Assembly (NCBI GenBank): GCA_965203125.1
Contig: CBDBBL010000018.1
Location: 11,949 to 75,948 of the forward strand
Length of the DNA: 64,000 nt
Direction of reading: 5' to 3'
Source: Gammaproteobacteria bacterium
Lineage (GTDB): Bacteria > Pseudomonadota > Gammaproteobacteria > CBDBBL01
Shown here one piece after another: positions 1 to 64,000 of the stretch; within the stretch, counting starts at the first letter, position 1; the number at the start of each line of letters is the position of its first letter. The translations under genes and the position numbers were made by a program. The notes beneath the pieces were generated by a model. It saw nothing but the letters and a program-made list of their open reading frames with translations. It was not told where the DNA came from and did no database searches.

Positions 1-961
1 ATCGGTACTGAAACGCTTTAATAACCTCCATATCAGAACAATGATAAGGAGTATTTGGGAAAGGATTAAATGGAATCAAATTAATTTTACATTTAATACC
101 TTCTAGCAATTTAATCATCCCAAGCGAGTGTTTCGGCTGATCATTCACCCCTGCCAACATCACGTACTCAAAAGTAATTTGGCGTCGGGGTTCTTTTTCA
201 AAGTAATGACGACAGGTTTCCATCAATTTTTCTAACGGATATTTTTTATTAATCGGCACAAGCTCATTACGCAGTTCATCAAATGGCGCATGTAAAGAAA
301 CTGCTAACGCACAAACACTATCAACCTTTAACTGCTCCATCTGCTTGACTAAACCCGACGTACTCAAAGTGACCCGATATTTAGACAAACCATAAGCAAA
401 ATCGTCCATCATCAAGTTCATTGCACTCACTACTGCATCGTAGTTAAGTAACGGCTCCCCCATGCCCATCATAACGACATTGGTAACCACACGATGTCGA
501 TCAGGGAATTTCTTTGCCAACCGCTGTACTGCCACCCAGACTTGCCCAATAATTTCTGCTAGGGTTAAGTTACGGTTAAATCCTTGTTTTGCAGTCGAGC
601 AGAAACTACAAGTTAAGCCACAACCAATTTGAGATGAAACACACAGCGTTCCTCGGTTTCCCTCTGGAATAAAAACAGTTTCGACACAGTTATTATCATC
701 CAACTGCACGAGCCATTTACACGTACCATCTTTTGAATACTGAGCATCACTCACTTTCGGCTCAATAATTTCTGCTACTGTTTTGAGTTTCTCTCGCAAT
801 GCTTTGCTCAAATTCAACATTTGATCAAAATCAGTAATGCCCTCTTGATGAATCCACTTGGAAACCTGGTTAGCACGAAAACTTTTTTCATTGATAGACG
901 CAAAAAACCGCGCTAATTGTGCGCGGTCATAGTTCATTAAGTTAACTTTATCAGTTGCCAT
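1..961 (-). CDS. rlmN: 23S rRNA m2A2503 methyltransferase RlmN (radical SAM); 3' part cut by the window edge
   Basis: Minus-strand translation from the ATG at 961-959 reads [20 protein letters not shown]...[19 protein letters not shown] with the radical-SAM Cys triad, collinear with RlmN. The start overlaps the ndk stop (TAATG). Confidence 0.85.
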
Positions 962-1371
962 TAAAGCTCTGGAAAGAAAAATGAGATTTCTTCTTTTGCC
1001 GTGTCTACTGCATCAGAGCCATGTACTGCGTTGGCGTCAATCGAATCTGAAAAATCTGCACGAATTGTGCCTACTGCCGCTTCTGCCGGATTAGTAGCGC
1101 CCATCAAGTCTCTATTCTTCATGATTGCATCTTCACCACATAGTGCTTGAACAACAACAGGACCACTGATCATAAAGTTAACCAAATCATTAAAAAATGG
1201 TCGTTCTTTGTGCACCGCATAAAAATCCTCTGCTTGCGCACGAGTTAAATGCATCATCCTCATCGCAACCACTTGTAGCCCACTTTTCTCAAACCGTGAT
1301 ACAATTTCACCAATCACATTTTTTTTCACGGCATCGGGCTTAATAATTGATAATGTTGTTTCTATTGTCAT
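961..1371 (-). CDS. ndk: nucleoside diphosphate kinase
   Basis: 136 aa; NDK motifs IIKPDAV and NAVHGSD; sits between rlmN and the isc genes as in many gammaproteobacteria. Confidence 0.95.
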
Positions 1372-1383
1372 GACTATACTCCT

Positions 1384-1605
1384 TTATTCTTCCATACTCT
1401 CTACAAAACGACCCACATCATCACCATCGTCGTCTTCAAAATCATCATCGAACAACCCCATATCATCAGGGTCAACATCCGTTAAAACAACAAAAAATGA
1501 ACCATCATTTCCTGGCGTCACAGTTGTCACATACCATTCATCTTCTAATGCTAGGTTCAGCTCTTCAAGCCCCTTATTATCTTTAACAATCATTGCTTGA
1601 TGCAT
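1384..1605 (-). CDS. small very acidic hypothetical protein (~74 aa from the ATG at 1605; the ORF track extends to a TTG at 1650 inside a MITE)
   Basis: ORF with a Asp/Glu-rich tail (DPDDMGLFDDDFEDDDGDD), wedged between ndk and the IscU-like gene. No family recognised, and it is not IscX-like by sequence. Confidence 0.45.
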   Translation of the reverse strand: MHQAMIVKDNKGLEELNLALEDEWYVTTVTPGNDGSFFVVLTDVDPDDMGLFDDDFEDDDGDDVGRFVESMEE

Positions 1606-1641
1606 TTTTAGATCCTTGATTACTTTGTGTGATTTAATAAG

Positions 1642-1804
1642 TATACCCAAACTACTTGAAGAAGCCGAGACTTTAACATAATAAATTTGAGTAGAATAAA
1701 ATTTAAAAGATTGGGCAATAGCACCGCTATTGGAGAAGCTTTTAGATTTTATTCTGCCGAATTTATGCAGTTAAAGTCCAGTTTCTTCAAGTAGTTTGGG
1801 TATA
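1642..1804. mobile_element. MITE copy B1 (subfamily B: tatacccaaa..cttgaaga.gccg..ttaac...gcaatagcaccgctattg...cggcgtcttcaagt.gtttgggtata)
   Basis: ~163-bp palindromic element with long terminal inverted repeats. The same element recurs at 49225, 49813, 52026, 54898 and 58189, with a fragment at 8207. Confidence 0.85.
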
Positions 1805-2181
1805 TACATCTTCTGTAACGCACTCTCTACTAATAATGCAACATGTCGCTTTGTTCTAGGCAATGTTAATTGCTCTATCATATAAGACACTGTCAATTGC
1901 TCGGCAGCCTTTAAGTCCACACCCTTTAACATTCGACACACCCACTCTCCCAACGCAATTAATACAACACCGCCATATGCTTTATAACAAATATCAACTA
2001 TTTTATGGTCACTAACCAATAATTGAAATTGAACTCGGTCACTACCTAAGCAACCAGCACGTAGTGTCTTCAAATGATATGGGCGTACATCCTCCGACTG
2101 CTCCCACTCACCCACATGACGTGGCGAATAAAAATAAGACAACAAACGATCACTATACATCATCACCCCAACCACATTCAT
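1771..2181 (-). CDS. IscU/NifU-N-like Fe-S scaffold homolog, degenerate (true start probably at M7/M8 near 2160-2163)
   Basis: Aligns collinearly with E. coli IscU (YSDRLLSYFYSPRHVGE vs YSEKVIDHYENPRNVGS). Only the first conserved Cys (AGCLGSD) is kept; IscU Cys63 and Cys106 are replaced (KAYGGVV, KRHVALLV). The last ~10 aa (IPKLLEETGL) are encoded by MITE B1. Confidence 0.7.
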   Translation of the reverse strand: MNVVGVMMYSDRLLSYFYSPRHVGEWEQSEDVRPYHLKTLRAGCLGSDRVQFQLLVSDHKIVDICYKAYGGVVLIALGEWVCRMLKGVDLKAAEQLTVSYMIEQLTLPRTKRHVALLVESALQKMYIPKLLEETGL

Positions 2182-3331
2182 CTGGCACTAAATCACGTAA
2201 CTGCTTAACTGTTTTTATCACATGAGCACTTGCCGCCTTAATATCGTCTAACGTGGTAAATCTTCCCAACGAAAAACGAATAGAGCGATCTGCCTCTAGA
2301 TCAGAACACCCTAACGCACGCAACACATAAGATGGCTCAACGGTTGCTGCATTGCAAGCTGACCCTGATGAAACTGCTATTTTTTCAGTCAGCCCATAGA
2401 GCAAGGCCTCACCATCAACACCATCAAATGATAAATTCAAATTACCAGCAATACGATCATCCATCGATCCATTCAAAGTCACACCATCCAGCTCGCTCGT
2501 GATCAAGCTATGAAACTGCTGCCGCAACTGCAATATATCTAACTGCTCTTTTTGCATACACTGGCTCGCAAGCTGTGCTGCCTCACCCAAACCAACAATC
2601 TGGTGAGTCGCCAACGTACCCGAACGCAACCCTAACTGATGCCCACCTCCATAAATTAGCGGCTTCAATCGTGCCTTTGGTTTTTGCCTCACAAACAAAC
2701 CACCCGCACCTTTAGGACCATAGAACTTGTGTGCACTGAACGATAAATAATCAATCGGGATGTCCTTTAAATTAACAGCTATTTTGCCCACGCTCTGGGC
2801 TCCATCAACATGCAGTAATATCCCGTGAGATTTAACAATATCTGCGATTGAACTCATATCTTGAATAACACCTGTTTCATTATTTACATGCATGACAGAA
2901 ACCAATATGGTATCAACACGAATTGCTTTCTCTAACAGTTTTAAGTTTAAACAACCATCTCGATTCGGCTTGAGATAACTCACTTCAAACCCTTTTTTCT
3001 CTAGTACAGACATCACATCTAACACGGCTTTATGCTCGGTAGCCATGGTAATCACGTGATGTCCTCTACGCTGGTAAAATTCAGCAGCACCGAGCAATGC
3101 TAAGTTATTCGATTCTGTTGCTCCTGAGGTCCAAATAATTTCATCAGACACACAAGATAATAGCTGCGCAACTTGCCCTGCTGCTTTCTTCACTGCTGAC
3201 TTTGCCTGATAACCTAAACCATGATTAGACGCTGGGTTTGCGAATCCTTTCGTCTGCTGCATCCATGGCAGCATTTTTTCCAACACTCGCTGATCTAATG
3301 GTGTCGTTGCCATATAATCTAAGTAAATCAC
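2153..3331 (-). CDS. iscS: cysteine desulfurase IscS (PLP-dependent)
   Basis: 392 aa; class V aminotransferase fold with PLP-lysine context SFSAHKFYGPKG and C-terminal SSGSACN active-site Cys loop. Confidence 0.95.
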   Translation of the reverse strand: MIYLDYMATTPLDQRVLEKMLPWMQQTKGFANPASNHGLGYQAKSAVKKAAGQVAQLLSCVSDEIIWTSGATESNNLALLGAAEFYQRRGHHVITMATEHKAVLDVMSVLEKKGFEVSYLKPNRDGCLNLKLLEKAIRVDTILVSVMHVNNETGVIQDMSSIADIVKSHGILLHVDGAQSVGKIAVNLKDIPIDYLSFSAHKFYGPKGAGGLFVRQKPKARLKPLIYGGGHQLGLRSGTLATHQIVGLGEAAQLASQCMQKEQLDILQLRQQFHSLITSELDGVTLNGSMDDRIAGNLNLSFDGVDGEALLYGLTEKIAVSSGSACNAATVEPSYVLRALGCSDLEADRSIRFSLGRFTTLDDIKAASAHVIKTVKQLRDLVPDECGWGDDV

Positions 3332-4080
3332 AGGCGAACCTTATCAATAATATGTCGGCACAATCCACGCAAAATGTTGATTTCTTTTTTATCTAAACGT
3401 GTCCTAGCAAACAACCGACGTAAACGCCGCATTAAAAACTTCGGATTACCCTGATCTAAAAAACCCACAACTTGCAGCATTGACTCCAAATGTTGAAAAA
3501 AACCTTCTAACTGTGATTGATTTCCTAATTCGCTTAGCGTGTCAGGCTTAACATTATCCACCACAACTGATTGAGCGTGTTCACACTTAAGCAAGCGGTC
3601 TTGACGACGTAATTCATAAGCAATTAACAATACTGCCTGCGCTAAATTTAAAGAGTTATAATCTTCATTAGCAGGGATCGATAAATGTAGCTGGCACAAA
3701 TCAAGTGCAGCATTCGTTAACCCTGTACGCTCACAACCAAATAAAATAGCTACCTTGCTTATCTGCGTTTCTTGCAACAACTGCGCAGTGGCAACATCTA
3801 GCGATTGCTGTGGCAATGACACTGTTCTCATCCTAGCACTCGTTGCTGCAACCAATGTACAATCTGAAACCGCCTCTGATAACGAATCGACAACACTGGC
3901 CTGCTTTAATATGTCTTCTGCACCCGCAGATAATGCAGTCGCCTCAGGGTGTGGGAATAGCTTAGGTCGCACTAAAACAAGCTGACTCAACCCCATATTC
4001 TTCATGGCACGCGCTGTCGCTCCAATATTACCCGGATGAGAAGGACGGTCTAATACAATTTTAATTTGCTGTAATGACAT
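3328..4080 (-). CDS. trmJ: SpoU-family tRNA (Cm32/Um32) 2'-O-methyltransferase TrmJ-like (the ORF track extends to 4119 into MITE A1; the real start is probably MSLQQIKIVL at ~4080)
   Basis: SpoU/TrmH motifs (HPGNIGATARAMKNMG; AILFGCERTGL) and position immediately upstream of iscS as in E. coli trmJ. The first 13 codons of the long ORF lie inside the MITE. Confidence 0.8.
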   Translation of the reverse strand: MSLQQIKIVLDRPSHPGNIGATARAMKNMGLSQLVLVRPKLFPHPEATALSAGAEDILKQASVVDSLSEAVSDCTLVAATSARMRTVSLPQQSLDVATAQLLQETQISKVAILFGCERTGLTNAALDLCQLHLSIPANEDYNSLNLAQAVLLIAYELRRQDRLLKCEHAQSVVVDNVKPDTLSELGNQSQLEGFFQHLESMLQVVGFLDQGNPKFLMRRLRRLFARTRLDKKEINILRGLCRHIIDKVRL

Positions 4081-4243
4081 ATACCCATCACCTTTAAAGA
4101 AATCGTAGTTTAACTTCATGAATTTTGCAAAATTGAAATTTAAAAACTCTCACAATAGCCTGCTATTACTCGATCTTTTAAATCTAATTTTACTAAAATT
4201 CATTTTGTTAAAGCTCCGACGTCTTGAAAGGTGATAGGTATAG
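4080..4243. mobile_element. MITE copy A1 (subfamily A: tatacccatc.ccattcaaga..ccg..ttttaac...ttttgcaaaattgaaatttaaaaactttcgcaatagcctgctattactc...aaatctaattttactaaaattcattttgttaaaactccggcgtcttgaa.g.gatgggtata)
   Basis: 164-bp palindromic element. Near-identical copies lie at 40891, 42075, 48423, 54557 and 61956. Confidence 0.85.
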
Positions 4244-4296
4244 GCTCAAGAAAAAACTATCGATAAAAGAAACCAGCACCATCCTAACAAGAAGGA

Positions 4297-4372
4297 TGGC
4301 GTCCCCAAGGGGGTTCGAACCCCTGTTCCCGCCGTGAAAGGGCGGTGTCCTAGGCCACTAGACGATGGGGAC
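4297..4372 (-). tRNA. tRNA-Glu (anticodon UUC)
   Basis: Reverse complement reads GTCCCCATCGTCTAGTGGCCTAGGACACCGCCCTTTCACGGCGGGAACAGGGGTTCGAACCCCCTTGGGGACGCCA: a cloverleaf with anticodon loop CTTTCAC, closely matching the E. coli tRNA-Glu sequence as recalled. Confidence 0.9.
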
Positions 4373-4414
4373 CTAAGTTCTTTGCGACTTCCTATTGACT
4401 TGACAAAAATCATT

Positions 4415-4490
4415 TGGTGGAGCTAGGCGGTCTCGAACCGCCGACCTTCTGGCTGCCAGCCAGACGCTCTCCCAACTGAGCTATAGCCCC
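4415..4490 (-). tRNA. tRNA-Ala (anticodon GGC)
   Basis: Reverse complement reads GGGGCTATAGCTCAGTTGGGAGAGCG...CTGGCAG...GGTTCGAGACCGCCTAGCTCCACCA: a G3:U70-type Ala acceptor stem with anticodon GGC. Confidence 0.9.
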
Positions 4491-4508
4491 TTAGAAGCGT
4501 TGTGAATT

Positions 4509-5909
4509 CTATGGCGAGACCTGCTTACTGTCAAGCACATTTTTTTGAAATCTCACCAATCGTTGCGTCACAAGCGTTTTAGGCAAAGCTGCAATGAGTT
4601 GATCAATACTTGGCGCATTAGCAGAACCTGTCAAAGCGATTCGCAAAGGCTGTGCCACTTGTGGAAATTTTACAGCAAATTGCTTCAGCATTTGTTTTAC
4701 CATTTGTTTAATATGATCAGCTTCCCATACTTGCAACGAATCTAGCTGTAATAACAAGCAGGCGTATAGCTCATTGGTCTTCTCATCTATAAACTTTGCA
4801 CAAGCTTCTTCGTCATACTTAATTTCATCTTGTGAAAACAAGGCACAAGCATTTTCTAACTCAAGCAAAGTTTCACAACGAGATTTATATAAATCAATAA
4901 TGGCTAACTGATTATCTTTGAGCAAAACACTGCTGGGCATCATATCCAACAAACGATCTGCCGTACATTGTTGAATATGTTGTTGATTAACCCAATGTAA
5001 CTTACTGCTATTAAAGGCCGCTGCTGATTTACTCACATGCGCCAAATCAAATAATTGTACAATCTCTTGCTTCACAAAGATTTCTTGATCTTGATGAGAC
5101 CAACCTAAACGCACCAGATAATTTAACATCGCCTCAGGTAAGAAACCTTCATCTCGATAAGCTGTCACACTTAATGCACCATGACGCTTAGACAATTTAG
5201 TACCATCATCTCCTAAAATCATCGGCAAGTGGGCATATTTTGGTGGTGAAACTTTGAGTGCACCCATGATATTAAGCTGTTTTGGCGTATTATTAACATG
5301 ATCATTACCACGAATCACATGGGTAATGCTCATATCAACATCATCCACAACCACGGTAAAATTATAGGTCGGTGCACCATCACTACGCTGGATAATAAAA
5401 TCATCCAGCTGTGCATTATCAAACACGATACTACCCAACACTAAATCATCAAAAGACACTTGCCCTTCTTGCGGATTTTTAAAACGCACAACATAAGACT
5501 CACCTTGTACATTACACTGCAGATTCAAATGACGACACTTACCATCATAACGAGGATTTTCACCGACACTCATTTGCTGTTCGCGCAATTGATCCAAACG
5601 TGCTTTTGAACAACTACAATAATAAGCCTGCCCTTCATCAAGTAGTTGTTGAATCACTTGGTGATAACGCTCAAAACGCTTGGTTTGATAAATAGGCCCC
5701 TCATCATAATCCAAACCTAACCACTCCATGCCTTCCAAAATAGCATCAATTGCAGGCTGAGTTGAGCGTTCAATATCGGTGTCCTCAATGCGCAAGACAA
5801 ACTGCCCATGATGATGACGCGCGTACGCCCAAGCATAAAGTGCTGTACGCGCACCACCTAGATGTAAAAAACCAGTAGGGCTCGGTGCAAAACGGGTGCG
5901 AACAGTCAT
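4509..5909 (-). CDS. gltX: glutamyl-tRNA synthetase
   Basis: 466 aa; class I HIGH-like motif (PSPTGFLHLGGARTA) and KLSKR (KMSK) motif. Confidence 0.95.
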   Translation of the reverse strand: MTVRTRFAPSPTGFLHLGGARTALYAWAYARHHHGQFVLRIEDTDIERSTQPAIDAILEGMEWLGLDYDEGPIYQTKRFERYHQVIQQLLDEGQAYYCSCSKARLDQLREQQMSVGENPRYDGKCRHLNLQCNVQGESYVVRFKNPQEGQVSFDDLVLGSIVFDNAQLDDFIIQRSDGAPTYNFTVVVDDVDMSITHVIRGNDHVNNTPKQLNIMGALKVSPPKYAHLPMILGDDGTKLSKRHGALSVTAYRDEGFLPEAMLNYLVRLGWSHQDQEIFVKQEIVQLFDLAHVSKSAAAFNSSKLHWVNQQHIQQCTADRLLDMMPSSVLLKDNQLAIIDLYKSRCETLLELENACALFSQDEIKYDEEACAKFIDEKTNELYACLLLQLDSLQVWEADHIKQMVKQMLKQFAVKFPQVAQPLRIALTGSANAPSIDQLIAALPKTLVTQRLVRFQKNVLDSKQVSP

Positions 5910-6006
5910 CAGCTTAATCTCTTATGAACAATACGATTTAGCTTAGCAAAAAAATCGCTTCCCATCAGCCAAATTTTTCGATAACCTTCGAACCTCACTT
6001 ACCCGC

Positions 6007-6094
6007 GGAGAGGTGGCTGAGTGGTCGAAAGCGGCGGTCTTGAAAACCGTTGAAGGGAAACCTTCCCAGGGTTCGAATCCCTGCCTCTCCGCCA
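6007..6094 (+). tRNA. tRNA-Ser (anticodon UGA)
   Basis: GGAGAGGTGGCTGAGTGG...CGGTCTTGAAAACCG...long variable arm...GGTTCGAATCCCTGCCTCTCCGCCA: an 88-nt type II tRNA. Confidence 0.9.
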
Positions 6095-6450
6095 CTTCAA
6101 ATCTATTCGAAGCCAAAATCCCACACAACCTACATACTCACCAGCAATCTCTTGCAGGGAAGCGAACCCGATACAGGGTTCGATAAAAATATCACGATGA
6201 TATTTTTAGATGACGTGCAGCGTCACCCGCAGGGCAAGCGCATGGATGCGCGCAGTCAATCCCTGCCTCTCCGCCACTTCAAATCTATTCGAAGCCAAAA
6301 TCCCACACAATCTACATACTCACCAGCAATCTCTTGCAGGGAAGCGAACCCGATACAGGGTTCGATAAAAATATCACGATGATATTTTTAGATGACGCGC
6401 AGCGTCACCCGCAGGGCAAGCGCATGGATGCGCGCAGTCAATCCCTGCCT
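6076..6450 (+). repeat. 182-bp direct tandem repeat (2 full units plus an 11-bp partial); each unit begins with the last 19 nt of tRNA-Ser
   Basis: Unit 1 is 6076-6257 and unit 2 is 6258-6439, with about 2 mismatches; a partial aatccctgcct lies at 6440-6450. Each unit holds a degenerate copy of the tRNA variable and T arms (agggaagcgaacccgatacagggttcga) and two palindromes (gacgtgcagcgtc, gcgcatggatgcgcgc). Confidence 0.85.
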
Positions 6451-7130
6451 AGTTTATAATTAACGACTGTCTCACCCATATTTCGAGCAATCATCATCCT
6501 CAAAAACAAAAAGCTACCTACTGCAAACCCAACACTCCCTAAGACCCAATACATCGCCATAATCCATGCAGGATTAATCTTCATTTGAGCCACAACACCT
6601 CCTGCAATATAAAATAACGAACCCAAGATAAAGCAAATCAATGCAATAACACTGATCGCCTCACTCTTCAACCAACTCTCTTTTTCTTCAACATTCGCCA
6701 GTATTGTTTTCAAACATAAAAAACTCGACGCCAAGTAGGCACATGATCCAAAACGAAACACCCATGTGCCATAATCTGCAACCGACATACCAAGAACCAA
6801 TCGATTGACAATTAACGGTAAATACAAACAAGACGCAAGTAAAAACAACGAAGCTCCCAGCAATTGAAAATGCTTTGCATAACACAATTGCTGTTGACTA
6901 TGATTTCTATCATTGACAGTCGATATATACAATGGATAAACCTCTAGGAAAGCAGCAAGCACCAAGCATGAGCAAGCAATAATCAAGCCAACAACTGCTC
7001 CCAAATAAAAAACTTTAGAGCACCCCAACAACCAGCAAGCAGGTACTAATAAAACACAACCTAAAAAACACAACGCACCACTCACTATTTCTCGATTTCT
7101 CATCATCACAAAACTCCTCTCAATTAACAT
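6438..7130 (-). CDS. polytopic inner-membrane protein, hypothetical
   Basis: 230 aa with about 6 hydrophobic segments; overlaps the next gene by 7 nt. The last 3 codons lie in the tRNA-derived repeat. Confidence 0.45.
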   Translation of the reverse strand: MLIERSFVMMRNREIVSGALCFLGCVLLVPACWLLGCSKVFYLGAVVGLIIACSCLVLAAFLEVYPLYISTVNDRNHSQQQLCYAKHFQLLGASLFLLASCLYLPLIVNRLVLGMSVADYGTWVFRFGSCAYLASSFLCLKTILANVEEKESWLKSEAISVIALICFILGSLFYIAGGVVAQMKINPAWIMAMYWVLGSVGFAVGSFLFLRMMIARNMGETVVNYKLGRD

Positions 7131-8137
7131 GGCTGTAACGGGACAATAATCGAAGGGTTCGCCAGCCCTAAAATAAACCCTAAACTAGCACGACTCCAAA
7201 ACACACTAGTTTCATGTGGTATTGATTTTGGATATCCACTCACATTGGTTATCAATACGTTGTTAGCCGTTTCGACTGTCTCATCATGACGACTGCCTTC
7301 AACATTACCTCCTTCTGAAATCGCCATATCTACAACCACTGCATGTGACTTCATGACGTCTAAAGAAGATTTAGGAATTAATAATGGTGCGCGTTGTCCT
7401 GCTCGACGAGCCGAGGCAATAACAATATCTGCTTCCATGATCAACTGATTGATTGCTTTTTGTTGCATGATTAACGTTAAAGATCGATCAATTTTACAAA
7501 TATTAACACCCAACTTTTTCAGTGAATTCGCTTGAGTTTCAGTACTAACCACTGCCCAAACAGGCAGCTTCAAATGAAGTGCTTCCTCAAGTGCCGATTG
7601 ACCAACAACACCCAATCCAATGATCACCACTTTATTAATTTGCTGTGAATGTTTAGCACACGCATCTTGCAATGCCAATTGCCCTGCGAAACGACTCATA
7701 GCAGCTAATACATTCATCGGATCATGAACAGGCAGGCGTGCCTGATCAATGCTATATGCTAAAATGCCTGCAGCATGATATTCATCAATGTGTGTCGAAT
7801 TAACCTCAAAAGGATCCAATGCCCCAATCATCAGAGTACCTGCTTTCATCGCTTGAGCTTCTAATTGTTCACGAATTCGATCAGCTCTTTTGACCCGAAC
7901 AATCATATCAACCTGAGAAAACAATGAAATATAACTTGCTAAACACTGATCATCCAGATCAACAATTTTCGCCCCTATCTGTTGATACAGCTCATTTGGA
8001 TAACCCGCAGCTAATCCTGCATCACTTTCAACTAGAATCGCGTACCCTTCTTCAATCAATCTTTGAGCATCACAAGGCACCAACGCAACTCGACATTCTC
8101 CCGCTCTAGACTCCTTTACCAACAAAATAGTATTCAC
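7124..8137 (-). CDS. alanine dehydrogenase/PNT-family NAD(P)-binding dehydrogenase (saccharopine/alanine DH-like)
   Basis: N-terminal LLVKESRAGECRVALVPCD signature of the AlaDH/PNT family plus Rossmann segment VIIGLGVVGQSA. Confidence 0.55.
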   Translation of the reverse strand: MNTILLVKESRAGECRVALVPCDAQRLIEEGYAILVESDAGLAAGYPNELYQQIGAKIVDLDDQCLASYISLFSQVDMIVRVKRADRIREQLEAQAMKAGTLMIGALDPFEVNSTHIDEYHAAGILAYSIDQARLPVHDPMNVLAAMSRFAGQLALQDACAKHSQQINKVVIIGLGVVGQSALEEALHLKLPVWAVVSTETQANSLKKLGVNICKIDRSLTLIMQQKAINQLIMEADIVIASARRAGQRAPLLIPKSSLDVMKSHAVVVDMAISEGGNVEGSRHDETVETANNVLITNVSGYPKSIPHETSVFWSRASLGFILGLANPSIIVPLQPC

Positions 8138-8203
8138 AAAACAGCTCTCTTTAAAAAAGCATTACGATAGCAATTTGTGTTTATTTTGAAATACAGGATT
8201 TTT

Positions 8204-8956
8204 TCAACCTATACCCAAATCAATTGAAGATGCCGAGGTTTTAACATCAAGCATTTGCTTCACAAAAGGTAGTGTAATAGCTCGCTTCATTTGTAGCGAG
8301 CACTCACTCAAATACGCCAACAAATCAAACAACGCTCCCAAATCACGATCATAACGTTGCAAGATATATGTTATAACAGGAAGCTTAATCACTAACGAAT
8401 GTCGCCTAGCCCACTCAATCAATATCGCTTGTTTGTCACGATCACTACAATTAGGCATTTTCAGAATAATCGCAGAAGATAACCTTGAGTTCAAATCTGC
8501 AAGCTCAAATGTGGTATTTTTAGGTGATGATTTCGATGCAATCAATAATTGCTTATTATCATCTAAACGCTGGTTATAACAGTCAAATAACGCTTCCTCC
8601 CATTCGCGTGATGACGGTAGCGCATCCAAATCATCCAAACACAAGACATCAAAGTCATTTAAGTTTTCAAATACATCTGGCGCTAAATTTTTCGTCTTAA
8701 ATGATAGATAAAAGCAAGTACGTGAATAATCACCTTGCAGCACGTGACTCACCGCTTGTAATAAATGCGTTTTCCCCGTAGAAAGAGCTCCAAATAAATA
8801 TAAGAAACGATGCTGATCTTTCAAGAACTGCTTGAGCATTTCAACAATTAGCTCAAGCTCCGACTGCCCTCCATTCAATCTGCATTGATTGGTATAGAAA
8901 TTCTCAAATGCTGCTGACTCTCTATGACTAAGGTTAAGCGTTAACTGTTGTGCCAT
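8204..8956 (-). CDS. hda: DnaA-related AAA+ protein Hda (regulatory inactivation of DnaA)
   Basis: 250 aa; Walker A LFGALSTGKTHLLQAV with DnaA-like box layout. The C-terminal ~10 aa (SASSIDLGIG) are encoded by a subfamily-B MITE fragment. Confidence 0.7.
   Translation of the reverse strand: MAQQLTLNLSHRESAAFENFYTNQCRLNGGQSELELIVEMLKQFLKDQHRFLYLFGALSTGKTHLLQAVSHVLQGDYSRTCFYLSFKTKNLAPDVFENLNDFDVLCLDDLDALPSSREWEEALFDCYNQRLDDNKQLLIASKSSPKNTTFELADLNSRLSSAIILKMPNCSDRDKQAILIEWARRHSLVIKLPVITYILQRYDRDLGALFDLLAYLSECSLQMKRAITLPFVKQMLDVKTSASSIDLGIG
8207..8252. mobile_element. solitary terminus of a subfamily-B MITE (ctatacccaaatcaattgaagatgccgaggttttaac)
   Basis: Matches the B-family terminal inverted repeat. 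It forms the 3' end of the hda ORF. Confidence 0.6.
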
Positions 8957-10200
8957 AGGACATCCAACACATCTTGATGCTGCTTACCCAAGTCTGCCAC
9001 ATCACTATTTAGTTCACCACTATTTGCTCCAGAAGTCACATCACCATGCCCTGCAACTGGTAACGACTGCAACTGAAAATGATCATCTGCTGTCAATAAA
9101 TGTGTTAAGCGATTCATTCCACCCAAAACTAGTAACCGCAGCTGTAGTTGCTGATTGCCAATTTGCCCCACATCAACTTTTCTAATTGCTTTGATTTTCT
9201 TTAAATAAGTCAGGATATTAGTATAAGCACTCAAATCACCAACACCATGTACAACCAAACTCACAGGCTTAGCAACATTATCTGATAATACTTGCACGTG
9301 TGACGGAGCCATATCACTCAAAAGATGACCAAACAGCCTGTCTAAAACTTCCTGAGGGTTCCTTCCAGACTGCTTACCAATAGCAACCTGAACACCTTTC
9401 TTATACTCCACCCACTGACCTTGCCACTGATTATTTCCCGCCAGTGGATACAATCTTAAAAACAAGACATGCACAGATTGATAACGCTGACTGGCTAGCA
9501 AGACTTTTTTAACATCAAACTTCCAAATCTGATCTTTAGAAATAATTTGTAAATCAGTCAAATCAAATAAAGGTAACGTTAAGTGAATGCCATAGCGTGT
9601 CGCACTATCACTTAGCAACTTAGATAGTGTTGTTGATCCAGCTGTAGTTAATTTCGACTGCGCAGTGACGATAGGATTATTACCCACAAATAATCGTGCC
9701 TGTTGACTTAATACCCCCCAGACTAAAAACGAAGGCCTCTTTCCCACCCAAATTGGTAACATCATTTTCTCTAATGCACGACTAATTACCTGTTGATTCA
9801 GCTGAACAAGCAGTAGCCCTTGACTCACCGTAAAATTCTGCACAAGTTGTGGCGCATGCTTTAGTAAGTCACGCAGTGTTTTCTGCACAAGAACCTGATT
9901 AGTAAGTAGCTCAGAAACCTGGTTATTCTGTAAGGCAGCATCACTTTGATCTTGATCATCATCAGACTTTGAAACCTTACACTGCGATGCTAGGGAATCA
10001 TCTGGCAAAGCATTCAACTGGTAATCACAAAGCAAATTGGCGTTCCCAGTTACCTTTATTAAGACTTGTATCAGTGCACGCCTAGCTAACTGTGCTGAAA
10101 CTTTTTGCACACTCGATTGAACAGGAAAAGTGGCGGTATACATATTCGAATCCGCTACTGCCATAGAAAACAAAAAAAGACTACATAATAAAAACTTCAT
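8941..10200 (-). CDS. secreted protein with signal peptide, DUF2066-like (hypothetical)
   Basis: N-terminal signal peptide MKFLLCSLFLFSMAVA. A gene of this type adjacent to hda recalls the Pseudomonas-type arrangement; the family call is from memory only. Confidence 0.45.
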   Translation of the reverse strand: MKFLLCSLFLFSMAVADSNMYTATFPVQSSVQKVSAQLARRALIQVLIKVTGNANLLCDYQLNALPDDSLASQCKVSKSDDDQDQSDAALQNNQVSELLTNQVLVQKTLRDLLKHAPQLVQNFTVSQGLLLVQLNQQVISRALEKMMLPIWVGKRPSFLVWGVLSQQARLFVGNNPIVTAQSKLTTAGSTTLSKLLSDSATRYGIHLTLPLFDLTDLQIISKDQIWKFDVKKVLLASQRYQSVHVLFLRLYPLAGNNQWQGQWVEYKKGVQVAIGKQSGRNPQEVLDRLFGHLLSDMAPSHVQVLSDNVAKPVSLVVHGVGDLSAYTNILTYLKKIKAIRKVDVGQIGNQQLQLRLLVLGGMNRLTHLLTADDHFQLQSLPVAGHGDVTSGANSGELNSDVADLGKQHQDVLDVLWHNS

Positions 10201-10571
10201 TAGTATTACCCTAAAGAACTACACAGAAATAACTTGAATAATTGATCCCTTGTGATATCACGGACAGGCCATTGCGAAAGTTTTTGAATTTGTGTTCTAT
10301 CAAAAGCATGCGGTAAAAATCAGCGTTTTCAATGGTGGTGAGTATAACATGCTTTTGCTACAATGAATATGCTGTGGTTTAGGAACTGCCAGCAAATAAC
10401 TTAAGCGATTGGCGCACAGATTGTGTTCAGGCTTGAAGGTTTTGATTGAGAAAAACCACAGTAATAGCAAGCTATTGCACGGATTTTTCGATTGCTAAAT
10501 TTTCAAAGATGAGCATAAGCTGGGTGATGAATCGTTGAAGTTATTTACTGACAGCTCCTTAGGCATAAGGG

Positions 10572-11972
10572 GTGATCATGCACATTAGTATTTTTGATTT
10601 ATTTTCGATCGGAATCGGACCTTCTAGCTCACACACAGTAGGGCCGATGAAAGCTGCTTTTGAATTTATTCAGAAAATAAACCACAACAAGTTACATCCA
10701 TTATCTCAAGTATCAAGGGTACAGGTCGACACCTATGGATCATTAGCATTAACAGGCAAGGGTCATGGTACTGAAAAAGCTATTCTAATGGGGTTGTCTG
10801 GAGAACTTCCAGACACAGTCCACCCAGCAAGTATCCCTCAACAACTTCAACAAATCACAAAAAAACATCAAATTATTTTAAACAAAACACATCCTATCAC
10901 ATTTGATATAAAGCAAGACTTCTTACTACACAAAGAAAAAGCACTTCCCAAACACAGTAATGGCATGAAACTTAATGCGTTTAATGCTGATCATCAGCTT
11001 ATTGCAGAAGAAACATATTACTCAATTGGCGGTGGATTTATTGTAACAGATAAAGATTTTGGCAAAGAAAACACAGGTGCCACGGATATCAAAGTACCTT
11101 ATTCCTTTAACACAGCGACTGAACTTTTTTCACACTGCCTGCAACACCACTTATCAATCGATCAGGTGATGCGTTACAATGAACAGACCATCCATCAAGA
11201 CCAAGAAATCAATCAACGTTTAGACTCGATTGCTGCCACCATGGAAAACTGCATTCACACAGGATGTCGTAGCGATGGCATCTTACCTGGCGGGCTCAAA
11301 GTAAAACGTCGCGCACCTGAAATTTATCAAAAACTCCAAGTATCACAAAAGATCCCTCCAAAAAATGTAAATCACAGCGAAGTCATGAACTGGCTTAATG
11401 TCTTTGCCATGGCGGTGAATGAAGAAAATGCTGCAGGTGGCCGCATTGTCACCGCACCGACCAATGGTGCTGCAGGCATTATTCCCAGCGTATTAGAATA
11501 CTACAAACGCTTTTGTGATGGCACCCAAAAAGGTATTCGTCAATTTCTCTTAACCGCAGGTGCCATTGCTATTCTATATAAAAAGGGAGCTTCCATTTCC
11601 GGAGCAGAAGTCGGCTGCCAAGGTGAAGTTGGCGTTGCATGCTCGATGGCAGCAGGCGCATTATGCGCTGTATTAGGCGGCACATTAACTCAAATTGAAA
11701 ATGCTGCAGAAATTGGCATGGAACACAACCTAGGGCTCACCTGTGACCCCGTTGCCGGCTTAGTACAAATACCTTGCATTGAACGCAACGCTATGGGAGC
11801 AGTTAAAGCTGTTAATGCTGCCCATCTAGCGCTAGCAGAAACAGATAGTAACAAAGTGTCTTTGGACAAAGTCATTGAAACTATGAAGCAAACAGGGGCT
11901 GATATGGCCCATCACTACAAGGAAACCTCACTGGGCGGGCTAGCTATTCAAGTGGGGTTGCCAGAGTGTTAA
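10572..11972 (+). CDS. sdaA: L-serine dehydratase (4Fe-4S L-serine ammonia-lyase)
   Basis: 466 aa; N-terminal [21 protein letters not shown] hallmark of single-chain L-serine dehydratases. Confidence 0.9.
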
Positions 11973-13243
11973 TCGAATAATTTACCCATCAACGCTAATA
12001 TCTTATAAGCACTGCTAGATACTTTATTCAGATTGTTACGCCAGTGTATAGGAACTGAAAAATAATATGCTATATGAATTGGCCAACAATCTTTATCGAA
12101 CCCCTTCAAATGATTATATGTCGTGTATTGATAATTTTCCCAATACACTACAATCTCTTTCAATTTATCAAGAATGTTGTTTATACTTCGCCGACACAAA
12201 GCCTTACTATAAAATATATGATCATAAAGAGCTTTAACATCTCTAACCTGCAAAATAAACTCTGCATCGCTATTCGCAAACCCTGCTGGCTTGTGCATCA
12301 ATGGATAGTATGAAGGGTATAAATATAAACAACCACCGCTACATGCATAATTACCTTGCTCCCATACTTGCACCAAATCAGGCAAGTGTGATTGCATAAC
12401 TTGAAAGCATTTCAGCAATTCCGACCTAAGCTTATACTGCCTTCTATCGTCGTCACTTAATAATAGGAGACTTCCGTACCGATCAAGAACCTTAGGTGAT
12501 AAGAAATGCTTATCCATACTGCGTTTAGCAAGCATATACCTCGCAGAACGTAACAGCCCCTCGCTCTTGTCATTACAAAAAACTTTTTCCAATCTTTGTT
12601 TTCTCTCGATCAAACTATCAGCACAAATAGGCTCTACACCATGGTTACCTATCAAACATTCAGAGCGCAACCTATCTGTTGCAGGGGATACTGTCAATTG
12701 ACGCAATTCATCTAAAGAAATCTCATCCTTCTTCATATCATCGCAACCAGAGCTACCGTCATTAGCTAGGCAATATTTTAAGCATCTAGATACACAACCA
12801 GTATCTTCGTCAACATACTTCATACGAAAGCAGAAGTATTGGCGACCTGAGGGAGTTGAAATCAAGCCAAGACACTCTACATGCAAACTATCACTCATCA
12901 TATGATCAACGTGAAATATCAAACTAGTACAGAAACACGCTTTTGTTCTTATATTTTGTATCGCAACTTTAAAATTAATAACTTTTAAATCACCACTCTC
13001 CGCAACCTTAAACTTAAAATTCCTTGAAGCTAAACCAGCATGCTGATTACGCTCAACTAGCTTAACCTTAACATTTTCTTCTAACCTTATGATTTTGCGG
13101 CGAATATAACTAACTTCACTATATTCATTTCTCCCAACACTATAGTCAGCTCGATCACAAGATGAACTGCTTAGCAATATAACTGGCACACCCAATTTCC
13201 GCCTATATAAATAGAATCTATTAAAAAAAAAGCTGAACAACAT
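11969..13243 (-). CDS. large Cys-rich orphan protein, hypothetical (ORF track runs to 13396; start probably an internal Met ~13243)
   Basis: Long ORF in an AT-rich tract with no recognisable catalytic motifs. It is convergent with sdaA (4-nt overlap), and the upstream part of the ORF overlaps aspC. Confidence 0.45.
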
Positions 13244-13318
13244 ACCCCCTCCAAAATGAATACATCTACCAATCTTTAAGGTATCATGTACAAAGATAAT
13301 ATTACGAAATGGTGCATT

Positions 13319-14500
13319 ATGACAAGTCTTTTCTCCAAACGAGCTCAATCCGTCAAACCATCCCCAACACTGGCAATTAGCGCCAAAGCCGCTCAATTAA
13401 AACAGGCAGGTCGAGACATCATCTCACTGAGTGTCGGCGAGCCAGATTTTGACACCCCAGAACATATTAAAGTGGCCGCCATCGATGCAATTAAAGCAGG
13501 AGATACCAACTATACGCCAGTTGACGGAACACCAAAACTAAAAGCGGCAATTATCCATAAATTTGCACGTGATAATCAACTCACTTTTTCCGCAAACGAG
13601 ATCATTGCTTCAACAGGCGCTAAACAGGTGATCTATAATGCATTACAAGCACTCCTCAATGAGGGAGATGAGGTAATCATTCCTGCACCTTACTGGGTTT
13701 CCTATCCAGACATGGTTCGCTTGGCAGGTGGCACACCCGTTATCGCACCAACACAGATTGAGCAGAAATTCAAACTCACCGCAACCACGCTAAAACAAGC
13801 TATTACACCCAACACCAAAGCCATTATTGTTAACAGCCCCTCTAATCCAACAGGCCAAAGCTACAACACAAAGGAATTAAGAGAGCTCACTGATTTATTA
13901 AAACAACACCCTAATATTTGGATTATTTCTGACGATATTTATGAACCTATTTTGTGGTCAAAAGAACCTTTCGTGAATCCTCTGATGGTAGAACCACAAC
14001 TCAGAGAAAGAACATTGATCGTCAATGGCGTGTCAAAAAGTTACGCTATGACAGGCTGGAGAATCGGTTATGCTGCTGGTCCTAGCTCATTAATTCAACT
14101 CATGAAAAAAATACAATCACAAAGCACATCAAACCCCAACAGCATCGCACAAGCAGCTAGTGCTGCTGCACTAACTGGTGACCAATCATGCGTCAAGATG
14201 ATGTGTCAGGCATTTCAGCAACGTCACGACATGCTACATCAACAGCTTGAGTCTATACCTGGCATCACCCCATACAAATCAACAGGCACTTTCTACTTGT
14301 TTGTCGATATTCGTCAAGCAATGCAGCAGAAAAACATCAACACAGATGTTGAGTTTGCAAGTGAATTACTGAGCAATGGGGTCGCAGTTGTCCCAGGCAG
14401 TGCCTTTGGCTGTGAGGGTTTTATGCGCCTATCCTTTGCATTAAGCCAAGATATGCTAGATAAAGCTGTCAAAAGAATCGCTGAATTTCTAAGGAGCTAA
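13319..14500 (+). CDS. aspartate/aromatic aminotransferase (class I, AspC-like)
   Basis: PLP aminotransferase class I fold: SLSVGEPDFDTP, NSPSNPTG, SKSYAMTGWRIGY (PLP lysine). Start chosen at MTSLFSK. Confidence 0.85.
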   Translation: MTSLFSKRAQSVKPSPTLAISAKAAQLKQAGRDIISLSVGEPDFDTPEHIKVAAIDAIKAGDTNYTPVDGTPKLKAAIIHKFARDNQLTFSANEIIASTGAKQVIYNALQALLNEGDEVIIPAPYWVSYPDMVRLAGGTPVIAPTQIEQKFKLTATTLKQAITPNTKAIIVNSPSNPTGQSYNTKELRELTDLLKQHPNIWIISDDIYEPILWSKEPFVNPLMVEPQLRERTLIVNGVSKSYAMTGWRIGYAAGPSSLIQLMKKIQSQSTSNPNSIAQAASAAALTGDQSCVKMMCQAFQQRHDMLHQQLESIPGITPYKSTGTFYLFVDIRQAMQQKNINTDVEFASELLSNGVAVVPGSAFGCEGFMRLSFALSQDMLDKAVKRIAEFLRS

Positions 14501-14503
14501 TCA

Positions 14504-15412
14504 ATGACAACACCCACACATCAACCCAGTATCATCAATAATATCCCTACCCACGGATATTATTTGATCTTCTCATGTCAACAACAAGATGATGCACAAC
14601 AGACGCTACTGCAACTAGCACCTATGCTCGATTATCAAAAATGCACTTTAGGGCTAGGAAGCAACCTGCTCAAACAAGAAACAAATATCTTTGAAAAGCA
14701 CACTGCCTTACAGAATGAAGATAAAATATTACCCAGCAAAAATCATGACCTTGCAATTTGGTTGCAGGGTCATGATGCTGGCGTGCTTTTTCATCAAGCT
14801 AGAAAACTAATCAAGACACTTTCAACCGCTTTTAAGCTTGAAGAAATTACACGAGCAAATGATCACCTACCCCAAAAGGCTAATGATAACAAAGTCAATC
14901 ATGACTTATCTGGTTTTGAAGATGGCACCGAAAACCCCGAAGGAAAAGACATTAGCAAAACGGCTTTCGTACAAAGCGAAGATCGATTACAGCACAGTGG
15001 TAGTTGCTGGGTATTACAGAAGTGGCAACATCAATTTGACCAGCTCGACAACATGACTCAAAATCACAAAGAAAAGCTAGTAGGTCGTAGTTTAGATGAT
15101 AATCATGAGTTCGATGACAACCAGCCTTCTGCTCACGTACAGCGCACGGCTCAAGAAAGCTTCTCACCACAAGCGTTTATGTGGCGCCGTTCAATGCCAT
15201 GGATCAATGATCAACTAAAAGGAGGATTGATGTTCAGTGCCTTTGCTCAATCATTCTACCCTTTTGAAGCACAGATGAATCGGATGCTTGGAAATGAAGA
15301 TAACATCATCGATGGTATTTTTGAGTTCTCGTCCATTCAATATACCAGTTATTTTTGGTGCCCACCTTTGGTTAATAAAAAACTTGCTTACGATCTCGCT
15401 CTAAGAGGGTAA
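14504..15412 (+). CDS. Dyp-type peroxidase family protein
   Basis: Contains the DyP GxxDG signature as GFEDGTENP; 302 aa fits YfeX-like DyPs. Confidence 0.7.
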   Translation: MTTPTHQPSIINNIPTHGYYLIFSCQQQDDAQQTLLQLAPMLDYQKCTLGLGSNLLKQETNIFEKHTALQNEDKILPSKNHDLAIWLQGHDAGVLFHQARKLIKTLSTAFKLEEITRANDHLPQKANDNKVNHDLSGFEDGTENPEGKDISKTAFVQSEDRLQHSGSCWVLQKWQHQFDQLDNMTQNHKEKLVGRSLDDNHEFDDNQPSAHVQRTAQESFSPQAFMWRRSMPWINDQLKGGLMFSAFAQSFYPFEAQMNRMLGNEDNIIDGIFEFSSIQYTSYFWCPPLVNKKLAYDLALRG

Positions 15413-15664
15413 ACGTTCTTTAGCTTTGGCTAATTGACTTTTTAAACGCAATACTTTTAATCTCATAATCGTCAGCGGGTAAGATAGCACCAGCAACATC
15501 ATCAAAGCACCACACAACAAAGTTAATGCTAACAACAAAGCTAAGGAAACCTTTAATGTCCCCACATAATAATTCAGCGCAACAACACTTGCATTTAAAT
15601 TGGCAAATATGAAACCAACTACCACAACCGCTATGAAAACAATAAAAGAGAGTAACTTTTTCAT
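15401..15664 (-). CDS. lapA: LapA-like (DUF1049) small inner-membrane protein
   Basis: 87 aa with two TM segments and a basic C-terminal tail. It lies where lapA follows rpsA-ihfB in other gammaproteobacteria, but no ihfB is present here. Confidence 0.55.
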   Translation of the reverse strand: MKKLLSFIVFIAVVVVGFIFANLNASVVALNYYVGTLKVSLALLLALTLLCGALMMLLVLSYPLTIMRLKVLRLKSQLAKAKERLPS

Positions 15665-15717
15665 TCGCTCATTCTATACACAAAGTTACTAAAAATACAT
15701 CCAATACAGATGAAGAT

Positions 15718-15753
15718 ACCAAAAACAAAAACGGGCACTATGCAAGTGCCCGT
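15718..15753 (-). terminator. rho-independent terminator downstream of rpsA
   Basis: Perfect 8-bp stem acgggcac/gtgcccgt with a 7-nt loop, followed on the minus strand by a T-run (plus-strand aaaaacaaaa). Confidence 0.55.
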
Positions 15754-15777
15754 TTAAAAAAGAAAGAAACTGCTTAT

Positions 15778-17433
15778 TTAAGCTTTGTCTTTACCTTGAA
15801 GTTGATCTTTAAATAGATCTCCCAAAGTACTAGACTCTGGCGCATCAGCAGTCATATTACTACGCTGCAACGCTTTAATTGATAGCGCCACCATACGGCT
15901 CTTACGATCAAAACCAGTCACTTGCGCCTCAACTTCTTCATCAATCGTCAAGTATTCACGTGCATCTTTAATGTTACCCACACTGATATCTGATGCTTTA
16001 ATATAACCTGTAAGATCATCACCAAGATCAAGTGTTGCACCTTTAGCATCTAGGTGAGTCACCTTACCTTTAGCTAAACTTCCTTTTGGATGCCCATCAG
16101 AGAAGTCAGTCATCGGATCTTCATCCAGTTGTTTAATACCTAAAGAAATACGTTCGCGCTCAGAATCAACAGACAAAATAATTGCCTCAACTTCGTCACC
16201 TTTTTTATAGCTACGAATTGCTTCCTCTTCATTCATCGCCCATGAAATATCAGACATATGAATCAAACCATCGATATTTCCTTGTAATCCAACAAATAAG
16301 CCAAAATCAGTAATAGAACGAACCTGTCCTTTCACTCGATCACCTTCTTTATGGGCACTTGCATAAACTTGCCAAGGATTTTCTGTGCACTGTTTAATCC
16401 CCAAAGAAATACGTCGACGAGACTGATCTACTTCCAGCACCATCACATCTACTTCACCCCCTAATTGCACCACTTTGCTTGGATGAATGTTTTTATTGGT
16501 CCAATCCATTTCAGACATGTGAACAAGACCTTCCACACCATCTTCAATCTCAACAAAACAACCATAATCCGTTAGGTTAGTCACACGACCTTTTGCACGA
16601 CTTCCTACTGGATATTGATTAATAATTGCAGCCCACGGATCATCTCCCGTTTGCTTCATTCCTAGTGACACACGATTTTTCTCACGATCAAATTTCAAAA
16701 TTGCAACGTCAATTTCATCACCCACTTTCAAAATCTCACTCGGGTGCTTAATGCGCTTCCAAGACATATCTGTAATATGCAACAAACCATCAATACCACC
16801 TAAGTCAACGAAAGCACCGTAGTCAGTTAAGTTTTTAACCACACCTTTAACGATCTGACCTTCGTCAAGATTCTCTAGGAATTCTTTGCGCTCTACACTA
16901 GTTTCTTGCTCAACCACAGCACGACGAGAAACAACAATATTATTACGCTTTTGATCTAATTTAATTAATTTAAACTCAAGTTCTTGACCTTCTAAGCATG
17001 CTGGATCACGTACAGGACGCATATCAACTAAGGATCCTGGTAAAAATGCTTTAATTGAGCTAATCATCACAGCAAAACCGCCTTTAACTCGCTCCGTAAC
17101 TACCCCAACAATATTTTCATTATTTTCAAATGCATCATATAAAGATTGCCATGCTGCTGCACGACGTGCTCTTTCTCGCGATAATTTAGGTTCACCAAAT
17201 CCATTTTCAGGGGTAACCACAACCACATCAATTAGATCACCAACGTTGATTTCTAGCTGACCTTTTCCATCCATAAACTCAAATTTAGGGATAGGCACAT
17301 CTGCTTTCATTCCTGCACTAACAATAACACTTTCAGGACGAACTTGTGTGACCACTGCACTAATTAAAGAATTCTTATTAAAGCTTGTATTTTCTAAACT
17401 TTCGTTCAGTAATTGTTCAAAATTTTCTATCAT
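15778..17433 (-). CDS. rpsA: 30S ribosomal protein S1
   Basis: 551 aa with six S1 repeats. Confidence 0.95.
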
Positions 17434-17505
17434 AATTTATATCTCTCTTGTTCACATTAAGAAGCAAACAAGGCTAATTTTTATCTAAACAAAGTAATTT
17501 CAAGA

Positions 17506-18186
17506 TTACTTTATTCCCCTTTCTTTTATGAGCGTGCATACCTGGGCAAACACTTCATCAATGGATGACTCACTACTATTTATCACAATCGCATCATCTG
17601 CAGCTTTCAATGGAGACACCAGTCGACTACGATCACGCTGATCACGCTGTTGCAAATTGTTCAAAATTTTCGCGAGTGTAGCACTGCTATCTCCCGCTTG
17701 CAAGCATTGCTGATAACGTCTTTGCGCTCGCACTTCACAACTGGCATCTAAGAACACTTTCAACACAGCATCTGGAAAAACCACCGTCCCCATATCCCTA
17801 CCATCTGTCACCAAACCTGGTGAAGCAGACCAGCACCCCGACCGCTGCCAATCCAGCAGTGCAGTACGCACTTTTGGATATTTTGCTAATTCTGATGCTT
17901 TAATACCGATTGCTTCTGTACGCGTTTCTGGCAAGCCTTCAGAACTTAGTTTCCAGCGCTTGTCTGCAGTTACTTTAACATTATTCAGTTGAAAATTAGT
18001 AATAAACGCTACTAATGCTAATTCATTAGAGAAGTCTATACCTGACTGTACGGCATGGAGTGCAACCAAACGGTACACACAACCTGAATCAAGATAATGA
18101 AAACCAAACTCTGAGGCGATACGTTGCGCTAATGTGCCTTTACCTGAGCCACTAGGTCCATCAATCGTAATGACTACATAATTCAT
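17506..18186 (-). CDS. cmk: cytidylate kinase
   Basis: P-loop ITIDGPSGSGKGT; 226 aa; upstream of rpsA as is usual. Confidence 0.9.
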   Translation of the reverse strand: MNYVVITIDGPSGSGKGTLAQRIASEFGFHYLDSGCVYRLVALHAVQSGIDFSNELALVAFITNFQLNNVKVTADKRWKLSSEGLPETRTEAIGIKASELAKYPKVRTALLDWQRSGCWSASPGLVTDGRDMGTVVFPDAVLKVFLDASCEVRAQRRYQQCLQAGDSSATLAKILNNLQQRDQRDRSRLVSPLKAADDAIVINSSESSIDEVFAQVCTLIKERGIK

Positions 18187-19100
18187 GGCATATCATCAAT
18201 CGCCACTTTTTTAGCGGGCAACAAACTGTTGCGATCCAATCCCATCATAAGTGCCAACGAACCTGCCACATAAATTGAGGAGTAGGTACCAATTAAAATA
18301 CCAATCATCAATGCCAAAGCAAAGGGTTTCAAAACCTCACCGCCATAAAGATATAAAGCGATCACAACCAACAACGTCAACCCAGACGTCATAATCGTTC
18401 TTGAAAGCGTTTGATTAATTGATAAATTCATCACTTCAATAGCTGTCTTCTTCCTCACCTTACGAAAGCACTCACGCACTCGATCATAAACAACAATGGT
18501 ATCGTTTAGGGAATAACCAATAACCGTCAGTACCGCGGCCAACGTAATCAAGTTAAATTCAATATGAAAAAAAGAAAAAATGCCTAACACCAATATAGGA
18601 TCATGAATCATTGCAACTGTGGCACTTACGCCAAAACGATAGTCAAAACGAACAGCAACATAAAGCATGGTTGCCAATAGAGAAACAATAATAGCCAATA
18701 TACCGTTAGTGACTAAAGCCTTTCCTACCTGTGGCCCTATATAGTCCATGCGCACAATCTTCCCCAGTGGCAACGCACGCTGCACAGCTTGCTTCACTTG
18801 ATCTTGTTTTTCATGCGCTTTAGGCTGCAGCTTGATTGAAACCTCATGTGAAGTTCCGTAGTTCTGCACTCCAGCATGCAATAAGCCAGCAGTATCCAAC
18901 TGCTCTCGGATATGTGTCAAATTTGCAGGCTGTTGATAGTGAAGTTGCATCTGCACACCACCAGTGAAGTCTAAGCCTAAATTCAATCCATGAACAATTA
19001 AAGACCCCAATGAAAATATAAATAGTAGCCCAGAGAAAATAGCGGCCCAACGACGCTGCCCCATAAAATCAATCGCTGATTTTGCTTTAAAAAATTCCAT
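18183..19100 (-). CDS. secF: protein translocase subunit SecF
   Basis: 305 aa polytopic protein; follows secD with a 4-nt overlap. Confidence 0.9.
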   Translation of the reverse strand: MEFFKAKSAIDFMGQRRWAAIFSGLLFIFSLGSLIVHGLNLGLDFTGGVQMQLHYQQPANLTHIREQLDTAGLLHAGVQNYGTSHEVSIKLQPKAHEKQDQVKQAVQRALPLGKIVRMDYIGPQVGKALVTNGILAIIVSLLATMLYVAVRFDYRFGVSATVAMIHDPILVLGIFSFFHIEFNLITLAAVLTVIGYSLNDTIVVYDRVRECFRKVRKKTAIEVMNLSINQTLSRTIMTSGLTLLVVIALYLYGGEVLKPFALALMIGILIGTYSSIYVAGSLALMMGLDRNSLLPAKKVAIDDMP

Positions 19101-19121
19101 ACAGTTTAAACCTATTTTGTT

Positions 19122-21071
19122 TTAGACTTTTATACCAATTGATAACTGCTTTACAGATTTCCCACCATAAACCGCATTAATGACAGCTCTGGTACAGAAA
19201 ACGGCTGTTATCATTGAAGTTAACAAACCAATGATGAGCGCAATCGCAAACCCTTTAACTTGAGAGCTACCTAAAGCCACCAAAACAACGGCAACAATTA
19301 ATGTGGTGACATTCGCATCAACAATGGTCGCAAATGCACGCTCATAACCTGCAAAAATAGCAGCTTGAATGGAAACACCATTACGTAGTTCCTCTCGAAT
19401 CCGCTCATTAATCAACACATTGGCATCCACCGCCATGCCAACGGTCAAGACAATCCCTGCAATACCATCCAGTGTCATAGTAAAGCCCATCAACGACATC
19501 ACTGCCACAATAAACACCACATTTAAAATTAACGCCATATTGGCAACCAAACCAAAGAATCGATAGTACAGCAGCATAAATATAATCACTAATAAAGACC
19601 CGACCTCCATGGACAACAACCCTTTATCAATATTAGCCTTCCCTAAACTTGGCCCTACCGTGGTTTCTTCCACAAAAGTTAGTGGTGCTTGCAACGCTCC
19701 CGAGCGCAATAATAGCGCTAAGTTTTGCGCCTCTTTTTGCGAAGATAAACTTGTAATTTGAAAATTTCCGCCCAACGCAGATTGAATCGTGGCAATATTA
19801 ATCACTTTCTCATGTTGCTGATGAATCGTCACGACCTTGCCACCAATCTTCTTTTTCACTGGCTTAGTTTCTACATACACAACCGCTAAGGGCTTACCTA
19901 TATTCTGCCCAGTCACGCGGTTAAACAAGCTTTCGCCACCACCGCCTAAACGAATATTCACATCAGGCTTACCATTCTCACCAAAGCTTGCATCAGCATA
20001 AGTAATTGAATCACCTGTTAAAATAGCCTGAGACTTCAATAACACAGGCTGCCCATCAAAGTGATATAACTTACTGCCAAACGGAACGGCTCCAGCAACA
20101 GCTGCCTGAACATCATGTGTTGTGTCAACCAATTGAAAGCTTAACGTTGCTGTCTTACCAATCAAGTTCTTCGCACGCGCGGCATCCTGAACACCGGGTA
20201 AATCCACACTAATATTACTAGCACCCTGGCGCTGCACGATTGCGGCACTGGTTCCTAATGCATCAACTCGCTTACGCAGTACCTGCATCGCTTGATTCAC
20301 AGCATAAGTTTGTGTTGCAACAATCGATTCATTGGTTAAAACCGCAACAATTTGCATACGAGAATTTTTTACACTCGTCCTAAACAAATAGTTATGAAAC
20401 TGTGGTTTTAAAACCTCAAGTGCTTTTGCCATCGATGATTGTGAACGAAACCCAATCATAATTTGAGAGCCTGTAGTAACACTTTGAGACTGTGTCGAAT
20501 GCCTCTGCGGATTTTTTTGTAGGATAGCCGCGTAACGAACATTATCTTTACGCAATGCCTGTGCCATTTGACGCATATCACTTTCTTGACGCGTTTTTAG
20601 CAATGCATTGCTATCTACATTCAATAAGAAATGAACGCCACCTTGCAAATCAAGTCCAAGCTTCATTGGATGAGCACCCAACATCGTTAACCAATGTGGC
20701 GTACGCGCTGCCAAATTGAGTGCTACCGTATAATTAGCACCCAACGCTTGTTTAATAGCATCTCTAGCTTTTATTTGTGCCGAAGCATCATGAAAACGCA
20801 CGAGAAAATCACCAACAGACTGCCCACTTTTCTCTATCTGTATTGATTTATAAAGTATATGTTTTTTTTCCAGAATCGTTTTTATTTTAGTACTCACTAC
20901 CATTAAATCACCTTGAGTAACATCAACTTTCGATTCACTAGCGGCTGAGTTTTGATGCGATATTTGCACAGCAGGATCATCGCCAAAAACATTGGGCAAT
21001 GCATATAGCACGCCAAAAACAATCATGGCAATCAATAAAACATACTTCCAAGCTGGATAGCGATTTAACAT
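19122..21071 (-). CDS. secD: protein translocase subunit SecD
   Basis: 649 aa with a large periplasmic domain and a C-terminal 6-TM bundle; position in the yajC-secD-secF order. Confidence 0.9.
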   Translation of the reverse strand: MLNRYPAWKYVLLIAMIVFGVLYALPNVFGDDPAVQISHQNSAASESKVDVTQGDLMVVSTKIKTILEKKHILYKSIQIEKSGQSVGDFLVRFHDASAQIKARDAIKQALGANYTVALNLAARTPHWLTMLGAHPMKLGLDLQGGVHFLLNVDSNALLKTRQESDMRQMAQALRKDNVRYAAILQKNPQRHSTQSQSVTTGSQIMIGFRSQSSMAKALEVLKPQFHNYLFRTSVKNSRMQIVAVLTNESIVATQTYAVNQAMQVLRKRVDALGTSAAIVQRQGASNISVDLPGVQDAARAKNLIGKTATLSFQLVDTTHDVQAAVAGAVPFGSKLYHFDGQPVLLKSQAILTGDSITYADASFGENGKPDVNIRLGGGGESLFNRVTGQNIGKPLAVVYVETKPVKKKIGGKVVTIHQQHEKVINIATIQSALGGNFQITSLSSQKEAQNLALLLRSGALQAPLTFVEETTVGPSLGKANIDKGLLSMEVGSLLVIIFMLLYYRFFGLVANMALILNVVFIVAVMSLMGFTMTLDGIAGIVLTVGMAVDANVLINERIREELRNGVSIQAAIFAGYERAFATIVDANVTTLIVAVVLVALGSSQVKGFAIALIIGLLTSMITAVFCTRAVINAVYGGKSVKQLSIGIKV

Positions 21072-21167
21072 TGAATATCCCTTATTTTATGGTAACTATT
21101 CACCTGTCATTCCGTGCGAAGTCGTAGGATGACGCAAGGCGAGCAGTTACATTTTACACTTATCTTA

Positions 21168-23631
<2,464 letters not shown>

Positions 23632-23681
23632 TTAATTGGTGAGAATTATACCCAATGCAGAGGAGAATATCGATTTTTAAT

Positions 23682-23755
23682 TGGAGGCTGAGGGCGGAAT
23701 CGAACCGCCGTACACGGCTTTGCAGGCCGCTGCATAACCACTCTGCCACTCAGCC
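23682..23755 (-). tRNA. tRNA-Cys (anticodon GCA)
   Basis: Reverse complement reads GGCTGAGTGGCAGAGTGGTTATGCAGCGGCCTGCAAAGCCG...GGTTCGATTCCGCCCTCAGCCTCCA. Confidence 0.85.
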
Positions 23756-23790
23756 GCTGATTCAATGAAATTGATCCAACGAAAAGAAAA

Positions 23791-23865
23791 TGGAGCGGGA
23801 AACGAGGTTCGAACTCGCGACCCCAACCTTGGCAAGGTTGTGCTCTACCACTGAGCTATTCCCGC
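23791..23865 (-). tRNA. tRNA-Gly (anticodon GCC)
   Basis: Reverse complement reads GCGGGAATAGCTCAGTGGTAGAGCACAACCTTGCCAAGGTTGGGGTCGCGAGTTCGAACCTCGTTTCCCGCTCCA, closely matching the E. coli tRNA-Gly(GCC) sequence as recalled. Confidence 0.9.
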
Positions 23866-23925
23866 TAGCACCAATTCAACACTCATGAAGCATCGAATAG
23901 GAAATGGTATTATTGTCAAAACGAC

Positions 23926-24513
23926 TCATTTGTCAATGGAAATATTTTCATCAGAGTCGAGTATATCCACCATCATCGCCGCTTTTAAATATAAAATCAT
24001 TGTCCACACAGTCAGTCCTGCAGCAATATACAATAGAATTGCGCCGATGTACCAGTACCAAATCGACGATTGAGGTGTCACATAAAGCAAAAAACCCAAG
24101 GCAACCATCTGTACAACTGTCTTTAATTTACCTAACCAATTCACCGCCACCGATGCACTTTCACCAATCGTAGCCATCCACTCTCGCAAAGCAGAAACAA
24201 TAATCTCTCTGGAAATAATTGCAATCGCAGGTAAAACCAACCAGTGCCCATAAGGCTCAGCAATAATCATAATCAAAACAACAGCAACAATTAATTTATC
24301 TGCAACAGGGTCTAGAAAGGCTCCAAACTTGGTTTGCATATCTAACTTTCTTGCCAATAGCCCATCCAAGAAGTCAGTGAAGGAAGCAATCGCGAACAGT
24401 ACTACAGCAATCAAATGCGCATCAGCAAACGGCAAATAAAAAGTAATGACAAATACTGGTATTAAGATCACTCTCAACCATGTCAAATACGTTGCCCAGT
24501 TGTGCTTAATCAC
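23926..24513 (-). CDS. pgsA: CDP-diacylglycerol--glycerol-3-phosphate 3-phosphatidyltransferase
   Basis: 195 aa; CDP-alcohol phosphatidyltransferase motif DxxDGxxAR...FLDPVADK; next to tRNA-Gly/Cys as in E. coli. Confidence 0.9.
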   Translation of the reverse strand: MIKHNWATYLTWLRVILIPVFVITFYLPFADAHLIAVVLFAIASFTDFLDGLLARKLDMQTKFGAFLDPVADKLIVAVVLIMIIAEPYGHWLVLPAIAIISREIIVSALREWMATIGESASVAVNWLGKLKTVVQMVALGFLLYVTPQSSIWYWYIGAILLYIAAGLTVWTMILYLKAAMMVDILDSDENISIDK

Positions 24514-25157
24514 TGCTTGCTGCCTCTTTTATGCAACTTTCTCGGAAAGTATTTAACAATCATATTGAGTATTTGTCGTGCCTGCTGATCATCTGCCTTA
24601 ACAGTTACATGTGTCAACAGTAAACCATTACCCATCACGAGAACTTGATATTGTTTAGGTAACCCTCCAACTGTAATGGTATAAGTGCCTGCTTGAATAT
24701 TATCTGCAATAATATGATAAGGTGTTTTTCGTAACGCTTGCCAAATTTGACCATAAGCTTGATACTGTGCTTCATGTAAGACTAGCACAGCCTGCTTCTT
24801 AAGGGTTTGCACCCCTTCATCCCCATAGTCAATCCCGAGTGGCGTCACCACCTTTTTAAAGCCTTGCCACAAGCTTTCGTGTGGCTTCAAATGTATGTCG
24901 TTAGGGACAATCGTCAAGTTTTTTGATATTGCTTTAGGTTGCAATTTGGCAGGAATTGGGTATTGATGGGTTAACTGCGTTCGATCCACACCTAACATAC
25001 CCTGAGCTGGCGTAGCAATTTGATCTTGCAACAAATAATCATTACGACTGGGGTCAATCAACTTATTTTTTCCGTAAAGCGTATTGCTTGAACATGAGCT
25101 CAACAATAAAACCAAGGAAGATAACACCCCAATCAACACACACCTAAATTTCATCAA
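24510..25157 (-). CDS. lipoprotein, hypothetical
   Basis: Signal peptide plus lipobox (LLLSSCSS); 215 aa; no family recognised. Confidence 0.5.
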   Translation of the reverse strand: MMKFRCVLIGVLSSLVLLLSSCSSNTLYGKNKLIDPSRNDYLLQDQIATPAQGMLGVDRTQLTHQYPIPAKLQPKAISKNLTIVPNDIHLKPHESLWQGFKKVVTPLGIDYGDEGVQTLKKQAVLVLHEAQYQAYGQIWQALRKTPYHIIADNIQAGTYTITVGGLPKQYQVLVMGNGLLLTHVTVKADDQQARQILNMIVKYFPRKLHKRGSKQ

Positions 25158-25200
25158 CTACGCATCCTTATCAATCTGTCAGCATTATTACAAACAAGTG

Positions 25201-26985
25201 CTATTTAGGCAATAACCCTCGACCCCTTCTAAATTTCAAACTTAACTGATATAACTGACTATTTTGATAGACTCTAGTTTGCTCCTCAAAAACCCTCAAG
25301 AAAAGCACATCATCTTCCATACTAGAAAGCATAGTATAGGCAATATGCACTATCTTCGCGTAATTGGATGCCAAGAACCTTCCATCAATCACCAACACCT
25401 CTTTAAGTGTTACATCGCTAGTATCTTTTAAAGAAAGATAATCATCGTGGGACTTATCACTTCTACCACTAAAAGCCTCCTTAATTCTTTGGTGATAGTC
25501 AGGGATGAACTGATGAAAACTGCCATCTCCATTTGGACAGTGTTGAGCTAATGACGCAAATAAGTACACCATCGTCCTCACATCAACTAACAAGGCGTGT
25601 AACATCGCTAGCTCCATGCCATTCAAGACTTCAGAGCGAAAAATCAAATCACAAGTATCCTTCAATCCATCCACCATCTCTCGAAAGTCACCACAAATTT
25701 CATCAGCTCGCTCACGCAATTTTAGATGATATACTTCTTGTGCATCATAAGCAGAAAGCCCATCAGCACCAGAACACCGATAAGATAAATTATAGGCATA
25801 TCCAGTCAAGGCATTACATATATGTAGCAGCGCATCAAACGCATCTTTCTTAAAACAGTTATCACCCAGCGGCTCATGATAGCCAACTTGTAACAACAAC
25901 AATAACTTCTGCTGCAAAACTCTCAAAGCGCTATTTGCACCTGGCGCATGCTCTGCCTGATAAATCCCCCTCCGCCACTCTTGAATGAATTCTAAAAACT
26001 GAACGGCATCACTTATCAACGAAAAAACACTATCTGGAATCAAATCACAACAATCCTCAGCTGGAATGATTTGTCTCGTCAACCACTGTAATTTCGAATA
26101 ATCCCTAGCAGAAACAACCCGTGATGTAACAACTGGTGAACTCAGATCACCAGAAGAAGTCAAGATTAAAGCACTCTCAATCTCTATAATACGCCGAAAG
26201 ATCGGCACCATATATTTCAAAAAATCATTACATACATGACTTACATTCTCTACTCCACACTGATGAGAAGATCCTGACTTCAACACATAACCAACTGGAG
26301 ATGAAAAAGCACTTGGACTAGACTGCATTAACTCAATAAACGGCTCGAACTTGGATTCCTCAAAACACTGAAAAAGACAAAGCCCTTGATTATTTGCAAA
26401 CATAATATTAAACACGTTTCTCACGCTAGAAAATGCCCCTAATCCAAAATCTAACAACAACCCTCGCAGGCAAGAAGCGATAGAAAGTGGATTAACAACA
26501 CCCTCACCTCGATTGGGATCTGCAAGAACCGCTGAAATCGTACCAAAACCAAAGTGGTGCCCACCATGAAAGCAAAAACTAAAAAGATAAAACAGCAAGT
26601 CCACCAAATAATACATGAGCCAATTGCGCTCAAACTCAAGCATAAGAGATGAATTAGAGTGAATAGAGCCTAGAAGCTCTTGAAGATGATGCGACTGCTG
26701 CATTTGCTGCAACCAAACATCTACCGCAGCATTATTGTAAGAAAAGCAGGCTTTACCCCTTGAAAGGCGCTTACTGACATCTCTACTTTTAAATGCAGAC
26801 GGTGCAGACTCTTGCATTGAATAAGCTCTTGCTATGGTAGCCTTAGAAAAAACTTCGCCTGCTGCACAATGATCTTTTGCCACTCTTGCTAACGCAAACA
26901 AATATCCTTCCAAAATGGAATCTGGCAATGTGTGGTATTTAGTAAAAGCACCTTTTTTCGACTTATAACGTATAACTCGCATCAC
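25201..26985 (-). CDS. large orphan protein (594 aa), hypothetical; candidate secreted effector
   Basis: Long uninterrupted ORF with no P-loop, signal peptide or other recognisable motif. Confidence 0.45.
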   Translation of the reverse strand: MMRVIRYKSKKGAFTKYHTLPDSILEGYLFALARVAKDHCAAGEVFSKATIARAYSMQESAPSAFKSRDVSKRLSRGKACFSYNNAAVDVWLQQMQQSHHLQELLGSIHSNSSLMLEFERNWLMYYLVDLLFYLFSFCFHGGHHFGFGTISAVLADPNRGEGVVNPLSIASCLRGLLLDFGLGAFSSVRNVFNIMFANNQGLCLFQCFEESKFEPFIELMQSSPSAFSSPVGYVLKSGSSHQCGVENVSHVCNDFLKYMVPIFRRIIEIESALILTSSGDLSSPVVTSRVVSARDYSKLQWLTRQIIPAEDCCDLIPDSVFSLISDAVQFLEFIQEWRRGIYQAEHAPGANSALRVLQQKLLLLLQVGYHEPLGDNCFKKDAFDALLHICNALTGYAYNLSYRCSGADGLSAYDAQEVYHLKLRERADEICGDFREMVDGLKDTCDLIFRSEVLNGMELAMLHALLVDVRTMVYLFASLAQHCPNGDGSFHQFIPDYHQRIKEAFSGRSDKSHDDYLSLKDTSDVTLKEVLVIDGRFLASNYAKIVHIAYTMLSSMEDDVLFLRVFEEQTRVYQNSQLYQLSLKFRRGRGLLPK

Positions 26986-27012
26986 TCCTCCAAGCAGATA
27001 TTAATGATTATT

Positions 27013-28065
27013 TTATTCAGCCACCCACTGTGGTACAACAACCTTCAAATATTCCATAAACTTCCACAAGCCAACTCGCCATTCCGTCTCACCATACTGA
27101 TCAGTTTTTTGCTCGGGGAAGCCAATCCCAACACCATACAAACCGGGCGCTATTACTCCTGTCTGCGGGTTATGCTCCAACAAACAACCCGCAGACAATC
27201 TCCTAGCATTAAACCCAACGGCATAAACCACCTTATTACACCGTGGCAAATAATGCTGCATATTTTCTAGCGTCGACTGCACACGCAGTAAGTTTGATGG
27301 AAACTGAGCAGAATCCGGGAATTCTAAATACTGTTTTGCCCATGTCGCAGCATTCCCCTTCAACCCTGTATTATCGTATAAGATGCCGCCTTCAAGATAC
27401 TCGGCATATTTCAAAGGTTGGCGATGAAAGTTAACTACCTGCATTACAGGCAGTTCTATTAAGTGTCTTAATGCAATCACTGCCGAATGTGATCCACCAA
27501 AAACAGCCACTCGATCGTGCTGTGAGAAATATTGATGATAGCAAGATTCATTTAGAATTTGCTTTAATGGGATGACCTGTGCCTCTTGAGCAAGTGGAAC
27601 GCCATCTAATTGCTTCTCTTCAGCACCCGTTGCCAACACTACATGATGAGCTCTAAAAACTTCATTCTGGTCGGTTACCAACACCCAATCATCATCATTT
27701 TGTTGCAGCTCTGTAATCAAAGCAGAGCGATGCTGGCATTGACTTTGTAACTGCTCTGTCACCCACAATAACGGTGCTTTCATCTCTCCCAGCAAACAAG
27801 TTGCTTCTGGCTCACAGTCCTGCAAAGGAAAGCGAGGAGCTTGGTTGAAATGAAAAGATTGGCAAGCTAATAAGAATTGCTCAAACAAACGCACCTTAGT
27901 ATTACTTGATACCCCAGACCATAGACGACCAAAATCACCCACCTCAAAATAAGGGTCAAGCCATAATAGCTGATCTTTTTCCACGCCAGCATCTAACAAA
28001 TTGCCAACAGTAGCAATCCCAGCTGGACCTGCACCCACAACTATCCAGTCATAAACTTTACTCAT
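27013..28065 (-). CDS. FAD/NAD(P)-binding oxidoreductase (pyridine nucleotide-disulfide/monooxygenase-like)
   Basis: N-terminal dinucleotide-binding motif [11 protein letters not shown] and a second motif ([11 protein letters not shown]) further downstream. Confidence 0.55.
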
Positions 28066-29840
28066 ACGACAGGCTTAGCATTTACCCTGATATTCAACTC
28101 CAACAACTGCTTCATATCGACATCACTAGGCGCATCAGTCAATGGGCAGGCAGCTGATTGCGTTTTAGGGAAAGCAATTACATCACGAATCGCCTGAGTA
28201 CTTGTCATCAACATCACTAAACGATCTAAACCAAAGGCAATACCACCATGAGGTGGCGCACCATATTTTAATCCAGCCAATAAATGCCCAAATTTAGCCT
28301 GTTGTTGCTCATGATCAATACCAAGAATATCAAATACAGATTGTTGCATTTGTCGATCATGTATACGAATGGATCCGCCACCAATCTCATAGCCATTGAG
28401 AACAATATCATAAGCACGAGATAATGCTTCACCAGGGTTGTCTGAGACTGCTTGTACATCCGTTGTATTGGGCGCAGTAAAAGGATGATGCAATGCTTGC
28501 CAACGCCCCTCTTTGTCATCTTTTTCAAACATTGGAAAATCAATAATCCACACCGGCTTCCAACCTGCCTCTACCAAGTCTAAATCTTCAGCAACTTTAA
28601 CTCGTAACGCCCCCAAAGCTTCGTTAACAATTTTCGCTTGATCGGCACCAAAGAATACTAAATCACCATCTTGAGCTGATACACGATCCATAATTGCCAA
28701 TACCACGTCATCAGGAAGGAATTTCAAAATCGGCGACTGCAACCCCGCAATCCCATTAGCCAAGGTATTGACTTTAATATAAGCCAAGCCTTTTGCACCA
28801 TAAATAGCTACAAACTTAGTATAATCATCAATTGCCTTACGACTTAACTGACAACCGCCTGGGATTTTTAAAGCAGCAACACGCCCCGCTTGGTCATTTG
28901 CTGGCACTGCAAATACTTTAAAATCAACTGATGCCATTAAATCAGCCACATCAACCAACTCTAGTGGAATACGTAAATCAGGCCGATCAATGCCATAACG
29001 TCGAATTGACTCTGCATACGTCATGCGTGGAAAATCAGGCAAAGTTACATTCATCAATATTTTGAAGGCGTGTTTTAACATCGATTCCATCAATGTTTGA
29101 ATATCAGATTCATCAACAAAAGACATTTCAACATCCAGCTGAGTAAATTCTGGCTGACGATCTGCACGTAAATCTTCATCACGAAAACAACGCACAATTT
29201 GATAGTAACGATCAACACCACTGACCATCAATAATTGTTTGAATACTTGCGGAGACTGTGGCAACGCATAAAATTGCCCTGGGTGCACACGAGAAGGCAC
29301 CAAATAATCACGAGCGCCTTCTGGCGTTGCTTTAGTTAAAATCGGTGTTTCTACTTCTATAAATTCCTGCTGATCAAGAAAGTTACGCAGCAATTGATTT
29401 AACCGCGCACGAAAGCGTAATCGATTAATCATCTCTGGACGACGAATATCCAAATAACGGTGACGTAACCTCACATCCTCACTCACTTCTTGATGCTCAT
29501 CAATGCGGAATGGCACTGGCTCTGATGCATTCAAAATATCGACTTTTTCAGCCACAATCTCTATCTTACCTGTAGGCAACTGATCATTTACGGTACCTTC
29601 TAGACGCGGCTTAACCATCCCTGTGACTTGCATTACAAACTCATTACGTGCAGTTTCTGCAACACGAAACGCAGTCACTTGATCAGGATTAACAACGACT
29701 TGCACCAATCCTTCGCGATCACGCAAATCAATAAAAATCACACCACCATGATCACGTCGACGGTGAACCCAGCCTTGTACAGTCACCATTTGATTTTCTA
29801 GTGTTTCTAAAACATTCCCACAATAATGTGTTCTTTTCAT
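28062..29840 (-). CDS. aspS: aspartyl-tRNA synthetase
   Basis: 592 aa; class II motifs ([18 protein letters not shown]; GGGSIRIHD; GLDRLVML) and an N-terminal OB anticodon-binding domain. Confidence 0.95.
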
Positions 29841-29853
29841 TATTTATTATTCC

Positions 29854-30483
29854 TTAATTTTTACGTGCTGGCTTTTGAGAATTGGGCATTACCACACCCA
29901 AAGAAATCACCATTTTCAATGCCTCATCAACTGAAATATTCAATGGGTGAACCTCATCAACTGGCACCAACATAAAAAATCCCGAAGTTGGATTAGGCGT
30001 CGTTGGCACAAAAATAGTACACAGCTGCTTACCCACATGTGTTTGAGCTTGGTCAAAACCCTTAGCTGTCTTAAAAGCAATACTCCAAATACCCTTACGT
30101 GGATACTCCAACATAACGACCTGACGAAATGATTGCTCTTGCTGATTAAACAAGGTATCTAACACCTGCTTTACTGCACCATAAATCGAGCGAACCAAAG
30201 GAATCTTGTCAAGTATTCGCTCCCACAATCTTACAAAATAACGACCAATGACATTAGATACAATCATTCCTGTGAAAAACAAAACGAACAGCGCCAGCAC
30301 CACACTAAGCCCAGGAATCTTGACTCCAAACCAAACAGTCGGATGATAAGTAGCAGGTAACAATGCAAATGATTGATCTAATAAATTTAGAACCAAGCGC
30401 ACAATCCAAACGGTTGCTAAAATTGGCAACCAAAAAATTAGGCCTGCAACAAAGTAGCGACGAAATAATGACTTCACTTTCAT
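29854..30483 (-). CDS. DUF502-family membrane protein
   Basis: 209 aa with two N-terminal TM segments (FVAGLIFWLPILATVWIV); found downstream of aspS in many gammaproteobacteria. Confidence 0.65.
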   Translation of the reverse strand: MKVKSLFRRYFVAGLIFWLPILATVWIVRLVLNLLDQSFALLPATYHPTVWFGVKIPGLSVVLALFVLFFTGMIVSNVIGRYFVRLWERILDKIPLVRSIYGAVKQVLDTLFNQQEQSFRQVVMLEYPRKGIWSIAFKTAKGFDQAQTHVGKQLCTIFVPTTPNPTSGFFMLVPVDEVHPLNISVDEALKMVISLGVVMPNSQKPARKN

Positions 30484-30884
30484 TCGCTTGACTTGATTTT
30501 TTTTGCAGGATTTTCAGAGGATTTTGACCCTGTACTTGCTACTTTTACTTCACTGCTTTTTTTCGACTGACTGCCTTGATCACCGCCAGCATTAACTTTA
30601 GTTGGCATATCAGACTTATTATCTGCACTACTGTTTGAGCCAGTATCCGACCCAGCCTCTGAAGTGGCATCAGACTTACCATGATCAGCAGCATTGTTTT
30701 TTTTATCGCGAAAATCGGTTACATACCAACCGCTTCCTTTCAATTGAAATCCTGCCGCAGTCACCACCTTCTGTAACTGGCCCTCTCCACACTGAGGACA
30801 AACTGTTAATAAAGGGTCTGAAATCTTTTGTAGCTTTTCAAACTGATGATCACATGCATGGCAATGATATGGGTAAATAGGCAT
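30480..30884 (-). CDS. FmdB-family zinc-ribbon protein with a low-complexity Ser/Gly/Lys tail
   Basis: N-terminal YxCxxCxxxF...CPxCG zinc ribbon (YPYHCHACDHQFEKL...CPQCGEG). Confidence 0.7.
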   Translation of the reverse strand: MPIYPYHCHACDHQFEKLQKISDPLLTVCPQCGEGQLQKVVTAAGFQLKGSGWYVTDFRDKKNNAADHGKSDATSEAGSDTGSNSSADNKSDMPTKVNAGGDQGSQSKKSSEVKVASTGSKSSENPAKKIKSSE

Positions 30885-31157
30885 TTATTCTTCCTCTGGG
30901 TATCTACTCAACACAGATAAAAACCCATCATCTTGATCCATGTTGAGTCTACACCTCTGTGATAGGGTAGATTATATACTTAAACAACATCAATACGCTA
31001 GTTTTAGAGTAGACTAAGTAGTCGTCGTAGTGGGGACTTTAGCCCCACTGTATTTGTAATAAAATACAATATAGTTCCATCCACAGGTCTAATTTTTCCG
31101 AGATCAAGATCAAAAGGATATCTACTGAAATGAATAACAAACACCTTCCTAATAATA

Positions 31158-31904
31158 CTAAGAAGCACTTTCTTTTTTAAATGGATTAAAGTCTAGAGAC
31201 ATATTTGTAATATTTGTTTCAGGAATCACCTTGCGTAAAATAATTACTATGATATTAGCAGGAATGGAGCAACCTATCGAAAACAAGACCTTAATCAAGT
31301 AAGAAGTAATAATCATACGCACAAGAGTTGTGTCAGGAAAATTATTATATTGCATTAATAAAATTATAAGGACTGTATAAATCAACTCACCTATTGTTGA
31401 GGAACCTATACTTCTAATCCAAAAATACCTCCCCTTCCAAAGTACTTTCCACTTACTGATCAAATATAAGTTCACCGTACTTGCCACCACATAAGAAAAG
31501 AAAGATGCGAAGCTCATTCGAAGCAATGGAGAAAATACGAAATTATAATGACTTTCTCCTTGCCAATAGGCAGGTGAAGGTAGATTTATACTTATCACAC
31601 AGATAGTAGCAAATAATAGCTGAAAGAAAAAAGCTGCCTGAATCACAACAAATGTATGCTTATAACCGAATAGTTCAGACATTATATCTGCTGAACAAAA
31701 AATAAAGGGCACAATTAACACACCAGCCAAAGTAATTGCTGGATCAAATGCTACTACCTTATTTGTTAAAACAGCAGAACAAAGCACTAAAGTCATATAA
31801 ACCATACTCAAACACGCAAACGCCAAAGTTGGCAGGCTAAGTGATTTTGATTGTATTTTTAACATTCTCATACCTTCTGAAACAACACACCTAACCGAAT
31901 ACAT
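31158..31904 (-). CDS. YhhQ/DUF165-family membrane protein (putative queuosine-precursor transporter), paralog 1
   Basis: Polytopic membrane protein with the family-like segments PFIFCSADIMSELFGY and WIRSIGSSTIGELIYTVL and the C-terminal FNPF motif shared with the paralog at 34063. Confidence 0.6.
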   Translation of the reverse strand: MYSVRCVVSEGMRMLKIQSKSLSLPTLAFACLSMVYMTLVLCSAVLTNKVVAFDPAITLAGVLIVPFIFCSADIMSELFGYKHTFVVIQAAFFFQLLFATICVISINLPSPAYWQGESHYNFVFSPLLRMSFASFFSYVVASTVNLYLISKWKVLWKGRYFWIRSIGSSTIGELIYTVLIILLMQYNNFPDTTLVRMIITSYLIKVLFSIGCSIPANIIVIILRKVIPETNITNMSLDFNPFKKESAS

Positions 31905-32031
31905 CAGTCAAGCTACAATTATTTTTTGCTTTCATACCTCCCAACAACTATCATTGCAACAAAAGGCATATTGAAGAAAGTATAATAAAAATAACTACCA
32001 ACACTCAACCTAATTAATAAAGGCACATCAT

Positions 32032-32442
32032 ATGACTAAACTAACTGGCCACTGCCTATGCGAAAAAATCACATACCAGTATCATGGAGAAATAGATATT
32101 ATACCTGTATATAACTGTCATTGCTCAATGTGTCGTCGGTGGACCGGAGATGCATTCAGAACCAGCACACTAATACATAGCAATAAGTTTAAATGGGTCA
32201 GTGGTGAATACTATCTGAGCAAGTATAACTACAAAAACAAAGCTGTAAAAACTTTCTGTAGTCAATGTGGAACACATCTGCTTAGCATGTACCAGGGAAA
32301 CCCTGATGTATATGGTGTATCCTTGGGAATGTTTGATCAAGACCCCATGGCAAGACCAATTGCTAACATCTTTGTTGGATCTAAAGCTTGCTGGCATGAA
32401 CTGGACTCCGACCTACCTAGTTACCCAGAAAGAGTCACGTAA
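32032..32442 (+). CDS. GFA-family (CENP-V / glutathione-dependent formaldehyde-activating) zinc protein
   Basis: HCLCEKITYQ...YNCHCSMCRRWTG, the typical GFA Cys pattern. Confidence 0.75.
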   Translation: MTKLTGHCLCEKITYQYHGEIDIIPVYNCHCSMCRRWTGDAFRTSTLIHSNKFKWVSGEYYLSKYNYKNKAVKTFCSQCGTHLLSMYQGNPDVYGVSLGMFDQDPMARPIANIFVGSKACWHELDSDLPSYPERVT

Positions 32443-32519
32443 CTCCTTCTATCCTTCAACAACTTCCTTGAGTACTTAGTCGACGCCGAAAAAAACAGTT
32501 TTAGTCTTGTATATTATTC

Positions 32520-32690
32520 TCAGCGAGTTGAAAATGGATTGAACTTTGTACTCAAATCATACACATCAAGATTTTCGGTATTCTTCAACCAAGCAACAAA
32601 AAATGATCCTATCATCACCATCCTATTTTCAGCCAGAATAGTTAAGAAAACCACCATAACATAACTCACGGATAGTAAGGATAAATACTT
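32520..32690 (-). pseudogene. 3' fragment of a third yhhQ-like paralog
   Basis: The C-terminus VSYVMVVFLTILAENRMVMIGSFFVAWLKN...STKFNPFSTR parallels the C-termini of the two intact YhhQ-like proteins (…LDFNPFKKESAS; …VSFNPFSALVEEDN). There is no upstream body. Confidence 0.4.
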
Positions 32691-32742
32691 AGGCGTTTTC
32701 ACGCCAGAGCGGTGCAATGGGTTTGACCTCATACTACATCTC

Positions 32743-33417
32743 CTAAAATGCATCTGTTGCTGTATTAAAGGCAAAGTCTGCTAATAATCTTGTCGTATCA
32801 ACACATATTTTCCCCACCAACCCCTCATTATATACTTCTGGTAATTCAGTACACCCAAGAATAACGCCGTTACACTCGACTTGCTGTATTTTCTCTAACA
32901 CTAATCCGCTGGTTCTAGATGTAACTTTTCCTGGTATTAACTCTTGCATAATAAATTGGTGTACTAATTCATTATCACTTTCCGACAAATATACTGCGTG
33001 TATATTATTTTGCATTAGAAGTGCATTATATAACCCATATTTCGTAGTCAAACTAGTGCCCAAGACTAAAACTCGACCTAGATGCAGTTGTTTACAACGC
33101 TTAGCAACTATCTCCAATAAATTTATAACAGGAATACTAACATGATCCAAACAATCTTGATAAGCATAGTGAGGTGTGTTTGCGGGAATAATAACAAAGT
33201 CAGCACCCGCTTTTTCCAAAAATTTAATAGAACTATTAAGCAATTGCGCTGTCTTTTTCCAGTCACAAGACAACACTGCTTGCTTATATCCACTAAAAGG
33301 CAAAGAGTGCACAATAAACTCTGGGTGATTGCCATCAACCCCGCCTAACTCACAAATACGGCGCTGACAAATAGTAGACCCAATGGTCGTAACATCAACA
33401 ATTCCGATTTTCTTCAT
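32743..33417 (-). CDS. Asp/Glu/hydantoin racemase-family protein (aspartate racemase-like)
   Basis: 224 aa; Asp/Glu racemase fold with conserved Cys-containing segments GSTICQRR and VILGCTELP. Confidence 0.65.
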   Translation of the reverse strand: MKKIGIVDVTTIGSTICQRRICELGGVDGNHPEFIVHSLPFSGYKQAVLSCDWKKTAQLLNSSIKFLEKAGADFVIIPANTPHYAYQDCLDHVSIPVINLLEIVAKRCKQLHLGRVLVLGTSLTTKYGLYNALLMQNNIHAVYLSESDNELVHQFIMQELIPGKVTSRTSGLVLEKIQQVECNGVILGCTELPEVYNEGLVGKICVDTTRLLADFAFNTATDAF

Positions 33418-33427
33418 AACTTCTGCC

Positions 33428-33985
33428 TCATAACGTTAATTCTTTCGCCCAACAATCTATTAATCGAGGTGTTGCTCTCATAGGAAGCCAAATTAATAAT
33501 TCTTGATAAATGCCGTTGAGAGAAGAACCCTCCAAAACAGCCTGCCCTTTGGAAATAACGATTGCGAATTGAATACATTTCCAAGAAAAATTAAAAATTT
33601 CCACAAGAGAGGAGGAAGCATTACCAGAAAAATCATACAAGCACTTACTGTGTGCCTCAATTTGGCTGCTTAAGTGAAGCCAGGCATCATAGCAGTTATC
33701 AGTATTACAGTATAATCTCTGTTGTATAAATTCAAGACCATGTGACATCTCATCTGCCATCGCTGCATCGCCTATGCCTACGGCGAATGCTGTAATCAAC
33801 ACCATTAACCCCAAGTTGGTGACACCTTCTACGGTCACTTGTACTTTGCTTGGCGTCGGTAACTGTTGAAAGTATTTTTCTGCAAATTTCTCAATCAGTT
33901 GACGGGATTGAGCATCACTGAGGATTACGAGGATTTGTTTTGCCATTTGTTCAGTGATGTGGAATGTATACCCATCGCTTTTCAA
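33428..33985 (-). CDS. hypothetical protein
   Basis: 185-aa ORF with no recognised family. Its 5' end abuts a subfamily-A MITE fragment. Confidence 0.4.
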   Translation of the reverse strand: MKSDGYTFHITEQMAKQILVILSDAQSRQLIEKFAEKYFQQLPTPSKVQVTVEGVTNLGLMVLITAFAVGIGDAAMADEMSHGLEFIQQRLYCNTDNCYDAWLHLSSQIEAHSKCLYDFSGNASSSLVEIFNFSWKCIQFAIVISKGQAVLEGSSLNGIYQELLIWLPMRATPRLIDCWAKELTL

Positions 33986-34010
33986 GACACCGGAGTTTTA
34001 ACAAAATGAA
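33972..34010. mobile_element. fragment of a subfamily-A MITE terminus (ttttcaagacaccggagttttaacaaaatgaa)
   Basis: Matches the right-hand terminal inverted repeat of A copies (ctttcaagacgccggagttttaacaaaatgaatttt). Confidence 0.45.
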
Positions 34011-34062
34011 GACAACTCAGAGGATTCCACAGCCCCCTGCGCAACAAATTCAAAAGCCATAA

Positions 34063-34779
34063 CTAGTTATCTTCCTCCACAAGCGCAGAAAATGGATTAA
34101 AAGAAACTGTATTACTTGTATAATCAATCTTTTTAACCACCTTTATATAATAAACTATCAGTCCTCCAATTGGAGCACAAATAATGGCATAAATTAATTT
34201 AAGGACATAGGATACTACTAATAAATTAACTATTTGCTTTATAGTCAAAATACCACCAAACCCTAAAGGAAATGCAACTAGCGAATTCACAAGCTCACCA
34301 ACCGCTGATGACCCAATACTTCTTAACCAAAAATAGCGACCAGCTACTAAAAACTTCCATCTTACAATCATAAAAGAATTTACAATTGTTCCTATCCAAA
34401 TCGCAAAAAAACCAACAACCATAAACTTCATACTCATCTCAAAAACCTGATGATATGCTTTAGAGTTATTATAAAAATTAGGAGATGGAATTTGAATCAC
34501 ACCAAACATTAATACAGAAAATATAGCGGCTCCTAATAAAGAATAGAAGATTATTTTTTGAGTAACACGATACCCATATATTTCAGCAACAATATCTCCA
34601 AGAAAAAATATCAATGGGAACACAATTAAACACGCTGAAATTAAGAAGCCATGAATTACAATAATTTTATTGGTCAGCACTAATGATGCTATAGTTGTCA
34701 TGACATACAACACTACAACAAATATTGGCACCTTGACACCTTTTTCAGCTGAGCTTACAAACCTCTTTACTTCATTCAT
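34063..34779 (-). CDS. YhhQ/DUF165-family membrane protein, paralog 2
   Basis: Collinear with paralog 1 (PLIFFLGDIVAEIYGY; WLRSIGSSAVGELVNSLV; C-terminal FNPF). Confidence 0.6.
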   Translation of the reverse strand: MNEVKRFVSSAEKGVKVPIFVVVLYVMTTIASLVLTNKIIVIHGFLISACLIVFPLIFFLGDIVAEIYGYRVTQKIIFYSLLGAAIFSVLMFGVIQIPSPNFYNNSKAYHQVFEMSMKFMVVGFFAIWIGTIVNSFMIVRWKFLVAGRYFWLRSIGSSAVGELVNSLVAFPLGFGGILTIKQIVNLLVVSYVLKLIYAIICAPIGGLIVYYIKVVKKIDYTSNTVSFNPFSALVEEDN

Positions 34780-34914
34780 TTCTAATCTCTCATTTATAAT
34801 AACTCACAGTGATAAACATATCTAAACCCAACAAGAAGCCACTTGAACCCAGTCCGTATTAATCAAAGCTTCAACATAAAAAAGCAGATTCCGCTTGCTT
34901 GCCGTTTCACTTAG

Positions 34915-35000
34915 TCCTTGCTCATTGATTTGAAGCTGTGCTTGTCCGTTGTGGATATTGATTTGCAAGCACCGCTATTGTGAGAACTTTTAGCTTTGCA
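34915..35000. pseudogene. scar: ~65-bp fragment homologous to the internal gp5-domain region of vgrG (compare 37187-37250), fused to half of a subfamily-B MITE core (gcaagcaccgctattgtgagaacttttag)
   Basis: ttagtccttgctcattgatttgaagctgtgcttgtccgttgtggatattgatttgcaagcac is ~85% identical to the vgrG segment ttagtccttgaccatcgatttgaagccgtgcctgtccattgtgaatattgatttgcttgcc. It is followed directly by the B-family central motif. Confidence 0.55.
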
Positions 35001-35148
35001 TCATAGCAGTTATCATTATCACTGCATAGGGAAGATTAAACTCATTATCGCAACTTTCTATGATTTATTCATAGTGTCAAAATTTCAAAAGATGTGCGAA
35101 AAACCAAGCATTTTATGGGTCTTTTATTAACTGACGAACCTTGTCTGA

Positions 35149-35559
35149 TTATGACATATTGTATTTTTTCATCACTTGCTTACATAAGCGAAACACCACA
35201 TCATACTGCTGGTTAATTTCATCTGTATAAATCGTCACCTCCCAGCAGAATTCATCTAAGGGTCTATGAAGAACCCTAAAAAACTTTAACCCAGGAATAC
35301 GCGGTCTCTCTTGAGCATCTGATGTGATCGTTAAATTTTCAAAGCTTTCTTGCAATACTTGACGCTTATCTATCATTCTATCAAGCCAGCCTTGTAAACT
35401 TTGTTGAATACGTGGTAGCGACCCTGACTTTTTACGACCTAACCCAAGTTCATTGAGCAATGAGTCATCATCCGCACTCATTGCATCAACAGCTTTCTTA
35501 ATTAATGCTATATACCCATCAATTTCTCGTAATAACTCATCCATCAATGTATCTTGCAT
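35149..35559 (-). CDS. hypothetical protein, last gene of the vgrG island (candidate immunity or adaptor protein)
   Basis: 136 aa; separated by 1 nt from the upstream 109-aa ORF; no family recognised. Confidence 0.45.
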   Translation of the reverse strand: MQDTLMDELLREIDGYIALIKKAVDAMSADDDSLLNELGLGRKKSGSLPRIQQSLQGWLDRMIDKRQVLQESFENLTITSDAQERPRIPGLKFFRVLHRPLDEFCWEVTIYTDEINQQYDVVFRLCKQVMKKYNMS

Positions 35560-35560
35560 T

Positions 35561-35890
35561 TTAATTACTCCAATTTGTTTCCATCATTTCTAAATCTTCA
35601 GGGACATCTTGCCATGCCGATGGTACAAACACCTGTGTTTTACCACCTCGTAACATTTCTCCATCAAAGCTTTCTTCAGACAAGTCCTGTGTAGCTGTTA
35701 CACCTTCCCATATTGGAACATCTTCAGGAAAAGTATATGTCACATAATACCCATTGGAATTCCATGGATCGGCGACAGCATAGCTTGCTCTCCATTCCAT
35801 TTTATTTTTTGGCAGTTCATACGCCCAGTATCGTCCATTAACATCATCTTGACGAGCAATTACTCGATACAACGTCGTCCCTTTTGGCAA
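35561..35890 (-). CDS. hypothetical protein in the vgrG island (candidate toxin domain or immunity protein; TTG start in the ORF track)
   Basis: 109 aa, acidic C-terminus; tightly coupled to the downstream 136-aa gene. Confidence 0.4.
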   Translation of the reverse strand: MPKGTTLYRVIARQDDVNGRYWAYELPKNKMEWRASYAVADPWNSNGYYVTYTFPEDVPIWEGVTATQDLSEESFDGEMLRGGKTQVFVPSAWQDVPEDLEMMETNWSN

Positions 35891-35956
35891 AACTTTCGGG
35901 GTTGGCTCCCCTGAAAAATTGCCTCAACTTTCTCTTTCAGCAACTTCCTTGAGTAC

Positions 35957-36370
35957 TTAAGCTGATTTACTTCTAAACTGCATCACCCACAAAATTACAG
36001 CCAATACCATAACAGTAGCAAGTGATAAAGCGGATATGCCTGAAAAAAAACCAAGCGCGGAATCTGGAGCAATTAGTTGGTTTGGTAGAGTTTTCATTAT
36101 CATATTAAAATATGAAGTAAACGGGTTCACTACGTACGAATAAACAGAGCCAATGATCAATGTCAACATAACTCCGTTTGTTTCTTTACGCCAACTGAAA
36201 AATAGCACCAATAAGAAGGGAGAAAAATATTCCACATTGTTTAACAATATGGATCCCCAGTAATGCCACCCAAAAGTATGCATTATATCAATACTACCAT
36301 AAATTCCATATAGCAGGCATAACGACATTAAGATTGATATACAATTGAAAATATAGTTTTTCATCTTCAT
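35957..36370 (-). CDS. small polytopic membrane protein immediately downstream of vgrG (candidate immunity protein)
   Basis: 137 aa with about 4 TM segments; starts 9 nt after the vgrG stop. Confidence 0.5.
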   Translation of the reverse strand: MKMKNYIFNCISILMSLCLLYGIYGSIDIMHTFGWHYWGSILLNNVEYFSPFLLVLFFSWRKETNGVMLTLIIGSVYSYVVNPFTSYFNMIMKTLPNQLIAPDSALGFFSGISALSLATVMVLAVILWVMQFRSKSA

Positions 36371-36379
36371 CAGTAACTC

Positions 36380-39211
36380 CTATACAACAATTAATGCACC
36401 TAGAGCAATTTCATCAACAACAGGTAATAATTCTTTCCCTATAATAGCAACACTCGAGATTACGGCACTTAATTGAATACCTTTCCAGTTAGATTTTACT
36501 AAGCTTTTTGCCGATGTTTTTTGTAACATTATAGGTGGGATGTGATCTTTATCTTGCGGTTTAAGTGTAGCGGAAAATGCTATATCACCACTAATTTTCC
36601 AACTGTCAAAAACTTTGTCTATGGATGTTGGAGATGCTATAAAAACTAGATTATACCCAACCATTGTAATACTATCACTAACAAATTCCCCAGTAACTTT
36701 ACTACCAATCATTAACTGCTCATGACTAGTCGGTCGCAATGTCATCCCTGAGAAAAAATCACCCAACATATTCTTAGCCGATATTTTATACTGATTTAGA
36801 ACAAGTTTGCCAGCGGGATGCGTCCCTTGTTTTTGCAAACTCATACTACCAGACAAGGTTGTCTTATAGATGTATGGCTTATCTTCAAAAACAATCACAC
36901 CAGTCACTGGAGAAATCACACTCAACTCTAGTGATAGCACAGGAAACAGATTCGTCAATACTGTTGAGGCAGGTTTCAACTTTAGATCACCTACACTTAA
37001 ACTGGGCAATACACTCAACGATGGGGACGAGGACAGCACGGAGGCTTCCGCAGCCTTCCCTTGCCCACCTAAATTCATTTTACCTTGGGCATTACCTTGA
37101 GCAGACACCGCTTTTTGTGTATTCGTCAGCGGTTCTCCTCCACTGATTTTCCCGATCACTTCCACTTGGCTGCCGTTAATGGTTAGTCCTTGACCATCGA
37201 TTTGAAGCCGTGCCTGTCCATTGTGAATATTGATTTGCTTGCCTGCTTGTAGCCAGTGGTTGAGGTCACTGAGTATCGATAGGTTTCCTTGGTCTGCACT
37301 GACAATCAGGTTGCCCTGCTGGCTGTCCATACTGATTCCATCTCCAGCAATGATTTGATGATTTTTCTCAATTTGATGTTGTAGTTGCTGTTTGCTGATT
37401 ATCGTACTATTTTGCTCGCTCCGTTGGCTAATGTCTTTGTTTGCCACGCTGTGTTGACTACCTTTTTGACTCACTTGACTTGCATCACCTTCTATCGCTA
37501 GTTGATGTTGTCCCTTCGCTTGTTGTATGAAGTTATTTTCGGTTGTTGTGATGTGGTTTTGTTGCGCTGTTTCAGCCAGTGTGCCTTGTGAGGTCTTGAG
37601 CATAACACGATGTTGTTGTTCATTCGCATCGAGTTGTATTTGATGTTGTTTTTCTGCTGTCTGTAAGGTTATTTTGCTTTTTTTACTGTGATCATCTAAA
37701 CACAGTTGATGTCCACTTTGGGTTTGCAAATGATGTTGGTGTCGATTTTTTTGTGTCACCACACTATGTTGTTGTGAATGAGGAAAGGCGCCGAGTATGA
37801 TGGGGCGATTGGCATTACTGGCTTCAAAATCCACTAGTACCGTTGTACCTGTTAGCAAGGAGAGGTGTTTGCCGTGATTCGATCCATGATGATCCATGAG
37901 GTGACGAATACCACAGCGATCTGCCCCAATTCGCTGTTTGTCCTCATCCTCTTGTAATTCAAGATAATAATGCCCCTGCTCAGTGAGTGAAGCACTTGTC
38001 TTCATCGCATGAATGTTCCCCCAAGCATTACTGGAGTTCTTCGGCTGTTGTTGTGGCATCATTTGATAACGTTGTTCTGCCTTAATCATCGTAAGCTGGC
38101 TACAATCATTGCCACGGTTGGCTTGATGGTCAAGATCTGCATCGCTACCTTGCTGGCTCAACCCAATTAAACGCCATGTGCCGTTGATACTGAGCGTCGG
38201 GCAAGCTTCTATGGTGATTAAGCTACCCATGGGTAAATTAAGGCAATTTGATTTTGCAGTCAGTTGCTGGGCTTGTGTTTGGTGCGCGCGTTGATAGTTT
38301 CCAGCCAGTTGTTCTCCTTGTTTTTTGTCGATGTAGTCACTGCCATAAATCACATTTTTCGAGTCACTGGTTGAGACGTTTTCTTGTTTGTGATTTTTTT
38401 CTTGATGATTGGCTGTTAAATCAACATGAGGTCGTGAGAAGTGTGTTTGATGAAGCTGAGTTTTTTTTGGTAACGTATCGATTTGTCGACTTTGTATATC
38501 CCAAATACTTGGGGTAATTTTTTCATGGTTAGCCGCAAGGTCATTCGAGTTGATAAACCATAAGCTTTGTGATCGATCATTAATCGGCTGGTCATTGAAC
38601 CATAGTTCAAAATAATCGGCAAAATGGCGACAGTAAAAGACAATGCCGTGATCAGCACAAATACGTCGTAAAAAATCATAATCAGATTCATCAGCTAACT
38701 GTGTTATCAAGTCTTGTTGCCAATCACTATGGGTTATTTGAAAGTGTGCCTGCGCCTTTAATAGTGGATAATTGCTCAATACCTGCTGAATGATACTGCT
38801 GATCGTTTGATTAACAAAAGTACGGTGGTAGTTGCTATCTTTTAATAGTCGCAGTGGTGATTTGATACTGACGGCGTAATGAATACCTGATTCAGTTGTC
38901 TCATGGGGATCCAGTGTGACTTGAGCAATCATACCATGATAGTAAGCCTCAGGTTGACCGAAGGTTTCTAAGTGAAACACAGCATAAGATGACAAGTATT
39001 CTTGAAGCTGTTGCAATGCAATAGGATGTTGCACACACAGTGTTAGCTCAATGGCATAATCTGCAGAGATTTCTTCGTTGCAGAGTTTAAATTGACTAAC
39101 AGGATACGTCGATTGATCAATCTTTAAGCTTGCTTTCATCTTTGTACTTTGGCAAAGTTCTTTCGCCTGTACAATACTGGAAATCACGCTATAGCTAACA
39201 CGGTTAAGCAT
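36380..39211 (-). CDS. vgrG: type VI secretion tip protein VgrG with a ~250-aa C-terminal extension (evolved VgrG)
   Basis: gp27-like N-terminal region (…YHRTFVNQTISSIIQQVL…) and the gp5 OB-fold signature TVLVDFEASNANRPIILGAFPH (compare the canonical EVLVDFLEGDPDRPIITG). A long extension ends in a hydrophobic tail. The true start may be MKASLKID at ~39139. Confidence 0.8.
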   Translation of the reverse strand: MLNRVSYSVISSIVQAKELCQSTKMKASLKIDQSTYPVSQFKLCNEEISADYAIELTLCVQHPIALQQLQEYLSSYAVFHLETFGQPEAYYHGMIAQVTLDPHETTESGIHYAVSIKSPLRLLKDSNYHRTFVNQTISSIIQQVLSNYPLLKAQAHFQITHSDWQQDLITQLADESDYDFLRRICADHGIVFYCRHFADYFELWFNDQPINDRSQSLWFINSNDLAANHEKITPSIWDIQSRQIDTLPKKTQLHQTHFSRPHVDLTANHQEKNHKQENVSTSDSKNVIYGSDYIDKKQGEQLAGNYQRAHQTQAQQLTAKSNCLNLPMGSLITIEACPTLSINGTWRLIGLSQQGSDADLDHQANRGNDCSQLTMIKAEQRYQMMPQQQPKNSSNAWGNIHAMKTSASLTEQGHYYLELQEDEDKQRIGADRCGIRHLMDHHGSNHGKHLSLLTGTTVLVDFEASNANRPIILGAFPHSQQHSVVTQKNRHQHHLQTQSGHQLCLDDHSKKSKITLQTAEKQHQIQLDANEQQHRVMLKTSQGTLAETAQQNHITTTENNFIQQAKGQHQLAIEGDASQVSQKGSQHSVANKDISQRSEQNSTIISKQQLQHQIEKNHQIIAGDGISMDSQQGNLIVSADQGNLSILSDLNHWLQAGKQINIHNGQARLQIDGQGLTINGSQVEVIGKISGGEPLTNTQKAVSAQGNAQGKMNLGGQGKAAEASVLSSSPSLSVLPSLSVGDLKLKPASTVLTNLFPVLSLELSVISPVTGVIVFEDKPYIYKTTLSGSMSLQKQGTHPAGKLVLNQYKISAKNMLGDFFSGMTLRPTSHEQLMIGSKVTGEFVSDSITMVGYNLVFIASPTSIDKVFDSWKISGDIAFSATLKPQDKDHIPPIMLQKTSAKSLVKSNWKGIQLSAVISSVAIIGKELLPVVDEIALGALIVV

Positions 39212-39279
39212 GAATCATGTTAGCTATACAATGAGCTACTCAGGAACTGTCAGAAATTAAGTTAACAAGCGTTGCTCAC

Positions 39280-40071
39280 ATGAAACACTTCCACCCAAAG
39301 AAAGCCCTTCTTATGCTTTGCCTGATTTTCAGCACACCCTGTTTTGCTATGGAAAAACCAACTAACATTATATTCGATGCATCACTTGCAAACAGTCCCA
39401 TTAAGGGGTTTGTACAAACTCCTATCGGCGGCACCCCAGGCACATCTAGCCCAAATCGCCCAACATTGACTGAGCTAGGTATCACCCACCAAAACATGGG
39501 CAACCTCAACCTGCAAGCAAACTGGAAAGATACCTTTGGGTTTATTGGAATACAGCTGAACCAAATGAAGCATACCTCAACATTGCAACAAGCTTTAATG
39601 ACACATGGCGTACTTATTCATATTGGCACCACTATTCATAGTAAACTTAAGTTCAACTTATATCACATCGGTGGTGGCTACCAATTTCACCCCACGCATC
39701 ACTTAACACTTTCACCCACTGCCATACTAACAGGCATGCGATTCGATTATGAAATTGCATCTTATATCACCCCAAGACGTTATAACCATTATACGCTGGA
39801 ACTCGGCGCTCAAGCACGTGAGCAACTGACTGAAAAAACCGCGATACTATTCGAGGGCGCGTTCTCCTCCCCTGGATTTAATGAGCTTAATGTTAAGTCA
39901 GCGAAGATGAAACTATCACGGCAAATTTATCAGCATCAAGGTATCAGCAGTTCAATTTATGCAGGACTGGGGGTCATGTCATTAGATTTCAAAGACACAC
40001 AGCCAATGCCAAACCATCTACATATCAGCACAGGTATGCAGTGGATTGCTGGCTTTAGAGTATCAGTTTAA
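39280..40071 (+). CDS. secreted protein, probable outer-membrane beta-barrel (hypothetical)
   Basis: Signal peptide MKHFHPKKALLMLCLIFSTPCFA; alternating amphipathic strands; aromatic-rich C-terminus. Divergent from vgrG with a 68-bp gap. Confidence 0.45.
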   Translation: MKHFHPKKALLMLCLIFSTPCFAMEKPTNIIFDASLANSPIKGFVQTPIGGTPGTSSPNRPTLTELGITHQNMGNLNLQANWKDTFGFIGIQLNQMKHTSTLQQALMTHGVLIHIGTTIHSKLKFNLYHIGGGYQFHPTHHLTLSPTAILTGMRFDYEIASYITPRRYNHYTLELGAQAREQLTEKTAILFEGAFSSPGFNELNVKSAKMKLSRQIYQHQGISSSIYAGLGVMSLDFKDTQPMPNHLHISTGMQWIAGFRVSV

Positions 40072-40875
40072 AAATAAATCTTTATAAGGTTTTTTAGTCG
40101 CATCCACAGCATAGGATGAAAAATCAGTCATGCCGTATTGACTCAACACCGCTTCATCAATTAAAAACTGCCCTGTTAATTCACAATCTTTTGCAGAGAC
40201 AACTTTCATCACTGCATCTGCAACAATTGCTGGATCACGTGAACATTGATAAATTTCTTTTGGGAAATTAACTGCGATCGCATCCGTTGCAATTGTTGTT
40301 GCTGGCCATAGTGAATTCACTGCAATTCCCCACTGTTTAAATTCTGCCGCCATCCCAAGCGTACACATACTCATCCCATATTTAGACATCGTGTATGCTA
40401 CATGTTTTTCAAACCATTTAGCTTGCATATTCAACGGCGGCGACATCGTCAAAACATGTGCACACTCTGACATCTTCAAATAAGGCAAACAAGCATGAGC
40501 ACACGCAAAGGTTGCTCGCATATTCACCTGCATCATCAAATCAAAACGCTTCATTGTGGTTGACTCAGTATCTGTCAATGAAATCGCACTGGCGTTATTG
40601 ATTAAAATATCAATACCACCAAAATGATCAGCTGCCTGCTCAACTCTCGCCTGTATTTGATCACAATCACGCACATCAAGCTGAATCGCCAAAGCATTGC
40701 CACCCAGCTGTTCAATTTCTTCCGTAACCGTATGAATCGTACCACGGAGCTTTGCATGTGGCTGCGCTGTTTTACCAGTCACTACGACATTAGCACCCTG
40801 AGCTGCTAACTTAAGCGCAATGGCACGACCAATTCCTCGAGTCGCTCCTGTAATGAATGCTGTTTTACCTTTCAT
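40063..40875 (-). CDS. SDR-family NAD(P)-dependent oxidoreductase
   Basis: TGATRGIGRAIA cofactor motif, NNAS, and YxxxK (YTMSKYGMS). Confidence 0.85.
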   Translation of the reverse strand: MKGKTAFITGATRGIGRAIALKLAAQGANVVVTGKTAQPHAKLRGTIHTVTEEIEQLGGNALAIQLDVRDCDQIQARVEQAADHFGGIDILINNASAISLTDTESTTMKRFDLMMQVNMRATFACAHACLPYLKMSECAHVLTMSPPLNMQAKWFEKHVAYTMSKYGMSMCTLGMAAEFKQWGIAVNSLWPATTIATDAIAVNFPKEIYQCSRDPAIVADAVMKVVSAKDCELTGQFLIDEAVLSQYGMTDFSSYAVDATKKPYKDLFLN

Positions 40876-40890
40876 CTCATTCCTTATTTA

Positions 40891-41053
40891 TCCCCATCAC
40901 CATTCAAGAAACCGAATTTTAACAGCATGAATTTTGCAAAATTGACATTTAAAAACTTTCGCAATAGCCTGGCTATTACTCAATTTTTTAAATCTAATTT
41001 TACTAAAATTCATTTTGTTAAAACTCCGGCGTCTTGAAAAGCGATGGGTATAG
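40891..41053. mobile_element. MITE copy A2
   Basis: tccccatcaccattcaagaaaccgaattttaac…gcaatagcctggctattactc…ccggcgtcttgaaaagcgatgggtatag. Confidence 0.8.
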
Positions 41054-41222
41054 AGATTGACACTAGCTGCTTCAACAAAATGCTATCTGCAAATACGCTG
41101 GATACAGTCACTGCAACGACACCTGCAAATACTAGCGCAAGCAGTAGCGCAAATCCATTAGATTTCTGATTCATACAGCAATTACCTGCTGCCATTGCTG
41201 GCCTCCAAGCATAAACTGCCAC
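41010..41222 (-). pseudogene. remnant of a pilin-like small protein (MNQKSNGFALLLALVF…) whose 3' end is replaced by MITE A2
   Basis: Prepilin-like hydrophobic N-terminus without the conserved Glu5. The C-terminal codons read into the MITE. Confidence 0.35.
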
Positions 41223-41758
41223 AACACCCAGTGTATATTACGCCACTCTTTCACAGTGCTTGCGGTTTCAAAATCAAGATGACCCGCTGTTACTATGCCA
41301 TAAAGAAATTGCAATCTTGTCACGTCAAATAGATGAATCACTGCGTGCGAATGCAGGTGGTTCATCTTAAAATACAAAGCAGTTTTATGTCCTGAAATAG
41401 AGGTTTTACCCATATAAGCGTAAATAGATTGCCATTTTCCTTGCACACAAAGCGGTAACAATACTTTATTATTTGAGAAATTCATTGAACTAACACCATG
41501 AACAACAGGCTCACCTTGTATGCGACAACTTGAATGTTGTGATAATTGCTTTAAATAATGACTCAATAACATCACATCTTGCAAAGAAGTATTGTCTTGA
41601 TTAATTTTGCCAACTTGCTGAAAGACCTGAACACTGAGTGAAGTGATTATCAAAAAGACAATCACACTCAACATCATAGCAACCAGCAGCTCGAATAAAG
41701 TATGACCACCCTGAAACCTAATATTACACATGTAGCTCAACCTGTAGTTTGCCAGCAC
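41171..41758 (-). CDS. type IV pilus minor pilin, PilW-like (prepilin N-terminus GHTLFELLVAMML)
   Basis: Class III signal/pilin N-terminal motif G-x-T-L-x-E-L-L-V followed by a hydrophobic helix. Confidence 0.5.
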   Translation of the reverse strand: MLANYRLSYMCNIRFQGGHTLFELLVAMMLSVIVFLIITSLSVQVFQQVGKINQDNTSLQDVMLLSHYLKQLSQHSSCRIQGEPVVHGVSSMNFSNNKVLLPLCVQGKWQSIYAYMGKTSISGHKTALYFKMNHLHSHAVIHLFDVTRLQFLYGIVTAGHLDFETASTVKEWRNIHWVLWQFMLGGQQWQQVIAV

Positions 41759-42029
41759 GCAAATTTATCTGACAACTACCATTCCAGCACTCACACTGTT
41801 GCACCTTAACCAGCGATGGAACTACTTGTGTGCTTATACCACAAAAATTGTTTGGCATGTGGGCATGAATACCATCAATACTCAGCTCAGCCATATTAAG
41901 CATCAACTTTTGTCGTGCATCAATTTGATTATCTTGTGACTTCAGCAATAATACATCCGCACTTTCTATCGAAAGCGTAATAATGATTACAGCAACTATG
42001 ACTTCAATTACAGAAAAACCTAACAACAC
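41724..42029 (-). CDS. type IV pilus minor pilin, PilV/FimT-like (MLLGFSVIEVIVAVIII)
   Basis: Prepilin cleavage/methylation motif GFSVIEV at the N-terminus; 101 aa. Confidence 0.5.
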   Translation of the reverse strand: MLLGFSVIEVIVAVIIITLSIESADVLLLKSQDNQIDARQKLMLNMAELSIDGIHAHMPNNFCGISTQVVPSLVKVQQCECWNGSCQINLRAGKLQVELHV

Positions 42030-42074
42030 CGTTACCTATATCGTGAGTGATGATAGAATAACCTGATAGGTTCC

Positions 42075-42252
42075 TATATAAGATACGGGTGTTTTAACGG
42101 TATATTTTAACTGCATGAATTTTGCAAAATTGAGATTTAAAAACTTTCACAATAGCTTGCCCAGAATATGACTAGGGCTCGACTTTTTAAATCTAATTTT
42201 ACTAAAATTCATTTTGTTAAAACTCCAGCGTCTTGAAAGATGGTGGGTATAG
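42075..42252. mobile_element. MITE copy A3 (left end degenerate)
   Basis: …catgaattttgcaaaattgagatttaaaaactttcacaatagcttgc…aaatctaattttactaaaattcattttgttaaaactccagcgtcttgaaagatggtgggtatag. Confidence 0.7.
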
Positions 42253-42261
42253 CCTCAATTT

Positions 42262-43419
42262 CTAAACCCGCTGCAAAATAATACTACCGATCGAGTACCC
42301 AGCACCGAAAGAACATAACACCCCATAATCACCTGCAGAAAAATCATCATGATAATGATGAAATGCAATCACAGAACCCGCCGAACTTGTATTGCCATAA
42401 CAACTTAGGATTTGTGGCGCTTGCATTTCACTTGGTTCAACCCCAAGTACTTTTGTCGCAATCAAACGATTCATATTACTATTAGCTTGATGCAGCCATA
42501 AGCGCTGAATATCTTTTGCCTCAATCTTACACTTCTGTAGTTGCTGTCTCATAAACTCACTAGCCATCGGAACCACTTCTTTAAAAACTTTCCGACCCTG
42601 CTGTGTAATCGAGAGCTCTTCTGTACGACGAGGTGGTCTTTCACAGTGGTTTAAGAAGCCAAAGTTATTACGAATGTTATTGGAATATACGGTTTTTAGC
42701 TGACAATCAATCACTTGGAACGGACTTGAGCTTGTGGTCAAATCAGCTGATTCCAACAACATAGCTGTACACGCATCTCCGAAGATAAAGTGTGTGTCAC
42801 GATCGGTGAAATTTAAATGCGCTGTACAAATCTCAGGACTAAGCACTAATACTCTTTTAGCTTGGCCTGATGCCACATGATGATATGCTGATGAGAGTCC
42901 AAAAGTTGCAGAAGAGCAAGCCATGCTCATATCATAAGCAAAACCATCAATTCCCAGTTCTGCTTGCACTTCAACTGCAACAGCAGGATATCCACGTTGT
43001 AACATAGAGCAAGAAACAATGACACCATCAATATCAGCACCTGTAAGCTGCTGTTTATCTAGGACAGCTCGCGCTGCCTTAACTGCCATTTCTGCCTGTA
43101 TCGACAATTCGTCATTATTACGAGTGGATAAACAAGGGCGCATGCGATTAACATCCAAAATACCTGCTTTATCGATCACGTGTCGAGAACATATGCCAGA
43201 TGCTTTTTCGATAAATCCAGCATCAGAAAGTGGCTTTTGATCATCAGGAAATTGCTCATTATGCTGAGCAACAGCCTGGTTAAAACTAGCAACTAACTCA
43301 TGATTATCAATCGTATCCTCTGGCACATATAACCCAACACCACTTAGAACAACCGCTTTCACTATAATCCACCTTTTGCTATGAGTGCATCCTTGCGTAA
43401 CCAATATTGATTTAACCAC
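42262..43419 (-). CDS. FabH-like 3-oxoacyl-ACP synthase III-family condensing enzyme
   Basis: Cys-His-Asn triad in KAS III context (MACSSATFG; HQANSNMN; YGNTSSAGS), 385 aa, so longer than FabH. Confidence 0.75.
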   Translation of the reverse strand: MVKSILVTQGCTHSKRWIIVKAVVLSGVGLYVPEDTIDNHELVASFNQAVAQHNEQFPDDQKPLSDAGFIEKASGICSRHVIDKAGILDVNRMRPCLSTRNNDELSIQAEMAVKAARAVLDKQQLTGADIDGVIVSCSMLQRGYPAVAVEVQAELGIDGFAYDMSMACSSATFGLSSAYHHVASGQAKRVLVLSPEICTAHLNFTDRDTHFIFGDACTAMLLESADLTTSSSPFQVIDCQLKTVYSNNIRNNFGFLNHCERPPRRTEELSITQQGRKVFKEVVPMASEFMRQQLQKCKIEAKDIQRLWLHQANSNMNRLIATKVLGVEPSEMQAPQILSCYGNTSSAGSVIAFHHYHDDFSAGDYGVLCSFGAGYSIGSIILQRV

Positions 43420-44420
43420 GCTTTAAACTGTGTTTGAAATACTTGGTCATTCGCATAATCACCAATTAGGAATGACTTAATATCAAACGCTTGAATATAA
43501 ACTTGAATCACCGATGTTTTTCCACATAAGAATTGCCACAATGATTTCATTTTATCTGGGTACACGATGGTCACATCAATCATTTTATCCAGCTTATTCC
43601 CCATGATTTCCAAAGCATATGCCATCCCACCCGCCTTAGGCATTAATAAATGCTGAGCTGAAAAATGATTTCGTTGCTGTTTTTCCTGAGTAAAACGAGT
43701 CCCCTCTGGAAAGATCATTACAGAAGAAGGTAAGCTCAAAAACTGTTGACAACTTTTCTTTGTCGCCAACACATCTTTACCTTGAAGATGTGGCTTCTTG
43801 CGCAACAATGCTTTGGAGTAACGCTTCATAAACGGAAAATTCAATCCCCACCATGCCAAACCAATCACAGGAACCCACTTTAACTCATTTTTAAGAAAAA
43901 ATTTAAGCGTCGGAATCTTACCCAACAGCACTTTCTGTAACACAACAATATCTAACCAAGATTGATGATTAGCCGTCACCATATACCATTTATTAAGACT
44001 TAAACTTTCAAGGCAACCCTCACCAAAGAACAATTCAAAACGTGTTTTCAAGCTATATTTGACAAAAAAATTATTAACACGACTCCAGCCATTTGCCATC
44101 TTTGTTGCTAAATAACTCAACCCATTCCGCAACCTACGCACAGGCATGATCAATTTCAAACAAGCAAACACACATAATGGAATAGTCCAAAAAATAGTAT
44201 TTACTGCCAATAACAAGACTAAAGTGGCACCTTTTAACACTGCAAACATACTCGAAACAGATGAAAATGTCGATTTTCCAACACAAGGAATTTGAGTAGA
44301 ATCAGATTCAGAAACTCGAGTAATAGCATCCCTATTAGGAGAGCTTATGGAGCTGACTTCTGCCGAATTACTGCAGTTGGAATTCGACCTTTTCGTCTGT
44401 TTCGAGTATATACTTTTCAC
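43362..44420 (-). CDS. PlsC/LPLAT-family acyltransferase (HX4D), paralog 1; the N-terminal ~57 aa of the ORF are encoded by MITE C1, and the likely real start is MFAVLKG at ~44247
   Basis: Acyltransferase motif ANHQSWLDIVVL and FPEGTRF. It is a paralog of the protein at 61995-63002. Confidence 0.7.
   Translation of the reverse strand: MKSIYSKQTKRSNSNCSNSAEVSSISSPNRDAITRVSESDSTQIPCVGKSTFSSVSSMFAVLKGATLVLLLAVNTIFWTIPLCVFACLKLIMPVRRLRNGLSYLATKMANGWSRVNNFFVKYSLKTRFELFFGEGCLESLSLNKWYMVTANHQSWLDIVVLQKVLLGKIPTLKFFLKNELKWVPVIGLAWWGLNFPFMKRYSKALLRKKPHLQGKDVLATKKSCQQFLSLPSSVMIFPEGTRFTQEKQQRNHFSAQHLLMPKAGGMAYALEIMGNKLDKMIDVTIVYPDKMKSLWQFLCGKTSVIQVYIQAFDIKSFLIGDYANDQVFQTQFKAWLNQYWLRKDALIAKGGL
44256..44413. 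mobile_element. MITE copy C1 (subfamily C: tatatactcgaaacagatgaaaatgtcga…agtaatagc.…gctatt…tcgacattttcatctgtttcgagtatat)
   Basis: Terminal inverted repeats and central motif shared with copy C2 at 50611. Confidence 0.75.
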
Positions 44421-44425
44421 TCTGA

Positions 44426-45811
44426 TTACTTCCTTTTAAATTTTACACAGGCTGGCAACAACATCAAACATAAACCACCGATTAATAATAACTCATAACG
44501 ATCATGCCCACCAACATTGATATGAGCAGGTGGAATAAAGCTCACAACTAGGGTGCCGATTGCAGAAATCAACCCTAACAACACAAAAACTACACAACCA
44601 ACCTGTCCACCTGGGATTTTGAAATCACGCACTTTATTCGGGTAACGCACTCTTAAAGCCCAGCAAGCTAAAAACATGATTATATACATCACCATGTAAA
44701 TTTGCGTACACAATACCGTCATAAACCAATAGGCACCATTCACAGTAGGAATTAACACGAATGCCATCGTCAAACAAGTCACTAGTACTGCTTGAATAAT
44801 CAGCAAACGACTGGGAGCTTGTGTTTTATTGACAACTAGCAGTGATTTTGGCAAACAACCATCTAGCCCAGCCACATACAACCCACGTGTTGGTGCAATA
44901 ATCCAGTTATTGACTGTACCAAAGACACCCAAAACAACCAAGGCCGCAACAATCGGCAACAACCAATGTAAATGGTAGTGATTAAAAAAAATGGCAACCA
45001 TTTCTATAATCCCTGTTACTAGACTGATCTTAGCAGTCGGTACAACCAATGCAATCGCCAGCGACCCCCCCATTAAGGTGACTAATAGTATGATCGTAGA
45101 AATCAGCAAAGCCTTCGGGTAAGTTTTCTTGGCATTATGTACATCACTACTATGCACTGTGGCAATTTCCATACCACAAAAACACAAAATAATCGCTGTC
45201 AGAGGCACCCACATTGCTTTCTGGTGTAAATCAGGCATTAAATTCCTAAAATGAAGATCAACGGCCAACGGCTGATGAGTCAACACCCAAACGCCACCGA
45301 GCACAATAATTAACACCATCGGTACAATTAATCCAAAAATGGCGCAAATACTCGCCAATCGACTCGATGCCTGAATACCACATAAATTAACCCAAGTTGC
45401 CCCCCAAAAGGCGGCCAATACAACGGTCATAATAAAGTACTTATTATTGGCTAACTCAGGAGAAATCAAATAACCAATCGTACCCGCCATAAATGCTAAA
45501 ATTGCTGGATAATAGAAAATATTTTCTGCCCACTGCGCCCAAACTGCCAAGAAACCCCATCTTGTACCAAATGCCTCCTTAACCCATAAATAAATCCCTC
45601 CACTGTCTTCATAGCTTGACGCTAATTCAGCAGAAACAAATGCGCTAGGAAGCAAGAAACAAACAGCTGCAAGCAAGAAAAAGAAAATCAAACTGCTACC
45701 AAATAATGCTGTTGTCGACAAATTCCGAATCGAATCGACAGAACCAACGGTCATCATCACAATAGAAAAAACACCCAATTTTTTAACGGAAGCACGAGAT
45801 GATGATGTCAT
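44426..45811 (-). CDS. APC-superfamily amino acid permease/antiporter
   Basis: 461 aa with ~12 TM segments; N-terminal GVFSIVMMTVGSV…GGIYLWVKEAFG, typical of APC transporters. Confidence 0.75.
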   Translation of the reverse strand: MTSSSRASVKKLGVFSIVMMTVGSVDSIRNLSTTALFGSSLIFFFLLAAVCFLLPSAFVSAELASSYEDSGGIYLWVKEAFGTRWGFLAVWAQWAENIFYYPAILAFMAGTIGYLISPELANNKYFIMTVVLAAFWGATWVNLCGIQASSRLASICAIFGLIVPMVLIIVLGGVWVLTHQPLAVDLHFRNLMPDLHQKAMWVPLTAIILCFCGMEIATVHSSDVHNAKKTYPKALLISTIILLVTLMGGSLAIALVVPTAKISLVTGIIEMVAIFFNHYHLHWLLPIVAALVVLGVFGTVNNWIIAPTRGLYVAGLDGCLPKSLLVVNKTQAPSRLLIIQAVLVTCLTMAFVLIPTVNGAYWFMTVLCTQIYMVMYIIMFLACWALRVRYPNKVRDFKIPGGQVGCVVFVLLGLISAIGTLVVSFIPPAHINVGGHDRYELLLIGGLCLMLLPACVKFKRK

Positions 45812-45861
45812 ATATTAATATCAATTGTGAAGATCGCACATTGTAATGTAAAATACAGCAG

Positions 45862-46899
45862 ATGTCAGAAAAATTCTCAACAGCATTGCTCAAATGGTAT
45901 AACCAAAATGGTCGACTTGAGCTACCTTGGCGTCAACAGATCACACCTTACCGAGTATGGTTGTCAGAAATCATGTTGCAACAGACACAGGTCAAGACCG
46001 TACTGCCTTATTTTCTAAAGTTCTTACAGCACTTTCCCACCATTGAAGATTTGGCAAAATCTTCTCTCGATAGCGTGCTATCACAATGGGCAGGATTGGG
46101 TTATTACACCAGAGCACGTAATTTGCATCGCTGTGCTAAAATCATTCGGCAACAATATATGAATCAATTTCCAACCACAGTGCAACAGCTTGTTGAATTG
46201 CCTGGAATTGGACTCACCACCGCACATGCTATTTGCGCAATTTGTTTCAATCAATCCACACCGATTTTAGATGGCAATGTCAAACGTATTTTATCTCGCT
46301 ACTATGGTATATTCGGCGACCCCAGCAGCAGCAAAGTCAATAAAACACTTTGGGGGAAAGCTACTGAAATCATGCCAAAAAAACATACGAATGATTACAC
46401 GCAAGCCATTATGGACTTGGGTGCAACCTGCTGTACTCGCAACAATCCTAGCTGTCAGCAATGCCCAGTTCATACGAATTGCTACGCACACCTTCACAAA
46501 GCCACTGCTCAGCTTCCTAGCGCAAAGAAGAAAATCAAGCGCCATATAAGATCATGCTACTTATTAATATTTAAACGCAAAAGTCAAGAAGGACATATTG
46601 AAATATTCTTGCACAAACGACCCCACAAAGGAATTTGGGGAGGACTTTGGAGCTTACCAGAAACTGACACCATTGAAACAACCCACAAGCTATTAGGTGA
46701 CCTAAACGTCAAACATAACCAAGTAGTAAAACTGCCTGCCTTACTGCATCAATTCACCCACATCAAACTCACTGCAACCCCCATAATCATTCCAATTCAT
46801 CATCAAAAGCTACCGTTTGATGGTGGAGTTTGGTACTGTTTGGAAAACATCACGGTCGGAATACCACAACTCATTAAAAAGGTTTTATCACAGTTATGA
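45862..46899 (+). CDS. mutY: A/G-specific adenine DNA glycosylase
   Basis: HhH-GPD segment (LPGIGLTTAHAI), 4Fe-4S cluster Cys ligands (CCTRNNPSCQQCPVHTNC) and a C-terminal NUDIX-like domain. Confidence 0.9.
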   Translation: MSEKFSTALLKWYNQNGRLELPWRQQITPYRVWLSEIMLQQTQVKTVLPYFLKFLQHFPTIEDLAKSSLDSVLSQWAGLGYYTRARNLHRCAKIIRQQYMNQFPTTVQQLVELPGIGLTTAHAICAICFNQSTPILDGNVKRILSRYYGIFGDPSSSKVNKTLWGKATEIMPKKHTNDYTQAIMDLGATCCTRNNPSCQQCPVHTNCYAHLHKATAQLPSAKKKIKRHIRSCYLLIFKRKSQEGHIEIFLHKRPHKGIWGGLWSLPETDTIETTHKLLGDLNVKHNQVVKLPALLHQFTHIKLTATPIIIPIHHQKLPFDGGVWYCLENITVGIPQLIKKVLSQL

Positions 46900-47165
46900 A
46901 TACCATTGAATGTACCTATTTAAACAAATCTTCCCCTGCACTCAAAAAAGCACCTTTTCCTGATGAGCTGGGCAAGCGCATTTTACAGGAAATTTCAAAA
47001 CCTGCATGGATGCTTTGGCTGAACCAACAAACCATGCTCATCAATGAATATCGTCTAGACTTATCCGATCAAAAAGCTCAAGTCTTTCTCAAGAAAGAAC
47101 TCGTTAAGTTTTTATTTGAGAAAGATAGTACACCGCCGCAGGGGTATCAAAAGATGGTGGATTAA
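46896..47165 (+). CDS. yggX: Fe(II)-trafficking / oxidative-damage protection protein YggX
   Basis: 89 aa; immediately downstream of mutY with a 4-nt overlap, as in E. coli; YggX-like sequence (…KPAWMLWLNQQTMLINEYRLD…). Confidence 0.8.
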   Translation: MNTIECTYLNKSSPALKKAPFPDELGKRILQEISKPAWMLWLNQQTMLINEYRLDLSDQKAQVFLKKELVKFLFEKDSTPPQGYQKMVD

Positions 47166-47197
47166 GGAGCGGCCCAACCATCATTGAAAATTGTTTC

Positions 47198-48421
47198 TCA
47201 CCTCCCACCTTTGCAAACCCAAGCACAAAAAAGACTCAACAACAGCATGATCCCAACTAGATATACAATAAACAATTCCGATAGAGACGCAATGTGCAAT
47301 AAACCAAGCGTTGATGATAAGATTGCAGCCACTAGGTACACTAAAGATCCCATCACTGCATTGGCTACTCCTGCCATATCTGGAAATGCGGCAATTGCTC
47401 TAGAAAAAAAGGCAGGAAACGTCATACCACTGAACATACAAACCAAGAAAGCAATGACAGTCAGCAAGGTTAACTGAGCAGTTATAACATGAGCAATTCC
47501 TATCCCAATCACAATCGTTAAAAATAAAGCGACCAGTATTAGCATCAGTAATCGTCTACCATCCCATGGATTAAGAAGACGATAACCGAGTGTACCAACA
47601 ACATACCCTGCTCCAATCATTAAAGCGATATATCCATAATGTAGTGGTGAAACGTGCCAAATATTTTGAACTAAGAATGGAGCTGATACCCCAAATATAA
47701 TCAGTAAGAAATAAAGCGATCCTAATATAGCACTACTCAAAATAAATGAAGTGTTTGACAGCACTGTTAAATAACGTCCTACTATATCTTTAATCGTTAA
47801 CTTAACTAAATGCTGATTGGTTTCTTGCACCACAACTCCATTGGACAAATAGATAGCCAATGAATAAATCGCGTAAAAATAAAAACACGACTGCCAACCC
47901 CATGTATACGTGAGCCATCCTCCAACCCATGGAGCTACAATAGGACCTACACCCCAAGCAATGGTCATGTAAGTACCCACATGCCGTAGCTTTTCTCCTT
48001 GATAGGTGTCTGATGATTGAGCCCTTAATACTGCATTGACAGCACCTGCACTCACACCCTGTAGGTAGCGAAACCCAATGATAAGATAAATATTATGAGT
48101 ACAACTAATAGCAATGCTAGCAATTAAAAAGACAAAGCTACAATATTGAATAATAGGTCGCCTGCCGATCATGTCTGATAGCATCGGCAAAATAAATTGC
48201 CCAAAAAAATTCCCTAAGAAGAAAAAGCTGACTGTTAACTTTATTAATGCACTAGAGACACCAAAATAATGTGCCATACTGGGCAGAGCAGGTGAATATA
48301 AATCCGTGCCAATTCCGCTAAAAGGTGTTGCTAGTAAAATTGCAAACAACACATACTCTGCTGAATTTTTCTTTGTATTCATTTCCAGCACATCCAAGAC
48401 TCGTTGTATTTTTGCGGGCAT
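47198..48421 (-). CDS. MFS transporter (drug:H+ antiporter-like)
   Basis: 407 aa with 12 TM segments and the MFS motif GxLSDxxGRRP (LSDMIGRRP). The 5' end abuts MITE A4. Confidence 0.8.
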   Translation of the reverse strand: MPAKIQRVLDVLEMNTKKNSAEYVLFAILLATPFSGIGTDLYSPALPSMAHYFGVSSALIKLTVSFFFLGNFFGQFILPMLSDMIGRRPIIQYCSFVFLIASIAISCTHNIYLIIGFRYLQGVSAGAVNAVLRAQSSDTYQGEKLRHVGTYMTIAWGVGPIVAPWVGGWLTYTWGWQSCFYFYAIYSLAIYLSNGVVVQETNQHLVKLTIKDIVGRYLTVLSNTSFILSSAILGSLYFLLIIFGVSAPFLVQNIWHVSPLHYGYIALMIGAGYVVGTLGYRLLNPWDGRRLLMLILVALFLTIVIGIGIAHVITAQLTLLTVIAFLVCMFSGMTFPAFFSRAIAAFPDMAGVANAVMGSLVYLVAAILSSTLGLLHIASLSELFIVYLVGIMLLLSLFCAWVCKGGR

Positions 48422-48422
48422 A

Positions 48423-48586
48423 TATACCCATCACCATTCAAGAAACCGATTTTTAACTTCATAAATTTTGCAAAATTGAAATTTAAAAACTTTCGCAATA
48501 GCCTGCTATTACTCGATTTTTCAAATCTAATTTTACTAAAATTCATTTTGTTAAAACTCCAGCGTCTTGAATGGCGATGGGTATAG
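48423..48586. mobile_element. MITE copy A4
   Basis: tatacccatcaccattcaagaaaccgatttttaac…cgcaatagcctgctattactcg…ccagcgtcttgaatggcgatgggtatag. Confidence 0.85.
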
Positions 48587-48618
48587 CTAACACGATTAAG
48601 TATCAACATATTGATTAG

Positions 48619-48662
48619 AAACTACGCCCAAATCTCGGCATCCTCAAGTAGTTTGGGTATAG
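48619..48662. mobile_element. internally deleted micro-copy of a subfamily-B MITE (termini only)
   Basis: tacgcccaaatctcggcatcctcaagtagtttgggtatag, the terminal repeat without the core. Confidence 0.45.
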
Positions 48663-48675
48663 AAAAATGACCGTT

Positions 48676-49797
48676 TCAATTTACCACCAAGTCTCGACCC
48701 AACCAATGTTGCGCCACTTCCGCACCTCGGTAAGGTGGCATCACCGTGTTCTTTGATACCTCTGGCTGCCAACCCTTTTTCGCAAGAAATATTGCCGTTC
48801 CACGCTTTTCACTGTACGCACAAGCACCGAACGTAGAGATATTCCAGCGGTATTTTTGAAAAGTTTCAAAATCAAACTGATGCCTTTTCATACCTTTTAT
48901 ACTTGGCTGCCAACCTTCTAGCTGAAAAAAAGTATCAGGCTTACCTTGCCAAACGGTTGTCGGGCCAATTAAAAACGACAATAAAAAACCATCGTTTTTC
49001 TTTGCACTTGACTGATTGATACGCAGATAATTGCTCGAATGCAAATTAACCGCCAAAGTGTAATGGGAATTACCTAGATTATGATGTTGATCACGCGACA
49101 ATTGCTGCCGAAACGATCTCAAAAACCCCGACCTAGATCGATCCTCAACATCTCTGACCACAAAATGTCCGCCCAAGAGAAATAATTTCAGAAACTCCCT
49201 GACATTAACATCCGAGTTATCGTTGATACCTAAAGCGTTTGAAGATGTCGAGGATTTAACATAATGAGTTTGAGCAGAATCAAATTTACAGAATGGCGCA
49301 ATAGCACCGCTATTGCGAGAGCTTGTAGATTTGCATTCTGACAAACTCATGCCGTTAAAGTTCGGCGTCTTCAAGTGCTTTGGGTATAGAGATAAATCAT
49401 AATGTTGGTAACCTAAAATACGATAAGTTGGAGCAGCTCCTGATTTACCCACATATTCTAGCTGTGGTTTATACATCACTAACTTATGCTCAATCACATA
49501 TCTCTTAATAAATTGGATAAGTGCCCTATCCTTACTATTTGTTCCCTCAGGCGTTTTCCCATTCCAAAGCTCAACCAAATAATCTAAAGTACGATTGAAA
49601 TTCTGCAACGAATAAACAACATGATCACTTCCTTGCTGATAAATACTGTCCTGATAACGATCTAAATTACGCACACCCTGCTCAAAGAGACTATTAACAT
49701 ATTGATTTTTATTACTCAAAGAAGCATCAAGATTCACAATCGAGGCCTGACTAAGTGCAAAACACCCCATCAATAACACACCAATAAAAGCCCTCAT
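48676..49797 (-). CDS. secreted hypothetical protein (signal peptide) carrying an in-frame 55-aa MITE-encoded insert
   Basis: Signal peptide MRAFIGVLLMGCFALSQA. The internal segment LYPKHLKTPNFNGMSLSECKSTSSRNSGAIAPFCKFDSAQTHYVKSSTSSNALGI is encoded by MITE B2. Confidence 0.5.
   Translation of the reverse strand: MRAFIGVLLMGCFALSQASIVNLDASLSNKNQYVNSLFEQGVRNLDRYQDSIYQQGSDHVVYSLQNFNRTLDYLVELWNGKTPEGTNSKDRALIQFIKRYVIEHKLVMYKPQLEYVGKSGAAPTYRILGYQHYDLSLYPKHLKTPNFNGMSLSECKSTSSRNSGAIAPFCKFDSAQTHYVKSSTSSNALGINDNSDVNVREFLKLFLLGGHFVVRDVEDRSRSGFLRSFRQQLSRDQHHNLGNSHYTLAVNLHSSNYLRINQSSAKKNDGFLLSFLIGPTTVWQGKPDTFFQLEGWQPSIKGMKRHQFDFETFQKYRWNISTFGACAYSEKRGTAIFLAKKGWQPEVSKNTVMPPYRGAEVAQHWLGRDLVVN
49225..49389. 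mobile_element. MITE copy B2, in frame inside the CDS 48676-49797
   Basis: …gcgtttgaagatgtcgaggatttaac…gcgcaatagcaccgctattgcgagag…gttcggcgtcttcaagtgctttgggtatag. Confidence 0.8.
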
Positions 49798-49812
49798 CTG
49801 CCCCCCTTAATA

Positions 49813-49976
49813 TATACCCAGACCACTTGAAGACGCCAGACTTTAACGGTATGAGCTCGGCAGAATGCAAATTTAAAAGTTTTCCCAATAGCGATGCTAT
49901 TGCTCAATCTTTTAAATCTGATTCTGCTCAAGCTCATTATGTTAAAACCTCGGTGTCTTCAAGTAATTTGGGTATA
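49813..49976. mobile_element. MITE copy B3
   Basis: tatacccagaccacttgaagacgccagactttaac…cccaatagcgatgctattgctc…cctcggtgtcttcaagtaatttgggtata. Confidence 0.85.
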
Positions 49977-49989
49977 ACCTTTCGTTTTG

Positions 49990-50613
49990 TCAGTGTAGAC
50001 TATCCTGACTAATACGCATTTTTCCTTGACGAATAATCTGACATGAATCTGAAGTAAAATCCACTACTGTTGTTGCTTCAATTTCAGAAAAACCACTATC
50101 CAACACATAATCTACTTGCTTCAACATAGATGTCCTTATATCCCCCGTATGACTCACAACACCATCGTCATGGTGCAACAATGAAACGCTCATTAATGGA
50201 TCACCATACTGGCGTACCAATGCCTGACAAATTTGATGATCAGGCAAACGTAACCCAATGGTTTTACGTTTAGGATGAAGTAACTTCTTTGGCACCTCTT
50301 TTGTCGCATTAAGTACAAATGTAAAAGCCCCTGGTGTATGTCGTTTGAGAAATTTGAATGTATGATTATCGACTTTAGCATAGGTACTTAAATGTGAAAA
50401 ACCCTGGCAAATTAGCGTAAATAAGTGATTCTTTTCCAACTGTCTTATTTGACGAATACGTTCTATTGCCTTTGCTTGCCCAACACCACAGCCTAACGCA
50501 TAACCAGAATCGGTCGGATAAATAATCACTGCACCCTCATGCAAATCATCCACAACCTGTTGCAACAAACGTTCTTGTGGGTTCTGCTGATGTATCGTTA
50601 GTATTTTAGCCAT
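49990..50613 (-). CDS. tsaC: L-threonylcarbamoyladenylate synthase (YrdC/TsaC family)
   Basis: 207 aa; YrdC motif PTDSGYALGC and the KxR…R layout. Confidence 0.8.
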   Translation of the reverse strand: MAKILTIHQQNPQERLLQQVVDDLHEGAVIIYPTDSGYALGCGVGQAKAIERIRQIRQLEKNHLFTLICQGFSHLSTYAKVDNHTFKFLKRHTPGAFTFVLNATKEVPKKLLHPKRKTIGLRLPDHQICQALVRQYGDPLMSVSLLHHDDGVVSHTGDIRTSMLKQVDYVLDSGFSEIEATTVVDFTSDSCQIIRQGKMRISQDSLH

Positions 50614-50787
50614 AGGTGAGTATATACTCGAAACAGATGAAAATGTCGAATTCTAACTTCAGAAATTCGGCAGACATTGAACTCAAACAACCTCTCAATA
50701 GCCGTGCTATTACTCAACTTTTTGATTCCAATTCTGCCCTAACTTCTTATGCTAGAAAATCGACATTTTCATCTGTTTCGAGTATAT
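50611..50787. mobile_element. MITE copy C2
   Basis: tatatactcgaaacagatgaaaatgtcgaattc…ctcaatagccgtgctattactcaac…tcgacattttcatctgtttcgagtatat. Confidence 0.8.
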
Positions 50788-50821
50788 TAACGTCGAGTTA
50801 ACATAAAGCAATTTAAGACAC

Positions 50822-51352
50822 ATGAAACTACTGTTTGACTTCTTTCCCATCTTACTATTTTTTATCAGTTACAAATGGCTCGGTATTTACATTGCAACGG
50901 CAGTCACTATTGTAGCATCCATTCTTCAAGTAGGCTGGATTTACTATCGCTATCGAAAATTAGAACCAGTACATCTCATTACTTTAGCCTCGGTTGTGAT
51001 TTTAGGTGGTGCAACACTATTATTTCATAATGAACTCTTCATTAAATGGAAACCCACTGCTATTTATTGGCTCATGGCACTGGCATTTCTTATCAGTCAC
51101 TTTATGCAGAAAAATCTTATATATCGCATGATGTCGAGCCAAATTGAACTACCTAAGAAAATCTGGAAAACGCTCAATCTCTGCTGGGTTGCATTCTTTG
51201 TTTTCATGGGGGCGCTCAATATATACGTCGTCTATCACTTCAGTACAAACACATGGGTAGACTTTAAACTATTTGGCACCTTAATACTGACACTGATTTT
51301 TGGTGTCGGGCAGGCACTGTACTTAAGTCAACATATTAAGGAACGTGTATAG
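50822..51352 (+). CDS. yciB: intracellular septation protein A / YciB-family inner-membrane protein
   Basis: 176 aa; MKLLFDFFPILLFFISYK N-terminus and 5 TM segments, typical of YciB. Confidence 0.8.
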   Translation: MKLLFDFFPILLFFISYKWLGIYIATAVTIVASILQVGWIYYRYRKLEPVHLITLASVVILGGATLLFHNELFIKWKPTAIYWLMALAFLISHFMQKNLIYRMMSSQIELPKKIWKTLNLCWVAFFVFMGALNIYVVYHFSTNTWVDFKLFGTLILTLIFGVGQALYLSQHIKERV

Positions 51353-51355
51353 CAA

Positions 51356-51613
51356 ATGACTGAACGCATCCACAAAATACGGCAATGTCTTGAAACATCT
51401 TTAGCACCAGAACAGCTACATATTGAAGATGAGAGTGACCAACACATTGGACATGCAGGTGCGAAATCTGGTAGAGGCCACTTTGCCCTCACCATTAAAT
51501 CCAAACAGCTATCGAAACAAAATAAAATAAAAGCACATCAAATGATCTATCATGCGCTCGGAGAGCTAATGAACACAGATATTCATGCCTTACGCATTAA
51601 GATTGAAAAGTAG
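51356..51613 (+). CDS. BolA-family protein (YrbA/IbaG-like)
   Basis: 85 aa; BolA signature …DESDQHIGHAG…HFALTIKS…. Confidence 0.8.
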   Translation: MTERIHKIRQCLETSLAPEQLHIEDESDQHIGHAGAKSGRGHFALTIKSKQLSKQNKIKAHQMIYHALGELMNTDIHALRIKIEK

Positions 51614-52103
51614 TCAATATCAATTCTTTGGTATTATATAAGTTATAATACGTCCCATCAAAAAAGAAATGAAACATACCCAAGAAAAAACCAATCATTA
51701 GCAACAGCATTATCACACCTGAAATCACACCATAAAAAGCCCACCTCTTCTGCACTCGCTGGAATTCCTCAACACTGCCCCAATGTTTATTCCTCCACGC
51801 CCAAACACTGCCTCGACTGGCTAAGACAAAGGGTATTATCCAACCAATCACAGGAATGAAGCATAGGATGCTCAGGTAAACATTATTACCCAACCCCCAA
51901 ATCCACGTTAGCATGAATGCACCCCAATTCCATTTGCGAATTTCAGGAGGAATGGTTGAGAAATCACCTTTTCCTGAAATATATTCATCGCCTTTAGGAA
52001 TATCAGTTTTCAACGACTTCCTATCTATACCCAGCGCAGTTGAAGATATCGAGTTTTTATCAAAATGATTTTGAGTAGCATTGAATTTAAAAAACCGAAT
52101 CAT
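51597..52103 (-). CDS. small membrane protein, hypothetical; the N-terminal ~30 codons of the ORF are encoded by MITE B4 (the real start is probably internal)
   Basis: Three TM segments in the C-terminal two-thirds. The N-terminus (…NSISSTALGIDRKS…) matches MITE-encoded peptides seen elsewhere in the window. Confidence 0.4.
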   Translation of the reverse strand: MIRFFKFNATQNHFDKNSISSTALGIDRKSLKTDIPKGDEYISGKGDFSTIPPEIRKWNWGAFMLTWIWGLGNNVYLSILCFIPVIGWIIPFVLASRGSVWAWRNKHWGSVEEFQRVQKRWAFYGVISGVIMLLLMIGFFLGMFHFFFDGTYYNLYNTKELILTTFQS

Positions 52104-52188
52104 AGCAAGCCTATGGTGAGTTTTTTTAAATTGAATGACACCAAAAACATGAAGCTAAAAAGCAGTATCTTCAACTGCTTTGGGTATA
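52026..52188. mobile_element. MITE copy B4 (core more diverged)
   Basis: tatacccagcgcagttgaagatatcgagtttttatc…aatcatagcaagcctatggtg…gcagtatcttcaactgctttgggtata. Confidence 0.75.
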
Positions 52189-52197
52189 TGAATAAAT

Positions 52198-53001
52198 TCA
52201 TTTTTTAGCTACGTCATCTATCATTTTCTTGCGGTTCTTGAAATAAAACAGTGGTCCTGAAATTGCATAACCAACGAAAACAATAAACAACACAACAGGC
52301 GGATCAACTGCAATAAAAATAAGCGTTAACACCACCAGTAACATCGTCATAAATGGCACATGCTGTTTCACATTCAAATCTTTAAAGCTTCGATATGGAA
52401 TGGAAGTAATCATCATAATGGCTAAAAATATCGGCACCACCGCTAACATCACTACAAAAATAGGAGAAACATGAATATGAAAACTCTCTAATACCCAGAC
52501 TAAACCTGCCAACACACCTGCAGCAGCTGGACAGGCCAACCCTTGAAAATAACGTTTTGAAGTTTCTTCTGTGACATTAAATCTTGCCAAACGCAAAGCA
52601 ACAGCCACCGCATAAACAAATGCAATTAACCAACCAATCTTACCCAACGCATTTAACCCCCAAACATACATTAAGCAAGCAGGCGCTATTCCAAAAGAAA
52701 CCATATCTGACAAGCTATCCAACTCTGCCCCAAATGCAGTTTGCGTATTAGTCAGTCTCGCAACACGTCCATCAAGGCTATCAAGTAACATTGCAATAAA
52801 AATAGCAACCGATGCCCAAATGAGCTGTGTGCCTTCTGGATGATGAAAACTAGCAATAATCGCATAAAACCCAGAAAACATCGCAGAAACTGTGAAAAGG
52901 TTTGGCAACAAATAAATACCCTTACCTCGATGTCGAAATCTTGATTTCGATTCATTCTCTATCGACTGTTCACTGTTAACCTTTTTATCTGACTCAGACA
53001 T
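52198..53001 (-). CDS. pssA: CDP-diacylglycerol--serine O-phosphatidyltransferase (CDP-alcohol phosphatidyltransferase type)
   Basis: DSLDGRVARLTNTQTAFGAELDSLSD, the CDP-OH transferase motif; 267 aa with multiple TM segments. Confidence 0.75.
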   Translation of the reverse strand: MSESDKKVNSEQSIENESKSRFRHRGKGIYLLPNLFTVSAMFSGFYAIIASFHHPEGTQLIWASVAIFIAMLLDSLDGRVARLTNTQTAFGAELDSLSDMVSFGIAPACLMYVWGLNALGKIGWLIAFVYAVAVALRLARFNVTEETSKRYFQGLACPAAAGVLAGLVWVLESFHIHVSPIFVVMLAVVPIFLAIMMITSIPYRSFKDLNVKQHVPFMTMLLVVLTLIFIAVDPPVVLFIVFVGYAISGPLFYFKNRKKMIDDVAKK

Positions 53002-53015
53002 GAATTTCCCTTAAC

Positions 53016-53408
53016 TTGTCGCACCTCAACTGTTACACTTATTCGACTGAGGCACAGAATGTGCACAACTATACCAAAACCATGACAGAAAGCACAAAAG
53101 ATAAATCTGAAAACACACAAACCAGCACAGTCGTCATTGAAGGAATAACTGAATCTGGTGAAGCTTTCAGGCCCAGCGACTGGGCAGAACGCATGAGCGG
53201 ACAACTCTCAACATTTCGCCGTAATCGTATTATTTATTCCCCGAAACTTCGTCCCGCTATGAAAGATGGCAATAAATGTGTCGTATTAGACCCCAAACTG
53301 GAAAAATCAAACCCCAAACTTTATCGCTCAATTATGACTTTTGTCAAAAATAATAAACTTCGTATCTGCTCAGAAGAAGATGAAAGCCGAGAAGATGCAA
53401 AAAGTTGA
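53016..53408 (+). CDS. small hypothetical protein, possibly DUF3579-like (real start probably MTESTKD at ~53082)
   Basis: The segment …GEAFRPSDWAERMSGQLSTF… resembles DUF3579 proteins as I recall them (low certainty). It overlaps the annotated start of the PLD gene in another frame. Confidence 0.35.
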   Translation: MSHLNCYTYSTEAQNVHNYTKTMTESTKDKSENTQTSTVVIEGITESGEAFRPSDWAERMSGQLSTFRRNRIIYSPKLRPAMKDGNKCVVLDPKLEKSNPKLYRSIMTFVKNNKLRICSEEDESREDAKS

Positions 53409-54525
53409 AACCGTCTTTCATGACGGCAATGCTTATTTTTCATCGCTATTGAAGGATATCGACTCATCAACCTATAGCATTGAACTGGAATCTTACATAT
53501 TTCAATATAAAAATATTGGGAAGCAACTGGTTACTCACCTAATTGCTGCTACCAAACGAAATGTTCAAGTCCGTATATTAGTTGACGGTGCAGGCACACC
53601 CAACTGGAGTGGGAAGTGGGTCCGTCAAATGGAGCAGTCAGGTATTCAAACTCGGATTTACCACCCCTTTCCTTGGCGATTATGGCAGTGGAGTCGCACC
53701 GTTGTTAAGCTTCCTTCTCTACTGAAAGCAATCTACCTACTACTAAAAATAAACACACGAAATCATCGAAAAACTTGTGTCATCGATCAAAATATTGCTT
53801 ATGTCGGTAGTTTAAATATTAGCGACAAGCATTTAAGCACTCAAACAGGCGGTGAAAACTGGAGAGACACCGGTGTAAAATTAACTGGCTACGACTTATC
53901 TGATCTACAAAACGCTTTCGAATCCATTTGGGATCACACCACTTTAAAGCAACGAGTCAGTAATCTATTCTCACATATTAATACACAAAACAAGATTCGC
54001 CTCAACAACACACGACACCGACGACGTGTATTATATAAGAACTTACTCAAGCGTATTGCACGAGCAAAACAGAAAATTTGGATTACAAATGCTTATTTCA
54101 TTCCCGATAACTTTCTAATGCAGAAACTATGTGATGCTGCCGAATGCGGGTTAGATGTAAAAATCTTACTACCAAGACATTCAGACACGCTTGTCATGCC
54201 ATGGGCATCTAAAGCATTTTATGCAAAATTACTGCACTCAGGCGTTAAAATTTTTGAATACCTACCTAGCATCTTACATGCAAAAACAATGATCATCGAT
54301 CACTGGACACTGATTGGATCTAGCAATTTAAACCATAGAAGCTTACTGCATGATTTAGAAATCGATGTTGTTATTGAACAACCCACCTCAATCAACCACA
54401 TAGCACAACAATATACCCAAGATTTAACACAGTCTAATGAAGTCACCTTAATGTCTTTACAACAACGCCCATGGTATCAGAAGCTCATTGGAAGGGTTGT
54501 TCTCTACTTGAAATACTGGATTTAA
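53341..54525 (+). CDS. phospholipase D-family protein with two HKD motifs (cardiolipin synthase ClsB-like)
   Basis: HKD motif 1 NHRKTCVIDQNIAYVGSLNI and motif 2 LHAKTMIIDHWTLIGSSNLNHRS. Confidence 0.8.
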   Translation: MSKIINFVSAQKKMKAEKMQKVETVFHDGNAYFSSLLKDIDSSTYSIELESYIFQYKNIGKQLVTHLIAATKRNVQVRILVDGAGTPNWSGKWVRQMEQSGIQTRIYHPFPWRLWQWSRTVVKLPSLLKAIYLLLKINTRNHRKTCVIDQNIAYVGSLNISDKHLSTQTGGENWRDTGVKLTGYDLSDLQNAFESIWDHTTLKQRVSNLFSHINTQNKIRLNNTRHRRRVLYKNLLKRIARAKQKIWITNAYFIPDNFLMQKLCDAAECGLDVKILLPRHSDTLVMPWASKAFYAKLLHSGVKIFEYLPSILHAKTMIIDHWTLIGSSNLNHRSLLHDLEIDVVIEQPTSINHIAQQYTQDLTQSNEVTLMSLQQRPWYQKLIGRVVLYLKYWI

Positions 54526-54556
54526 GTTTTACCCAAGACAAGTGATCTTTAACATA

Positions 54557-54720
54557 TATACCCATCATCATTCAAGAAACCGAATTTTAACTTCATAAAT
54601 TTTGAAAAATTGAAATGTAAAAATTTTCGCAATAGCCTGCTATTACTCAATTTTTTAAATTTAATTTTTCTAAAATTCATTTTGTTAAAACTCCGGCATC
54701 TTGAAAGGCGATGGGTATAG
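54557..54720. mobile_element. MITE copy A5
   Basis: tatacccatcatcattcaagaaaccgaattttaac…cgcaatagcctgctattactc…ccggcatcttgaaaggcgatgggtatag. Confidence 0.85.
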
Positions 54721-54897
54721 ACAAAAGAAAAGGCGCAAAGCCAATTCATTGTCTCGACTTAACACCTCTTCGGGGAAACTGACGTTCATCCTAAGAAATA
54801 ATAATCCTGATTAAAACAACTACATGCTTAAATCACCCTAAGCATTATCTCACAACGATGATATACCCACTGCACGTGAAGACACTGGACGCTCAAA

Positions 54898-55061
54898 TAT
54901 ACCCAAACCGCTTGGAGACGCCGAGGCTTTAACATAAGGAGCTTGAGCAGAATCAGATTTAAAAGATTGAGCAATAGCACCGCTATTGGGAAAGATTTTA
55001 GATTTGTATTCTGCTGAGATCATGCCGTTAAAGTTTGGTGTCTTCATGTGGTTTGGGTATA
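54898..55061. mobile_element. MITE copy B5; its right end encodes the last ~10 aa of the Bax-like protein
   Basis: tatacccaaaccgcttggagacgccgaggctttaac…gcaatagcaccgctattggg…gtttggtgtcttcatgtggtttgggtata. Confidence 0.85.
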
Positions 55062-55759
55062 CATTGTGCATACTGACCCAAATCATATTGCAGAATAATG
55101 TGCTGAATCGTTGATACGTACCAAACACCTCTCTCAGAGTAATTACTCAATCCTACCGCCATCTGCACACCCAAGTTCATCGTCTTCTTCTCACTCAAGA
55201 AGTCTCGACGAATCTGCCACAATTGTTTGTGCGCTGAATTACGGTTTAAGTTTAAAAAATAAGCAGCCACGGAGGCTTGCCTTGTTGGAAACTTCTGCAC
55301 TGCAAAACGCCACTGACTAGAACGATCTTTCGGCTTCAAACCACACTGTGGCTGAGAGCACCATTGACCAAAATAGTTATGTGCCTGCCTAGCAAACCGT
55401 GACTGCCCCCATGCTGACTCATTAATCGCTTGCGCTAACACCAAAGAAGCAGGAATGATGTTTACTCTTAAACTTAACTGCTGAAATAAACGACGATTAA
55501 CTCCAACAAATGGTAGATTAAAACGTGCCGCTAATGATAACAACCACATCTTCTCTACTGAATTCAAATGATTGTTGGCTTGCCATAACGATTGATAATG
55601 TAAAATCAATTGGTGCATTTTGTGATACTTCACATTAGTTGCACAAATTGCTGGCACCATTTTTTGAATAAACTGAGTCTGCTTCTCAGTTAGTTTTTTA
55701 GGCGCAGCGTAACTGTATGATGAGAAAATAATACAATAGCAAATCAACACCCATTTCAT
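55028..55759 (-). CDS. Bax-like secreted protein with a glucosaminidase (FlgJ C-terminal type) domain
   Basis: Signal peptide, then ASLVLAQAINESAWGQSRFARQAHNYFGQW, typical of the mannosyl-glycoprotein endo-beta-N-acetylglucosaminidase domain. The C-terminus IPKPHEDTKL is MITE-derived. Confidence 0.65.
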   Translation of the reverse strand: MKWVLICYCIIFSSYSYAAPKKLTEKQTQFIQKMVPAICATNVKYHKMHQLILHYQSLWQANNHLNSVEKMWLLSLAARFNLPFVGVNRRLFQQLSLRVNIIPASLVLAQAINESAWGQSRFARQAHNYFGQWCSQPQCGLKPKDRSSQWRFAVQKFPTRQASVAAYFLNLNRNSAHKQLWQIRRDFLSEKKTMNLGVQMAVGLSNYSERGVWYVSTIQHIILQYDLGQYAQCIPKPHEDTKL

Positions 55760-58554
55760 GCTGAAATCAGACTTTTGGTGACCACCTCTTTCACATCATT
55801 GGACAATCCTTGATTTTGCTTAATCCGCTCTAACACCTGCTTCATCAGCTGCTGTCGTGGCAAATCAAACTTCCTCCAGTAAATCAATGGCTCTACCAGC
55901 CGAGCTGCCAGTTGTGGATTAAAACGATCTGCCTCCAAGATTTGCTGTTGCAGAAAATGATAGCCTGAACCATCAATCACATGAAATGCGATTGGATTAT
56001 TAACACAAAACTGTCCCACCAAAGCACGCACTTTATTTGGATTACAAGCATCATATGCCTCATGTTCCAATAATACTTGTACTCGACTCAACGCGCTGCC
56101 TCCTTCAAGCGAATCATGAGCAGTTGCTTGTAATGACAACCACTTATCGACCACTAGTGCTTGGCTCTGCCAGCGTCGATAAAAATGCGCTAACTGTTCA
56201 TTCCTTTGGACTGAAGCCACTTGATTCAATGCTATTAACGCCCCAAATTCATTAGTCATATTACGTGAACACTGGTACTGATCAACACAATGCGCTCTAA
56301 TTTCTGGCGTCGATGCTATTGCTAGCAACTTCATGCTTGCATTTTTTAAAGCCCGCAGCCCAATTTGATCACTATCATACTCAGCAGTACCTGTCTTATT
56401 TTGCTGACTTAACACCAATAATGAGGACCTTAAAGCAATCGAAATTGCTTGCTGATAATGATCTAATGCTTGAGCTAAATATTCCAACCTCACTTGATCA
56501 AACATAGCTATTAACTCTGCTAAAGTCGGCAATGTTAACAGTCGCGCTTTCAACCCACAGTCAAGTGTATCATCATCCACAATGCACTGGTAAGCATTGA
56601 TAATACGCTGATCAATTTGGACAACCCCACCTTGTTTCAAGCTATCATTTGCTTGCTGAATTGCCCCTATCAGCAATTGATTAGTAATATCCCAACGATT
56701 AAACCCATCTGTTTCATGCTGCATCAGACATAAAAGTGAATCAATTGAATAAGTATAATTCATTTTAACTGGCGCTGAAAAACCACGATTTAATGAAACA
56801 ATGGGCTGTTCATCAACCGACTCAAAAATAAACGTTTCCACTTCCTGCGTCACATGTAATACATTGGAGTCACTTAAGCTTCCCTGTTTCAACATCAATG
56901 GTATTTGCTGCCCATCATGAGTAAACAACCCAATACGCAACGGAATAAAAAACGGCAACTTTTCAGAACCATCTGCTGTATTATCACAATGCTGCTCAAT
57001 CGTTAAATGGTAATACTGTGTTGCCTCATCATAACGGTCTGTCACCGTCAGAATCGGCGTTCCTGCCTGATGATACCAGCGTTCAAATTGTGTTAAATCA
57101 AATTCTGATACTTCGGACATGCAAGCGACAAAATCTTCTGTCGTCACCGCTTGCCCATCAAAACGAGAAAAATATAAATCAGTCCCTTGACGATATTTTT
57201 CTTGCCCCAGCAAGGTATGCAACATGCGAATCACTTCCGCACCTTTGTTGTATACAGTCACCGTATAAAAGTTATTAATCTCATCAAAATGATCAGGACG
57301 AATGGGATGCGCCATCGGTCCTGCATCTTGTGCAAACTGTGCACTACGAATGATCTTAACATCATCAATCCGTGTCACCGCTTGCCCAACCTGATCTTCG
57401 GTAAAAGACTGGTCACGAAAAACGGTTAAGCCTTCTTTTAAACTTAATTGGAACCAATCTCGACAAGTGACACGATTACCTGACCAATTATGAAAATATT
57501 CATGTGCAACAACACCTTCCACTGCAATCAAATCTGCATCTGTTGCAGTTTGTGCATTCGCTAAAACATATTTGGTATTGAAAATATTGAGCCCTTTATT
57601 CTCCATCGCACCGAAGTTAAAGTCACTCACAGCAACAATCATGTAAATATCTAAATCATATTCACGACCATATTTCTCCTCATCCCAACGCATTGCACGC
57701 TGTAAAGAAGCCATTGCATGTTGTGTTTGATCTAAAAACCCTTTCTCCACATAGAGCTTTAAATCAACATTACGTCCCGACTGAGTAATAAACTGATCAG
57801 ATAAACAATCAAAATCACCTGCAACTAACGCAAATAAATAACAAGGTTTTAAGGATGGATCCTGCCAAACCACTTGATGACGCCCATCAGCAAGATCACA
57901 AGCATCGATTTGATTACCATTAGATAACAACTGGGGAAATTTGCTTTTATCTGCTCGAATTGTGGTCGTAAAATACGACAGTACATCAGGACGATCCAAA
58001 AAATAAGTAATCCGTCGAAAACCATGTGATTCACATTGCGTACAGTAGTTGTCATTAGAAATGTACAGCCCGCTTAAAGTTTTATTAGTCTTCGGACTAA
58101 TAAAAACTGTCGTTTCCAATAAGAATGACTCACTGGGTGGATTCAGAATCGTTAAACCTGTCTCATCAACCTGATAATCAGTACCATCTATACCCAAATC
58201 ACTTGAAGACGCCGAGGTTTTAACATAATGAGCTTGAGCAGAATCAGATTTAAAAGATTGAGCAATAGCATCGCTACTGGGAAAACTTTTAGATTTGTAT
58301 TCTGCCGAGCTCATGCCGTTAAAGTCCGGCGTCTTCAAGTGATTTGGGTATAAAACTTGCCCATTGAGCTTAAGCATATGTAATTCAAGTTGTTCCCCAT
58401 TAAGAAACAGTGGCTCATGAGCAGGTGTATGCGCTTGTCTTTTTAACTTTAACTGACTAATAACACAAGTACGTTCTTCGGCTAAATCAAAAATCAACTC
58501 AACTTGGCTGATTTGGTAATTCGGCACTTGATAGTCTTTTAAATAAGTTGTCAT
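55756..58554 (-). CDS. pepN: aminopeptidase N (M1 family) with an in-frame 54-aa MITE-encoded insertion near the N-terminus
   Basis: HEYFHNWSGNRVT…LKEGLTVF zinc-binding and gluzincin motifs, collinear with E. coli PepN. The extra segment YPNHLKTPDFNGMSSAEYKSKSFPSSDAIAQSFKSDSAQAHYVKTSASSSDLGI matches MITE B6 exactly in position. Confidence 0.9.
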   Translation of the reverse strand: MTTYLKDYQVPNYQISQVELIFDLAEERTCVISQLKLKRQAHTPAHEPLFLNGEQLELHMLKLNGQVLYPNHLKTPDFNGMSSAEYKSKSFPSSDAIAQSFKSDSAQAHYVKTSASSSDLGIDGTDYQVDETGLTILNPPSESFLLETTVFISPKTNKTLSGLYISNDNYCTQCESHGFRRITYFLDRPDVLSYFTTTIRADKSKFPQLLSNGNQIDACDLADGRHQVVWQDPSLKPCYLFALVAGDFDCLSDQFITQSGRNVDLKLYVEKGFLDQTQHAMASLQRAMRWDEEKYGREYDLDIYMIVAVSDFNFGAMENKGLNIFNTKYVLANAQTATDADLIAVEGVVAHEYFHNWSGNRVTCRDWFQLSLKEGLTVFRDQSFTEDQVGQAVTRIDDVKIIRSAQFAQDAGPMAHPIRPDHFDEINNFYTVTVYNKGAEVIRMLHTLLGQEKYRQGTDLYFSRFDGQAVTTEDFVACMSEVSEFDLTQFERWYHQAGTPILTVTDRYDEATQYYHLTIEQHCDNTADGSEKLPFFIPLRIGLFTHDGQQIPLMLKQGSLSDSNVLHVTQEVETFIFESVDEQPIVSLNRGFSAPVKMNYTYSIDSLLCLMQHETDGFNRWDITNQLLIGAIQQANDSLKQGGVVQIDQRIINAYQCIVDDDTLDCGLKARLLTLPTLAELIAMFDQVRLEYLAQALDHYQQAISIALRSSLLVLSQQNKTGTAEYDSDQIGLRALKNASMKLLAIASTPEIRAHCVDQYQCSRNMTNEFGALIALNQVASVQRNEQLAHFYRRWQSQALVVDKWLSLQATAHDSLEGGSALSRVQVLLEHEAYDACNPNKVRALVGQFCVNNPIAFHVIDGSGYHFLQQQILEADRFNPQLAARLVEPLIYWRKFDLPRQQLMKQVLERIKQNQGLSNDVKEVVTKSLISA
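58189..58352. mobile_element. MITE copy B6, in frame inside pepN
   Basis: tatacccaaatcacttgaagacgccgaggttttaac…gcaatagcatcgctactggg…gtccggcgtcttcaagtgatttgggtata, 164 bp. Net 162 bp if TA is a shared target duplication. Confidence 0.85.
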
Positions 58555-58647
58555 CTTATTGTACTCTCTCTAAAAAATTGATCAATCTACTCATCGCAGT
58601 TGGAGATATCTACCTTGTCACTTCTTCAACCAACTTGTTTAAGCAAT

Positions 58648-60288
58648 TTAGAACCTGTAAAAAACAACTGGGTTTCTTGCAGGGTCAGGGTGATAAACAT
58701 TCATAAAATCAAGCATTGTGTATGATCCTTGCTGGTAGCACATTGCATCACATGAACATGCTTCTGGTCTTTGATAATGCCTCTTAACATAAGCTAACTT
58801 CATCGGCAGGTTTTGCAAAATCGACTCCATCTCTCTTAAGTGCATATTCACACCTCGAATCACGATTTCTTGTGTTAATCTAAATCGTTTACAAATCTTA
58901 CACAACGGTTCAAATAAAGCATACAGCTGCGCCCACTGGATCAATGTCGAAGTTGTCAAGATTAGATCAACACGATAACTTTGATCACTCTGCTTATCTA
59001 ATGGATCAAAATAATACAACTCTGCCGATTTAATCAAGTCACCTAACTGCATTCTTAAGATCTGCGTGATACTATTTTCTGACACAATCGGCGCATAATC
59101 AAGTGGTAAGATTCTAAGTTTGACCAGTTGCTTACGTAAAGCAAACAGTGAAATTAGCTTTGCTTGAGGGTTCAAAGCGACAGGAAGCTGCTTTAAATTG
59201 TGTTGCTTAAATTTATCCATCGAATAGTAACAGTGGATACTCTGATCAGTTGCTGTTTTTACCTCAACAAACGCAAACTTTTTTTGATGGGTTAGCACCT
59301 CATGGGTTAATAACCTACCTGATTTATCAAACAAACAAGGTGTCATCTTACGACCAGCCCAGTACCCATAACCATATTCAAAACCCAATTGCTCATATTG
59401 CTCAATATCCCTTAAAGCAATGAAGCAATACACGGGAATACCATTAACAGGTACAGATATAAAAGTTAAATTTGCCCAAGCAACATGTTGATGCTGCTGC
59501 ACCCGTGATGAAAAGCTAAAATACTCGCTTGAATTTAATCTAAAATCAGCGTTTTGACGAAACATATATTGTGCATATTGTTCGTAACTGATTGCACTTG
59601 TTGCCGGAAAACTGTTTTGTGCATCAGTTAGGAAATAACCATCGGCAGTATATTTGAACATGGCAGGCATTTGCTCAGGATGCTGGTGATAACGATTGAG
59701 CCTTTGCAAAGCGTCATCTTGATTATTCGGCATATGTTGTATAAATCTTGCCAATCCACCAATATCTTTCGCACTAATATGGGAATCAGCAGTTCCTCCC
59801 AGTGGATAGTCGTCTCCAGTTGATATCGCACCTAACTGATGTAATCCTGCATAAGTTAAAACCACTTCACCTGCTCGAAATTTTCGATTGGCAAATAAAC
59901 CACACCCAACTCGATCATCTATCTTTGCGACAATAAAATCATCCGAAGGGGATTGACATAAACGAACAGACACCAATCGTTGTAAGTCTCTATCGAACGC
60001 TTGTGGTGGTAATTCCATTTCTCTATCGATTTGAGGTGTCACCCATGTGCTTTCTGAGTATTGAAAGTGATGTATCACCTCAAGCCTTGATACTGCTGTC
60101 CTAGTAATTCTACTAGGAATAATCGGTACCTGATCCATTGTTAATACATAGTCAGAACTAGCACTTTTCACACGATCTATATTCACATGTCTTCTCGAAG
60201 TAGTCACAATGTTTGCCGATTGAACAATACGCTGTGATGATTGATGAGAACGGCGATATTTTTTCTTAGCTTTGCGACCCATAGGCAT
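58648..60288 (-). CDS. SET-domain protein (putative protein lysine methyltransferase; eukaryotic-like effector candidate) with a basic NLS-like N-terminus
   Basis: Three SET signatures in order: GxG region VGCGLFANRKFRAGEVVLTYAGL; NHSC-like ARFIQHMPN; ELxFDY-like EQLGFEYGYGYW. The N-terminus reads MPMGRKAKKKYRRSHQ. No secretion-system signal recognisable from sequence. Confidence 0.5.
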   Translation of the reverse strand: MPMGRKAKKKYRRSHQSSQRIVQSANIVTTSRRHVNIDRVKSASSDYVLTMDQVPIIPSRITRTAVSRLEVIHHFQYSESTWVTPQIDREMELPPQAFDRDLQRLVSVRLCQSPSDDFIVAKIDDRVGCGLFANRKFRAGEVVLTYAGLHQLGAISTGDDYPLGGTADSHISAKDIGGLARFIQHMPNNQDDALQRLNRYHQHPEQMPAMFKYTADGYFLTDAQNSFPATSAISYEQYAQYMFRQNADFRLNSSEYFSFSSRVQQHQHVAWANLTFISVPVNGIPVYCFIALRDIEQYEQLGFEYGYGYWAGRKMTPCLFDKSGRLLTHEVLTHQKKFAFVEVKTATDQSIHCYYSMDKFKQHNLKQLPVALNPQAKLISLFALRKQLVKLRILPLDYAPIVSENSITQILRMQLGDLIKSAELYYFDPLDKQSDQSYRVDLILTTSTLIQWAQLYALFEPLCKICKRFRLTQEIVIRGVNMHLREMESILQNLPMKLAYVKRHYQRPEACSCDAMCYQQGSYTMLDFMNVYHPDPARNPVVFYRF

Positions 60289-60485
60289 AATCCAAACTGA
60301 TTTGCTATCATCTTAATGGTTAATAGGTAGTGTGACAAATTAGTTGAATCAACCAGCTCTCTCATCATTCCGCGATGGCGTGCGGAATGGTGAGGGGATA
60401 TGCAGTTACTGTCACTACATTTATTTATTCTCATAGAACAATCTCAATTTATGTGAGAACAGCAGTAAAATAAAGCCGATTACAA

Positions 60486-60812
60486 TTGCAAAACAGCCTA
60501 TGTGTGAAAAGACATGAGAAAAGTACTGAAGCGCACGGAGCAGGAGCGAGACATACTAAAAAAGGCGGCAGCGTATTTTGCGAGCGAAAAGCTGTGAAAT
60601 ACGCATTCATTAAAAACAATCGTCATACCTGTCGTGTAGATCTGATGGCACAGATGTTAAGCGTGAGCACATCAGTCACTAGGGAGCAAGCTAGATCATC
60701 CATCTTTGAGTATATTGAAGCCTATTTTAATACGCGTAGGCGTCATAGCGCCATTAATTACGTGACTCCAGATCAATTTGAACGTATTATTTGGATTGAT
60801 AAAGTCGCGTGA
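60486..60812 (+). pseudogene. remnant of an IS3-family transposase (end of OrfA and start of OrfB, frameshifted/truncated)
   Basis: …EQERDILKKAAAYFASEKL (OrfA C-terminal consensus), then in another frame KYAFIKNNRHTCRVDLMAQMLSVS and …YFNTRRRHSAINYVTPDQFE (the IS3 OrfB C-terminal RPH…LGY..P motif). Only ~330 bp remain. Confidence 0.6.
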
Positions 60813-60934
60813 CTTTCATGTCCCATTTTGGGGAACAGGATCAAATGATCAAATGTGCCCACTTAAGCGTGTGCGTCTGTAATCTGCATCATGCAACGAT
60901 GATACTGATATCATCGTTGCTTACAATAGCGTGA

Positions 60935-61891
60935 TTATTGGGTTGTTTGCGCCGTTAAATTACCTGTAATCACACCATCTCGCATTTGTGATGCTAAATC
61001 ATGCAACCCTGAAGGATTATGTGGCAACAAAATAGTCGTACTCTTATCTTTAGCACCAATTTCTTTTAAGGTGTCATAATATTGCGTCATTAACACTAGA
61101 CTCATCACATCTTTCGCAGAACTATCTGGCACACCTTGCTGAAACTCTTCGATACTTTCTTTAAGTCCATCAATAATCGCACGACGTTGATCAGCAACTC
61201 CCTGTCCACTTAAACGCATACTTTCCGCTTCAGCTTCCGCTTGCTTCACTTTCAATATCTTTTCAGCCTCGCCACGTTCTTGTGCTGCCATACGCAAGCG
61301 CTTTTGCTCATTAATTTCATTCATTGCATTTTTCACTTTTTCATCTGGATCAATATCTGTCACCAATGATTTCACAATGTAATAGCCAAAACCAGTCATG
61401 GTCTCACTCAACTCTTCTTTAACGACATTCGCCACCGCATCTTTATTTTCAAATAAGCCATCTAGTTGCATTTTAGGCACTTGTGCACGCACGACATCAA
61501 AGACAAACGATTGAATTTGCGCTGCTGGATCAGATAATCGATAGAAAGCATCAAACACTTTATCAGTCAACACATGAAACTGTACGGCAACCATAATTTT
61601 CACAAAGACATTATCTTGTGTTTTCGTTTCAACGGTGACATTCAATTGCTGCACTTTCAAGCTAATGCGACCACTGACTTGCTCAATCAGTGGGATTTTG
61701 AAATTGAGTCCTGCTGGGCTAATACGCTTAAATTTCCCCAGTCGCTCAACCACAGCAACTGTTTGTTGCTCCACTGTAAATAAGCCACCTAAAATAAGTA
61801 TCGCTAGTAGTACTCCGAGAACAATTAATCCTGCCATAAATTCACCTCTAATCGTTGTATTCTGCGATAAGTATGCTAGATAAATCGACAT
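60935..61891 (-). CDS. SPFH/band-7 (stomatin/prohibitin-like) membrane protein
   Basis: N-terminal TM segment, then the SPFH domain (…FTVEQQTVAVVERLGKFKRISPAGLNFKIPLIEQV…) and a C-terminal coiled coil. Confidence 0.8.
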   Translation of the reverse strand: MSIYLAYLSQNTTIRGEFMAGLIVLGVLLAILILGGLFTVEQQTVAVVERLGKFKRISPAGLNFKIPLIEQVSGRISLKVQQLNVTVETKTQDNVFVKIMVAVQFHVLTDKVFDAFYRLSDPAAQIQSFVFDVVRAQVPKMQLDGLFENKDAVANVVKEELSETMTGFGYYIVKSLVTDIDPDEKVKNAMNEINEQKRLRMAAQERGEAEKILKVKQAEAEAESMRLSGQGVADQRRAIIDGLKESIEEFQQGVPDSSAKDVMSLVLMTQYYDTLKEIGAKDKSTTILLPHNPSGLHDLASQMRDGVITGNLTAQTTQ

Positions 61892-61955
61892 ATCGCAATC
61901 AAGTGCTTATAATTTCAAACTAAAATTAAGGAACGCGTACAAAAACCATGCTGAC

Positions 61956-62119
61956 TATACCCATCACCTTTCAAGACGCCGGAGTTTTAACAAAATGAAT
62001 TTTAGAAAAATTAAATTTAAAAAATCGAGTAATAGCAAGCTATTGCGAAAGTTTTTACATTTCAATTTTGCAAAATTTATGAAGTTAAAATTCGGTTTCT
62101 TGAATGGTGATGGGTATAG
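61956..62119. mobile_element. MITE copy A6; it supplies the ATG and first ~13 codons of the downstream acyltransferase
   Basis: tatacccatcacctttcaagacgccggagttttaac…cgagtaatagcaagctattgcg…cggtttcttgaatggtgatgggtatag. Confidence 0.85.
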
Positions 62120-63002
62120 ATACCCATTAGCACTTCTTAGTATCATACTATACACACTATCCCTCACAAGCATTGCTATTCTCAGTATTTTACTGCTTCC
62201 ATTACAATACCTAGTTCTTAAATCATCTTGGCGTCACGCCGTTCGCAACGCACTCTATAAACACTTAACTGAGCTTTGGGTACTTATAAATCATTGGATA
62301 TTCCAGCTTACTTGCAAAACTAAACTGGAAGTGGTCGGGGAACAAACGTTGTCTGAAGATAACTGGTATTGCATCATGGCTAACCATCAATCCTGGGTTG
62401 ATATCCTCCTCATGGGTGAACTCTTGCGTAAAAAAACACCTCCGCTACGCTTTTTCATGAAACAAGAACTGATTTGGCAAATCCCTATCGTAGGTATCGC
62501 ATGCTGGGCGTTAGGTTACCCTTTCATGAAACGTTATTCTCGCGCCTATTTACAGAAACATCCTGAAAAACGAGGTCAGGATTTAGAAACCACAAAACGA
62601 TTTTGTCAAAAATTTAAAACATTGCCCATTTCTATTTGTAATTACGCTGAGGGAACACGCTTCACCTCAGCAAAACACAAACGACAACAATCAAACTATA
62701 CTCATTTATTGAAACCGCGTGCTGGAGGCATTGCCTTTGTATTAGCTGCTATGGATGGCATGGTGAAGCACCTTGTGGATGTCACCATGGTTTATCACCA
62801 CAATAAGCCCAATACTTGGAACTTCTTGTGTGGGAGAATTAACAAAATCACCCTACACTATCAAGTCATTCCAATCACAACAGATTTGATTGGTGACTAT
62901 AATAACGACTCAGCGTTTCGCAACCATTTTCAACAGTGGATCAATCAACGTTGGGAAGAAAAAGATCTACTGATTGACACTATCAAACACGACTCTCGAT
63001 GA
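61995..63002 (+). CDS. PlsC/LPLAT-family acyltransferase (HX4D), paralog 2; the functional start is probably the MITE-internal ATG at ~62079 (MKLKFGFLNGDGY…)
   Basis: MANHQSWVDILLMG and AEGTRF motifs; collinear with the paralog at 43362-44420. There is no in-frame ATG between the MITE and the HX4D motif. Confidence 0.7.
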   Translation: MNFRKIKFKKSSNSKLLRKFLHFNFAKFMKLKFGFLNGDGYRYPLALLSIILYTLSLTSIAILSILLLPLQYLVLKSSWRHAVRNALYKHLTELWVLINHWIFQLTCKTKLEVVGEQTLSEDNWYCIMANHQSWVDILLMGELLRKKTPPLRFFMKQELIWQIPIVGIACWALGYPFMKRYSRAYLQKHPEKRGQDLETTKRFCQKFKTLPISICNYAEGTRFTSAKHKRQQSNYTHLLKPRAGGIAFVLAAMDGMVKHLVDVTMVYHHNKPNTWNFLCGRINKITLHYQVIPITTDLIGDYNNDSAFRNHFQQWINQRWEEKDLLIDTIKHDSR

Positions 63003-63946
63003 AAAAACTCAGAATAGCAACCAGAAAAAGCCCGCTTGCACTATGGCAAGCTGAATTTGTACAACAAGCTTTACAAAAACATAACCCTGCTCTAGAGATC
63101 ACATTAATACCCATGAGTACAGAGGGCGATGAAAAACTAAGCACACCACTGTATAATATTGGCGGAAAAGGGTTGTTTTTAAAAACATTAGAAACCTCAC
63201 TCTTAGACCATCGCGCAGACATTGCTGTCCACTCAATGAAAGATATGACTACAGAATTACCTGATGGATTAACACTGGGTGCATTTTGCCAACGTGATAA
63301 TCCTTATGATGCCTTTGTCAGCAATCAATATGATTCAGTTGCATCCTTACCGAAAAAAGCTGTTGTTGGCACATCAAGTCTGCGCCGCATTGCACAACTG
63401 ACACAGTTTCGCCCTGATTTAATCATCAAATCACTCCGAGGAAATATCGGCACACGCCTCCACAAACTAGATACAGGTAAGTTTGATGCCATTATTCTTG
63501 CCGCTGCAGGTCTAGAGCGCCTCCAACTCAAAGGTCGTATTCGTCAATTACTGGATGATCTCACCCATTTCTTACCTGCCATTGGGCAAGGCACGATTGG
63601 TGTTGAGTGTCGCCAGGAAGATAATCAAATACTCGATATACTCGCACCTATTAATCACGCAGACAGCACTATTTGCATCACCGCAGAGCGTGCCTTTAAT
63701 CATCAACTTGAGGGGGGATGCCACCTACCAATCGCAGGGTTTGCGACCATTGAAGAGCAACAACTCACCCTAATTGTTCGCATTCATAGTTTAGATGGAA
63801 AAACACAGCTTGCTCACCAATCATCTGTTCCACTGTCTTCCTCCATATCAGTCCAACTCAATGAGGCAAAATCACTTGGAGTATCAGTCGCGCAATATAT
63901 GATCAAGAAAGGCGGGCGTGATCTGCTAAAAACACACCATGCGTAA
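62999..63946 (+). CDS. hemC: porphobilinogen deaminase (hydroxymethylbilane synthase)
   Basis: MKKLRIATRKSPLALWQAEFV N-terminus and the dipyrromethane cofactor Cys region …GGCHLPIAG…. Confidence 0.9.
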   Translation: MKKLRIATRKSPLALWQAEFVQQALQKHNPALEITLIPMSTEGDEKLSTPLYNIGGKGLFLKTLETSLLDHRADIAVHSMKDMTTELPDGLTLGAFCQRDNPYDAFVSNQYDSVASLPKKAVVGTSSLRRIAQLTQFRPDLIIKSLRGNIGTRLHKLDTGKFDAIILAAAGLERLQLKGRIRQLLDDLTHFLPAIGQGTIGVECRQEDNQILDILAPINHADSTICITAERAFNHQLEGGCHLPIAGFATIEEQQLTLIVRIHSLDGKTQLAHQSSVPLSSSISVQLNEAKSLGVSVAQYMIKKGGRDLLKTHHA

Positions 63947-64000
63947 AGCGCTTATTACTCGTCCACTGAAGCAATCCATACAACTTGCAACACAACTAGA
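63939..64000 (+). CDS. hemD: probable uroporphyrinogen-III synthase, 5' end only (window edge)
   Basis: The ATG overlaps the hemC stop (ATGCGTAA). MRKALITRPLKQS… is typical of HemD following hemC. Confidence 0.45.
   Translation, partial: MRKALITRPLKQSIQLATQL

Follow-up and report, generated by a model that had tools for sequence, protein, structure and literature searches.

Palindromic MITEs with IS630-type ends at gene starts and in frame within genes of a deep-branching gammaproteobacterium

The 64-kb stretch of DNA analyzed here (hereafter the window) belongs to a deep-branching gammaproteobacterium represented by one assembly, for which the best AspS match (68%) is to Methylophaga. Among genes such as trmJ, hda, tsaC, pepN, and bax, we found 14 full-length hairpin-forming elements, typically 163-164 bp long, that belong to three subfamilies (A, six copies; B, six; C, two), together with approximately seven decayed fragments (Table 1). 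To compile this inventory, we used seed copies to construct an nhmmer profile and also relied on alignments and a repeat search. All copies and fragments listed in an earlier note on this DNA were recovered, and additional fragments were found. The description of the window as saturated is too strong because full copies make up only 3.6% of it. The reported density hot spot is real, with seven full copies in 6.5 kb (simulation, P ~0.01), and the stretch from 4.2 to 40.9 kb has zero full copies (simulation, P ~8e-5). The copy at 49813-49976 is 95% identical to that in pepN, and the co-occurrence of such near-identical copies with decayed fragments suggests activity spread over time. All three subfamilies have proliferated within this host genome.

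Table 1. Full-length copies and fragments of the element family in the window.
Type	Position	Strand	Length	Context
A	4080..4242	-	163 bp	Adjoins trmJ ATG (4080-4078)
A	40889..41052	-	164 bp	13 nt 5' of ATG, short-chain dehydrogenase gene (40063..40875 -)
A	42075..42251	-	177 bp	One end rearranged; profile aligns 42084-42251; intergenic
A	48423..48585	-	163 bp	1 nt 5' of ATG, MFS transporter gene (47198..48421 -)
A	54557..54719	-	163 bp	Between convergent cls-like PLD (+) and bax (-)
A	61956..62118	+	163 bp	Stop-free frame continues into acyltransferase gene (to 63002 +)
B	1642..1804	+	163 bp	Overlaps 3' end of IscU-like ORF 1771..2181 (-)
B	49225..49388	+	164 bp	In frame within ORF 48676..49797 (-), protein P0131
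B	49813..49976	-	164 bp	Intergenic
B	52026..52188	+	163 bp	Divergent; overlaps called start of ORF 51597..52103 (-)
B	54898..55061	+	164 bp	Bax-like ORF 55028..55759 (-) enters element
B	58189..58352	+	164 bp	In frame within pepN (55756..58554 -)
C	44247..44410	+	164 bp	Directly 5' of YihG-type acyltransferase gene
C	50623..50786	-	164 bp	Between divergent tsaC (-) and yciB/ispA (+)
Fragment	8210..~8253			Solo B-type terminal repeat at hda 3' end (8204..8956 -)
Fragment	10247..10347			Half copy, decayed; beyond the earlier list
Fragment	10434..10519			Central, decayed; AATAGC..GCTATT palindrome kept; beyond the earlier list
Fragment	33967..34010			Solo A-type terminal repeat, 93% identity to end of 61956 copy; beyond the earlier list
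Fragment	34953..35019			Central, weak (nhmmer E = 0.0015)
Fragment	48610..48662			Terminal, weak (E = 0.02-0.05)
Fragment	54861..54898			Terminal, very weak (E = 0.1), adjoins 54898 copy; doubtful; beyond the earlier list

Each element consists of a 159-160 bp core between TA flanks, and the entire core is an imperfect palindrome. The boundaries are TATA...TATA in all copies except two that have a mutated outermost base; TA is found at both flanks in 12 of the 14 copies, and the remaining two each have one mutated base. A search for the terminal pattern TATACCCA-N6-TTSAAGA-N3-CG-N3/4-TTTAAC gave 13 hits in the window, compared with 0 in 100 shuffles. The subterminal box described previously (CTTGAAGA..CCG) was confirmed in the elements, as was the central palindrome (AATAGC..GCTATT), but the spacer of the latter is 2-3 nt rather than 3 or 4 nt. 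Consistent with the TA target duplication that had been proposed, the repeat unit spans 164 bp in pepN, yet the gene is longer by exactly 54 codons (162 nt), so that two of the conserved bases (TA) must have come from the target.

The 26-nt ends of the B copies are identical at 21-22 of 26 positions to those of five annotated IS630-family insertion sequences (ISs) with DDE_3 transposases (A, 16-18/26; C, 12-15/26). This agrees with one of the two parents suggested earlier, an IS630/Tc1-like element; the other, IS200/IS605, is unsupported given ends of the IS630 type and the TA flanks. The IS of Vibrio alginolyticus pVAS19 is 1,101 bp long (TATACCCAATCAACTTGAAGATGCGGG...GGGTATA) and encodes one 343-aa transposase (WP_181382974.1) with DDE_3 and HTH domains, and the IS630-family elements of E. 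coli, Salmonella, V. campbellii, and Klebsiella have the same ends. The copies in the window encode no transposase, as the earlier note stated: they are 163-164 bp long, and their six-frame translations yield short peptides only. Furthermore, no transposase domain (Pfam/NCBIfam) was detected in window ORFs of at least 90 aa, and no transposase gene is located within the 64-kb window. An IS630-family transposase is sufficient alone, binds terminal repeats, and targets and duplicates TA (PMC2170065). In our assessment, these elements are probably (roughly 85%) non-autonomous MITEs derived from, and presumably mobilized in trans by, an IS630-family (IS630/Tc1/mariner) DDE transposase. This enzyme would bind the ~26-nt terminal inverted repeats and excise the element, which would then insert at a TA dinucleotide that gets duplicated. 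We infer that such mobilization in trans occurred in the host genome.

Every copy folds along its entire length into a hairpin (dG -62 to -95 kcal/mol, z about -12). In the hairpin alignment, 94% of cells are paired and 31 of 70 pairs have double changes, values reached by 0 of 500 shuffles. These double changes are compensatory between subfamilies and, together with the mutual alignability of all copies, support the view that A, B, and C form one superfamily. The mismatches are strand-asymmetric, with 81 G·U versus 17 A·C on the alpha strand; likewise, 27 copy-specific changes turned Watson-Crick pairs into G·U and 8 into A·C. For the B copies, the G·U asymmetry runs counter to the local GC skew. 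Of the two strands, alpha folds more stably in 13 of 13 copies (mean difference, 16.7 kcal/mol). DDE cut-and-paste accounts for neither the whole-length palindromy nor the strand-asymmetric G·U excess. Because of this palindromy, its 31 covarying pairs, and the 81:17 ratio of G·U over A·C, we tentatively consider that selection may act on one particular strand in a folded, single-stranded state, which we regard as rather unlikely. The selected form could be an ssDNA intermediate or RNA, the latter as a processed hairpin with a regulatory or antisense role, and neither is expected of a cut-and-paste IS630-type element.

That a single-stranded form matters, as suggested by the hairpin over the whole element, the constantly more stable alpha strand, and the G·U excess, would also suit REPIN-like elements, namely, REP doublets moved as ssDNA hairpins by a RAYT (IS200/IS605-like HUH) transposase. 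This origin seems scarcely credible to us. The ends match those of IS630-family ISs, not REP motifs, and TA is present at both ends with a 2-bp duplication-like insertion in pepN, whereas IS200/IS605-type insertion makes no duplication. Moreover, no RAYT gene was found within the window, and the sole RAYT-like gene near a related element, in Methylocucumis, is itself interrupted by a MITE.

For an IS630-derived MITE, the persistence of a copy may depend on element length and coding properties. Subfamily A adds 161 nt, so its insertion would shift the frame, and its copies are intergenic or at gene starts, with none within coding sequence. These copies would be kept at such sites, mostly a short distance 5' of start codons, where the A end may offer a Shine-Dalgarno-like motif (GGTGAT) and, for one gene, also the start codon. 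For trmJ, the end of the 4080 copy gives the Shine-Dalgarno-like AAGGTGAT 8 nt 5' of the ATG; for the MFS transporter gene, GGTGAT from the 48423 copy lies 9 nt 5' of the ATG; and the acyltransferase gene that extends to 63002 has in-frame start codons only inside the 61956 copy. One end of the C copy at 50623 has an outward promoter-like match (TCGACA-N17-TATATT), but promoter-like sites show no enrichment (36 versus an expected 54). Judged from motif matches, these Shine-Dalgarno and promoter assignments are candidates, and the elements may affect the expression of neighboring genes.

Some of these features would fit elements that the host has selected mainly as structured RNA or as regulatory modules (RNase III targets, mRNA stabilizers, or translation-start cassettes) rather than simply selfish. 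The strand-asymmetric G·U pairs, including the copy-specific changes and those in B copies against the local GC skew, point in this direction, as do the GGTGAT motifs 8-9 nt before two start codons and the precedent of Correia and ERIC elements, which are known to act in this way (PMC10969869). In five of six A copies the stable strand is the sense strand of the gene immediately 3', but this orientation is not significant because most window genes are on one strand, and in the B and C copies within genes it is the less stable strand that the mRNA carries. With no match in Rfam, and with decayed fragments and solo ends that resemble neutral decay, we consider a primarily regulatory role improbable.

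Subfamilies B and C add exactly 162 nt (54 codons) with one stop-free frame, a point absent from the earlier note, as are the positions of several copies within coding sequences or across the ends of these. In pepN, the copy adds 54 residues found in no PepN homolog (the closest are ~53-55% identical), and no element is present in the syntenic pepN-bax locus of GCA_964567285.1, the closest genome, which has only 53% PepN identity. The 373-aa product of the ORF at 48676..49797 has a 54-aa insert at residues 138-191. The same 54-aa insert recurs in nine or more additional proteins of the assembly, including AroA (as seen in alignment to E. coli EPSP synthase), MurG, and Dxr, bringing the number to at least 11, with the insert in frame in all and several of the proteins essential. 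The inserts are probably translated in the host proteins. The peptide is serine-rich, has no protein family match, and is modeled in PepN as a low-confidence, disordered loop (pLDDT 25-33) between confident strands. In essential genes, B and C copies would survive as a hydrophilic 54-residue loop, much like the Rickettsia palindromic elements (RPEs). Copies that land in another frame near a gene end would provide a stop codon through the conserved TTTAAC. The IscU-like ORF ends at the TAA of this motif and the bax-like ORF at an element TAA, both after 10 element-coded residues. In the 44247 copy, an outermost-base change (T>C) creates an ATG (44249-44247) that is probably the true start of the YihG-type acyltransferase gene. 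Because of the stop-free frame, the ORF of this gene was called through the entire C copy.

The same frame is open in six of eight B and C copies, and this, with the number of insert-bearing proteins and the essential nature of several, could indicate that the peptide is a selected protein module retained for its benefit to host proteins. We find this very improbable, given that two intergenic copies are open too, that retention of the frame is only weakly beyond chance in simulation (joint P about 0.02-0.07), that the peptide is serine-rich and disordered without family match, and that, by the precedent of RPEs, the effects may be neutral or mildly harmful (PMC2229807).

MITEs of 69-328 bp that share these ends occur in Vibrionaceae, Colwellia, Methylococcales, Rickettsiales, and Verrucomicrobia, a spread across phyla that the earlier note does not mention. 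They include elements of 266 bp in Enterovibrio, Photobacterium, and Colwellia; of 105 bp in Methylocucumis and Methylovulum; of 164-165 bp in Rickettsiales MAGs; and of 94-97 bp in a Verrucomicrobiae MAG, all with TATA...TATA boundaries as in the window. The window A end matches that of the Methylocucumis element at 25 of 26 positions, and the B end matches that of the Enterovibrio element at 23-24 of 26. The interiors are unrelated to those of the window elements, except for the 165-bp Rickettsiales elements, which have weak full-length similarity (nhmmer E about 1e-7 to 1e-8). One 26-nt IS630-type end is thus common to MITEs of unrelated interior in several phyla, and no description of a MITE set with these ends was found in the searchable literature.

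After Rickettsia, these elements are the second clear case of a palindromic mobile element that resides in frame in essential genes. RPEs are not known to have an assigned transposase family, whereas the ends of the present elements tie them to a defined one, IS630, and therefore the origin of such elements and their tolerance by proteins can be tested with a known enzyme. If selection on one strand is true, this MITE lineage would have acquired a strand-specific structural function in addition to the RPE-like adding of peptide loops to essential enzymes. For annotation, the elements cause ORFs to be called too long or cut short and give rise to spurious genes of 47-61 aa in the deposited assembly.

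Compared with known systems, the ~1.1-kb IS630-family ISs (pVAS19 and plasmids of E. coli, Salmonella, and Klebsiella) have ends of TATACCC(A/G)-N6/7-TTGAAGATGC, like those of window B copies, and both are TA-flanked. The window elements differ in that they are 163-164 bp, lack a transposase, and have a fully palindromic interior with no relation to that of the ISs. Integron attC sites have RYYYAAC...GTTRRRY core sites at cassette boundaries in a single orientation; this identity was rejected because the window elements occur in both orientations, include a copy in pepN, and have TATACCC ends rather than attC core sites. Correia elements have the end sequence TATAG(T/C)GGATTAAC..., and the ends of Correia and ERIC elements differ from those in the window. 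A Correia/ERIC-type identity was rejected on these terminal differences and on the IHF site that marks 155-bp Correia elements: the IHF consensus (WATCAANNNNTTR) was found in one window copy only, with no conserved IHF site. Correia elements are not whole-length palindromes, whereas the window elements are, and to our knowledge they have no known transposase.

Some properties are nevertheless shared. The Correia/NEMIS elements of Neisseria (107 and 155 bp) resemble the window elements in TA duplication, terminal repeats of ~24-26 nt, and the same split by length class, one class being open-framed in genes and the other intergenic near gene starts (PMC2229807). The 107-bp RUP of Streptococcus pneumoniae, a MITE attributed to IS630-Spn1, is likewise short and non-autonomous, with terminal repeats like those of IS630-family ISs and insertion at TA (PMC2229807); its sequence is unrelated, and it is intergenic without an open frame, whereas B and C copies in the window can lie within genes, in frame. 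RPEs are palindromic, ~105-150 bp long, and open-framed, and occur in frame within many conserved housekeeping genes (PMC2229807; PMC10969869). The present elements share this behavior (in pepN, AroA, MurG, Dxr, and others), which is not evidence of common ancestry: the hosts are Rickettsia and a gammaproteobacterium, respectively, and RPEs often lack terminal TA, whereas the ends of the window elements point to IS630.

A repeat search and an nhmmer search with a profile made from seed copies together identified 14 full-length copies and about seven fragments of the MITEs in the window, belonging to subfamilies A, B, and C, and the exact ends of the copies were fixed by alignment (Table). Together with a rereading of the coordinates, these analyses confirmed the repeat observation of the earlier note; its copies stood, its list of fragments was incomplete, and its central palindrome was recovered with a spacer of 2-3 nt rather than 3-4 nt. 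The terminal pattern occurs 13 times in the window and not at all in shuffles. Full copies take up 3.6% of the window and are distributed unevenly, with seven located in a 6.5 kb stretch (P about 0.01) and none in 4.2-40.9 kb (P about 8e-5).

Table. Positions of full-length MITE copies and other features in the window.
Feature	Positions	Remark
A copy	4080-4242	
A copy	40889-41052	
A copy	42075-42251	one end rearranged
A copy	48423-48585	
A copy	54557-54719	
A copy	61956-62118	
B copy	1642-1804	
B copy	49225-49388	
B copy	49813-49976	
B copy	52026-52188	
B copy	54898-55061	
B copy	58189-58352	
C copy	44247-44410	
C copy	50623-50786	
373-aa ORF (P0131)	48676-49797	minus strand
tRNA-Ser(UGA)	6007-6094	
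182-bp tandem repeat	6076-6450	2.1 copies, 98% identical
Vut_1 transporter gene	31158-31904	
Vut_1 transporter gene	34063-34779	
Type VI secretion VgrG gene	36380-39211	minus strand
56-nt segment, in VgrG gene	37183-37238	
56-nt segment, downstream	34911-34966	88% identical
Small unannotated ORFs (three)	35149-36370	
CDP-alcohol phosphatidyltransferase gene	23926-24513	
CDP-alcohol phosphatidyltransferase gene	52198-53001	

All copies start and end with TATA, and the length is 163 bp in most A copies and 164 bp in most B and both C copies. Every copy folds into a hairpin over the entire element (dG -62 to -95 kcal/mol, z about -12 to -13). In a 13-copy alignment with 70 predicted pairs, 94% of the cells are paired and 31 pairs have changes on both sides, and shuffles and slid controls came nowhere near these values. 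The palindromy is thus kept over the full length and across subfamilies, beyond the ends. The integron attC and intein readings were both rejected on anatomy.

The orientation of the copies is definable; alpha denotes the strand that, in the pepN copy, is the plus strand of the window. On the alpha strand, G·U pairs outnumber A·C mismatches along the hairpin (81 vs. 17, symmetric "unpaired" positions included), and copy-specific changes are biased likewise (27 vs. 8). In the B copies, this bias opposes the local GC skew. In 13/13 copies, alpha gives the better fold of the two strands, although the copies are related by ancestry and not independent. This asymmetry is not predicted by a cut-and-paste DDE mechanism and may reflect selection acting on a single-stranded RNA or DNA form. 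The less stable strand is the one present in the mRNA of genes containing B or C copies.

The window is an ordinary gammaproteobacterial chromosome (iscS/iscU, gltX, hda, rpsA, cmk, secDF, yajC, tgt, trxB, aspS, mutY, pepN, and hemC) with five tRNAs and a VgrG locus. No transposase domain was found in any window ORF of at least 90 aa, and Rfam at gathering thresholds reported only the five tRNAs. The B copy at 58189 lies inside pepN, where it splits the TIGR02414 match and adds exactly 54 residues that are absent from all eight aligned homologues. The nucleotide junction reads GTT T[TA]-core-[TA] GAT, such that the 162 nt gained consist of the 160-bp core and a single duplicated TA. The copy at 49225 is likewise in frame, within the 373-aa ORF. 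Two B copies are entered in a different frame, by the iscU-like and the bax-like gene; each gene ends at the TAA of the conserved TTTAAC, having gained 10 element-coded residues before the stop. The start codons of trmJ, an MFS transporter gene, and a dehydrogenase gene each have an A copy 0-13 nt upstream, and for trmJ and the MFS gene the end of the copy puts GGTGAT 8-9 nt ahead of the ATG. The start codon of an acyltransferase gene appears to come from the copy at 61956, and the C copy at 44247 adjoins yihG, where T>C at the outermost base of the copy creates the ATG. Across the copies, we found no conserved IHF site and no enrichment of promoter- or terminator-like sites.

Several other features of the window were recorded. 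The 182-bp tandem unit starts inside the 3' end of tRNA-Ser(UGA), so the last ~19 nt of this tRNA are repeated; the tandem could be a remnant of the attachment site of an integrated element. The 56-nt segment inside the VgrG gene recurs ~2.3 kb downstream, past the three small ORFs and adjoining a decayed MITE fragment, and resembles a remnant of vgrG or a scar left by recombination. The two Vut_1 genes (queuosine-precursor/vitamin uptake type) are paralogous, and two CDP-alcohol phosphatidyltransferase genes occur within the same 64 kb.

Six of the eight B and C copies have a stop-free frame on the strand complementary to alpha, which encodes a serine-rich peptide (YPNHLKTPDFNGMS...SSSDLGI). 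Searched against 5.8 billion proteins, a profile of this peptide matched nothing but small ORFs called inside elements elsewhere in the NCBI/ENA assembly, on other contigs. When 1.84 billion cluster representatives were searched exhaustively with HMMER, the full 54-residue insert turned up in ten larger proteins, every one of them from the same assembly; this count is a lower bound because PepN is hidden by the 50% identity clustering. One is the 373-aa ORF of the window, and seven or eight of the others have recognisable domains (AroA, Na/Ca exchanger, DUF285 protein, UbiH-like monooxygenase, MurG, TsaB-like, VTT/PAP2, and Dxr). In AroA, alignment with E. coli EPSP synthase places the start of the insert at about residue 400 of 427. 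In an AlphaFold model of PepN (shallow alignment, moderate overall), the insert at residues 72-124 has pLDDT <50 and is flanked by confident beta strands. Since the frame is kept open only weakly beyond chance in simulation, we regard it as inherited and as a filter on where copies can persist, and do not claim selection as proven. The deposited annotation includes "genes" of 47-61 aa wholly within B-type elements (proteins P0121-P0128, same assembly) and lengthens yihG, murG, dxr, and tsaB-like genes at the 5' end by reading through an element there; given the stop-free frame, these are probably annotation artefacts.

The link to the IS630 family came from a 266-bp Enterovibrio element, which matched annotated plasmids at the ends of IS630-family insertion sequences. 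The insertion sequence in Vibrio alginolyticus pVAS19 is 1101 bp, extends from TATACCCAATCAACTTGAAGATGCGGG to GGGTATA, and encodes a single 343-aa protein with DDE_3 and helix-turn-helix domains. Identical ends were found on relatives from E. coli, Salmonella, V. campbellii, and Klebsiella plasmids, and the B ends of the window share 21-22 of 26 positions with these IS630-family ends. Against plasmids, whole B and A copies had no match by blastn, and their 50-nt ends gave chance-level matches only. In the IS630 family, the transposase suffices by itself for binding of the terminal repeats, excision, and insertion at a TA that becomes duplicated (PMC2170065); this duplication fits the 164/162 arithmetic in pepN. 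The end similarity and the TA duplication support the IS630/Tc1-like transposase that the earlier note suggested as one candidate, and its IS200/IS605 alternative is unsupported. The alpha-strand flanks are asymmetric, being mostly C at -1 (8/14 copies), T at +1 (8/14), and A at +2 (11/14), so the preferred target may be wider than TA, e.g., C-TA-TA.

The strict terminal pattern had zero matches in 185,579 species genomes, JGI metagenomes, and viral contigs; relatives surfaced only with a relaxed pattern consisting of the 26-nt end alone (TATACCCAWMNNNNTTSAAGANNNCG). This pattern matched at least 78 loci, with ~35 expected by chance according to our estimate, and many genomes were matched repeatedly. 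Among the matches listed, ~36 have an inverted partner end 69-328 bp away and TATA...TATA bounds, namely, elements of 266 bp (Enterovibrio, Photobacterium, Colwellia, and Cognaticolwellia), 105 bp (Methylocucumis and Methylovulum), 128-151 bp (alphaproteobacterial MAGs), 164-165 bp (Rickettsiales MAGs), and 94-97 bp (a Verrucomicrobiae MAG). The A end is identical to the Methylocucumis end at 25/26 positions and the B end to the Enterovibrio end at 23-24/26. Interiors are unrelated to those of the window, except that the 165-bp Rickettsiales elements are weakly similar over the full length. No protein family recurs beside the ends across the loci compared, and searching the literature for the end sequences yielded primers only. 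Candidate "full-length IS" of ~1.75 kb in matched loci were rejected, as the second end is a chance match and ordinary genes are enclosed.

The MITEs of Enterovibrio, Photobacterium, and Colwellia/Cognaticolwellia (loci L022, L060, L005, L019, L025, L066, and L081) share a length of exactly 266 bp (264 net, or 88 codons) and have interiors that differ between genera, and the 128-bp alphaproteobacterial elements are likewise a multiple of three after TA duplication. In a Methylocucumis MAG (locus L021, 1-740; CAYUQV010000011.1), a RAYT/IS200-like transposase gene (motif MPDHLHCIL) is split by a 105-bp MITE with ends TATACCCATCGCC... This gene was rejected as a partner, being a victim of the insertion, and the locus shows one mobile element disabled by another.

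Exact PepN and AspS sequences are recorded from a single 237,752-bp contig, and the next best matches are at 52% for PepN and 68% for AspS (Methylophaga and MAGs). The host is thus a gammaproteobacterium that branches deeply and is known from a single assembly. The nearest genome retains the pepN-bax synteny and lacks the element. An AspS homologue of odd length (P0143) was rejected as a further case; it carries an internal duplication that has nothing to do with the element.

Precedents are established both for MITEs ascribed to the IS630 family (RUP) and for in-frame insertion of palindromic elements (RPE, the 107-bp Correia species, and ERIC) (PMC2229807, PMC10969869). The QMITEs of Coxiella differ from the window elements in size and duplication (PMC5896051). 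What stands out here is RPE-like behaviour combined with a named transposase family, a frame-keeping length class tolerated inside genes in contrast to a frame-shifting class not found there, and a 26-nt end common to several phyla.

Follow-up and report, generated by a model that had tools for sequence, protein, structure and literature searches.

The contribution of short mobile repeats to bacterial proteins is a phenomenon of a known kind, which has previously been seen in Rickettsia and enterobacteria. ERIC elements (also IRU or RU-1) contain open frames and occur fused to the 3' ends of genes, whose normal stop is removed, as well as to N-termini; whole-element in-frame insertion was not seen for ERIC (Delihas 2007). 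Rickettsia palindromic elements (RPEs) are palindromes of about 150 nt located in frame in unrelated housekeeping genes, and the encoded peptide is predicted to be fold-compatible (PMC10969869). The Correia/NEMIS elements of Neisseria are TA-duplicating MITEs at gene boundaries that can be co-transcribed and alter expression, their hairpin being an RNase III substrate (PMC10969869). The MITEs QMITE1 and QMITE2 of the intracellular gammaproteobacterium Coxiella burnetii code for basic peptides, and annotated ORFs overlap with them (PMC5896051).

A dense family of ERIC-ended elements

The window, i.e. the whole 64-kb stretch of gammaproteobacterial DNA analysed here, contains 13 full copies, one 5'-truncated copy (42101–42251) and about five fragments of one MITE, as detected with an nhmmer profile; this amounts to about one copy per 5 kb. 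The element is a palindrome of 163–164 nt with the ends TATACCC...GGGTATA and a TA target duplication. A strict two-end pattern matched seven copies, whereas none is expected by chance. The arms are 76–100% complementary, and RNA folding yields a single long hairpin of −64 to −84 kcal/mol (z −11 to −13). TA...TA bounds every copy, while the flanks beyond are otherwise unrelated, and in-silico excision of the element plus one TA restores a continuous ORF at every genic site. A-, B- and C-type copies can be distinguished, in 163-nt and 164-nt forms that correspond to net inserts of 161 and 162 nt, respectively. No transposase-sized ORF can fit within the element, and a transposase gene was not seen among the window ORFs scanned. 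The family thus has the general attributes of MITEs: short length, terminal inverted repeats, target-site duplication, dispersed copies and presence/absence polymorphism. The polymorphism is apparent from a related, syntenic contig (L075, 74–80% nucleotide identity), which lacks one window copy and carries one that is absent from the window. Its empty site, located at the 5' end of an acyltransferase gene, matches the sequence predicted by excision (ATG AAG AAT ATA TTT GCG). Since close relatives of this genome are nearly lacking in the databases, the comparison was limited to this one empty site.

ERIC and the window MITE have in common an imperfect palindrome, a hairpin fold and the TA duplication. 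The termini, TATACCCA-N6-TTSAAGA, correspond to those of ERIC, for which we used the sequence from PMC2759123 with the ends TATAC[CT]C-N7-TTCAAG. Identity to the ERIC ends is 17–20 of 27 positions in A- and B-type copies and 14–16 of 27 in C-type copies (random 27-mers: mean 8.4, 99.9th percentile 15). Interior and length differ, however. The window element has 163–164 nt instead of 127 nt, the ERIC central core is absent from all copies, and interior local alignment scores of 7–9 indicate no similarity. Accordingly, the terminal sequence and TA duplication of ERIC sensu stricto are present, but not the unit of ~127 bp with the core that is the target of ERIC-PCR. Furthermore, the window MITE is far denser than ERIC, it often inserts whole and in frame, also within conserved domains, and its host is a divergent gammaproteobacterium (closest PepN 52% identical), unlike the enterobacterial hosts of ERIC. 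QMITE1 (300–400 bp, variable direct repeats of 2–3 nt) and QMITE2 (direct repeats of 7–11 nt and a GTAG REP) are unlike the window MITE, and neither matches a 164-nt, TA-duplicating, TATACCC-ended element. Correia/NEMIS elements share the TA duplication and the gene-boundary location, but their terminal repeats (TATAG[CT]GGATTA) are different. Outward promoters have been documented for Correia elements; in the window MITEs promoter-like matches are not enriched. We found no description in the literature of a MITE family of 163–164 nt with TATACCC ends.

Almost all of the 13 window copies are situated at gene ends or in frame within genes; one A-type copy (54557–54719) is intergenic. Nine to ten of the 13 lie at most 15 nt from a native start or stop, compared with 6.4% of TA sites (P about 1e-8). 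A fully open frame runs through nine of the 13 copies (shuffles: mean 1.5, maximum 5) and through 45 of 74 copies in other phyla (shuffles: 23.3 ± 3.6). We consider it probable that this is a parasitic, ERIC-ended MITE whose host-tolerated insertions fall into four classes and give rise to new tails, inserts and starts. The persistence of a copy would be limited to insertions that the host tolerates, and the surviving copies would occupy four classes of sites because only such insertions persist.

Donated stops and copies upstream of start codons

In the first class, the element would have inserted in the last one or two codons, so that translation enters it and reaches the first in-frame stop 10–13 codons in; the element would thereby supply both a new tail and the stop. 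The B-type copy at 1642–1804 (163 nt; RNA hairpin −72 kcal/mol, z −13) occupies the 3' end of an IscU-like (NifU_N) gene on the reverse strand (1771–2181) and encodes its last 10 codons and the TAA stop (1771–1804). The sequence-only reading had assigned this tail, IPKLLEETGL, to a MITE, and rightly so; excision restores an end in QKMYTY. Likewise, the last 10 codons (IPKPHEDTKL) and the stop of a Bax-like glucosaminidase gene (55028–55759, reverse strand) fall within the B-type copy at 54898–55061, as had been proposed, and excision restores QYAQCI. The A-type copy at 40889–41052 supplies the last 13 codons, IPIAFQDAGVLTK, and the stop of ORF 41010–41222, which is itself doubtful, being a 70-aa pilin-like remnant; here, too, the proposed origin of the end is borne out. 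For these three ORFs the native stop has been displaced by about 160 nt, out of reach, and a ribosome completing the gene must therefore enter the element. From the reading frames, stop donation is thus supported for the IscU-like, the Bax-like and the small pilin-like ORF.

Two other 3' ends had been interpreted in the same way, with partial success. The C-terminal 13 residues of Hda (DVKTSASSIDLGI) are encoded by a MITE half-fragment (about 8210–8253), and the Hda profile match ends at residue 236 of 250, but the stop of hda (8204–8956), TGA at 8204–8206, is host sequence 3 nt outside the fragment. At the end of ORF 6438–7130 a tRNA-derived repeat does overlap the terminal GRD and stop (12 nt), yet this corresponds to about four codons, not about ten. 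The repeat derives from the 3' end of a tRNA-Ser gene, of which this is a third, partial copy, and we rejected it as a member of the MITE family. The predicted recurrence of MITE-encoded terminal peptides, KTPxFNGMS among them, was confirmed.

The second class comprises elements just 5' of a start codon, where the native ATG would be retained and the end of an A-type element would put a GGTGAT resembling a Shine-Dalgarno (SD) motif 6–8 nt upstream of it. The A-type copy at 4080–4242 (163 nt) abuts the start codon of trmJ (3328–4080, reverse strand; native ATG 4080–4078) on its 5' side, so closely that one base serves both: the T of the duplicated TA, read on the coding strand, is the A with which the ATG begins. 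A longer trmJ ORF had been taken to start within the MITE. The TrmJ profile (NF011694), however, begins only at residue 16 of this long ORF, and the intact native ATG is preceded by a strong SD-like GGTGAT with a duplex energy of −10.0 kcal/mol, compared with −0.3 for the MITE-internal ATG at 4119. The donated start was therefore dismissed, and the 13 codons at 4081–4119 are a spurious extension into the MITE. Another A-type copy (48423–48585) ends 1–2 nt 5' of the ATG of an MFS transporter gene (47198–48421) and sets GGTGAT 8 nt before it (SD −8.9). The copy at 49813–49976 ends 15 nt upstream of the start codon of a 373-aa ORF, and 9 nt separate the C-type copy at 50623–50786 from the ATG of the yrdC/sua5-like gene that it precedes (49990–50613). 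If the whole element were transcribed, GGUGAU would be located in the base of a stem of approximately 80 bp and would be occluded; SD donation may thus not take place at all, or may depend on processing of the RNA.

Insertions read through in frame

In the third class, the element would sit in the first three to five codons or in a surface loop, with a frame that stays open through all 162 nt of the insert; translation would begin at the native start and the protein would gain 54 residues. The YihG-type acyltransferase gene on the reverse strand at 43362–44420 begins with a GTG (44420) and encodes VKSI, 54 MITE residues and then FAVLK..., since a C-type copy (44247–44410, 164 nt, net insert 162 nt) within codon 4 is read through. 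The model NF058536 aligns from residue 60. At the GTG the SD energy is −9.4, at the MITE-internal ATG 44249 it is −2.5, and the MITE-less acyltransferase of L075 has an intact MKNIFA start. The view that the MITE had donated this start had to be given up, as the native GTG with its strong SD upstream of the element is kept and the empty site agrees.

Two B-type copies of 164 nt lie in frame within genes; both were absent from the sequence-only reading. One (49225–49388) encodes residues 138–191 of the 373-aa ORF (48676–49797). The other (58189–58352) encodes 54 residues, 69–122 of 932, of aminopeptidase N (pepN, 55756–58554, reverse strand), between two beta-strands of the N-terminal domain. 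The PepN homologues listed have 862–912 aa and are without the insert. In the AlphaFold model (mean pLDDT 86) residues 72–122 form the sole long stretch below pLDDT 50, which is expected anyway because the alignment is all gaps there. Fourteen proteins match the element at E < 1e-10, and all ten that we looked up come from one NCBI/ENA draft genome. Further in-frame hosts in the same genome are AroA, MurG, TsaB, Dxr, and UbiH-like and YrbG-like proteins.

As with RPEs, the host protein continues on both sides of an in-frame insertion in PepN, the 373-aa ORF, the acyltransferase at 43362 and others. The resemblance, seen in hosts such as PepN, AroA, MurG, Dxr and TsaB, is one of function, not of compared sequences. 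The host phylum is different, and the window family adds a 163-nt, non-read-through form at gene boundaries. The in-frame intragenic copies recast the phenomenon as RPE-like, coding-compatible insertion and not specifically as the donation of termini. We infer that the host translates and tolerates both the tails and the inserts.

Stranded native starts and alternative explanations

All four ORFs for which MITE-encoded N-termini had been proposed indeed begin in or read through an element, but native starts survive for trmJ and the acyltransferase at 43362–44420. For the other two, in a fourth class, a frame-breaking insert of 161 nt in the first three to five codons would leave the native start with a mini-ORF only. 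The TGA of the latter shares bases with an ATG inside the MITE (ATGA); the resulting −1 shift would exactly cancel the frameshift, and termination-reinitiation could still yield a protein with a MITE-encoded N-terminus. In the second YihG-type acyltransferase gene of the window (61995–63002, forward strand), a diverged A-type copy (61956–62118; 163 nt, net insert 161 nt) is located within codon 3 of the native ORF. The stranded ATG at 61948 opens a mini-ORF of 16 codons (61948–61998; MLTIPITFQDAGVLTK) with the stop TGA at 61996–61998, and from ATG 61995 the first 41 residues are MITE-encoded. The excised N-terminus, MLTRYPLALL, agrees with the ML.FLP starts of homologues. In keeping with the earlier claim that the only available ATG lies in the MITE, both in-frame ATGs (61995 and 62079) are within the element. 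The membrane-protein ORF on the reverse strand at 51597–52103 carries a diverged B-type copy (52026–52188; 163 nt, net insert 161 nt) within codon 5. Its native ATG (52201), which overlaps the stop of the upstream gene 52198–53001 as ATGA, leads 33 codons into the MITE to a TGA at 52102–52100 (stranded frame 52100–52201), and the first 26 residues from the MITE-internal ATG 52103 are MITE-encoded. The native ATG is thus out of frame in both genes and in-frame ATGs occur only within the MITE, so that donated starts are plausible from the sequence. The ATGA overlaps at 61995–61998 and 52103–52100, each with the downstream ORF in −1 phase, suggest reinitiation at these internal ATGs.

Alternatively, both genes could be pseudogenes inactivated by the MITE, with coincidental internal ATGs and ATGA overlaps, which we regard as possible if somewhat unlikely. 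Such inactivation would fit the out-of-frame native ATGs as well as the SD energies, which are modest before ATG 61995 (−6.1) and amount to no SD before ATG 52103 (−2.4). With a paralogous acyltransferase in the window, the gene at 61995 could be a recent pseudogene. The two overlaps are at different element positions, and the one in the copy at 61956 belongs to the A-type consensus, requiring no new mutation; with two cases they may have arisen by chance or ascertainment. However, the ATGA provides exactly the −1 shift required after a 161-nt insert, in both genes, and neither downstream ORF is disrupted. Against the YihG model (cutoff 260) the acyltransferase reaches 366 bits, its paralogue 358. 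Moreover, no other window copies have diverged as far from their subfamily consensus as those at 61956 (24%) and 52026 (30%), and an unconstrained ORF of 294 codons would seldom stay open: for the acyltransferase the chance is about 1.6% after 10% neutral change. The high divergence need not be due to age, however; these copies may stem from another source subfamily, which would weaken this argument for purifying selection.

We consider it improbable that the host has exapted the elements as RNA modules, regulatory or structural (terminators, RNase targets or sources of sRNAs), whose gene-end positions would reflect function and whose coding overlaps would be incidental. Their hairpins are very stable, three copies are placed exactly at the terminator position, and ERIC and Correia elements have been reported to change mRNA stability via RNase E or RNase III (PMC10969869). 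Yet no T-tract follows the hairpins, terminator-like matches, like promoter-like ones, are not enriched, Rfam has no matches for the elements, their presence varies between relatives, and many copies lie inside coding regions, which makes such a role implausible for them. Less probable still is that we are dealing with an annotation artefact only, in which MITE-overlapping codons are never translated and all affected genes start and end outside the elements. This reading does apply to the long trmJ ORF, as it does to the TTG-started extension of ORF 33428–33985. As had been anticipated, annotation pipelines are misled by MITE ends: public gene calls uniformly choose the longest form and thereby adopt every MITE-extended ORF. 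At the 3'-end insertions, however, no in-frame host stop is left ahead of the element to keep ribosomes from entering it, and in the acyltransferase at 43362, PepN and the other in-frame cases a single frame encodes conserved protein both before and after the element.

Anatomy and placement of the element

Direct- and inverted-repeat searches, followed by MAFFT alignment, defined the MITE as an imperfect palindrome of 163-164 nt with the ends TATACCC...GGGTATA. A profile built from the copies found in this way retrieved 13 full copies in the window, at 1642-1804, 4080-4242, 40889-41052, 44247-44410, 48423-48585, 49225-49388, 49813-49976, 50623-50786, 52026-52188, 54557-54719, 54898-55061, 58189-58352 and 61956-62118, as well as a 5'-truncated copy (42101-42251) and fragments at ~8210-8253, 10265-10347, 10451-10501, 33966-34010 and 48630-48662. 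The strict two-end pattern matched seven copies, with none expected in the window. Beyond the TA...TA boundaries the flanks differ from copy to copy and show no relation, which fits a TA target-site duplication. By their ends, the copies fall into an A-type (...CATCACC, 163 nt), a B-type (...CAAAC or ...CAAAT, 163 or 164 nt) and a C-type (TATACTCGAAACAG, 164 nt). The RNA of each copy is predicted to form one long hairpin (-64 to -84 kcal/mol, z-scores -11 to -13). An Rfam search of the window returned five tRNAs only and left the MITE without a match, and scans for promoter-like and terminator-like consensus sequences gave neither an overall enrichment nor a consistent site within the MITEs. 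The family is dense and recently active, with ends of the ERIC (enterobacterial repetitive intergenic consensus) type and a behaviour like that of the Rickettsia palindromic elements (RPEs). Another repeat in the window is a 56-nt stretch (37183-37238) of a VgrG-like (Phage_GPD) gene at 36380-39211, which recurs outside the gene at 34911-34966 with 88% identity.

To read the native ORFs, each MITE was removed in silico together with one TA. On excision, the IscU-like gene (copy 1642) ends in ...QKMYTY* instead of ...QKMYIPKLLEETGL, the Bax-like gene (copy 54898) in ...QYAQCI instead of ...QCIPKPHEDTKL, and a small pilin-like ORF (copy 40889) in ...LVSISK instead of ...SIPIAFQDAGVLTK*. Other copies leave a start codon intact. 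Copy 4080 abuts the ATG of trmJ (MSLQQIK...), the A of which corresponds, on the coding strand, to the T of the duplicated TA, and copies 48423, 50623 and 49813 lie 1-2, 9 and 15 nt 5' of the ATGs of an MFS transporter gene, a yrdC-like gene and a 373-aa ORF, respectively. Three genes are entered just after their start: an acyltransferase gene in codon 4 (copy 44247, excised start VKSIFAVLK), a membrane-protein gene in codon 5 (copy 52026, MNLFIDRKSL) and a second acyltransferase gene in codon 3 (copy 61956, MLTRYPLALL). Copies 49225 and 58189 are internal and in frame, and their excision yields a continuous 319-aa ORF and a continuous PepN, respectively; copy 54557 is intergenic before and after excision. 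In total, 9-10 of the 13 copies lie at most 15 nt from a native start or stop, compared with 6.4% of the TA dinucleotides in the window (binomial P ~1e-8). We read this bias as survivorship in a genome with 89% coding sequence: the copies that persist are those at the very ends of genes, directly before start codons or in frame within proteins. The window may be regarded as a natural experiment on tolerated insertions, which affect the last two codons, the first five codons, the position directly before the ATG and in-frame loops.

Gene starts and stops within the element

The sequence-only reading had proposed that MITEs donate start and stop codons to host genes; its observations proved largely correct, and its interpretation is supported in part. 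Among the five C-termini that it ascribed to MITEs, those of the IscU-like gene, the Bax-like gene and ORF 41010-41222 do end within the element. Since no in-frame host stop is left in these genes, the tails are obligatory if the genes are translated at all. For hda, 13 codons indeed stem from a MITE half-fragment, but the TGA lies 3 nt beyond it; the Hda profiles stop at residue 236 of 250, an independent check of the native terminus. ORF 6438-7130 had to be removed from the list, as just 12 nt (GRD*) overlap a repeat of another kind, which derives from the tRNA-Ser 3' end and is present here as an incomplete third copy. In this region (6007-6451), tRNA-Ser(TGA) is followed by two tandem units of 182 nt that are 99% identical, and then by the partial copy of 12 nt. 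Each unit opens with the last ~19 nt of the tRNA-Ser 3' end and holds a 25-nt palindrome, TAAAAATATCACGATGATATTTTTA. The arrangement is reminiscent of reiterated att sites or of a miniature integrative element rather than of a MITE of the TATACCC family. ORF 41010-41222 belongs to a group of three small overlapping ORFs (41010-42029) with N-termini resembling type IV minor pilins (GFSVIE, GHTLFE, NGFALL), which is flanked by the MITE at 40889-41052 and the truncated one at 42101-42251; a Pfam search matched nothing in the three ORFs.

Two of the four starts that had been placed inside MITEs turned out to be native. The 13-codon extension of the long trmJ ORF is spurious, as the Shine-Dalgarno (SD) duplex amounts to -10.0 kcal/mol at the native ATG versus -0.3 kcal/mol at the MITE-internal ATG. 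Independently, the TrmJ profile begins at residue 16 of the long ORF. For comparison, 35 window genes have a median of -4.1 kcal/mol, and the 5th percentile for all window ATGs is -8.5 kcal/mol. The strong duplex at trmJ, like that of the MFS gene (-8.9 kcal/mol), is provided by a GGTGAT at the A-type end, and such values are reached by ~5% of the window ATGs. In a full-length transcript this GGTGAT is paired in the base of the hairpin, and may become accessible only through RNA processing or in transcripts that begin within the MITE. Fragment 33966-34010, an A-type end, lies upstream of ORF 33428-33985, whose mechanical TTG start (33985) is within the fragment. The start is likely the ATG at 33946, 13 codons downstream, which would make this N-terminal extension, absent from the earlier list, spurious as well.

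The acyltransferase gene 43362-44420 retains its native GTG (SD -9.4 kcal/mol), and the whole insert of 162 nt is read in frame, giving a predicted protein composed of VKSI, 54 element-encoded residues and FAVLK.... A YihG-type profile begins at residue 60 of this ORF, and at residue 47 of ORF 61995-63002. At the left end of copy 44247 the duplicated TA reads CA on the forward strand (a T-to-C change), and this point mutation creates a coding-strand ATG (44249-44247) exactly at the MITE boundary, in the reading frame of the acyltransferase. Translation might secondarily begin there, but the SD strength and the empty site in L075, a related ENA contig, make the native GTG the likelier start.

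For the remaining two genes, the second acyltransferase (61995-63002) and the membrane protein (51597-52103), the in-frame ATGs lie only inside the MITE, as had been claimed for the acyltransferase. In both, the insert comprises 161 nt, which puts the native ATG and the gene body in different frames. The native ATGs 61948 and 52201 are stranded and now open mini-ORFs of 16 and 33 codons, the TGAs of which overlap the MITE-internal ATGs as ATGA at 61995-61998 and 52103-52100, respectively. The overlap shifts the frame by -1, exactly what is needed after an insert of 161 nt. An ATGA also couples the native start at 52201 to the CDP-alcohol phosphatidyltransferase gene upstream of it. Homologues of 61995-63002 mostly have ~290-320 aa versus 335 aa here, and most start with ML(S/N/R)FLP, in agreement with the excised start MLTRYP. 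Both genes may thus be expressed through termination and reinitiation at the ATGA. The alternative, that they are pseudogenes, is weakened by the fact that both ORFs are intact and that the acyltransferase reaches 366 bits with its family model, compared with 358 for its paralogue. Moreover, copies 61956 and 52026 diverge from the subfamily consensus by 24% and 30%, more than any other copy in the window, and an ORF of 294 codons stays open with a chance of ~1.6% after 10% neutral substitution; this divergence may, however, reflect another source subfamily instead of age. The two genes represent experimentally tractable candidates for a frame-breaking insert that is possibly rescued by a stop-start overlap.

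The warning that annotation pipelines would be misled was borne out. All public gene calls checked for this genome correspond to the MITE-extended form, among them one clearly wrong start (trmJ) and several proteins with real element-encoded ends or inserts. Masking the MITE family before gene calling would alter at least a dozen protein models.

Whole elements read in frame

A point missed in the sequence-only reading is the presence of in-frame intragenic copies. In the 164-nt forms one frame is open across the entire element. PepN reads it as residues 69-122 of 932, whereas the listed homologues (862-912 aa) lack the insert, and the 373-aa ORF likewise reads it internally. In an AlphaFold2 model of PepN (mean pLDDT 86, pTM 0.87), the only long low-confidence stretch comprises residues 72-122, predicted as a coil between two confident beta-strands; low confidence is partly expected here because the alignment is gapped. 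Adjoining pepN is a gene (58648-60288) whose 546-aa product has a eukaryote-like SET domain. This protein and the MITE load are a hint that this divergent gammaproteobacterium lives in association with a host.

A profile of the 54-residue MITE peptide was searched against 1.84 billion representative proteins and retrieved 14 at E < 1e-10. Ten of them were looked up, and all ten are singletons that belong to one NCBI/ENA draft genome. One of the 14, P0250 (373 aa), agrees in length and insert position with the 373-aa ORF, which ties this draft genome to the window. Among the proteins with the complete peptide in frame are AroA, a UbiH-like monooxygenase, a YrbG-like exchanger, a PAP2/VTT protein, a DUF285 protein, and MurG, TsaB and Dxr; in these last three the insertion comes after codons 3-4, like that in the acyltransferase 43362. 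The corresponding search with an A-type peptide profile yielded two small ORFs only, and few candidates shared exact words with this short query. Fully open frames were found in 9 of the 13 window copies versus 1.5 in shuffles, and in 45 of 74 copies from other genomes versus 23.3 +/- 3.6, although in both sets the copies are related by descent and the counts are not independent.

Relatives of the element in other genomes

The ERIC (RU-1) sequences of E. coli and Salmonella start with TATACCCGTCATATTTCAAGCTGCA and TATACTCGTCATACTTCAAGTTGCATG, and ERIC duplicates TA (PMC2759123). A- and B-type copies have 17-20 of 27 terminal bases in common with them, C-type copies 14-16, compared with an average of 8.4 and a 99.9th percentile of 15 for random 27-mers. 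In contrast, the window MITEs have interiors dissimilar to that of ERIC, lack its core and are of another length. Length and core thus exclude ERIC sensu stricto despite the matching termini. Coxiella QMITE1/2 were excluded by size and by their direct-repeat type. Full-text literature searches, which targeted the terminal sequence as well as MITEs of Chlamydiae or Legionella, yielded descriptions neither of this family nor of MITEs in those two groups. The phenomenon, on the other hand, was known before: Delihas (2007) described fusions of ERIC-type repeats with annotated genes, among them a C-terminal one in which the normal stop was lost (PMC2759123), and RPEs are the classic in-frame case, with such fusions called "not unusual" in a 2024 review (PMC10969869). 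The element bears the ERIC terminal signature without being ERIC proper.

Scanning one genome per species with the two-end pattern uncovered 74 loci. Their hosts include many environmental Chlamydiota MAGs, Legionella massiliensis, alphaproteobacterial, Burkholderiales and Verrucomicrobiota MAGs, and many Gammaproteobacteria, such as Vibrio (including Vibrio algivorus), Moritella, Colwellia, Endozoicomonas and others. These elements (153-172 nt) have the ends TATACCCA-N6-TTNAAGA, and most of their interiors escape the window-derived profile. The members of this cross-phylum superfamily presumably share a transposase type. In other phyla, elements are inserted in frame in genes for a P-type ATPase, an AMP-binding enzyme, an ABC-F protein (ATPase) and a glutamine synthetase, or form the 3' ends of TolC-like and RNase Y-like genes (L004:3838-4001, L042:5047-5210, L055:2157-2320, L070:5572-5735, L015:1748-1910 and L030:3557-3718). 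Taken together with the in-frame copies in MurG, Dxr, AroA, TsaB and PepN, these same-ended copies suggest that RPE-like "selfish DNA in protein-coding genes" characterises a widespread superfamily with ERIC termini and is no peculiarity of Rickettsia.

A more speculative reading, which we consider rather improbable, would combine these features and hold that the element has evolved near-harmlessness. The 162-nt forms would contribute a fully open frame of 54 codons, the 161-nt A-type form a built-in ATGA overlap by which reinitiation restores the host frame, and the terminal repeat an SD-like GGTGAT. The three together would open start and stop regions, even of essential genes, to colonisation, and the terminal signature would mark a superfamily with this coding-compatible habit in Chlamydiota, Verrucomicrobiota and Alpha-, Beta- and Gammaproteobacteria. 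If true, the RPE phenomenon would be extended far beyond Rickettsia.

DNA-level evidence for an empty site comes from one locus. The cluster of the acyltransferase 43362 has a second member on L075, which is syntenic with window 47131-42271 at 74-80% DNA identity. Its acyltransferase 5' site reads ATG AAG AAT ATA TTT GCG (MKNIFA) without a MITE, while the excision model predicts GTG AAA AGT ATA TTT GCA for the window; the element must therefore have moved after the lineages split. For PepN and the acyltransferase 61995, no homologue exceeded 52% identity, the best matches (50-52%) being gammaproteobacterial or unnamed sequences. At the place of the window's pilin-like ORFs, L075 carries an IS200/IS605 Y1 transposase gene (L075:5044-5496), of which the window has no counterpart. 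A family member with diverged ends (TATAGCTAACACGGTTAAGTATGAA) is also present in L075, where it lies at the acyltransferase 3' end (L075:3580-3743); stop-codon donation has occurred independently in this relative.

Follow-up and report, generated by a model that had tools for sequence, protein, structure and literature searches.

The vgrG island described here lies in a 64-kb window, the whole stretch of 64,000 nucleotides that was analysed. With moderate confidence, it is read as a polymorphic-toxin locus, an auxiliary (orphan) vgrG island for a toxin and its immunity protein, in which the C-terminal domain of an evolved VgrG would target membranes and the product of the adjacent gene, tm137, would confer immunity. 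Bacterial weapon loci of this kind are well known, and the island would add a new family to them. The island contains four genes on the minus strand: vgrG (36380..39211), for an evolved VgrG spike of 943 residues; tm137 (35957..36370), for a predicted 4-TM inner-membrane protein of 137 residues; p109 (35561..35890), which starts with TTG and encodes a candidate toxin C-terminal domain of 109 residues; and p136 (35149..35559), for a soluble protein of 136 residues. The vgrG and tm137 genes are separated by 9 nt, and p109 and p136 by 1 nt. An earlier note on this DNA had given the same four ORFs, and their order, coordinates, strand and spacings were all confirmed against the sequence.

Residues 46-357 of VgrG match the Pfam family Phage_GPD (PF05954) with E=6.4e-35, and the NCBIfam model TIGR01646 was passed with 135.7 bits (cutoff 121.8). 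The gp5 signature TVLVDFEASNANRPIILGAFPH begins at residue 457. These features agree with the gp27/gp5 VgrG identity proposed in the earlier note. The NCBIfam score for TIGR03361, 147.4 bits, was under the cutoff of 186.35, and the best non-self homolog was only 25% identical. By these profile matches the protein is considered to be a genuine VgrG, yet with a very diverged core. The match to DUF2345 is weak (19.3 against a cutoff of 30.7; residues 541-680). Since it ends at residue 680, about 250 residues extend beyond the β-helix, and residues 912-943 at their end are hydrophobic; an extension of this length with a hydrophobic end had been described in the earlier note. The extension includes a Ser/Gly/Ala-rich linker, recognised by its composition (about residues 691-750; 36962..37141, minus strand), with 20% Ser and 10% Lys. 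The linker is unconserved among relatives and has a pLDDT below 50 where it was modelled with AF2. The C-terminal domain proper comprises residues 751-943 (36383..36961, minus strand), and its last part is the hydrophobic helical tail, residues 912-943 (36383-36478, minus strand).

An exhaustive HMMER search of 1.84 billion representatives found the family of the C-terminal domain, with 12 relatives that are 28-45% identical. Searches with residues 700-943 of VgrG gave no hit to Pfam and NCBIfam models or, by sequence and by profile, to PDB entries, and no known toxin, DUF2345/transthyretin tail or adaptor was matched by the domain in Pfam, NCBIfam, PADLOC or PDB. The extension is not the common DUF2345/transthyretin tail, a candidate that was rejected because the DUF2345 signal precedes the extension. 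In the AF2 model calculated on the family alignment, the core of the domain is β-rich with a pLDDT of ~90, and the tail has a pLDDT of ~50. This model gave no significant structural match in PDB or BFVD. Similarity in sequence or fold to Ssp4, Ssp6, Tse4, VasX, Tke5 or the colicin pore domains was not found. The domain is apparently a rare, uncharacterised family with an unrecognised fold.

In the family alignment, just L, G, Y, W, G and G are invariant, and no conserved catalytic-type residue was seen. A polar G...ED motif splits the hydrophobic tail into two short segments, each about 12-14 residues long. The small number of invariant residues, none of them of catalytic type, together with the hydrophobic tail suggests that the action of the domain is non-enzymatic and membrane-directed. 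Because the tail is split and its pLDDT is low, insertion into a membrane is regarded as a conjecture.

The domain is found on several kinds of carrier. It forms the C-terminus of five other VgrGs, and it is also present in a Tox-PAAR-like protein (L042) that adjoins Tae4 and DUF2169, in a LysM protein (L039) with both an Rhs gene and a VgrG end as neighbours, and as a stand-alone protein encoded directly after a 639-aa VgrG. Identity among the domains is 35-45%, as opposed to 22-30% among the VgrG cores that carry them. The domain thus appears as a discrete module found also on other T6SS delivery proteins. A tm137-type gene lies directly downstream of the domain in 10 of the 12 loci, and the proteins (~126-147 aa, 4-TM) form one family. 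The distance between the domain and the TM gene is 4-45 nt where the locus is complete, and 105 nt in the contig-truncated L047. An HMM of the TM family recovers members outside its training, namely those in L045 (E=3e-10) and L047 (E=8e-5); in L044 it also recovers a copy with a frameshift. The two loci in which a downstream TM gene is absent, L042 and L039, contain the most distant members. In three loci (L043, L049 and L051), tandem orphan domain/TM modules are present: that of L043 is a 92-aa domain fragment with a TM gene, and that of L049 is a VgrG 3' fragment with a different C-terminal module and a TM gene. Motifs and topology of both families are kept across distant lineages. The occurrence of a discrete domain on varied carriers and its coupling with a 4-TM gene support the evolved-VgrG/immunity architecture suggested in the earlier note.

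It should be mentioned that the best fold matches of the domain, all sub-threshold, were phage tail-terminator and tail-completion proteins (E=3e-3 in PDB, E=2e-3 in BFVD, some probabilities up to 0.99). The domain might then serve the spike as a module for structure, docking or membrane anchoring, such as a tail-terminator-like cap or a cargo-binding platform, and the 4-TM protein might be a cargo mini-effector or an assembly factor. The lack of conserved catalytic residues would fit such a role, as would the PAAR-like member, which is followed by the bona fide effector family Tae4 and by no TM gene. However, the TM-scores of these matches were at most 0.3 and the rmsd values exceeded 10 Å, and therefore the fold match is not established. 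Free-standing orphan fragments with their own TM genes (L043, L051) would not be expected of a docking module, nor would its swapping as a cassette together with the TM gene. Moreover, a polytopic 4-TM cargo would be hard to load on a cytoplasmic spike in the absence of a chaperone, and no Eag/DUF1795-type chaperone was found with Pfam or NCBIfam. A docking role is considered unlikely on these grounds, and the toxin-immunity reading is followed below.

The tm137 gene starts with ATG, preceded by an AGGAG Shine-Dalgarno sequence. Its product shows four hydrophobic maxima, in accordance with the four TM segments proposed previously, and is 28.6% identical (E=4e-14) to the protein encoded directly after the domain in a related locus (L044_134). 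It matched nothing in Pfam or PDB, and a resemblance to known immunity families was not detected. The three small proteins were also considered as known T6SS adaptors, and this assignment was rejected: tm137, p109 and p136 matched no family of any kind at E<=0.001 in Pfam, NCBIfam, PADLOC and PHROG, the adaptor and chaperone families (DUF4123, DUF1795/Eag, DUF2169) included. From its position and family, tm137 is most likely the candidate cognate immunity protein of the VgrG C-terminal domain.

The arrangement resembles several known systems. VgrG3/TsiV3 of Vibrio cholerae and VgrG2b of Pseudomonas aeruginosa are specialised VgrG effectors with adjacent immunity genes. The island shares with them the gp27/gp5 core, a C-terminal (candidate) effector domain past the β-helix, an immunity candidate that is next in the operon, and a location apart from core T6SS genes. 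It differs from the described VgrG extensions in that its domain lacks sequence or fold similarity, is apparently non-enzymatic and has a hydrophobic tail; in addition, its candidate for the immunity role is polytopic and lies in the membrane, not in the periplasm as in the VgrG3 and VgrG2b systems. Pore-forming colicins have immunity proteins with 3-4 TM segments, and ionophoric CdiA-CT toxins have polytopic inner-membrane immunity proteins encoded immediately downstream. Similarly, the island combines a hydrophobic C-terminal helical element, presumed to be membrane-active, with a small polytopic protein encoded downstream. Unlike in these toxins, the hydrophobic element is shorter and comes after a β-rich core, the delivery would be by a T6SS spike, and no sequence or fold similarity is seen. 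A list of ionophoric CdiA-CT toxins is available (PMC11630599).

A precedent for the type of immunity protein is provided by Serratia marcescens Ssp4, a pore-forming T6SS effector, and Sip4, its predicted 4-TM inner-membrane immunity protein (PMC12669606). The location of an immunity protein generally reports where the effector acts (PMC12669606). As with Ssp4/Sip4 and the related Ssp6, a non-enzymatic membrane-targeting effector, here a candidate, would be paired with a small 4-TM inner-membrane immunity protein, and as with Ssp4/Sip4 the two genes form a small insertion surrounded by housekeeping genes. Ssp4 is a free cargo and mainly α-helical, with 13 helices (PMC12669606), whereas the domain of the island is β-rich, VgrG-fused and unrelated in sequence.

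In the favoured toxin-immunity model, a T6SS would deliver the C-terminal domain on the trimeric VgrG spike tip into a neighbouring cell. The hydrophobic tails of the domain would insert into the inner membrane, leading to pore formation or depolarisation with no enzymatic chemistry, and tm137 from the same operon would neutralise the toxin inside the membrane of the producer itself. A bolder form of this model seems rather unlikely to us, namely that the domain is the founder of a new class of T6SS weapon with a non-enzymatic action, a new fold and a trimeric tip, in which the tails insert on penetration and the 4-TM family blocks them within the bilayer. If it were true, the target of the class could be a bacterial inner membrane or, for Legionellales-like intracellular bacteria, a membrane of the host.

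The p109 and p136 genes seem to form a second, different module. A tblastn search with p109 against 7.3 Gb gave matches in 102 records, with 36.5% identity, 98% coverage and E=6e-7. What is matched is the C-terminal ~110 residues of VgrG-linked proteins of 493 and 486 residues encoded in T6SS clusters of Ralstonia and Rahnella. Examples of these ~490-aa proteins are AXW63987.1, from the main T6SS loci on Ralstonia solanacearum megaplasmids, and WP_200227866.1, from Rahnella aceris pPlas2. Identity over this region is about 35-37%, and the motifs G..LYRVI, WN.NG.YVTYT.P, WEG and GG..Q are common to p109 and these proteins, which are uncharacterised hypothetical proteins with no Pfam or PDB match. 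In contrast to them, p109 lacks the N-terminal region of ~370 residues, which bears hydrophobic segments. Upstream of the TTG, codons in the same frame are still part of the alignment, until a stop at 35924-35926 closes the frame 11 codons away; the space upstream is taken by tm137. TTG codons are the only starts available, with a poor Shine-Dalgarno sequence, and the annotation of the source record begins the protein at a later TTG, giving 103 aa instead of 109. No counterpart of p109 was found in the other domain loci. On this homology, p109 is probably a 5'-truncated, orphan toxin C-terminal domain. The earlier note had recognised no toxin family among the extension and the small ORFs; this holds for the extension, tm137 and p136, and is corrected for p109, which has relatives in Ralstonia and Rahnella.

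The p136 gene starts with ATG, with a GGAG Shine-Dalgarno sequence, 1 nt past the p109 stop. Homologs of its product were looked for in Pfam, NCBIfam, PADLOC, PHROGs, PDB and plasmids, and none was found. In Ralstonia and Rahnella, the genes for the ~490-aa proteins are followed by arrays of paralogous genes for proteins of 280-350 aa, and p136 is unrelated to these. Its position makes p136 a putative immunity partner of p109. In the proposed model, p109 would stem from the C-terminal domain of another toxin, as a relic or an orphan copy, and p136 would be its retained immunity gene.

Rhs, CDI and vgrG auxiliary clusters contain orphan toxin/immunity arrays and undergo cassette displacement. 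In the island, a repeat search and blastn showed that a stretch of 56 nt from the vgrG 3' end is present as a direct repeat (88%, E=2e-14) that brackets the extension, tm137, p109 and p136. Copy 1 (37183..37238, minus strand) is within vgrG at codons ~659-676 (QINIHNGQARLQIDGQGL). Copy 2 (34911..34966, minus strand) is downstream of p136 and in frame reads QINIHNGQAQLQINEQGL; a terminator-like hairpin comes after it (34882-34896). In L049, a 710-nt repeat with 99.9% identity brackets a domain and TM cassette in the same layout. The presence of flanking vgrG 3'-end repeats in both loci points to cassette exchange by recombination, and the high identity in L049 means that the duplication of that cassette was recent. 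Copy 1 is the apparent upstream recombination boundary of the cassette and copy 2 the apparent trace of a displaced, older 3' end of vgrG, which suggests the extension, tm137, p109 and p136 as one recombination cassette. It would have been installed via homologous recombination in the conserved vgrG 3' end; the former 3' end would have been displaced, and 56 nt of it would survive downstream. For Ralstonia, homologous recombination has been discussed as a means of exchanging aux clusters linked to vgrG (PMC11481896). As in Rhs, CDI and vgrG arrays, repeats of the delivery-gene 3' end bracket the newest cassette, with older modules or fragments pushed downstream. The island differs in that the displaced remnant is just 56 nt and in that the orphan p109 module is inside the repeats, not after them.

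The host is probably a Legionellales/Berkiella-like gammaproteobacterium with ~40% GC. For some Legionellales, T6SS genes and also orphan VgrGs are on record, in keeping with the toxin-immunity reading. A SET-domain protein is encoded at 58648-60288 of the window, the nearest SDR homologs are from uncultured gammaproteobacteria and Ca. Berkiella, and several large ORFs are without any family, so that the setting looks host-associated. The C-terminal domain of Burkholderia VgrG-5 is proposed to act on host membranes by insertion or fusion. With an amoeba-associated intracellular lifestyle, the domain of the island might likewise target eukaryotic host membranes, and tm137 might protect the producer or handle the tail there; a trimeric tip with hydrophobic helices would recall fusion machinery. 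No similarity to VgrG-5 or to an anti-eukaryotic domain was detected, however, and three features of the domain, its tight one-to-one pairing with a membrane protein that diverges rapidly, its orphan modules and its swapping as a cassette, are typical marks of interbacterial toxin-immunity systems. Action on host membranes is therefore regarded as unlikely, and an interbacterial toxin with tm137 as its immunity protein is preferred.

The 48 ORFs of at least 150 aa in the window, a size range that a possible PAAR gene could fall below, include no member of a T6SS core family; within this range, the statement in the earlier note that T6SS structural genes are missing from the window stands. The vgrG genes of three relatives are also orphans, with no T6SS core genes on their contigs of 20-29 kb. 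In a related order, a genome with a degenerate T6SS and three orphan VgrGs has been described. Together with the extreme divergence of the VgrG core, its score under the TIGR03361 cutoff and the truncated appearance of p109, these observations might indicate that the island is a decaying relic, with a non-functional vgrG cassette in a genome where a working T6SS was lost or had never existed. Decay seems quite improbable to us, however: the 943-codon vgrG ORF is intact, the ribosome-binding sites of tm137 and p136 are good, the domain and TM families have kept their motifs over distant lineages, and the cassette in L049 was duplicated recently. Furthermore, auxiliary vgrG clusters are normally found at a distance from the core T6SS locus (PMC11481896).

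The island consists of four ORFs on the minus strand: vgrG (36380-39211, 943 aa), tm137 (35957-36370, 137 aa), p109 (35561-35890, 109 aa, TTG start), and p136 (35149-35559, 136 aa). These positions agree with the earlier note, as do the gaps of 9 nt between vgrG and tm137 and of 1 nt between p109 and p136. The VgrG identity proposed there is genuine: the product matches Pfam Phage_GPD (E=6e-35) and exceeds the curated cutoff of NCBIfam TIGR01646. It is under the curated cutoffs for TIGR03361 and DUF2345. The gp5 motif quoted for it is present from residue 457. A weak DUF2345 match stops at residue 680, and approximately 250 residues lie past the β-helix, the last ~32 of which are hydrophobic, as had been described. 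This VgrG is nearly unique among 5.8 billion proteins, with a top non-self match of 25% identity. A contig scan with VgrG found no close relative among the GTDB species representatives, and word-indexed protein searches with VgrG and p109 gave essentially self matches only. An alternative start at Met24 is possible. It should be mentioned that a 16-nt inverted repeat (39190-39228, 88% complementary, 7-nt spacer) spans the annotated vgrG start codon; this may act as an operator or form a structure in the mRNA.

In an exhaustive HMMER search of 1.84 billion representatives, VgrG residues 700-943 had just 12 relatives, and the homologous stretch in the extension is approximately 190 residues. The carriers of this C-terminal domain include five other VgrGs (775-935 aa), in which it occupies the very end of the protein, a Tox-PAAR-like protein, a LysM protein, and short stand-alone proteins, one of which is encoded right behind a 639-aa VgrG. 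The PAAR-like carrier adjoins Tae4 and DUF2169 genes, and the LysM carrier adjoins a VgrG 3' end and an Rhs gene; both neighborhoods are T6SS contexts. Across the family, whose alignment is shallow (12 sequences), the domain identity is 35-45%, whereas that of the carrier VgrG cores is 22-30%. Two short hydrophobic segments, one on either side of a conserved G...ED motif, make up the hydrophobic tail. No Pfam or NCBIfam model covers the extension, and PDB searches by sequence and by profile found no match, the sequence hits being at chance level; plasmids gave none either. The core of the domain has no recognizable solved homolog and no enzymatic signature. The extension is a discrete, rare domain family.

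In 10 of the 12 loci, the window included, the domain is followed by a gene for a protein of 126-147 aa with four predicted TM segments. For complete copies of this gene, the gap is 4-45 nt; two others are truncated by the ends of their contigs. The two loci without such a gene, those of the LysM and PAAR-like carriers (L039 and L042), are the most distant, GC-rich members. For tm137 itself, four hydrophobic maxima were counted, in accord with the 4-TM topology given to it earlier. The 4-TM proteins are mutually homologous; for example, tm137 and its counterpart L044_134 share 28.6% identity (E=4e-14). The family HMM recovers copies on which it was not trained, in L045 (E=3e-10), in L047 (E=8e-5), and as a frameshifted extra copy in L044, and no relative of the family was found in Pfam or the PDB. 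The extra copy in L044 (16188-16672, E=4e-11 and 8.5e-4 for its two pieces) is unannotated, is the third 4-TM immunity-like copy in that locus, and lies downstream of the VgrG cassette, ~3 kb away. It resembles an orphan immunity pseudogene.

Among pairs with experimental support, the nearest analogy is Ssp4/Sip4 of Serratia, in which the 4-TM inner-membrane immunity protein Sip4 pairs with the pore-forming effector Ssp4, and the location of the immunity protein indicates the site of effector action (PMC12669606). In the proposed mechanism, a T6SS encoded elsewhere would fire the VgrG trimer, and the domain would arrive in the target periplasm. The hydrophobic tail might then insert into the inner membrane and dissipate it, and tm137 would block this attack in sister cells. 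On balance, a spike-delivered, membrane-targeting domain with tm137 as putative immunity protein is considered the probable reading of the island. A structural or docking role for the domain, with tm137 as the cargo, seems unlikely.

Polymorphic toxin-immunity systems, as in Rhs, CDI, and T6SS loci, are marked by varied delivery modules, a linked fast-evolving partner gene, and orphan arrays. Tandem orphan modules are present in three loci of the domain family. In L043, a 92-aa domain fragment is followed by a second TM gene. In L051, a domain-tail fragment and a TM gene precede a VgrG end with domain and TM gene, and L049 contains a VgrG 3' fragment with a different C-terminal module and a TM gene. 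With varied carriers, a linked 4-TM gene, and orphan arrays, the evolved-VgrG/immunity architecture suggested from the first reading has this signature.

The boundaries of the cassette are marked by a direct repeat of 56 nt. One copy (37183-37238, minus strand) is within vgrG, at codons ~659-676 in the last β-helix turns. The other (34911-34966, minus strand) is downstream of p136 in the same orientation, reads QINIHNGQAQLQINEQGL in frame, and is followed by a terminator-like hairpin. The two copies share 88% identity (blastn E=2e-14) and enclose a 2.27-kb block of linker, domain, tm137, p109, and p136. In L049, the vgrG 3' end (710 nt) is duplicated around the domain and TM cassette (1578-2287 and 3333-4042, 99.86% identity), and the older module is displaced downstream of the second repeat copy. 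This locus is a fresher state of the arrangement seen in the window. Because of the 56-nt repeats, the 710-nt duplication, and conservation of the domain above that of the VgrG cores, it is concluded that homologous recombination within the conserved 3' end of vgrG brought the cassette in. The proposal that the island is compositionally foreign was rejected, since differences in GC and GC3 were small and inconsistent. Past the second repeat copy of L049, a 190-aa protein without a Pfam match is encoded together with its own 4-TM gene; it may be a second, unrelated toxin on the same immunity-protein scaffold.

The two distal genes, p109 and p136, have no counterparts in the other domain loci. 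A metagenome search with p109 found only itself, and no meaningful match was found in phages. A metagenome profile scan likewise added no new contig. Relatives of p109 were detected by tblastn in 102 plasmid records (93 Ralstonia megaplasmids, 6 Rahnella, 2 Tritonibacter, and 1 Paraburkholderia), the top matches having 36.5% identity over 98% of p109 (E=6e-7). In Ralstonia, p109 matches the last ~110 residues of a 493-aa hypothetical protein whose gene comes right after tssK, tssL, and vgrG; in Rahnella, it matches the end of a 486-aa protein within a tssB...tssE cluster. In the regions 6966-12416 of the Ralstonia locus L054 and 6972-11558 of the Rahnella locus L055, these ~490-aa proteins are followed by two to four tandem paralogous genes of 280-350 aa, which have no Pfam match and look like an immunity-gene array. 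Those of Rahnella are annotated as 'ImpA', share 75-80% mutual identity, and are distantly related to the first tandem gene of Ralstonia. According to a Ralstonia pangenome atlas, it is precisely in these variable parts of the main T6SS locus that vgrG-linked toxin/immunity clusters occur (PMC11481896). In Ralstonia strain SL3022, the vgrG upstream of the ~490-aa gene is split into two overlapping ORFs. Assignment of the Ralstonia protein to the Ssp4 family was rejected; the protein in PMC12669606 is a different, all-helical one, and these genera are unmentioned there.

The alignment of p109 to the Ralstonia and Rahnella proteins runs on into in-frame codons upstream of the TTG, up to a stop. 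In addition, p109 has only TTG starts with a poor Shine-Dalgarno sequence, whereas tm137 and p136 have ATG and a good one. On these grounds, the most fitting reading of p109 is an orphan C-terminal toxin domain whose gene is truncated at the 5' end. Read-through from tm137 was rejected, since the frame is the same but two stops lie between. The matches of p109 to LtfC (Pfam E=0.0037) and its PHROG matches were set aside as sub-threshold, and its single-sequence AF2 model (pLDDT 39.6) was too low to use. A PADLOC search found nothing, and p109, p136, and the Ralstonia ~490-aa protein gave chance-level matches only in the PDB sequence search. No homolog of p136 was found in the databases searched, plasmids included; from its position only, we infer that it is a retained immunity gene.

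In overall architecture, the island resembles a specialized VgrG next to a candidate immunity gene, with an orphan module added. This organizational logic is standard for T6SS auxiliary clusters, and new T6SS toxin families appear regularly. No described toxin, immunity, adaptor, or VgrG-tail family fits the island, each similarity test having failed, and the domain and TM families are new and rare. The candidate toxin domain seems to stand out as non-enzymatic, spike-fused, structurally unassigned, and from an under-explored, host-associated lineage. If the membrane-targeting reading holds, two new families, one of toxin domains and one of polytopic immunity proteins, would join the T6SS repertoire. 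The domain would then be a compact model for membrane attack by a spike-borne domain, owing to its core without solved homolog or enzymatic signature. It would also mean that little-studied, host-associated Legionellales-like bacteria retain and actively exchange T6SS toxin cassettes. The repeats of the window and L049 clearly illustrate how a cassette is replaced at the vgrG 3' end. Furthermore, through their link to p109, the uncharacterized ~490-aa proteins that the plant pathogen Ralstonia solanacearum encodes in its T6SS loci become a likely family of effectors.

The host is named approximately, as a Legionellales/Berkiella-like gammaproteobacterium, from a neighboring SDR (60-66% identity to its homologs in uncultured Gammaproteobacteria and in a Candidatus Berkiella MAG), the window GC of 40%, and a 546-aa SET-domain protein (58648-60288, minus strand; PF00856, E=3.5e-8, eukaryotic-type). 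Neither synteny nor island proteins were found in the loci of the SDR homologs. The SET-domain protein resembles Legionella histone-methyltransferase effectors and hints at a host-associated lifestyle. Such a lifestyle would leave room for the domain to act on membranes of eukaryotes; beside the linked 4-TM gene, this is considered quite improbable. In line with the earlier statement that T6SS structural genes are absent from the window, none of its 48 ORFs of at least 150 aa matched a T6SS core component in the Pfam scan, and the genes around the island are housekeeping genes. That the island is a decaying remnant in a genome lacking a functional T6SS is rather unlikely. Some members of the Legionellales are reported to have T6SS genes and orphan VgrGs, so that a vgrG in such a setting has precedent.

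Five further ORFs on the minus strand have no Pfam family: 11969-13396 (475 aa, with a ~110-nt overlap with the start of a convergent aminotransferase ORF), 24510-25157 (215 aa), 25201-26985 (594 aa), 48676-49797 (373 aa), and 51597-52103 (168 aa). They could be lineage-specific or effector-like proteins. Two adjoining small ORFs (41171-42029, minus strand), without a Pfam match, begin with hydrophobic stretches of the kind typical for type IV pilin-like proteins (minor pilin/pseudopilin). A 263-aa ORF (39280-40071, plus strand) points away from vgrG, with 68 nt between it and the vgrG start, and has no family match in Pfam, PHROG, or PADLOC. Its N-terminus is signal-peptide-like and its sequence is β-rich; it could be an outer-membrane protein. 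Two Vut_1-family paralogs, putative vitamin/queuosine-precursor transporters, are at 31158-31904 and, directly downstream of the island, at 34063-34779 (both minus strand), with a racemase gene and an unannotated 185-aa ORF between them. A Vut_1 gene also occurs after the VgrG and TM pair in L046 and near the pair in L044, at identities of just 27-33%.

Follow-up and report, generated by a model that had tools for sequence, protein, structure and literature searches.

Insertions of a small repeat in frame into protein-coding genes have been described for the RPE elements of Rickettsia (Ogata et al. 2000, 2002, as summarised in PMC10969869). RPEs are palindromic repeats, ~150 bp long, in which a single open frame is conserved; they lie in frame in many unrelated housekeeping genes of one genome, and their inserts have been judged compatible with the fold of the host protein. 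In gammaproteobacteria, in-frame fusions of MITEs have been described for ERIC/RU-1 (Delihas 2007, PMC2759123). The ERIC/IRU/RU-1 elements of Enterobacterales and Vibrio have TIRs of the form TATACCC...TT(C/G)AAG and a TA at both termini (PMC2759123; PMC3184786). Correia elements (CREE) of Neisseria are MITEs of ~104–157 bp with TIRs of ~26 bp and TA target duplication, and they are co-transcribed with genes, forming long RNA hairpins (see also PMC3184786). Finally, QMITE1 and QMITE2 of Coxiella burnetii, a host-associated gammaproteobacterium, are MITEs that code for short peptides, with copies overlapping annotated ORFs (PMC5896051). The element described here shares traits with each of these systems.

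We analysed a 64-kb stretch of DNA (hereafter, the window) from a deep-branching gammaproteobacterium, in which pepN (aminopeptidase N, M1 family; 55756..58554, minus strand) carries a 164-bp element inserted in frame. The gene is an uninterrupted ORF of 932 aa. The insertion, a copy of the A subfamily of a MITE family, spans 58189..58352 on the minus strand, including a TA at each end. Its first TIR arm (TATACCCAAATCACTTGAAGACGCCG; 58189..58214, with the TA at 58189-58190) is complementary at 26 of 26 positions to the second (58327..58352), whose TA at 58351-58352 forms positions 2-3 of the TTA codon of Leu68 on the gene strand. Positions 58189..58350 of the minus strand encode PepN residues 69–122 (YPNH...DLGI), a hydrophilic, serine-rich peptide of 54 residues; the junction peptides read NGQVLYPNHLK at one side and SSSDLGIDGTDYQVDETGLTILNPPSESFLLETTVFISPK at the other.

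These 54 residues are missing from all 15 aligned orthologues, the flank lengths being otherwise identical. E. coli PepN aligns without the insert as well, query residues 3–65 corresponding to E. coli 4–64 and query residues 127–929 to E. coli 70–865. In-silico removal of 162 nt leaves a single TA and an ORF of 2637 nt (878 aa) that reads ...GQVLDGTDYQV..., i.e. V-L-D across the junction, where the empty site would be GTT TTA GAT. No Pfam match falls within residues 69–122. One of the six frames of the element is open, and the pepN copy sits in that orientation and frame. The ORF is kept by 57 of 316 possible insertions (18%), and only by forward ones with the TA at codon positions 2-3. Working from the letters of the DNA, the first-pass annotation had proposed an intact 932-aa pepN ORF with a MITE at 58189-58352, of 164 bp or 162 bp net, translated into a 54-aa segment of the N-terminal β-domain. 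Each of these points was borne out: the perfect 26-nt TIRs, the TA ends and the copies dispersed in the window identify a MITE, excision and orthologue alignment both give 162 nt or 54 codons, and the alignment with the 15 orthologues and E. coli marks the segment as an insertion and not as ancestral PepN sequence. The wording 'essential-type' for pepN is unsupported; PepN is not known to be essential, and the gene is dispensable in E. coli.

All four Pfam domains of PepN are present (Peptidase_M1_N, Peptidase_M1, DUF3458 and DUF3458_C), without interruption. Sequence comparison with E. coli PepN gave E = 6e-253, and the closest homologue among the collections searched is 52–55% identical. NCBI and ENA list the 932-aa product as a called protein. 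The catalytic motifs lie 3' of the insert (57433..57612, minus strand) and comprise GAMEN at residues 315–319, HEYFH at 351–355 and E374; G315–N319, H351–H355 and E374 (HEXXH-X18-E) are invariant columns in the alignment of the query with the 15 orthologues. An AF2 model of PepN had a pTM of 0.81. Residues 75–124 of the model have no secondary structure and a pLDDT below 50, which signifies a lack of information in the insert and is no proof of disorder, and the rest of the model superposes on E. coli PepN (2hpo; Foldseek TM 0.96, rmsd 2.4). The low-confidence stretch follows strand 57-63 and precedes strand 127-129 in the N-terminal β-domain, at a site that is a short turn in the orthologues. 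The insert is probably a disordered loop at the turn of a β-hairpin and may lie on the protein surface, and PepN probably retains its enzyme activity despite it.

A blastn search of the window returned about 12 full-length copies and five fragments of the element, with differing flanks, which together occupy 3.5% of the sequence. The TIR core had eight matches in the window against 0.00 expected (100 shuffles), and the ends of the element read TATACCCA...TTSAAGAYGCCG. The family therefore combines the features of a MITE: TIRs, a TA at both ends with a net gain of 162 nt, small size, many dispersed copies and one 54-codon frame without a transposase gene. A cognate transposase was not identified. 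Only two of the 12 full copies lie inside ORFs, although ORFs of at least 150 aa cover 81% of the window. Both fully intragenic copies use the single open frame, and we saw none in the window that breaks the frame of its host gene. The second is a complete A-subfamily copy (YPKH...NALGI; 49225..49388, minus strand) in frame within an uncharacterised protein (48676..49797) of a conserved family, encoded by an uninterrupted 373-codon ORF; the insert is absent from nine homologues. This copy is 84% identical to the one in pepN, and its TIRs are complementary at 20 of 26 positions. The pepN copy has the only perfect TIRs in the window, the other copies scoring 20–24/26. It may on these grounds be the youngest copy in the window, perhaps a very recent one, and the copy at 49225..49388 is, judged by sequence, the older of the two.

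Several other copies adjoin or overlap gene ends. The stop codon and last residues of a bax-like ORF directly downstream of pepN (55028..55759) are supplied by an A-subfamily copy at 54898..55061 (minus strand). In the ORF called for a YihG-family acyltransferase (61995..63002), the ATG and the opening 41 codons fall within a B-subfamily copy of 163 bp (61956..62118, plus strand), and the profile match begins at residue 46. A second YihG-family acyltransferase ORF (43362..44420), with a profile that begins at residue 56-60, has a MITE fragment in its N-terminal extension (44248..44366, minus strand). The start codon of an MFS transporter (47198..48421) is adjoined by a further B-subfamily copy (48423..48585). 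At the C-terminal end of Hda (8204..8956), a solo-TIR remnant (8210..8247, minus strand) forms the tail (...SSIDLGIG-stop), and the Hda profile stops at about residue 236-241 of 250. Two A-subfamily copies are intergenic: one (49813..49976, plus strand) is 94.5% identical to the pepN copy and has the same frame open, the other (1642..1804, 163 bp) is without an open frame. Further B or divergent copies lie at 40896-41052, 54557-54719, 4080-4235, 42106-42251 and 52026-52188. A 20-nt TIR-like match within pepN itself (57865..57884) was set aside as chance because the stretch codes for the conserved GRHQVVWQD.

No Rfam family was found for the element in the window, and neither a sigma-70-like promoter nor an intrinsic terminator was found within it. 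A 37-nt pattern from its interior had no match among GTDB representative genomes. Two pattern scans of JGI metagenomes with the interior gave no match and then 15 loci, all of them chance matches of 21-31 nt whose similarity does not extend into the element.

The peptide recurs in proteins encoded on other contigs, where it is internal in AroA, UbiH, a Ca/Na (CaCA) antiporter, a PARCEL-repeat lipoprotein and a DedA/PAP2 protein. These contigs have the same NCBI and ENA provenance as the window and appear to belong to the same assembly. Together with PepN and the protein at 48676..49797, at least seven proteins thus carry the peptide internally. Its position in these unrelated hosts is N-terminal, central or C-terminal. 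It directly follows an L, I or V (xTA codon) in 10 of 11 carrier proteins, and its own last residue is Ile or Met (ATA or ATG). Searching a word index with the 54-aa peptide yielded no more than five small intergenic ORFs and missed PepN, which makes that search unfit as a census. Third codon positions show no excess of substitutions among the A copies, the pepN and 49225..49388 copies differing at 5, 13 and 9 sites at codon positions 1, 2 and 3, so the peptide sequence is under no visible constraint. Related peptides noticed earlier in the window could be placed, NALGI in the full in-frame copy at 49225..49388 and IDLGIG at the C-terminus of Hda. The accompanying suggestion that this reading frame is tolerated inside proteins stands in so far as the same frame is used in other proteins; tolerance itself we infer, the pepN copy being possibly very recent.

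In its behaviour, the element works like an RPE; the likeness concerns its mode of insertion, and we do not place it in an RPE family. The analogy is stronger than the first-pass annotation could see, because at least seven proteins, apparently of one genome, carry the peptide internally. RPEs differ in their alphaproteobacterial host, Rickettsia, and have consensus families of their own, whereas the window element has ERIC-type TIRs, TA flanks and an interior without a match. Of 26 TIR positions, 16-20 agree with the ends of E. coli ERIC (B subfamily with the left end, 20/26; A subfamily with the right end, 18/26) and 22 with the end of a genuine Vibrio ERIC. The 127-bp ERIC of Vibrio kasasachensis has the same TIR pattern and is identical to the E. 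coli consensus at 95 of 127 positions. ERIC is, however, only ~127 bp long (net 125, not a multiple of three) and has a conserved core, with which the 112-bp interior of the 164-bp element gave no alignment. The element accordingly shares ERIC-type ends only and is not ERIC sensu stricto. Where fusions of ERIC ORFs to annotated genes have been reported, most sit at the ends of genes; the copies described here are fully internal and keep the downstream frame. Correia elements have a different TIR sequence and host, and are known mainly for intergenic promoter, terminator and RNase III effects rather than for translated in-frame insertions. QMITE1 is longer (~400 bp) and encodes basic peptides, its overlaps with ORFs are mostly short and C-terminal (PMC5896051), and QMITEs do not recur as 54-aa insertions inside enzymes. 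An RPE-type insertion in a gammaproteobacterium is therefore present, as had been proposed, but it is not the first of its kind, ERIC/RU-1 fusions having been reported earlier (PMC2759123).

We favour, with a probability of about 0.8, a TA-targeting non-autonomous transposon whose net length of 162 nt and stop-free frame let some genic insertions survive. A MITE with ERIC-type TIRs would have entered the TA of the Leu68 TTA codon and duplicated it. The ORF would have been kept whole by three features acting jointly, namely the 164-bp length of A-subfamily copies with its net gain of 162 nt (3 x 54), a target TA that occupies codon positions 2-3, and the stop-free frame. The 162 nt would then be read as a 54-residue loop projecting from a β-hairpin turn, with the four domains and the zinc site untouched, and the peptide would most likely have no function of its own. 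Selection would purge gene-breaking insertions, and frame-compatible copies at permissive positions would stay in genes. No empty-site pepN allele or close relative was found in any collection searched, and we therefore only infer the target duplication by transposition and the mobility of the element, as we do the selective filter. Counted against this reading were the prior of 18% for preservation of the ORF, which is not small, and the mRNA hairpin described below. The pepN copy may also have arrived too recently for its intact ORF to tell much about function.

This last point leads to an explanation that we consider unlikely, in which a very recent insertion has already crippled an expendable pepN by misfolding, mRNA cleavage or poor translation, the ORF being intact by the 18% chance of a random TA insertion. 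The perfect 26/26 TIRs, the only ones in the window, and the 94.5% identity to another copy fit such an event, as does the dispensability of pepN in E. coli. As mRNA, the element is predicted to fold into a hairpin of -83.9 kcal/mol (z = -12.7), which could attract RNases or slow ribosomes, and transcripts that contain ERIC-type repeats can undergo RNase E-dependent decay as a result (PMC3184786). However, the older copy at 49225..49388, with TIRs at 20/26 and 84% identity, is still housed in an uninterrupted conserved ORF, AroA and UbiH show the same frame-preserving pattern, and the window is without a frame-breaking intragenic copy. The modelled PepN fold and the catalytic motifs are also intact.

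Recurrence of the frame, internally in at least seven proteins and at several N-termini, and its being open in intergenic copies too, could also signify co-option: the peptide would act as a functional module, such as an interaction, targeting or regulatory loop, which positive or purifying selection maintains in several proteins. However, about 16% of shuffled elements have one open frame, so that the open frame of the element needs no special explanation. Most differences between copies are at first and second codon positions, and the peptide is predicted to lack structure. The carrier proteins are unrelated, with inserts from N-terminal to central to C-terminal, and the N-terminal cases may be wrongly called start codons; co-option is thus very improbable. 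An assembly artefact, with a repeat misjoined into pepN, or an ancestral PepN segment from which the repeats derive, has next to no likelihood. The repeat abounds in the source, which appears to be a draft assembly, but pepN continues in frame on both flanks at orthologue length with a TA on each side, the segment is missing from 15 of 15 orthologues, and the element has TIRs and numerous copies scattered among differing flanks. We also dropped intein, intron and ancestral-sequence readings in view of the TIRs, the TA ends, the many non-genic copies and the absence from all orthologues.

The in-frame MITE insertion in pepN is real and of a kind already documented for RPE and ERIC/RU-1. It matters less than at first sight because reviews already call in-frame MITE fusions not unusual. 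Repeated translated insertions of one palindromic element in housekeeping enzymes are nonetheless not confined to Rickettsia, and they offer a second natural system for studying how large inserted loops are accommodated by proteins and whether they ever gain a function. An unlikely extension of the favoured reading is that the A subfamily has adapted to life in genes, its net length of 3n, its stop-free, hydrophilic and disorder-prone peptide and its xTA targeting having been shaped in a master copy. If true, these traits would open the coding sequence of a host-associated and gene-dense genome to the A subfamily. The subfamily would then be a counterpart of the Rickettsia RPEs that arose independently from ERIC, and it would provide a natural experiment on which loops of enzymes such as PepN, AroA and UbiH accept a 54-residue insertion.

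Gene callers appear to have extended or started ORFs inside MITE copies in several cases (two YihG ORFs, TrmJ, MurG, TsaB and Dxr), so annotation of this genome needs MITE masking. Other long proteins were not MITE cases: SecD (19122..21071) exceeds its profile by ~49 residues and has no inverted repeat, and the extra length of a 655-aa AspRS homologue is an internal duplication. The nearest AspRS homologues are ~66-68% identical and include Methylophaga, consistent with a gammaproteobacterial host.

The pepN ORF (55756..58554, minus strand, 932 aa) encloses the MITE at 58189..58352 and remains uninterrupted. All four Pfam domains of PepN are present, and the protein aligns to E. coli PepN with E = 6e-253 (phmmer). 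The element is 164 bp long, and its two 26-nt arms, TATACCCAAATCACTTGAAGACGCCG and CGGCGTCTTCAAGTGATTTGGGTATA, are perfectly complementary. In an alignment with 15 PepN orthologues (50–55% identity), 54 residues, YPNHLKTPDFNGMSSAEYKSKSFPSSDAIAQSFKSDSAQAHYVKTSASSSDLGI, lie opposite a gap in every orthologue, and the flanks (…LNGQVL and DGTDYQVDE…) are equal in length to theirs. The phmmer match to E. coli PepN is likewise broken at the insert, with query residues 3–65 aligned to E. coli residues 4–64 and residues 127–929 to 70–865. On the coding strand, the MITE occupies gene nucleotides 203–366, its first TA forming positions 2 and 3 of the Leu68 TTA codon. In silico excision of the 162 nt (3 × 54) gained leaves a single TA and a 2637-nt ORF of 878 aa (…LKLNGQVLDGTDYQVDETGL…), as would be expected after insertion of a transposon that duplicates TA. 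Judged by sequence comparison, the 54-aa segment is an insertion with exact borders. The first-pass annotation had described an intact PepN carrying a MITE translation, with its frame kept by a 162-bp net gain. Both points hold, and the orthologue alignment that it proposed identifies inserted rather than ancestral sequence.

An AlphaFold2 model based on a 16-sequence alignment (pTM 0.81, mean pLDDT 79.9) superimposed on E. coli PepN (2hpo) with a TM-score of 0.96, normalised to the target, and an r.m.s.d. of 2.4 Å. Residues 75–124 had pLDDT values below 50 and no secondary structure, and are placed between strands 57–63/66–67 and 127–129. GAMEN (315–319), HEYFH (351–355) and E374 are invariant among the query and 15 orthologues. 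With 24% serine and a GRAVY of −0.68, the inserted peptide has a composition compatible with a flexible, exposed loop. The model predicts, at low confidence, an unstructured insert in a retained fold, and the insert may lie at the surface. pepN is not known to be essential in E. coli, so the label "essential-type" that had been given to the gene is not justified.

The 22-nt core of the terminal inverted repeat (TIR) occurs eight times in the window at up to three mismatches, against 0.00 expected from 100 shuffles. With the whole element as blastn query, some 12 full-length copies were found along with five or more fragments, together covering ~3.5% of the 64 kb. The A-subfamily comprises 164-bp copies starting at 58189, 49813, 54898 and 49225 and a 163-bp copy at 1642; the B-subfamily comprises 163-bp copies at 61956, 54557 and 48423 and truncated copies at 40896, 4080 and 42106. 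A single divergent copy starts at 52026. Every copy begins with TATACCC and ends with GGGTATA, and a net length divisible by three is confined to the A-subfamily. Five of the six frames of the A element contain stop codons, leaving one open; about 16% of shuffled elements likewise have one open frame, so this needs no special explanation. Rfam holds no family for the element. A stretch within pepN (57865–57884) that matches the MITE TIR at 18 of 20 positions was rejected as a footprint; it encodes the conserved motif GRHQVVWQD, and the resemblance is attributed to chance.

A second fully intragenic copy, 49225..49388, lies within ORF 48676..49797 and uses the same open frame. This ORF is a genuine gene, with 118 matches at E ≤ 1e-10 among 1.84 billion representatives (phmmer) and homologues (~315–340 aa) that align in two stretches. 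The 54-aa segment YPKH…NALGI is missing from all nine aligned homologues, confirming that the NALGI peptide noted earlier is a full in-frame copy. The same search also returned proteins that match the MITE-derived stretch alone, all of them single-member clusters from NCBI+ENA, on contigs of 87,438, 26,571, 131,571, 126,062, 50,287 and 258,889 bp. Contigs of 87,438 and 126,062 bp, and one with the 237,752-bp length of the window's own contig, also carry small MITE ORFs; judged by this agreement in length and by the common provenance, the carriers and the window appear to share one draft assembly. By their NCBIfam assignments, the proteins with an internal peptide are AroA (residues 406–464 of 505), UbiH (322–386 of 456), a Ca/Na antiporter (143–200 of 371, in the central loop), a PARCEL-repeat lipoprotein (69–126 of 585) and a DedA/PAP2 protein (666–728 of 738). 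Including PepN and the uncharacterised 48676..49797 protein, at least seven proteins, apparently of one genome, carry it internally, so the reading frame of the element does recur within proteins; the list is skewed towards detectable, frame-preserving cases and is incomplete, as only representatives of 50% clusters were searched. In ten of 11 carriers, L, I or V (an xTA codon) directly precedes the peptide, whose last residue is Ile or Met; this places the TA target at codon positions 2–3.

Other copies touch the ends of genes. Hda (8204–8956) takes its last residues and stop, …SSIDLGIG*, from a 38-bp solo-TIR remnant at 8210..8247, and a bax-like ORF directly downstream of pepN (55028–55759) takes its last residues and stop codon from the copy at 54898..55061. 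Two YihG-family lysophospholipid acyltransferase ORFs, 61995–63002 and 43362–44420, start inside MITEs (61956–62118 and 44248–44366), their family profiles beginning at residues 46 and 56; the TrmJ ORF (3328–4119) starts inside 4080–4235, its profile beginning at residue 16. In these three genes the MITE may supply the start codon and an N-terminal peptide, or the start codons may be mis-called. The called products MurG, TsaB and Dxr on other contigs (NCBIfam) show the same N-terminal pattern. The B-subfamily copy 48423–48585 stops 2 nt upstream of the ATG of an MFS transporter (47198..48421), so that any ribosome-binding site would lie within the MITE end. SecD (19122–21071, 649 aa) extends ~49 residues beyond the NCBIfam profile span; a MITE insertion was rejected here, no inverted repeat being found. 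A short ORF (60486–60812) ends in …RRRHSAINYVTPDQFE, which we take to resemble the C-terminus of an IS3-type integrase; this suggests the remains of a transposase with no relation to the MITE, which targets TA.

We propose that the MITE would transpose into TA dinucleotides using an enzyme supplied in trans, and that selection would remove gene-breaking insertions and keep those adding merely a loop. The 158 TA sites of pepN give 316 site-by-orientation combinations, 57 of which (18%) keep the ORF open, all in forward orientation at codon phase 2. ORFs of at least 150 aa cover 81% of the window, yet full-length copies lie wholly within an ORF in just 2 of 12 cases (P ~3e-6 by a rough binomial that ignores the higher intergenic TA density and gene-end overlaps). 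Both internal copies are in the permissive frame. Few internal copies, all in that frame, are the pattern that such selection would leave. Third codon positions show no excess of differences among A copies (the pepN and 49225 copies differ at 5 first, 13 second and 9 third positions), so nothing suggests that the peptide sequence is conserved for function.

How far the intact ORF speaks for a working protein depends on the age of the insertion. The pepN copy alone has a perfect 26/26 TIR (20–24/26 in the other window copies) and is 94.5% identical to another window copy; it is probably the youngest, which makes the intact ORF weak evidence of a working 932-aa protein. As RNA, the element forms a hairpin of −83.9 kcal/mol (z = −12.7). 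An ERIC-type repeat in a transcript can lead to its RNase-dependent decay (PMC3184786), and it is therefore possible that the insert lowers pepN expression. Two findings speak against a dead gene: the ORF that holds the older in-frame 49225 copy (TIR 20/26), a member of a conserved family, is still intact, and the same insert occurs in biosynthetic genes such as aroA and ubiH. That the pepN segment is an assembly artefact or ancestral is very unlikely, because its TA-flanked, in-frame junctions are exact and the orthologues have a gap.

Small palindromic repeats fused in frame to protein genes have precedents. Rickettsia conorii has 44 RPE insertions, almost half of them translational fusions (PMC10969869), and such fusions are documented for pneumococcal BOX, a Bordetella repeat and cyanobacterial MITEs (PMC3184786); a 2024 review calls them "not unusual" (PMC10969869). 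The likeness to RPEs drawn by the first-pass annotation is upheld by repeated insertion across the seven or more proteins, here in a gammaproteobacterium, which is a new point. The gammaproteobacterial setting itself is not a first, as fusions of ERIC/RU-1 and RU-2 are documented in Enterobacterales (PMC2759123). Also new are the 164-bp family itself, not seen before and bearing ERIC-type ends, and its 3n net length, which permits fully internal insertions, whereas the 127-bp ERIC nets 125 nt.

The host appears from sequence identities to be a deep-branching gammaproteobacterium. Its nearest AspRS homologues, Methylophaga among them, are ~66–68% identical, and the nearest named PepN homologues, including Stutzerimonas and Entomomonas, 47–49%. 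Immediately upstream of pepN lies a gene for a 546-aa SET-domain protein (58648–60288; Pfam E = 3.5e-8). SET is a eukaryote-like methyltransferase domain typical of intracellular or host-associated bacteria. Together with VgrG (36380..39211) and the PARCEL-repeat lipoprotein elsewhere in the assembly, it suggests a host-associated lifestyle.

A 37-nt interior pattern had no matches in GTDB (one genome per species) or JGI metagenomes, and a looser 21-nt pattern gave only chance matches in the latter; within these collections, the interior is thus confined to this genome. The TIR pattern TATACCCANNNNNNTTSAAGAYGCCG was found in at least 91 stretches of other bacterial genomes, the matches listed including Photobacterium, Vibrio, Enterovibrio, Xenorhabdus, Photorhabdus, Morganella, Colwellia, Psychromonas, Shewanella, a Methylophagaceae MAG, an Endozoicomonadaceae MAG and 'Bacterium sp. 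HQB-39', with cargoes that differ strongly among elements. One of the elements with this TIR, in Vibrio kasasachensis, is a genuine 127-bp ERIC, identical at 95 of 127 positions to the E. coli ERIC/RU-1 consensus (Delihas 2007, PMC2759123). The window TIRs match E. coli ERIC ends at 16–20 of 26 positions, and published descriptions give ERIC-type elements TIRs and a 5'-TA-3' at each terminus (PMC3184786). The ends and target of the pepN element therefore make it ERIC-type, but a different length and 112-bp interior set it apart from ERIC proper.

Among loci matched by the TIR pattern, a 264–267-bp class occurs in Vibrionaceae, Colwellia, Psychromonas, Paraglaciecola, the Methylophagaceae MAG and HQB-39 (L002, minus strand, from 2921; L005, 3353–3618; L010, 6369–6632; L011, 4549–4814; L013, 1146–1411; L027; L085; and many of HQB-39, such as L001, L004 and L014). 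Its sequences diverge widely and its length and fold are conserved: for eight copies, RNAalifold gave a structure with two arms, closed off by the TIR stem, with 98 pairs, 63 of them showing compensatory double changes. It matched no Rfam family at the gathering threshold. The cargo of this class could be a structured RNA or a structured DNA; it merits separate study. Hairpins of 60–62 bp, consisting of two ERIC-type TIRs with hardly any interior (L020 and L036 in Enterovibrio, L048, L075, L080, L081 and L091), appear to be derivatives, reduced to a minimum, of the same superfamily of elements.
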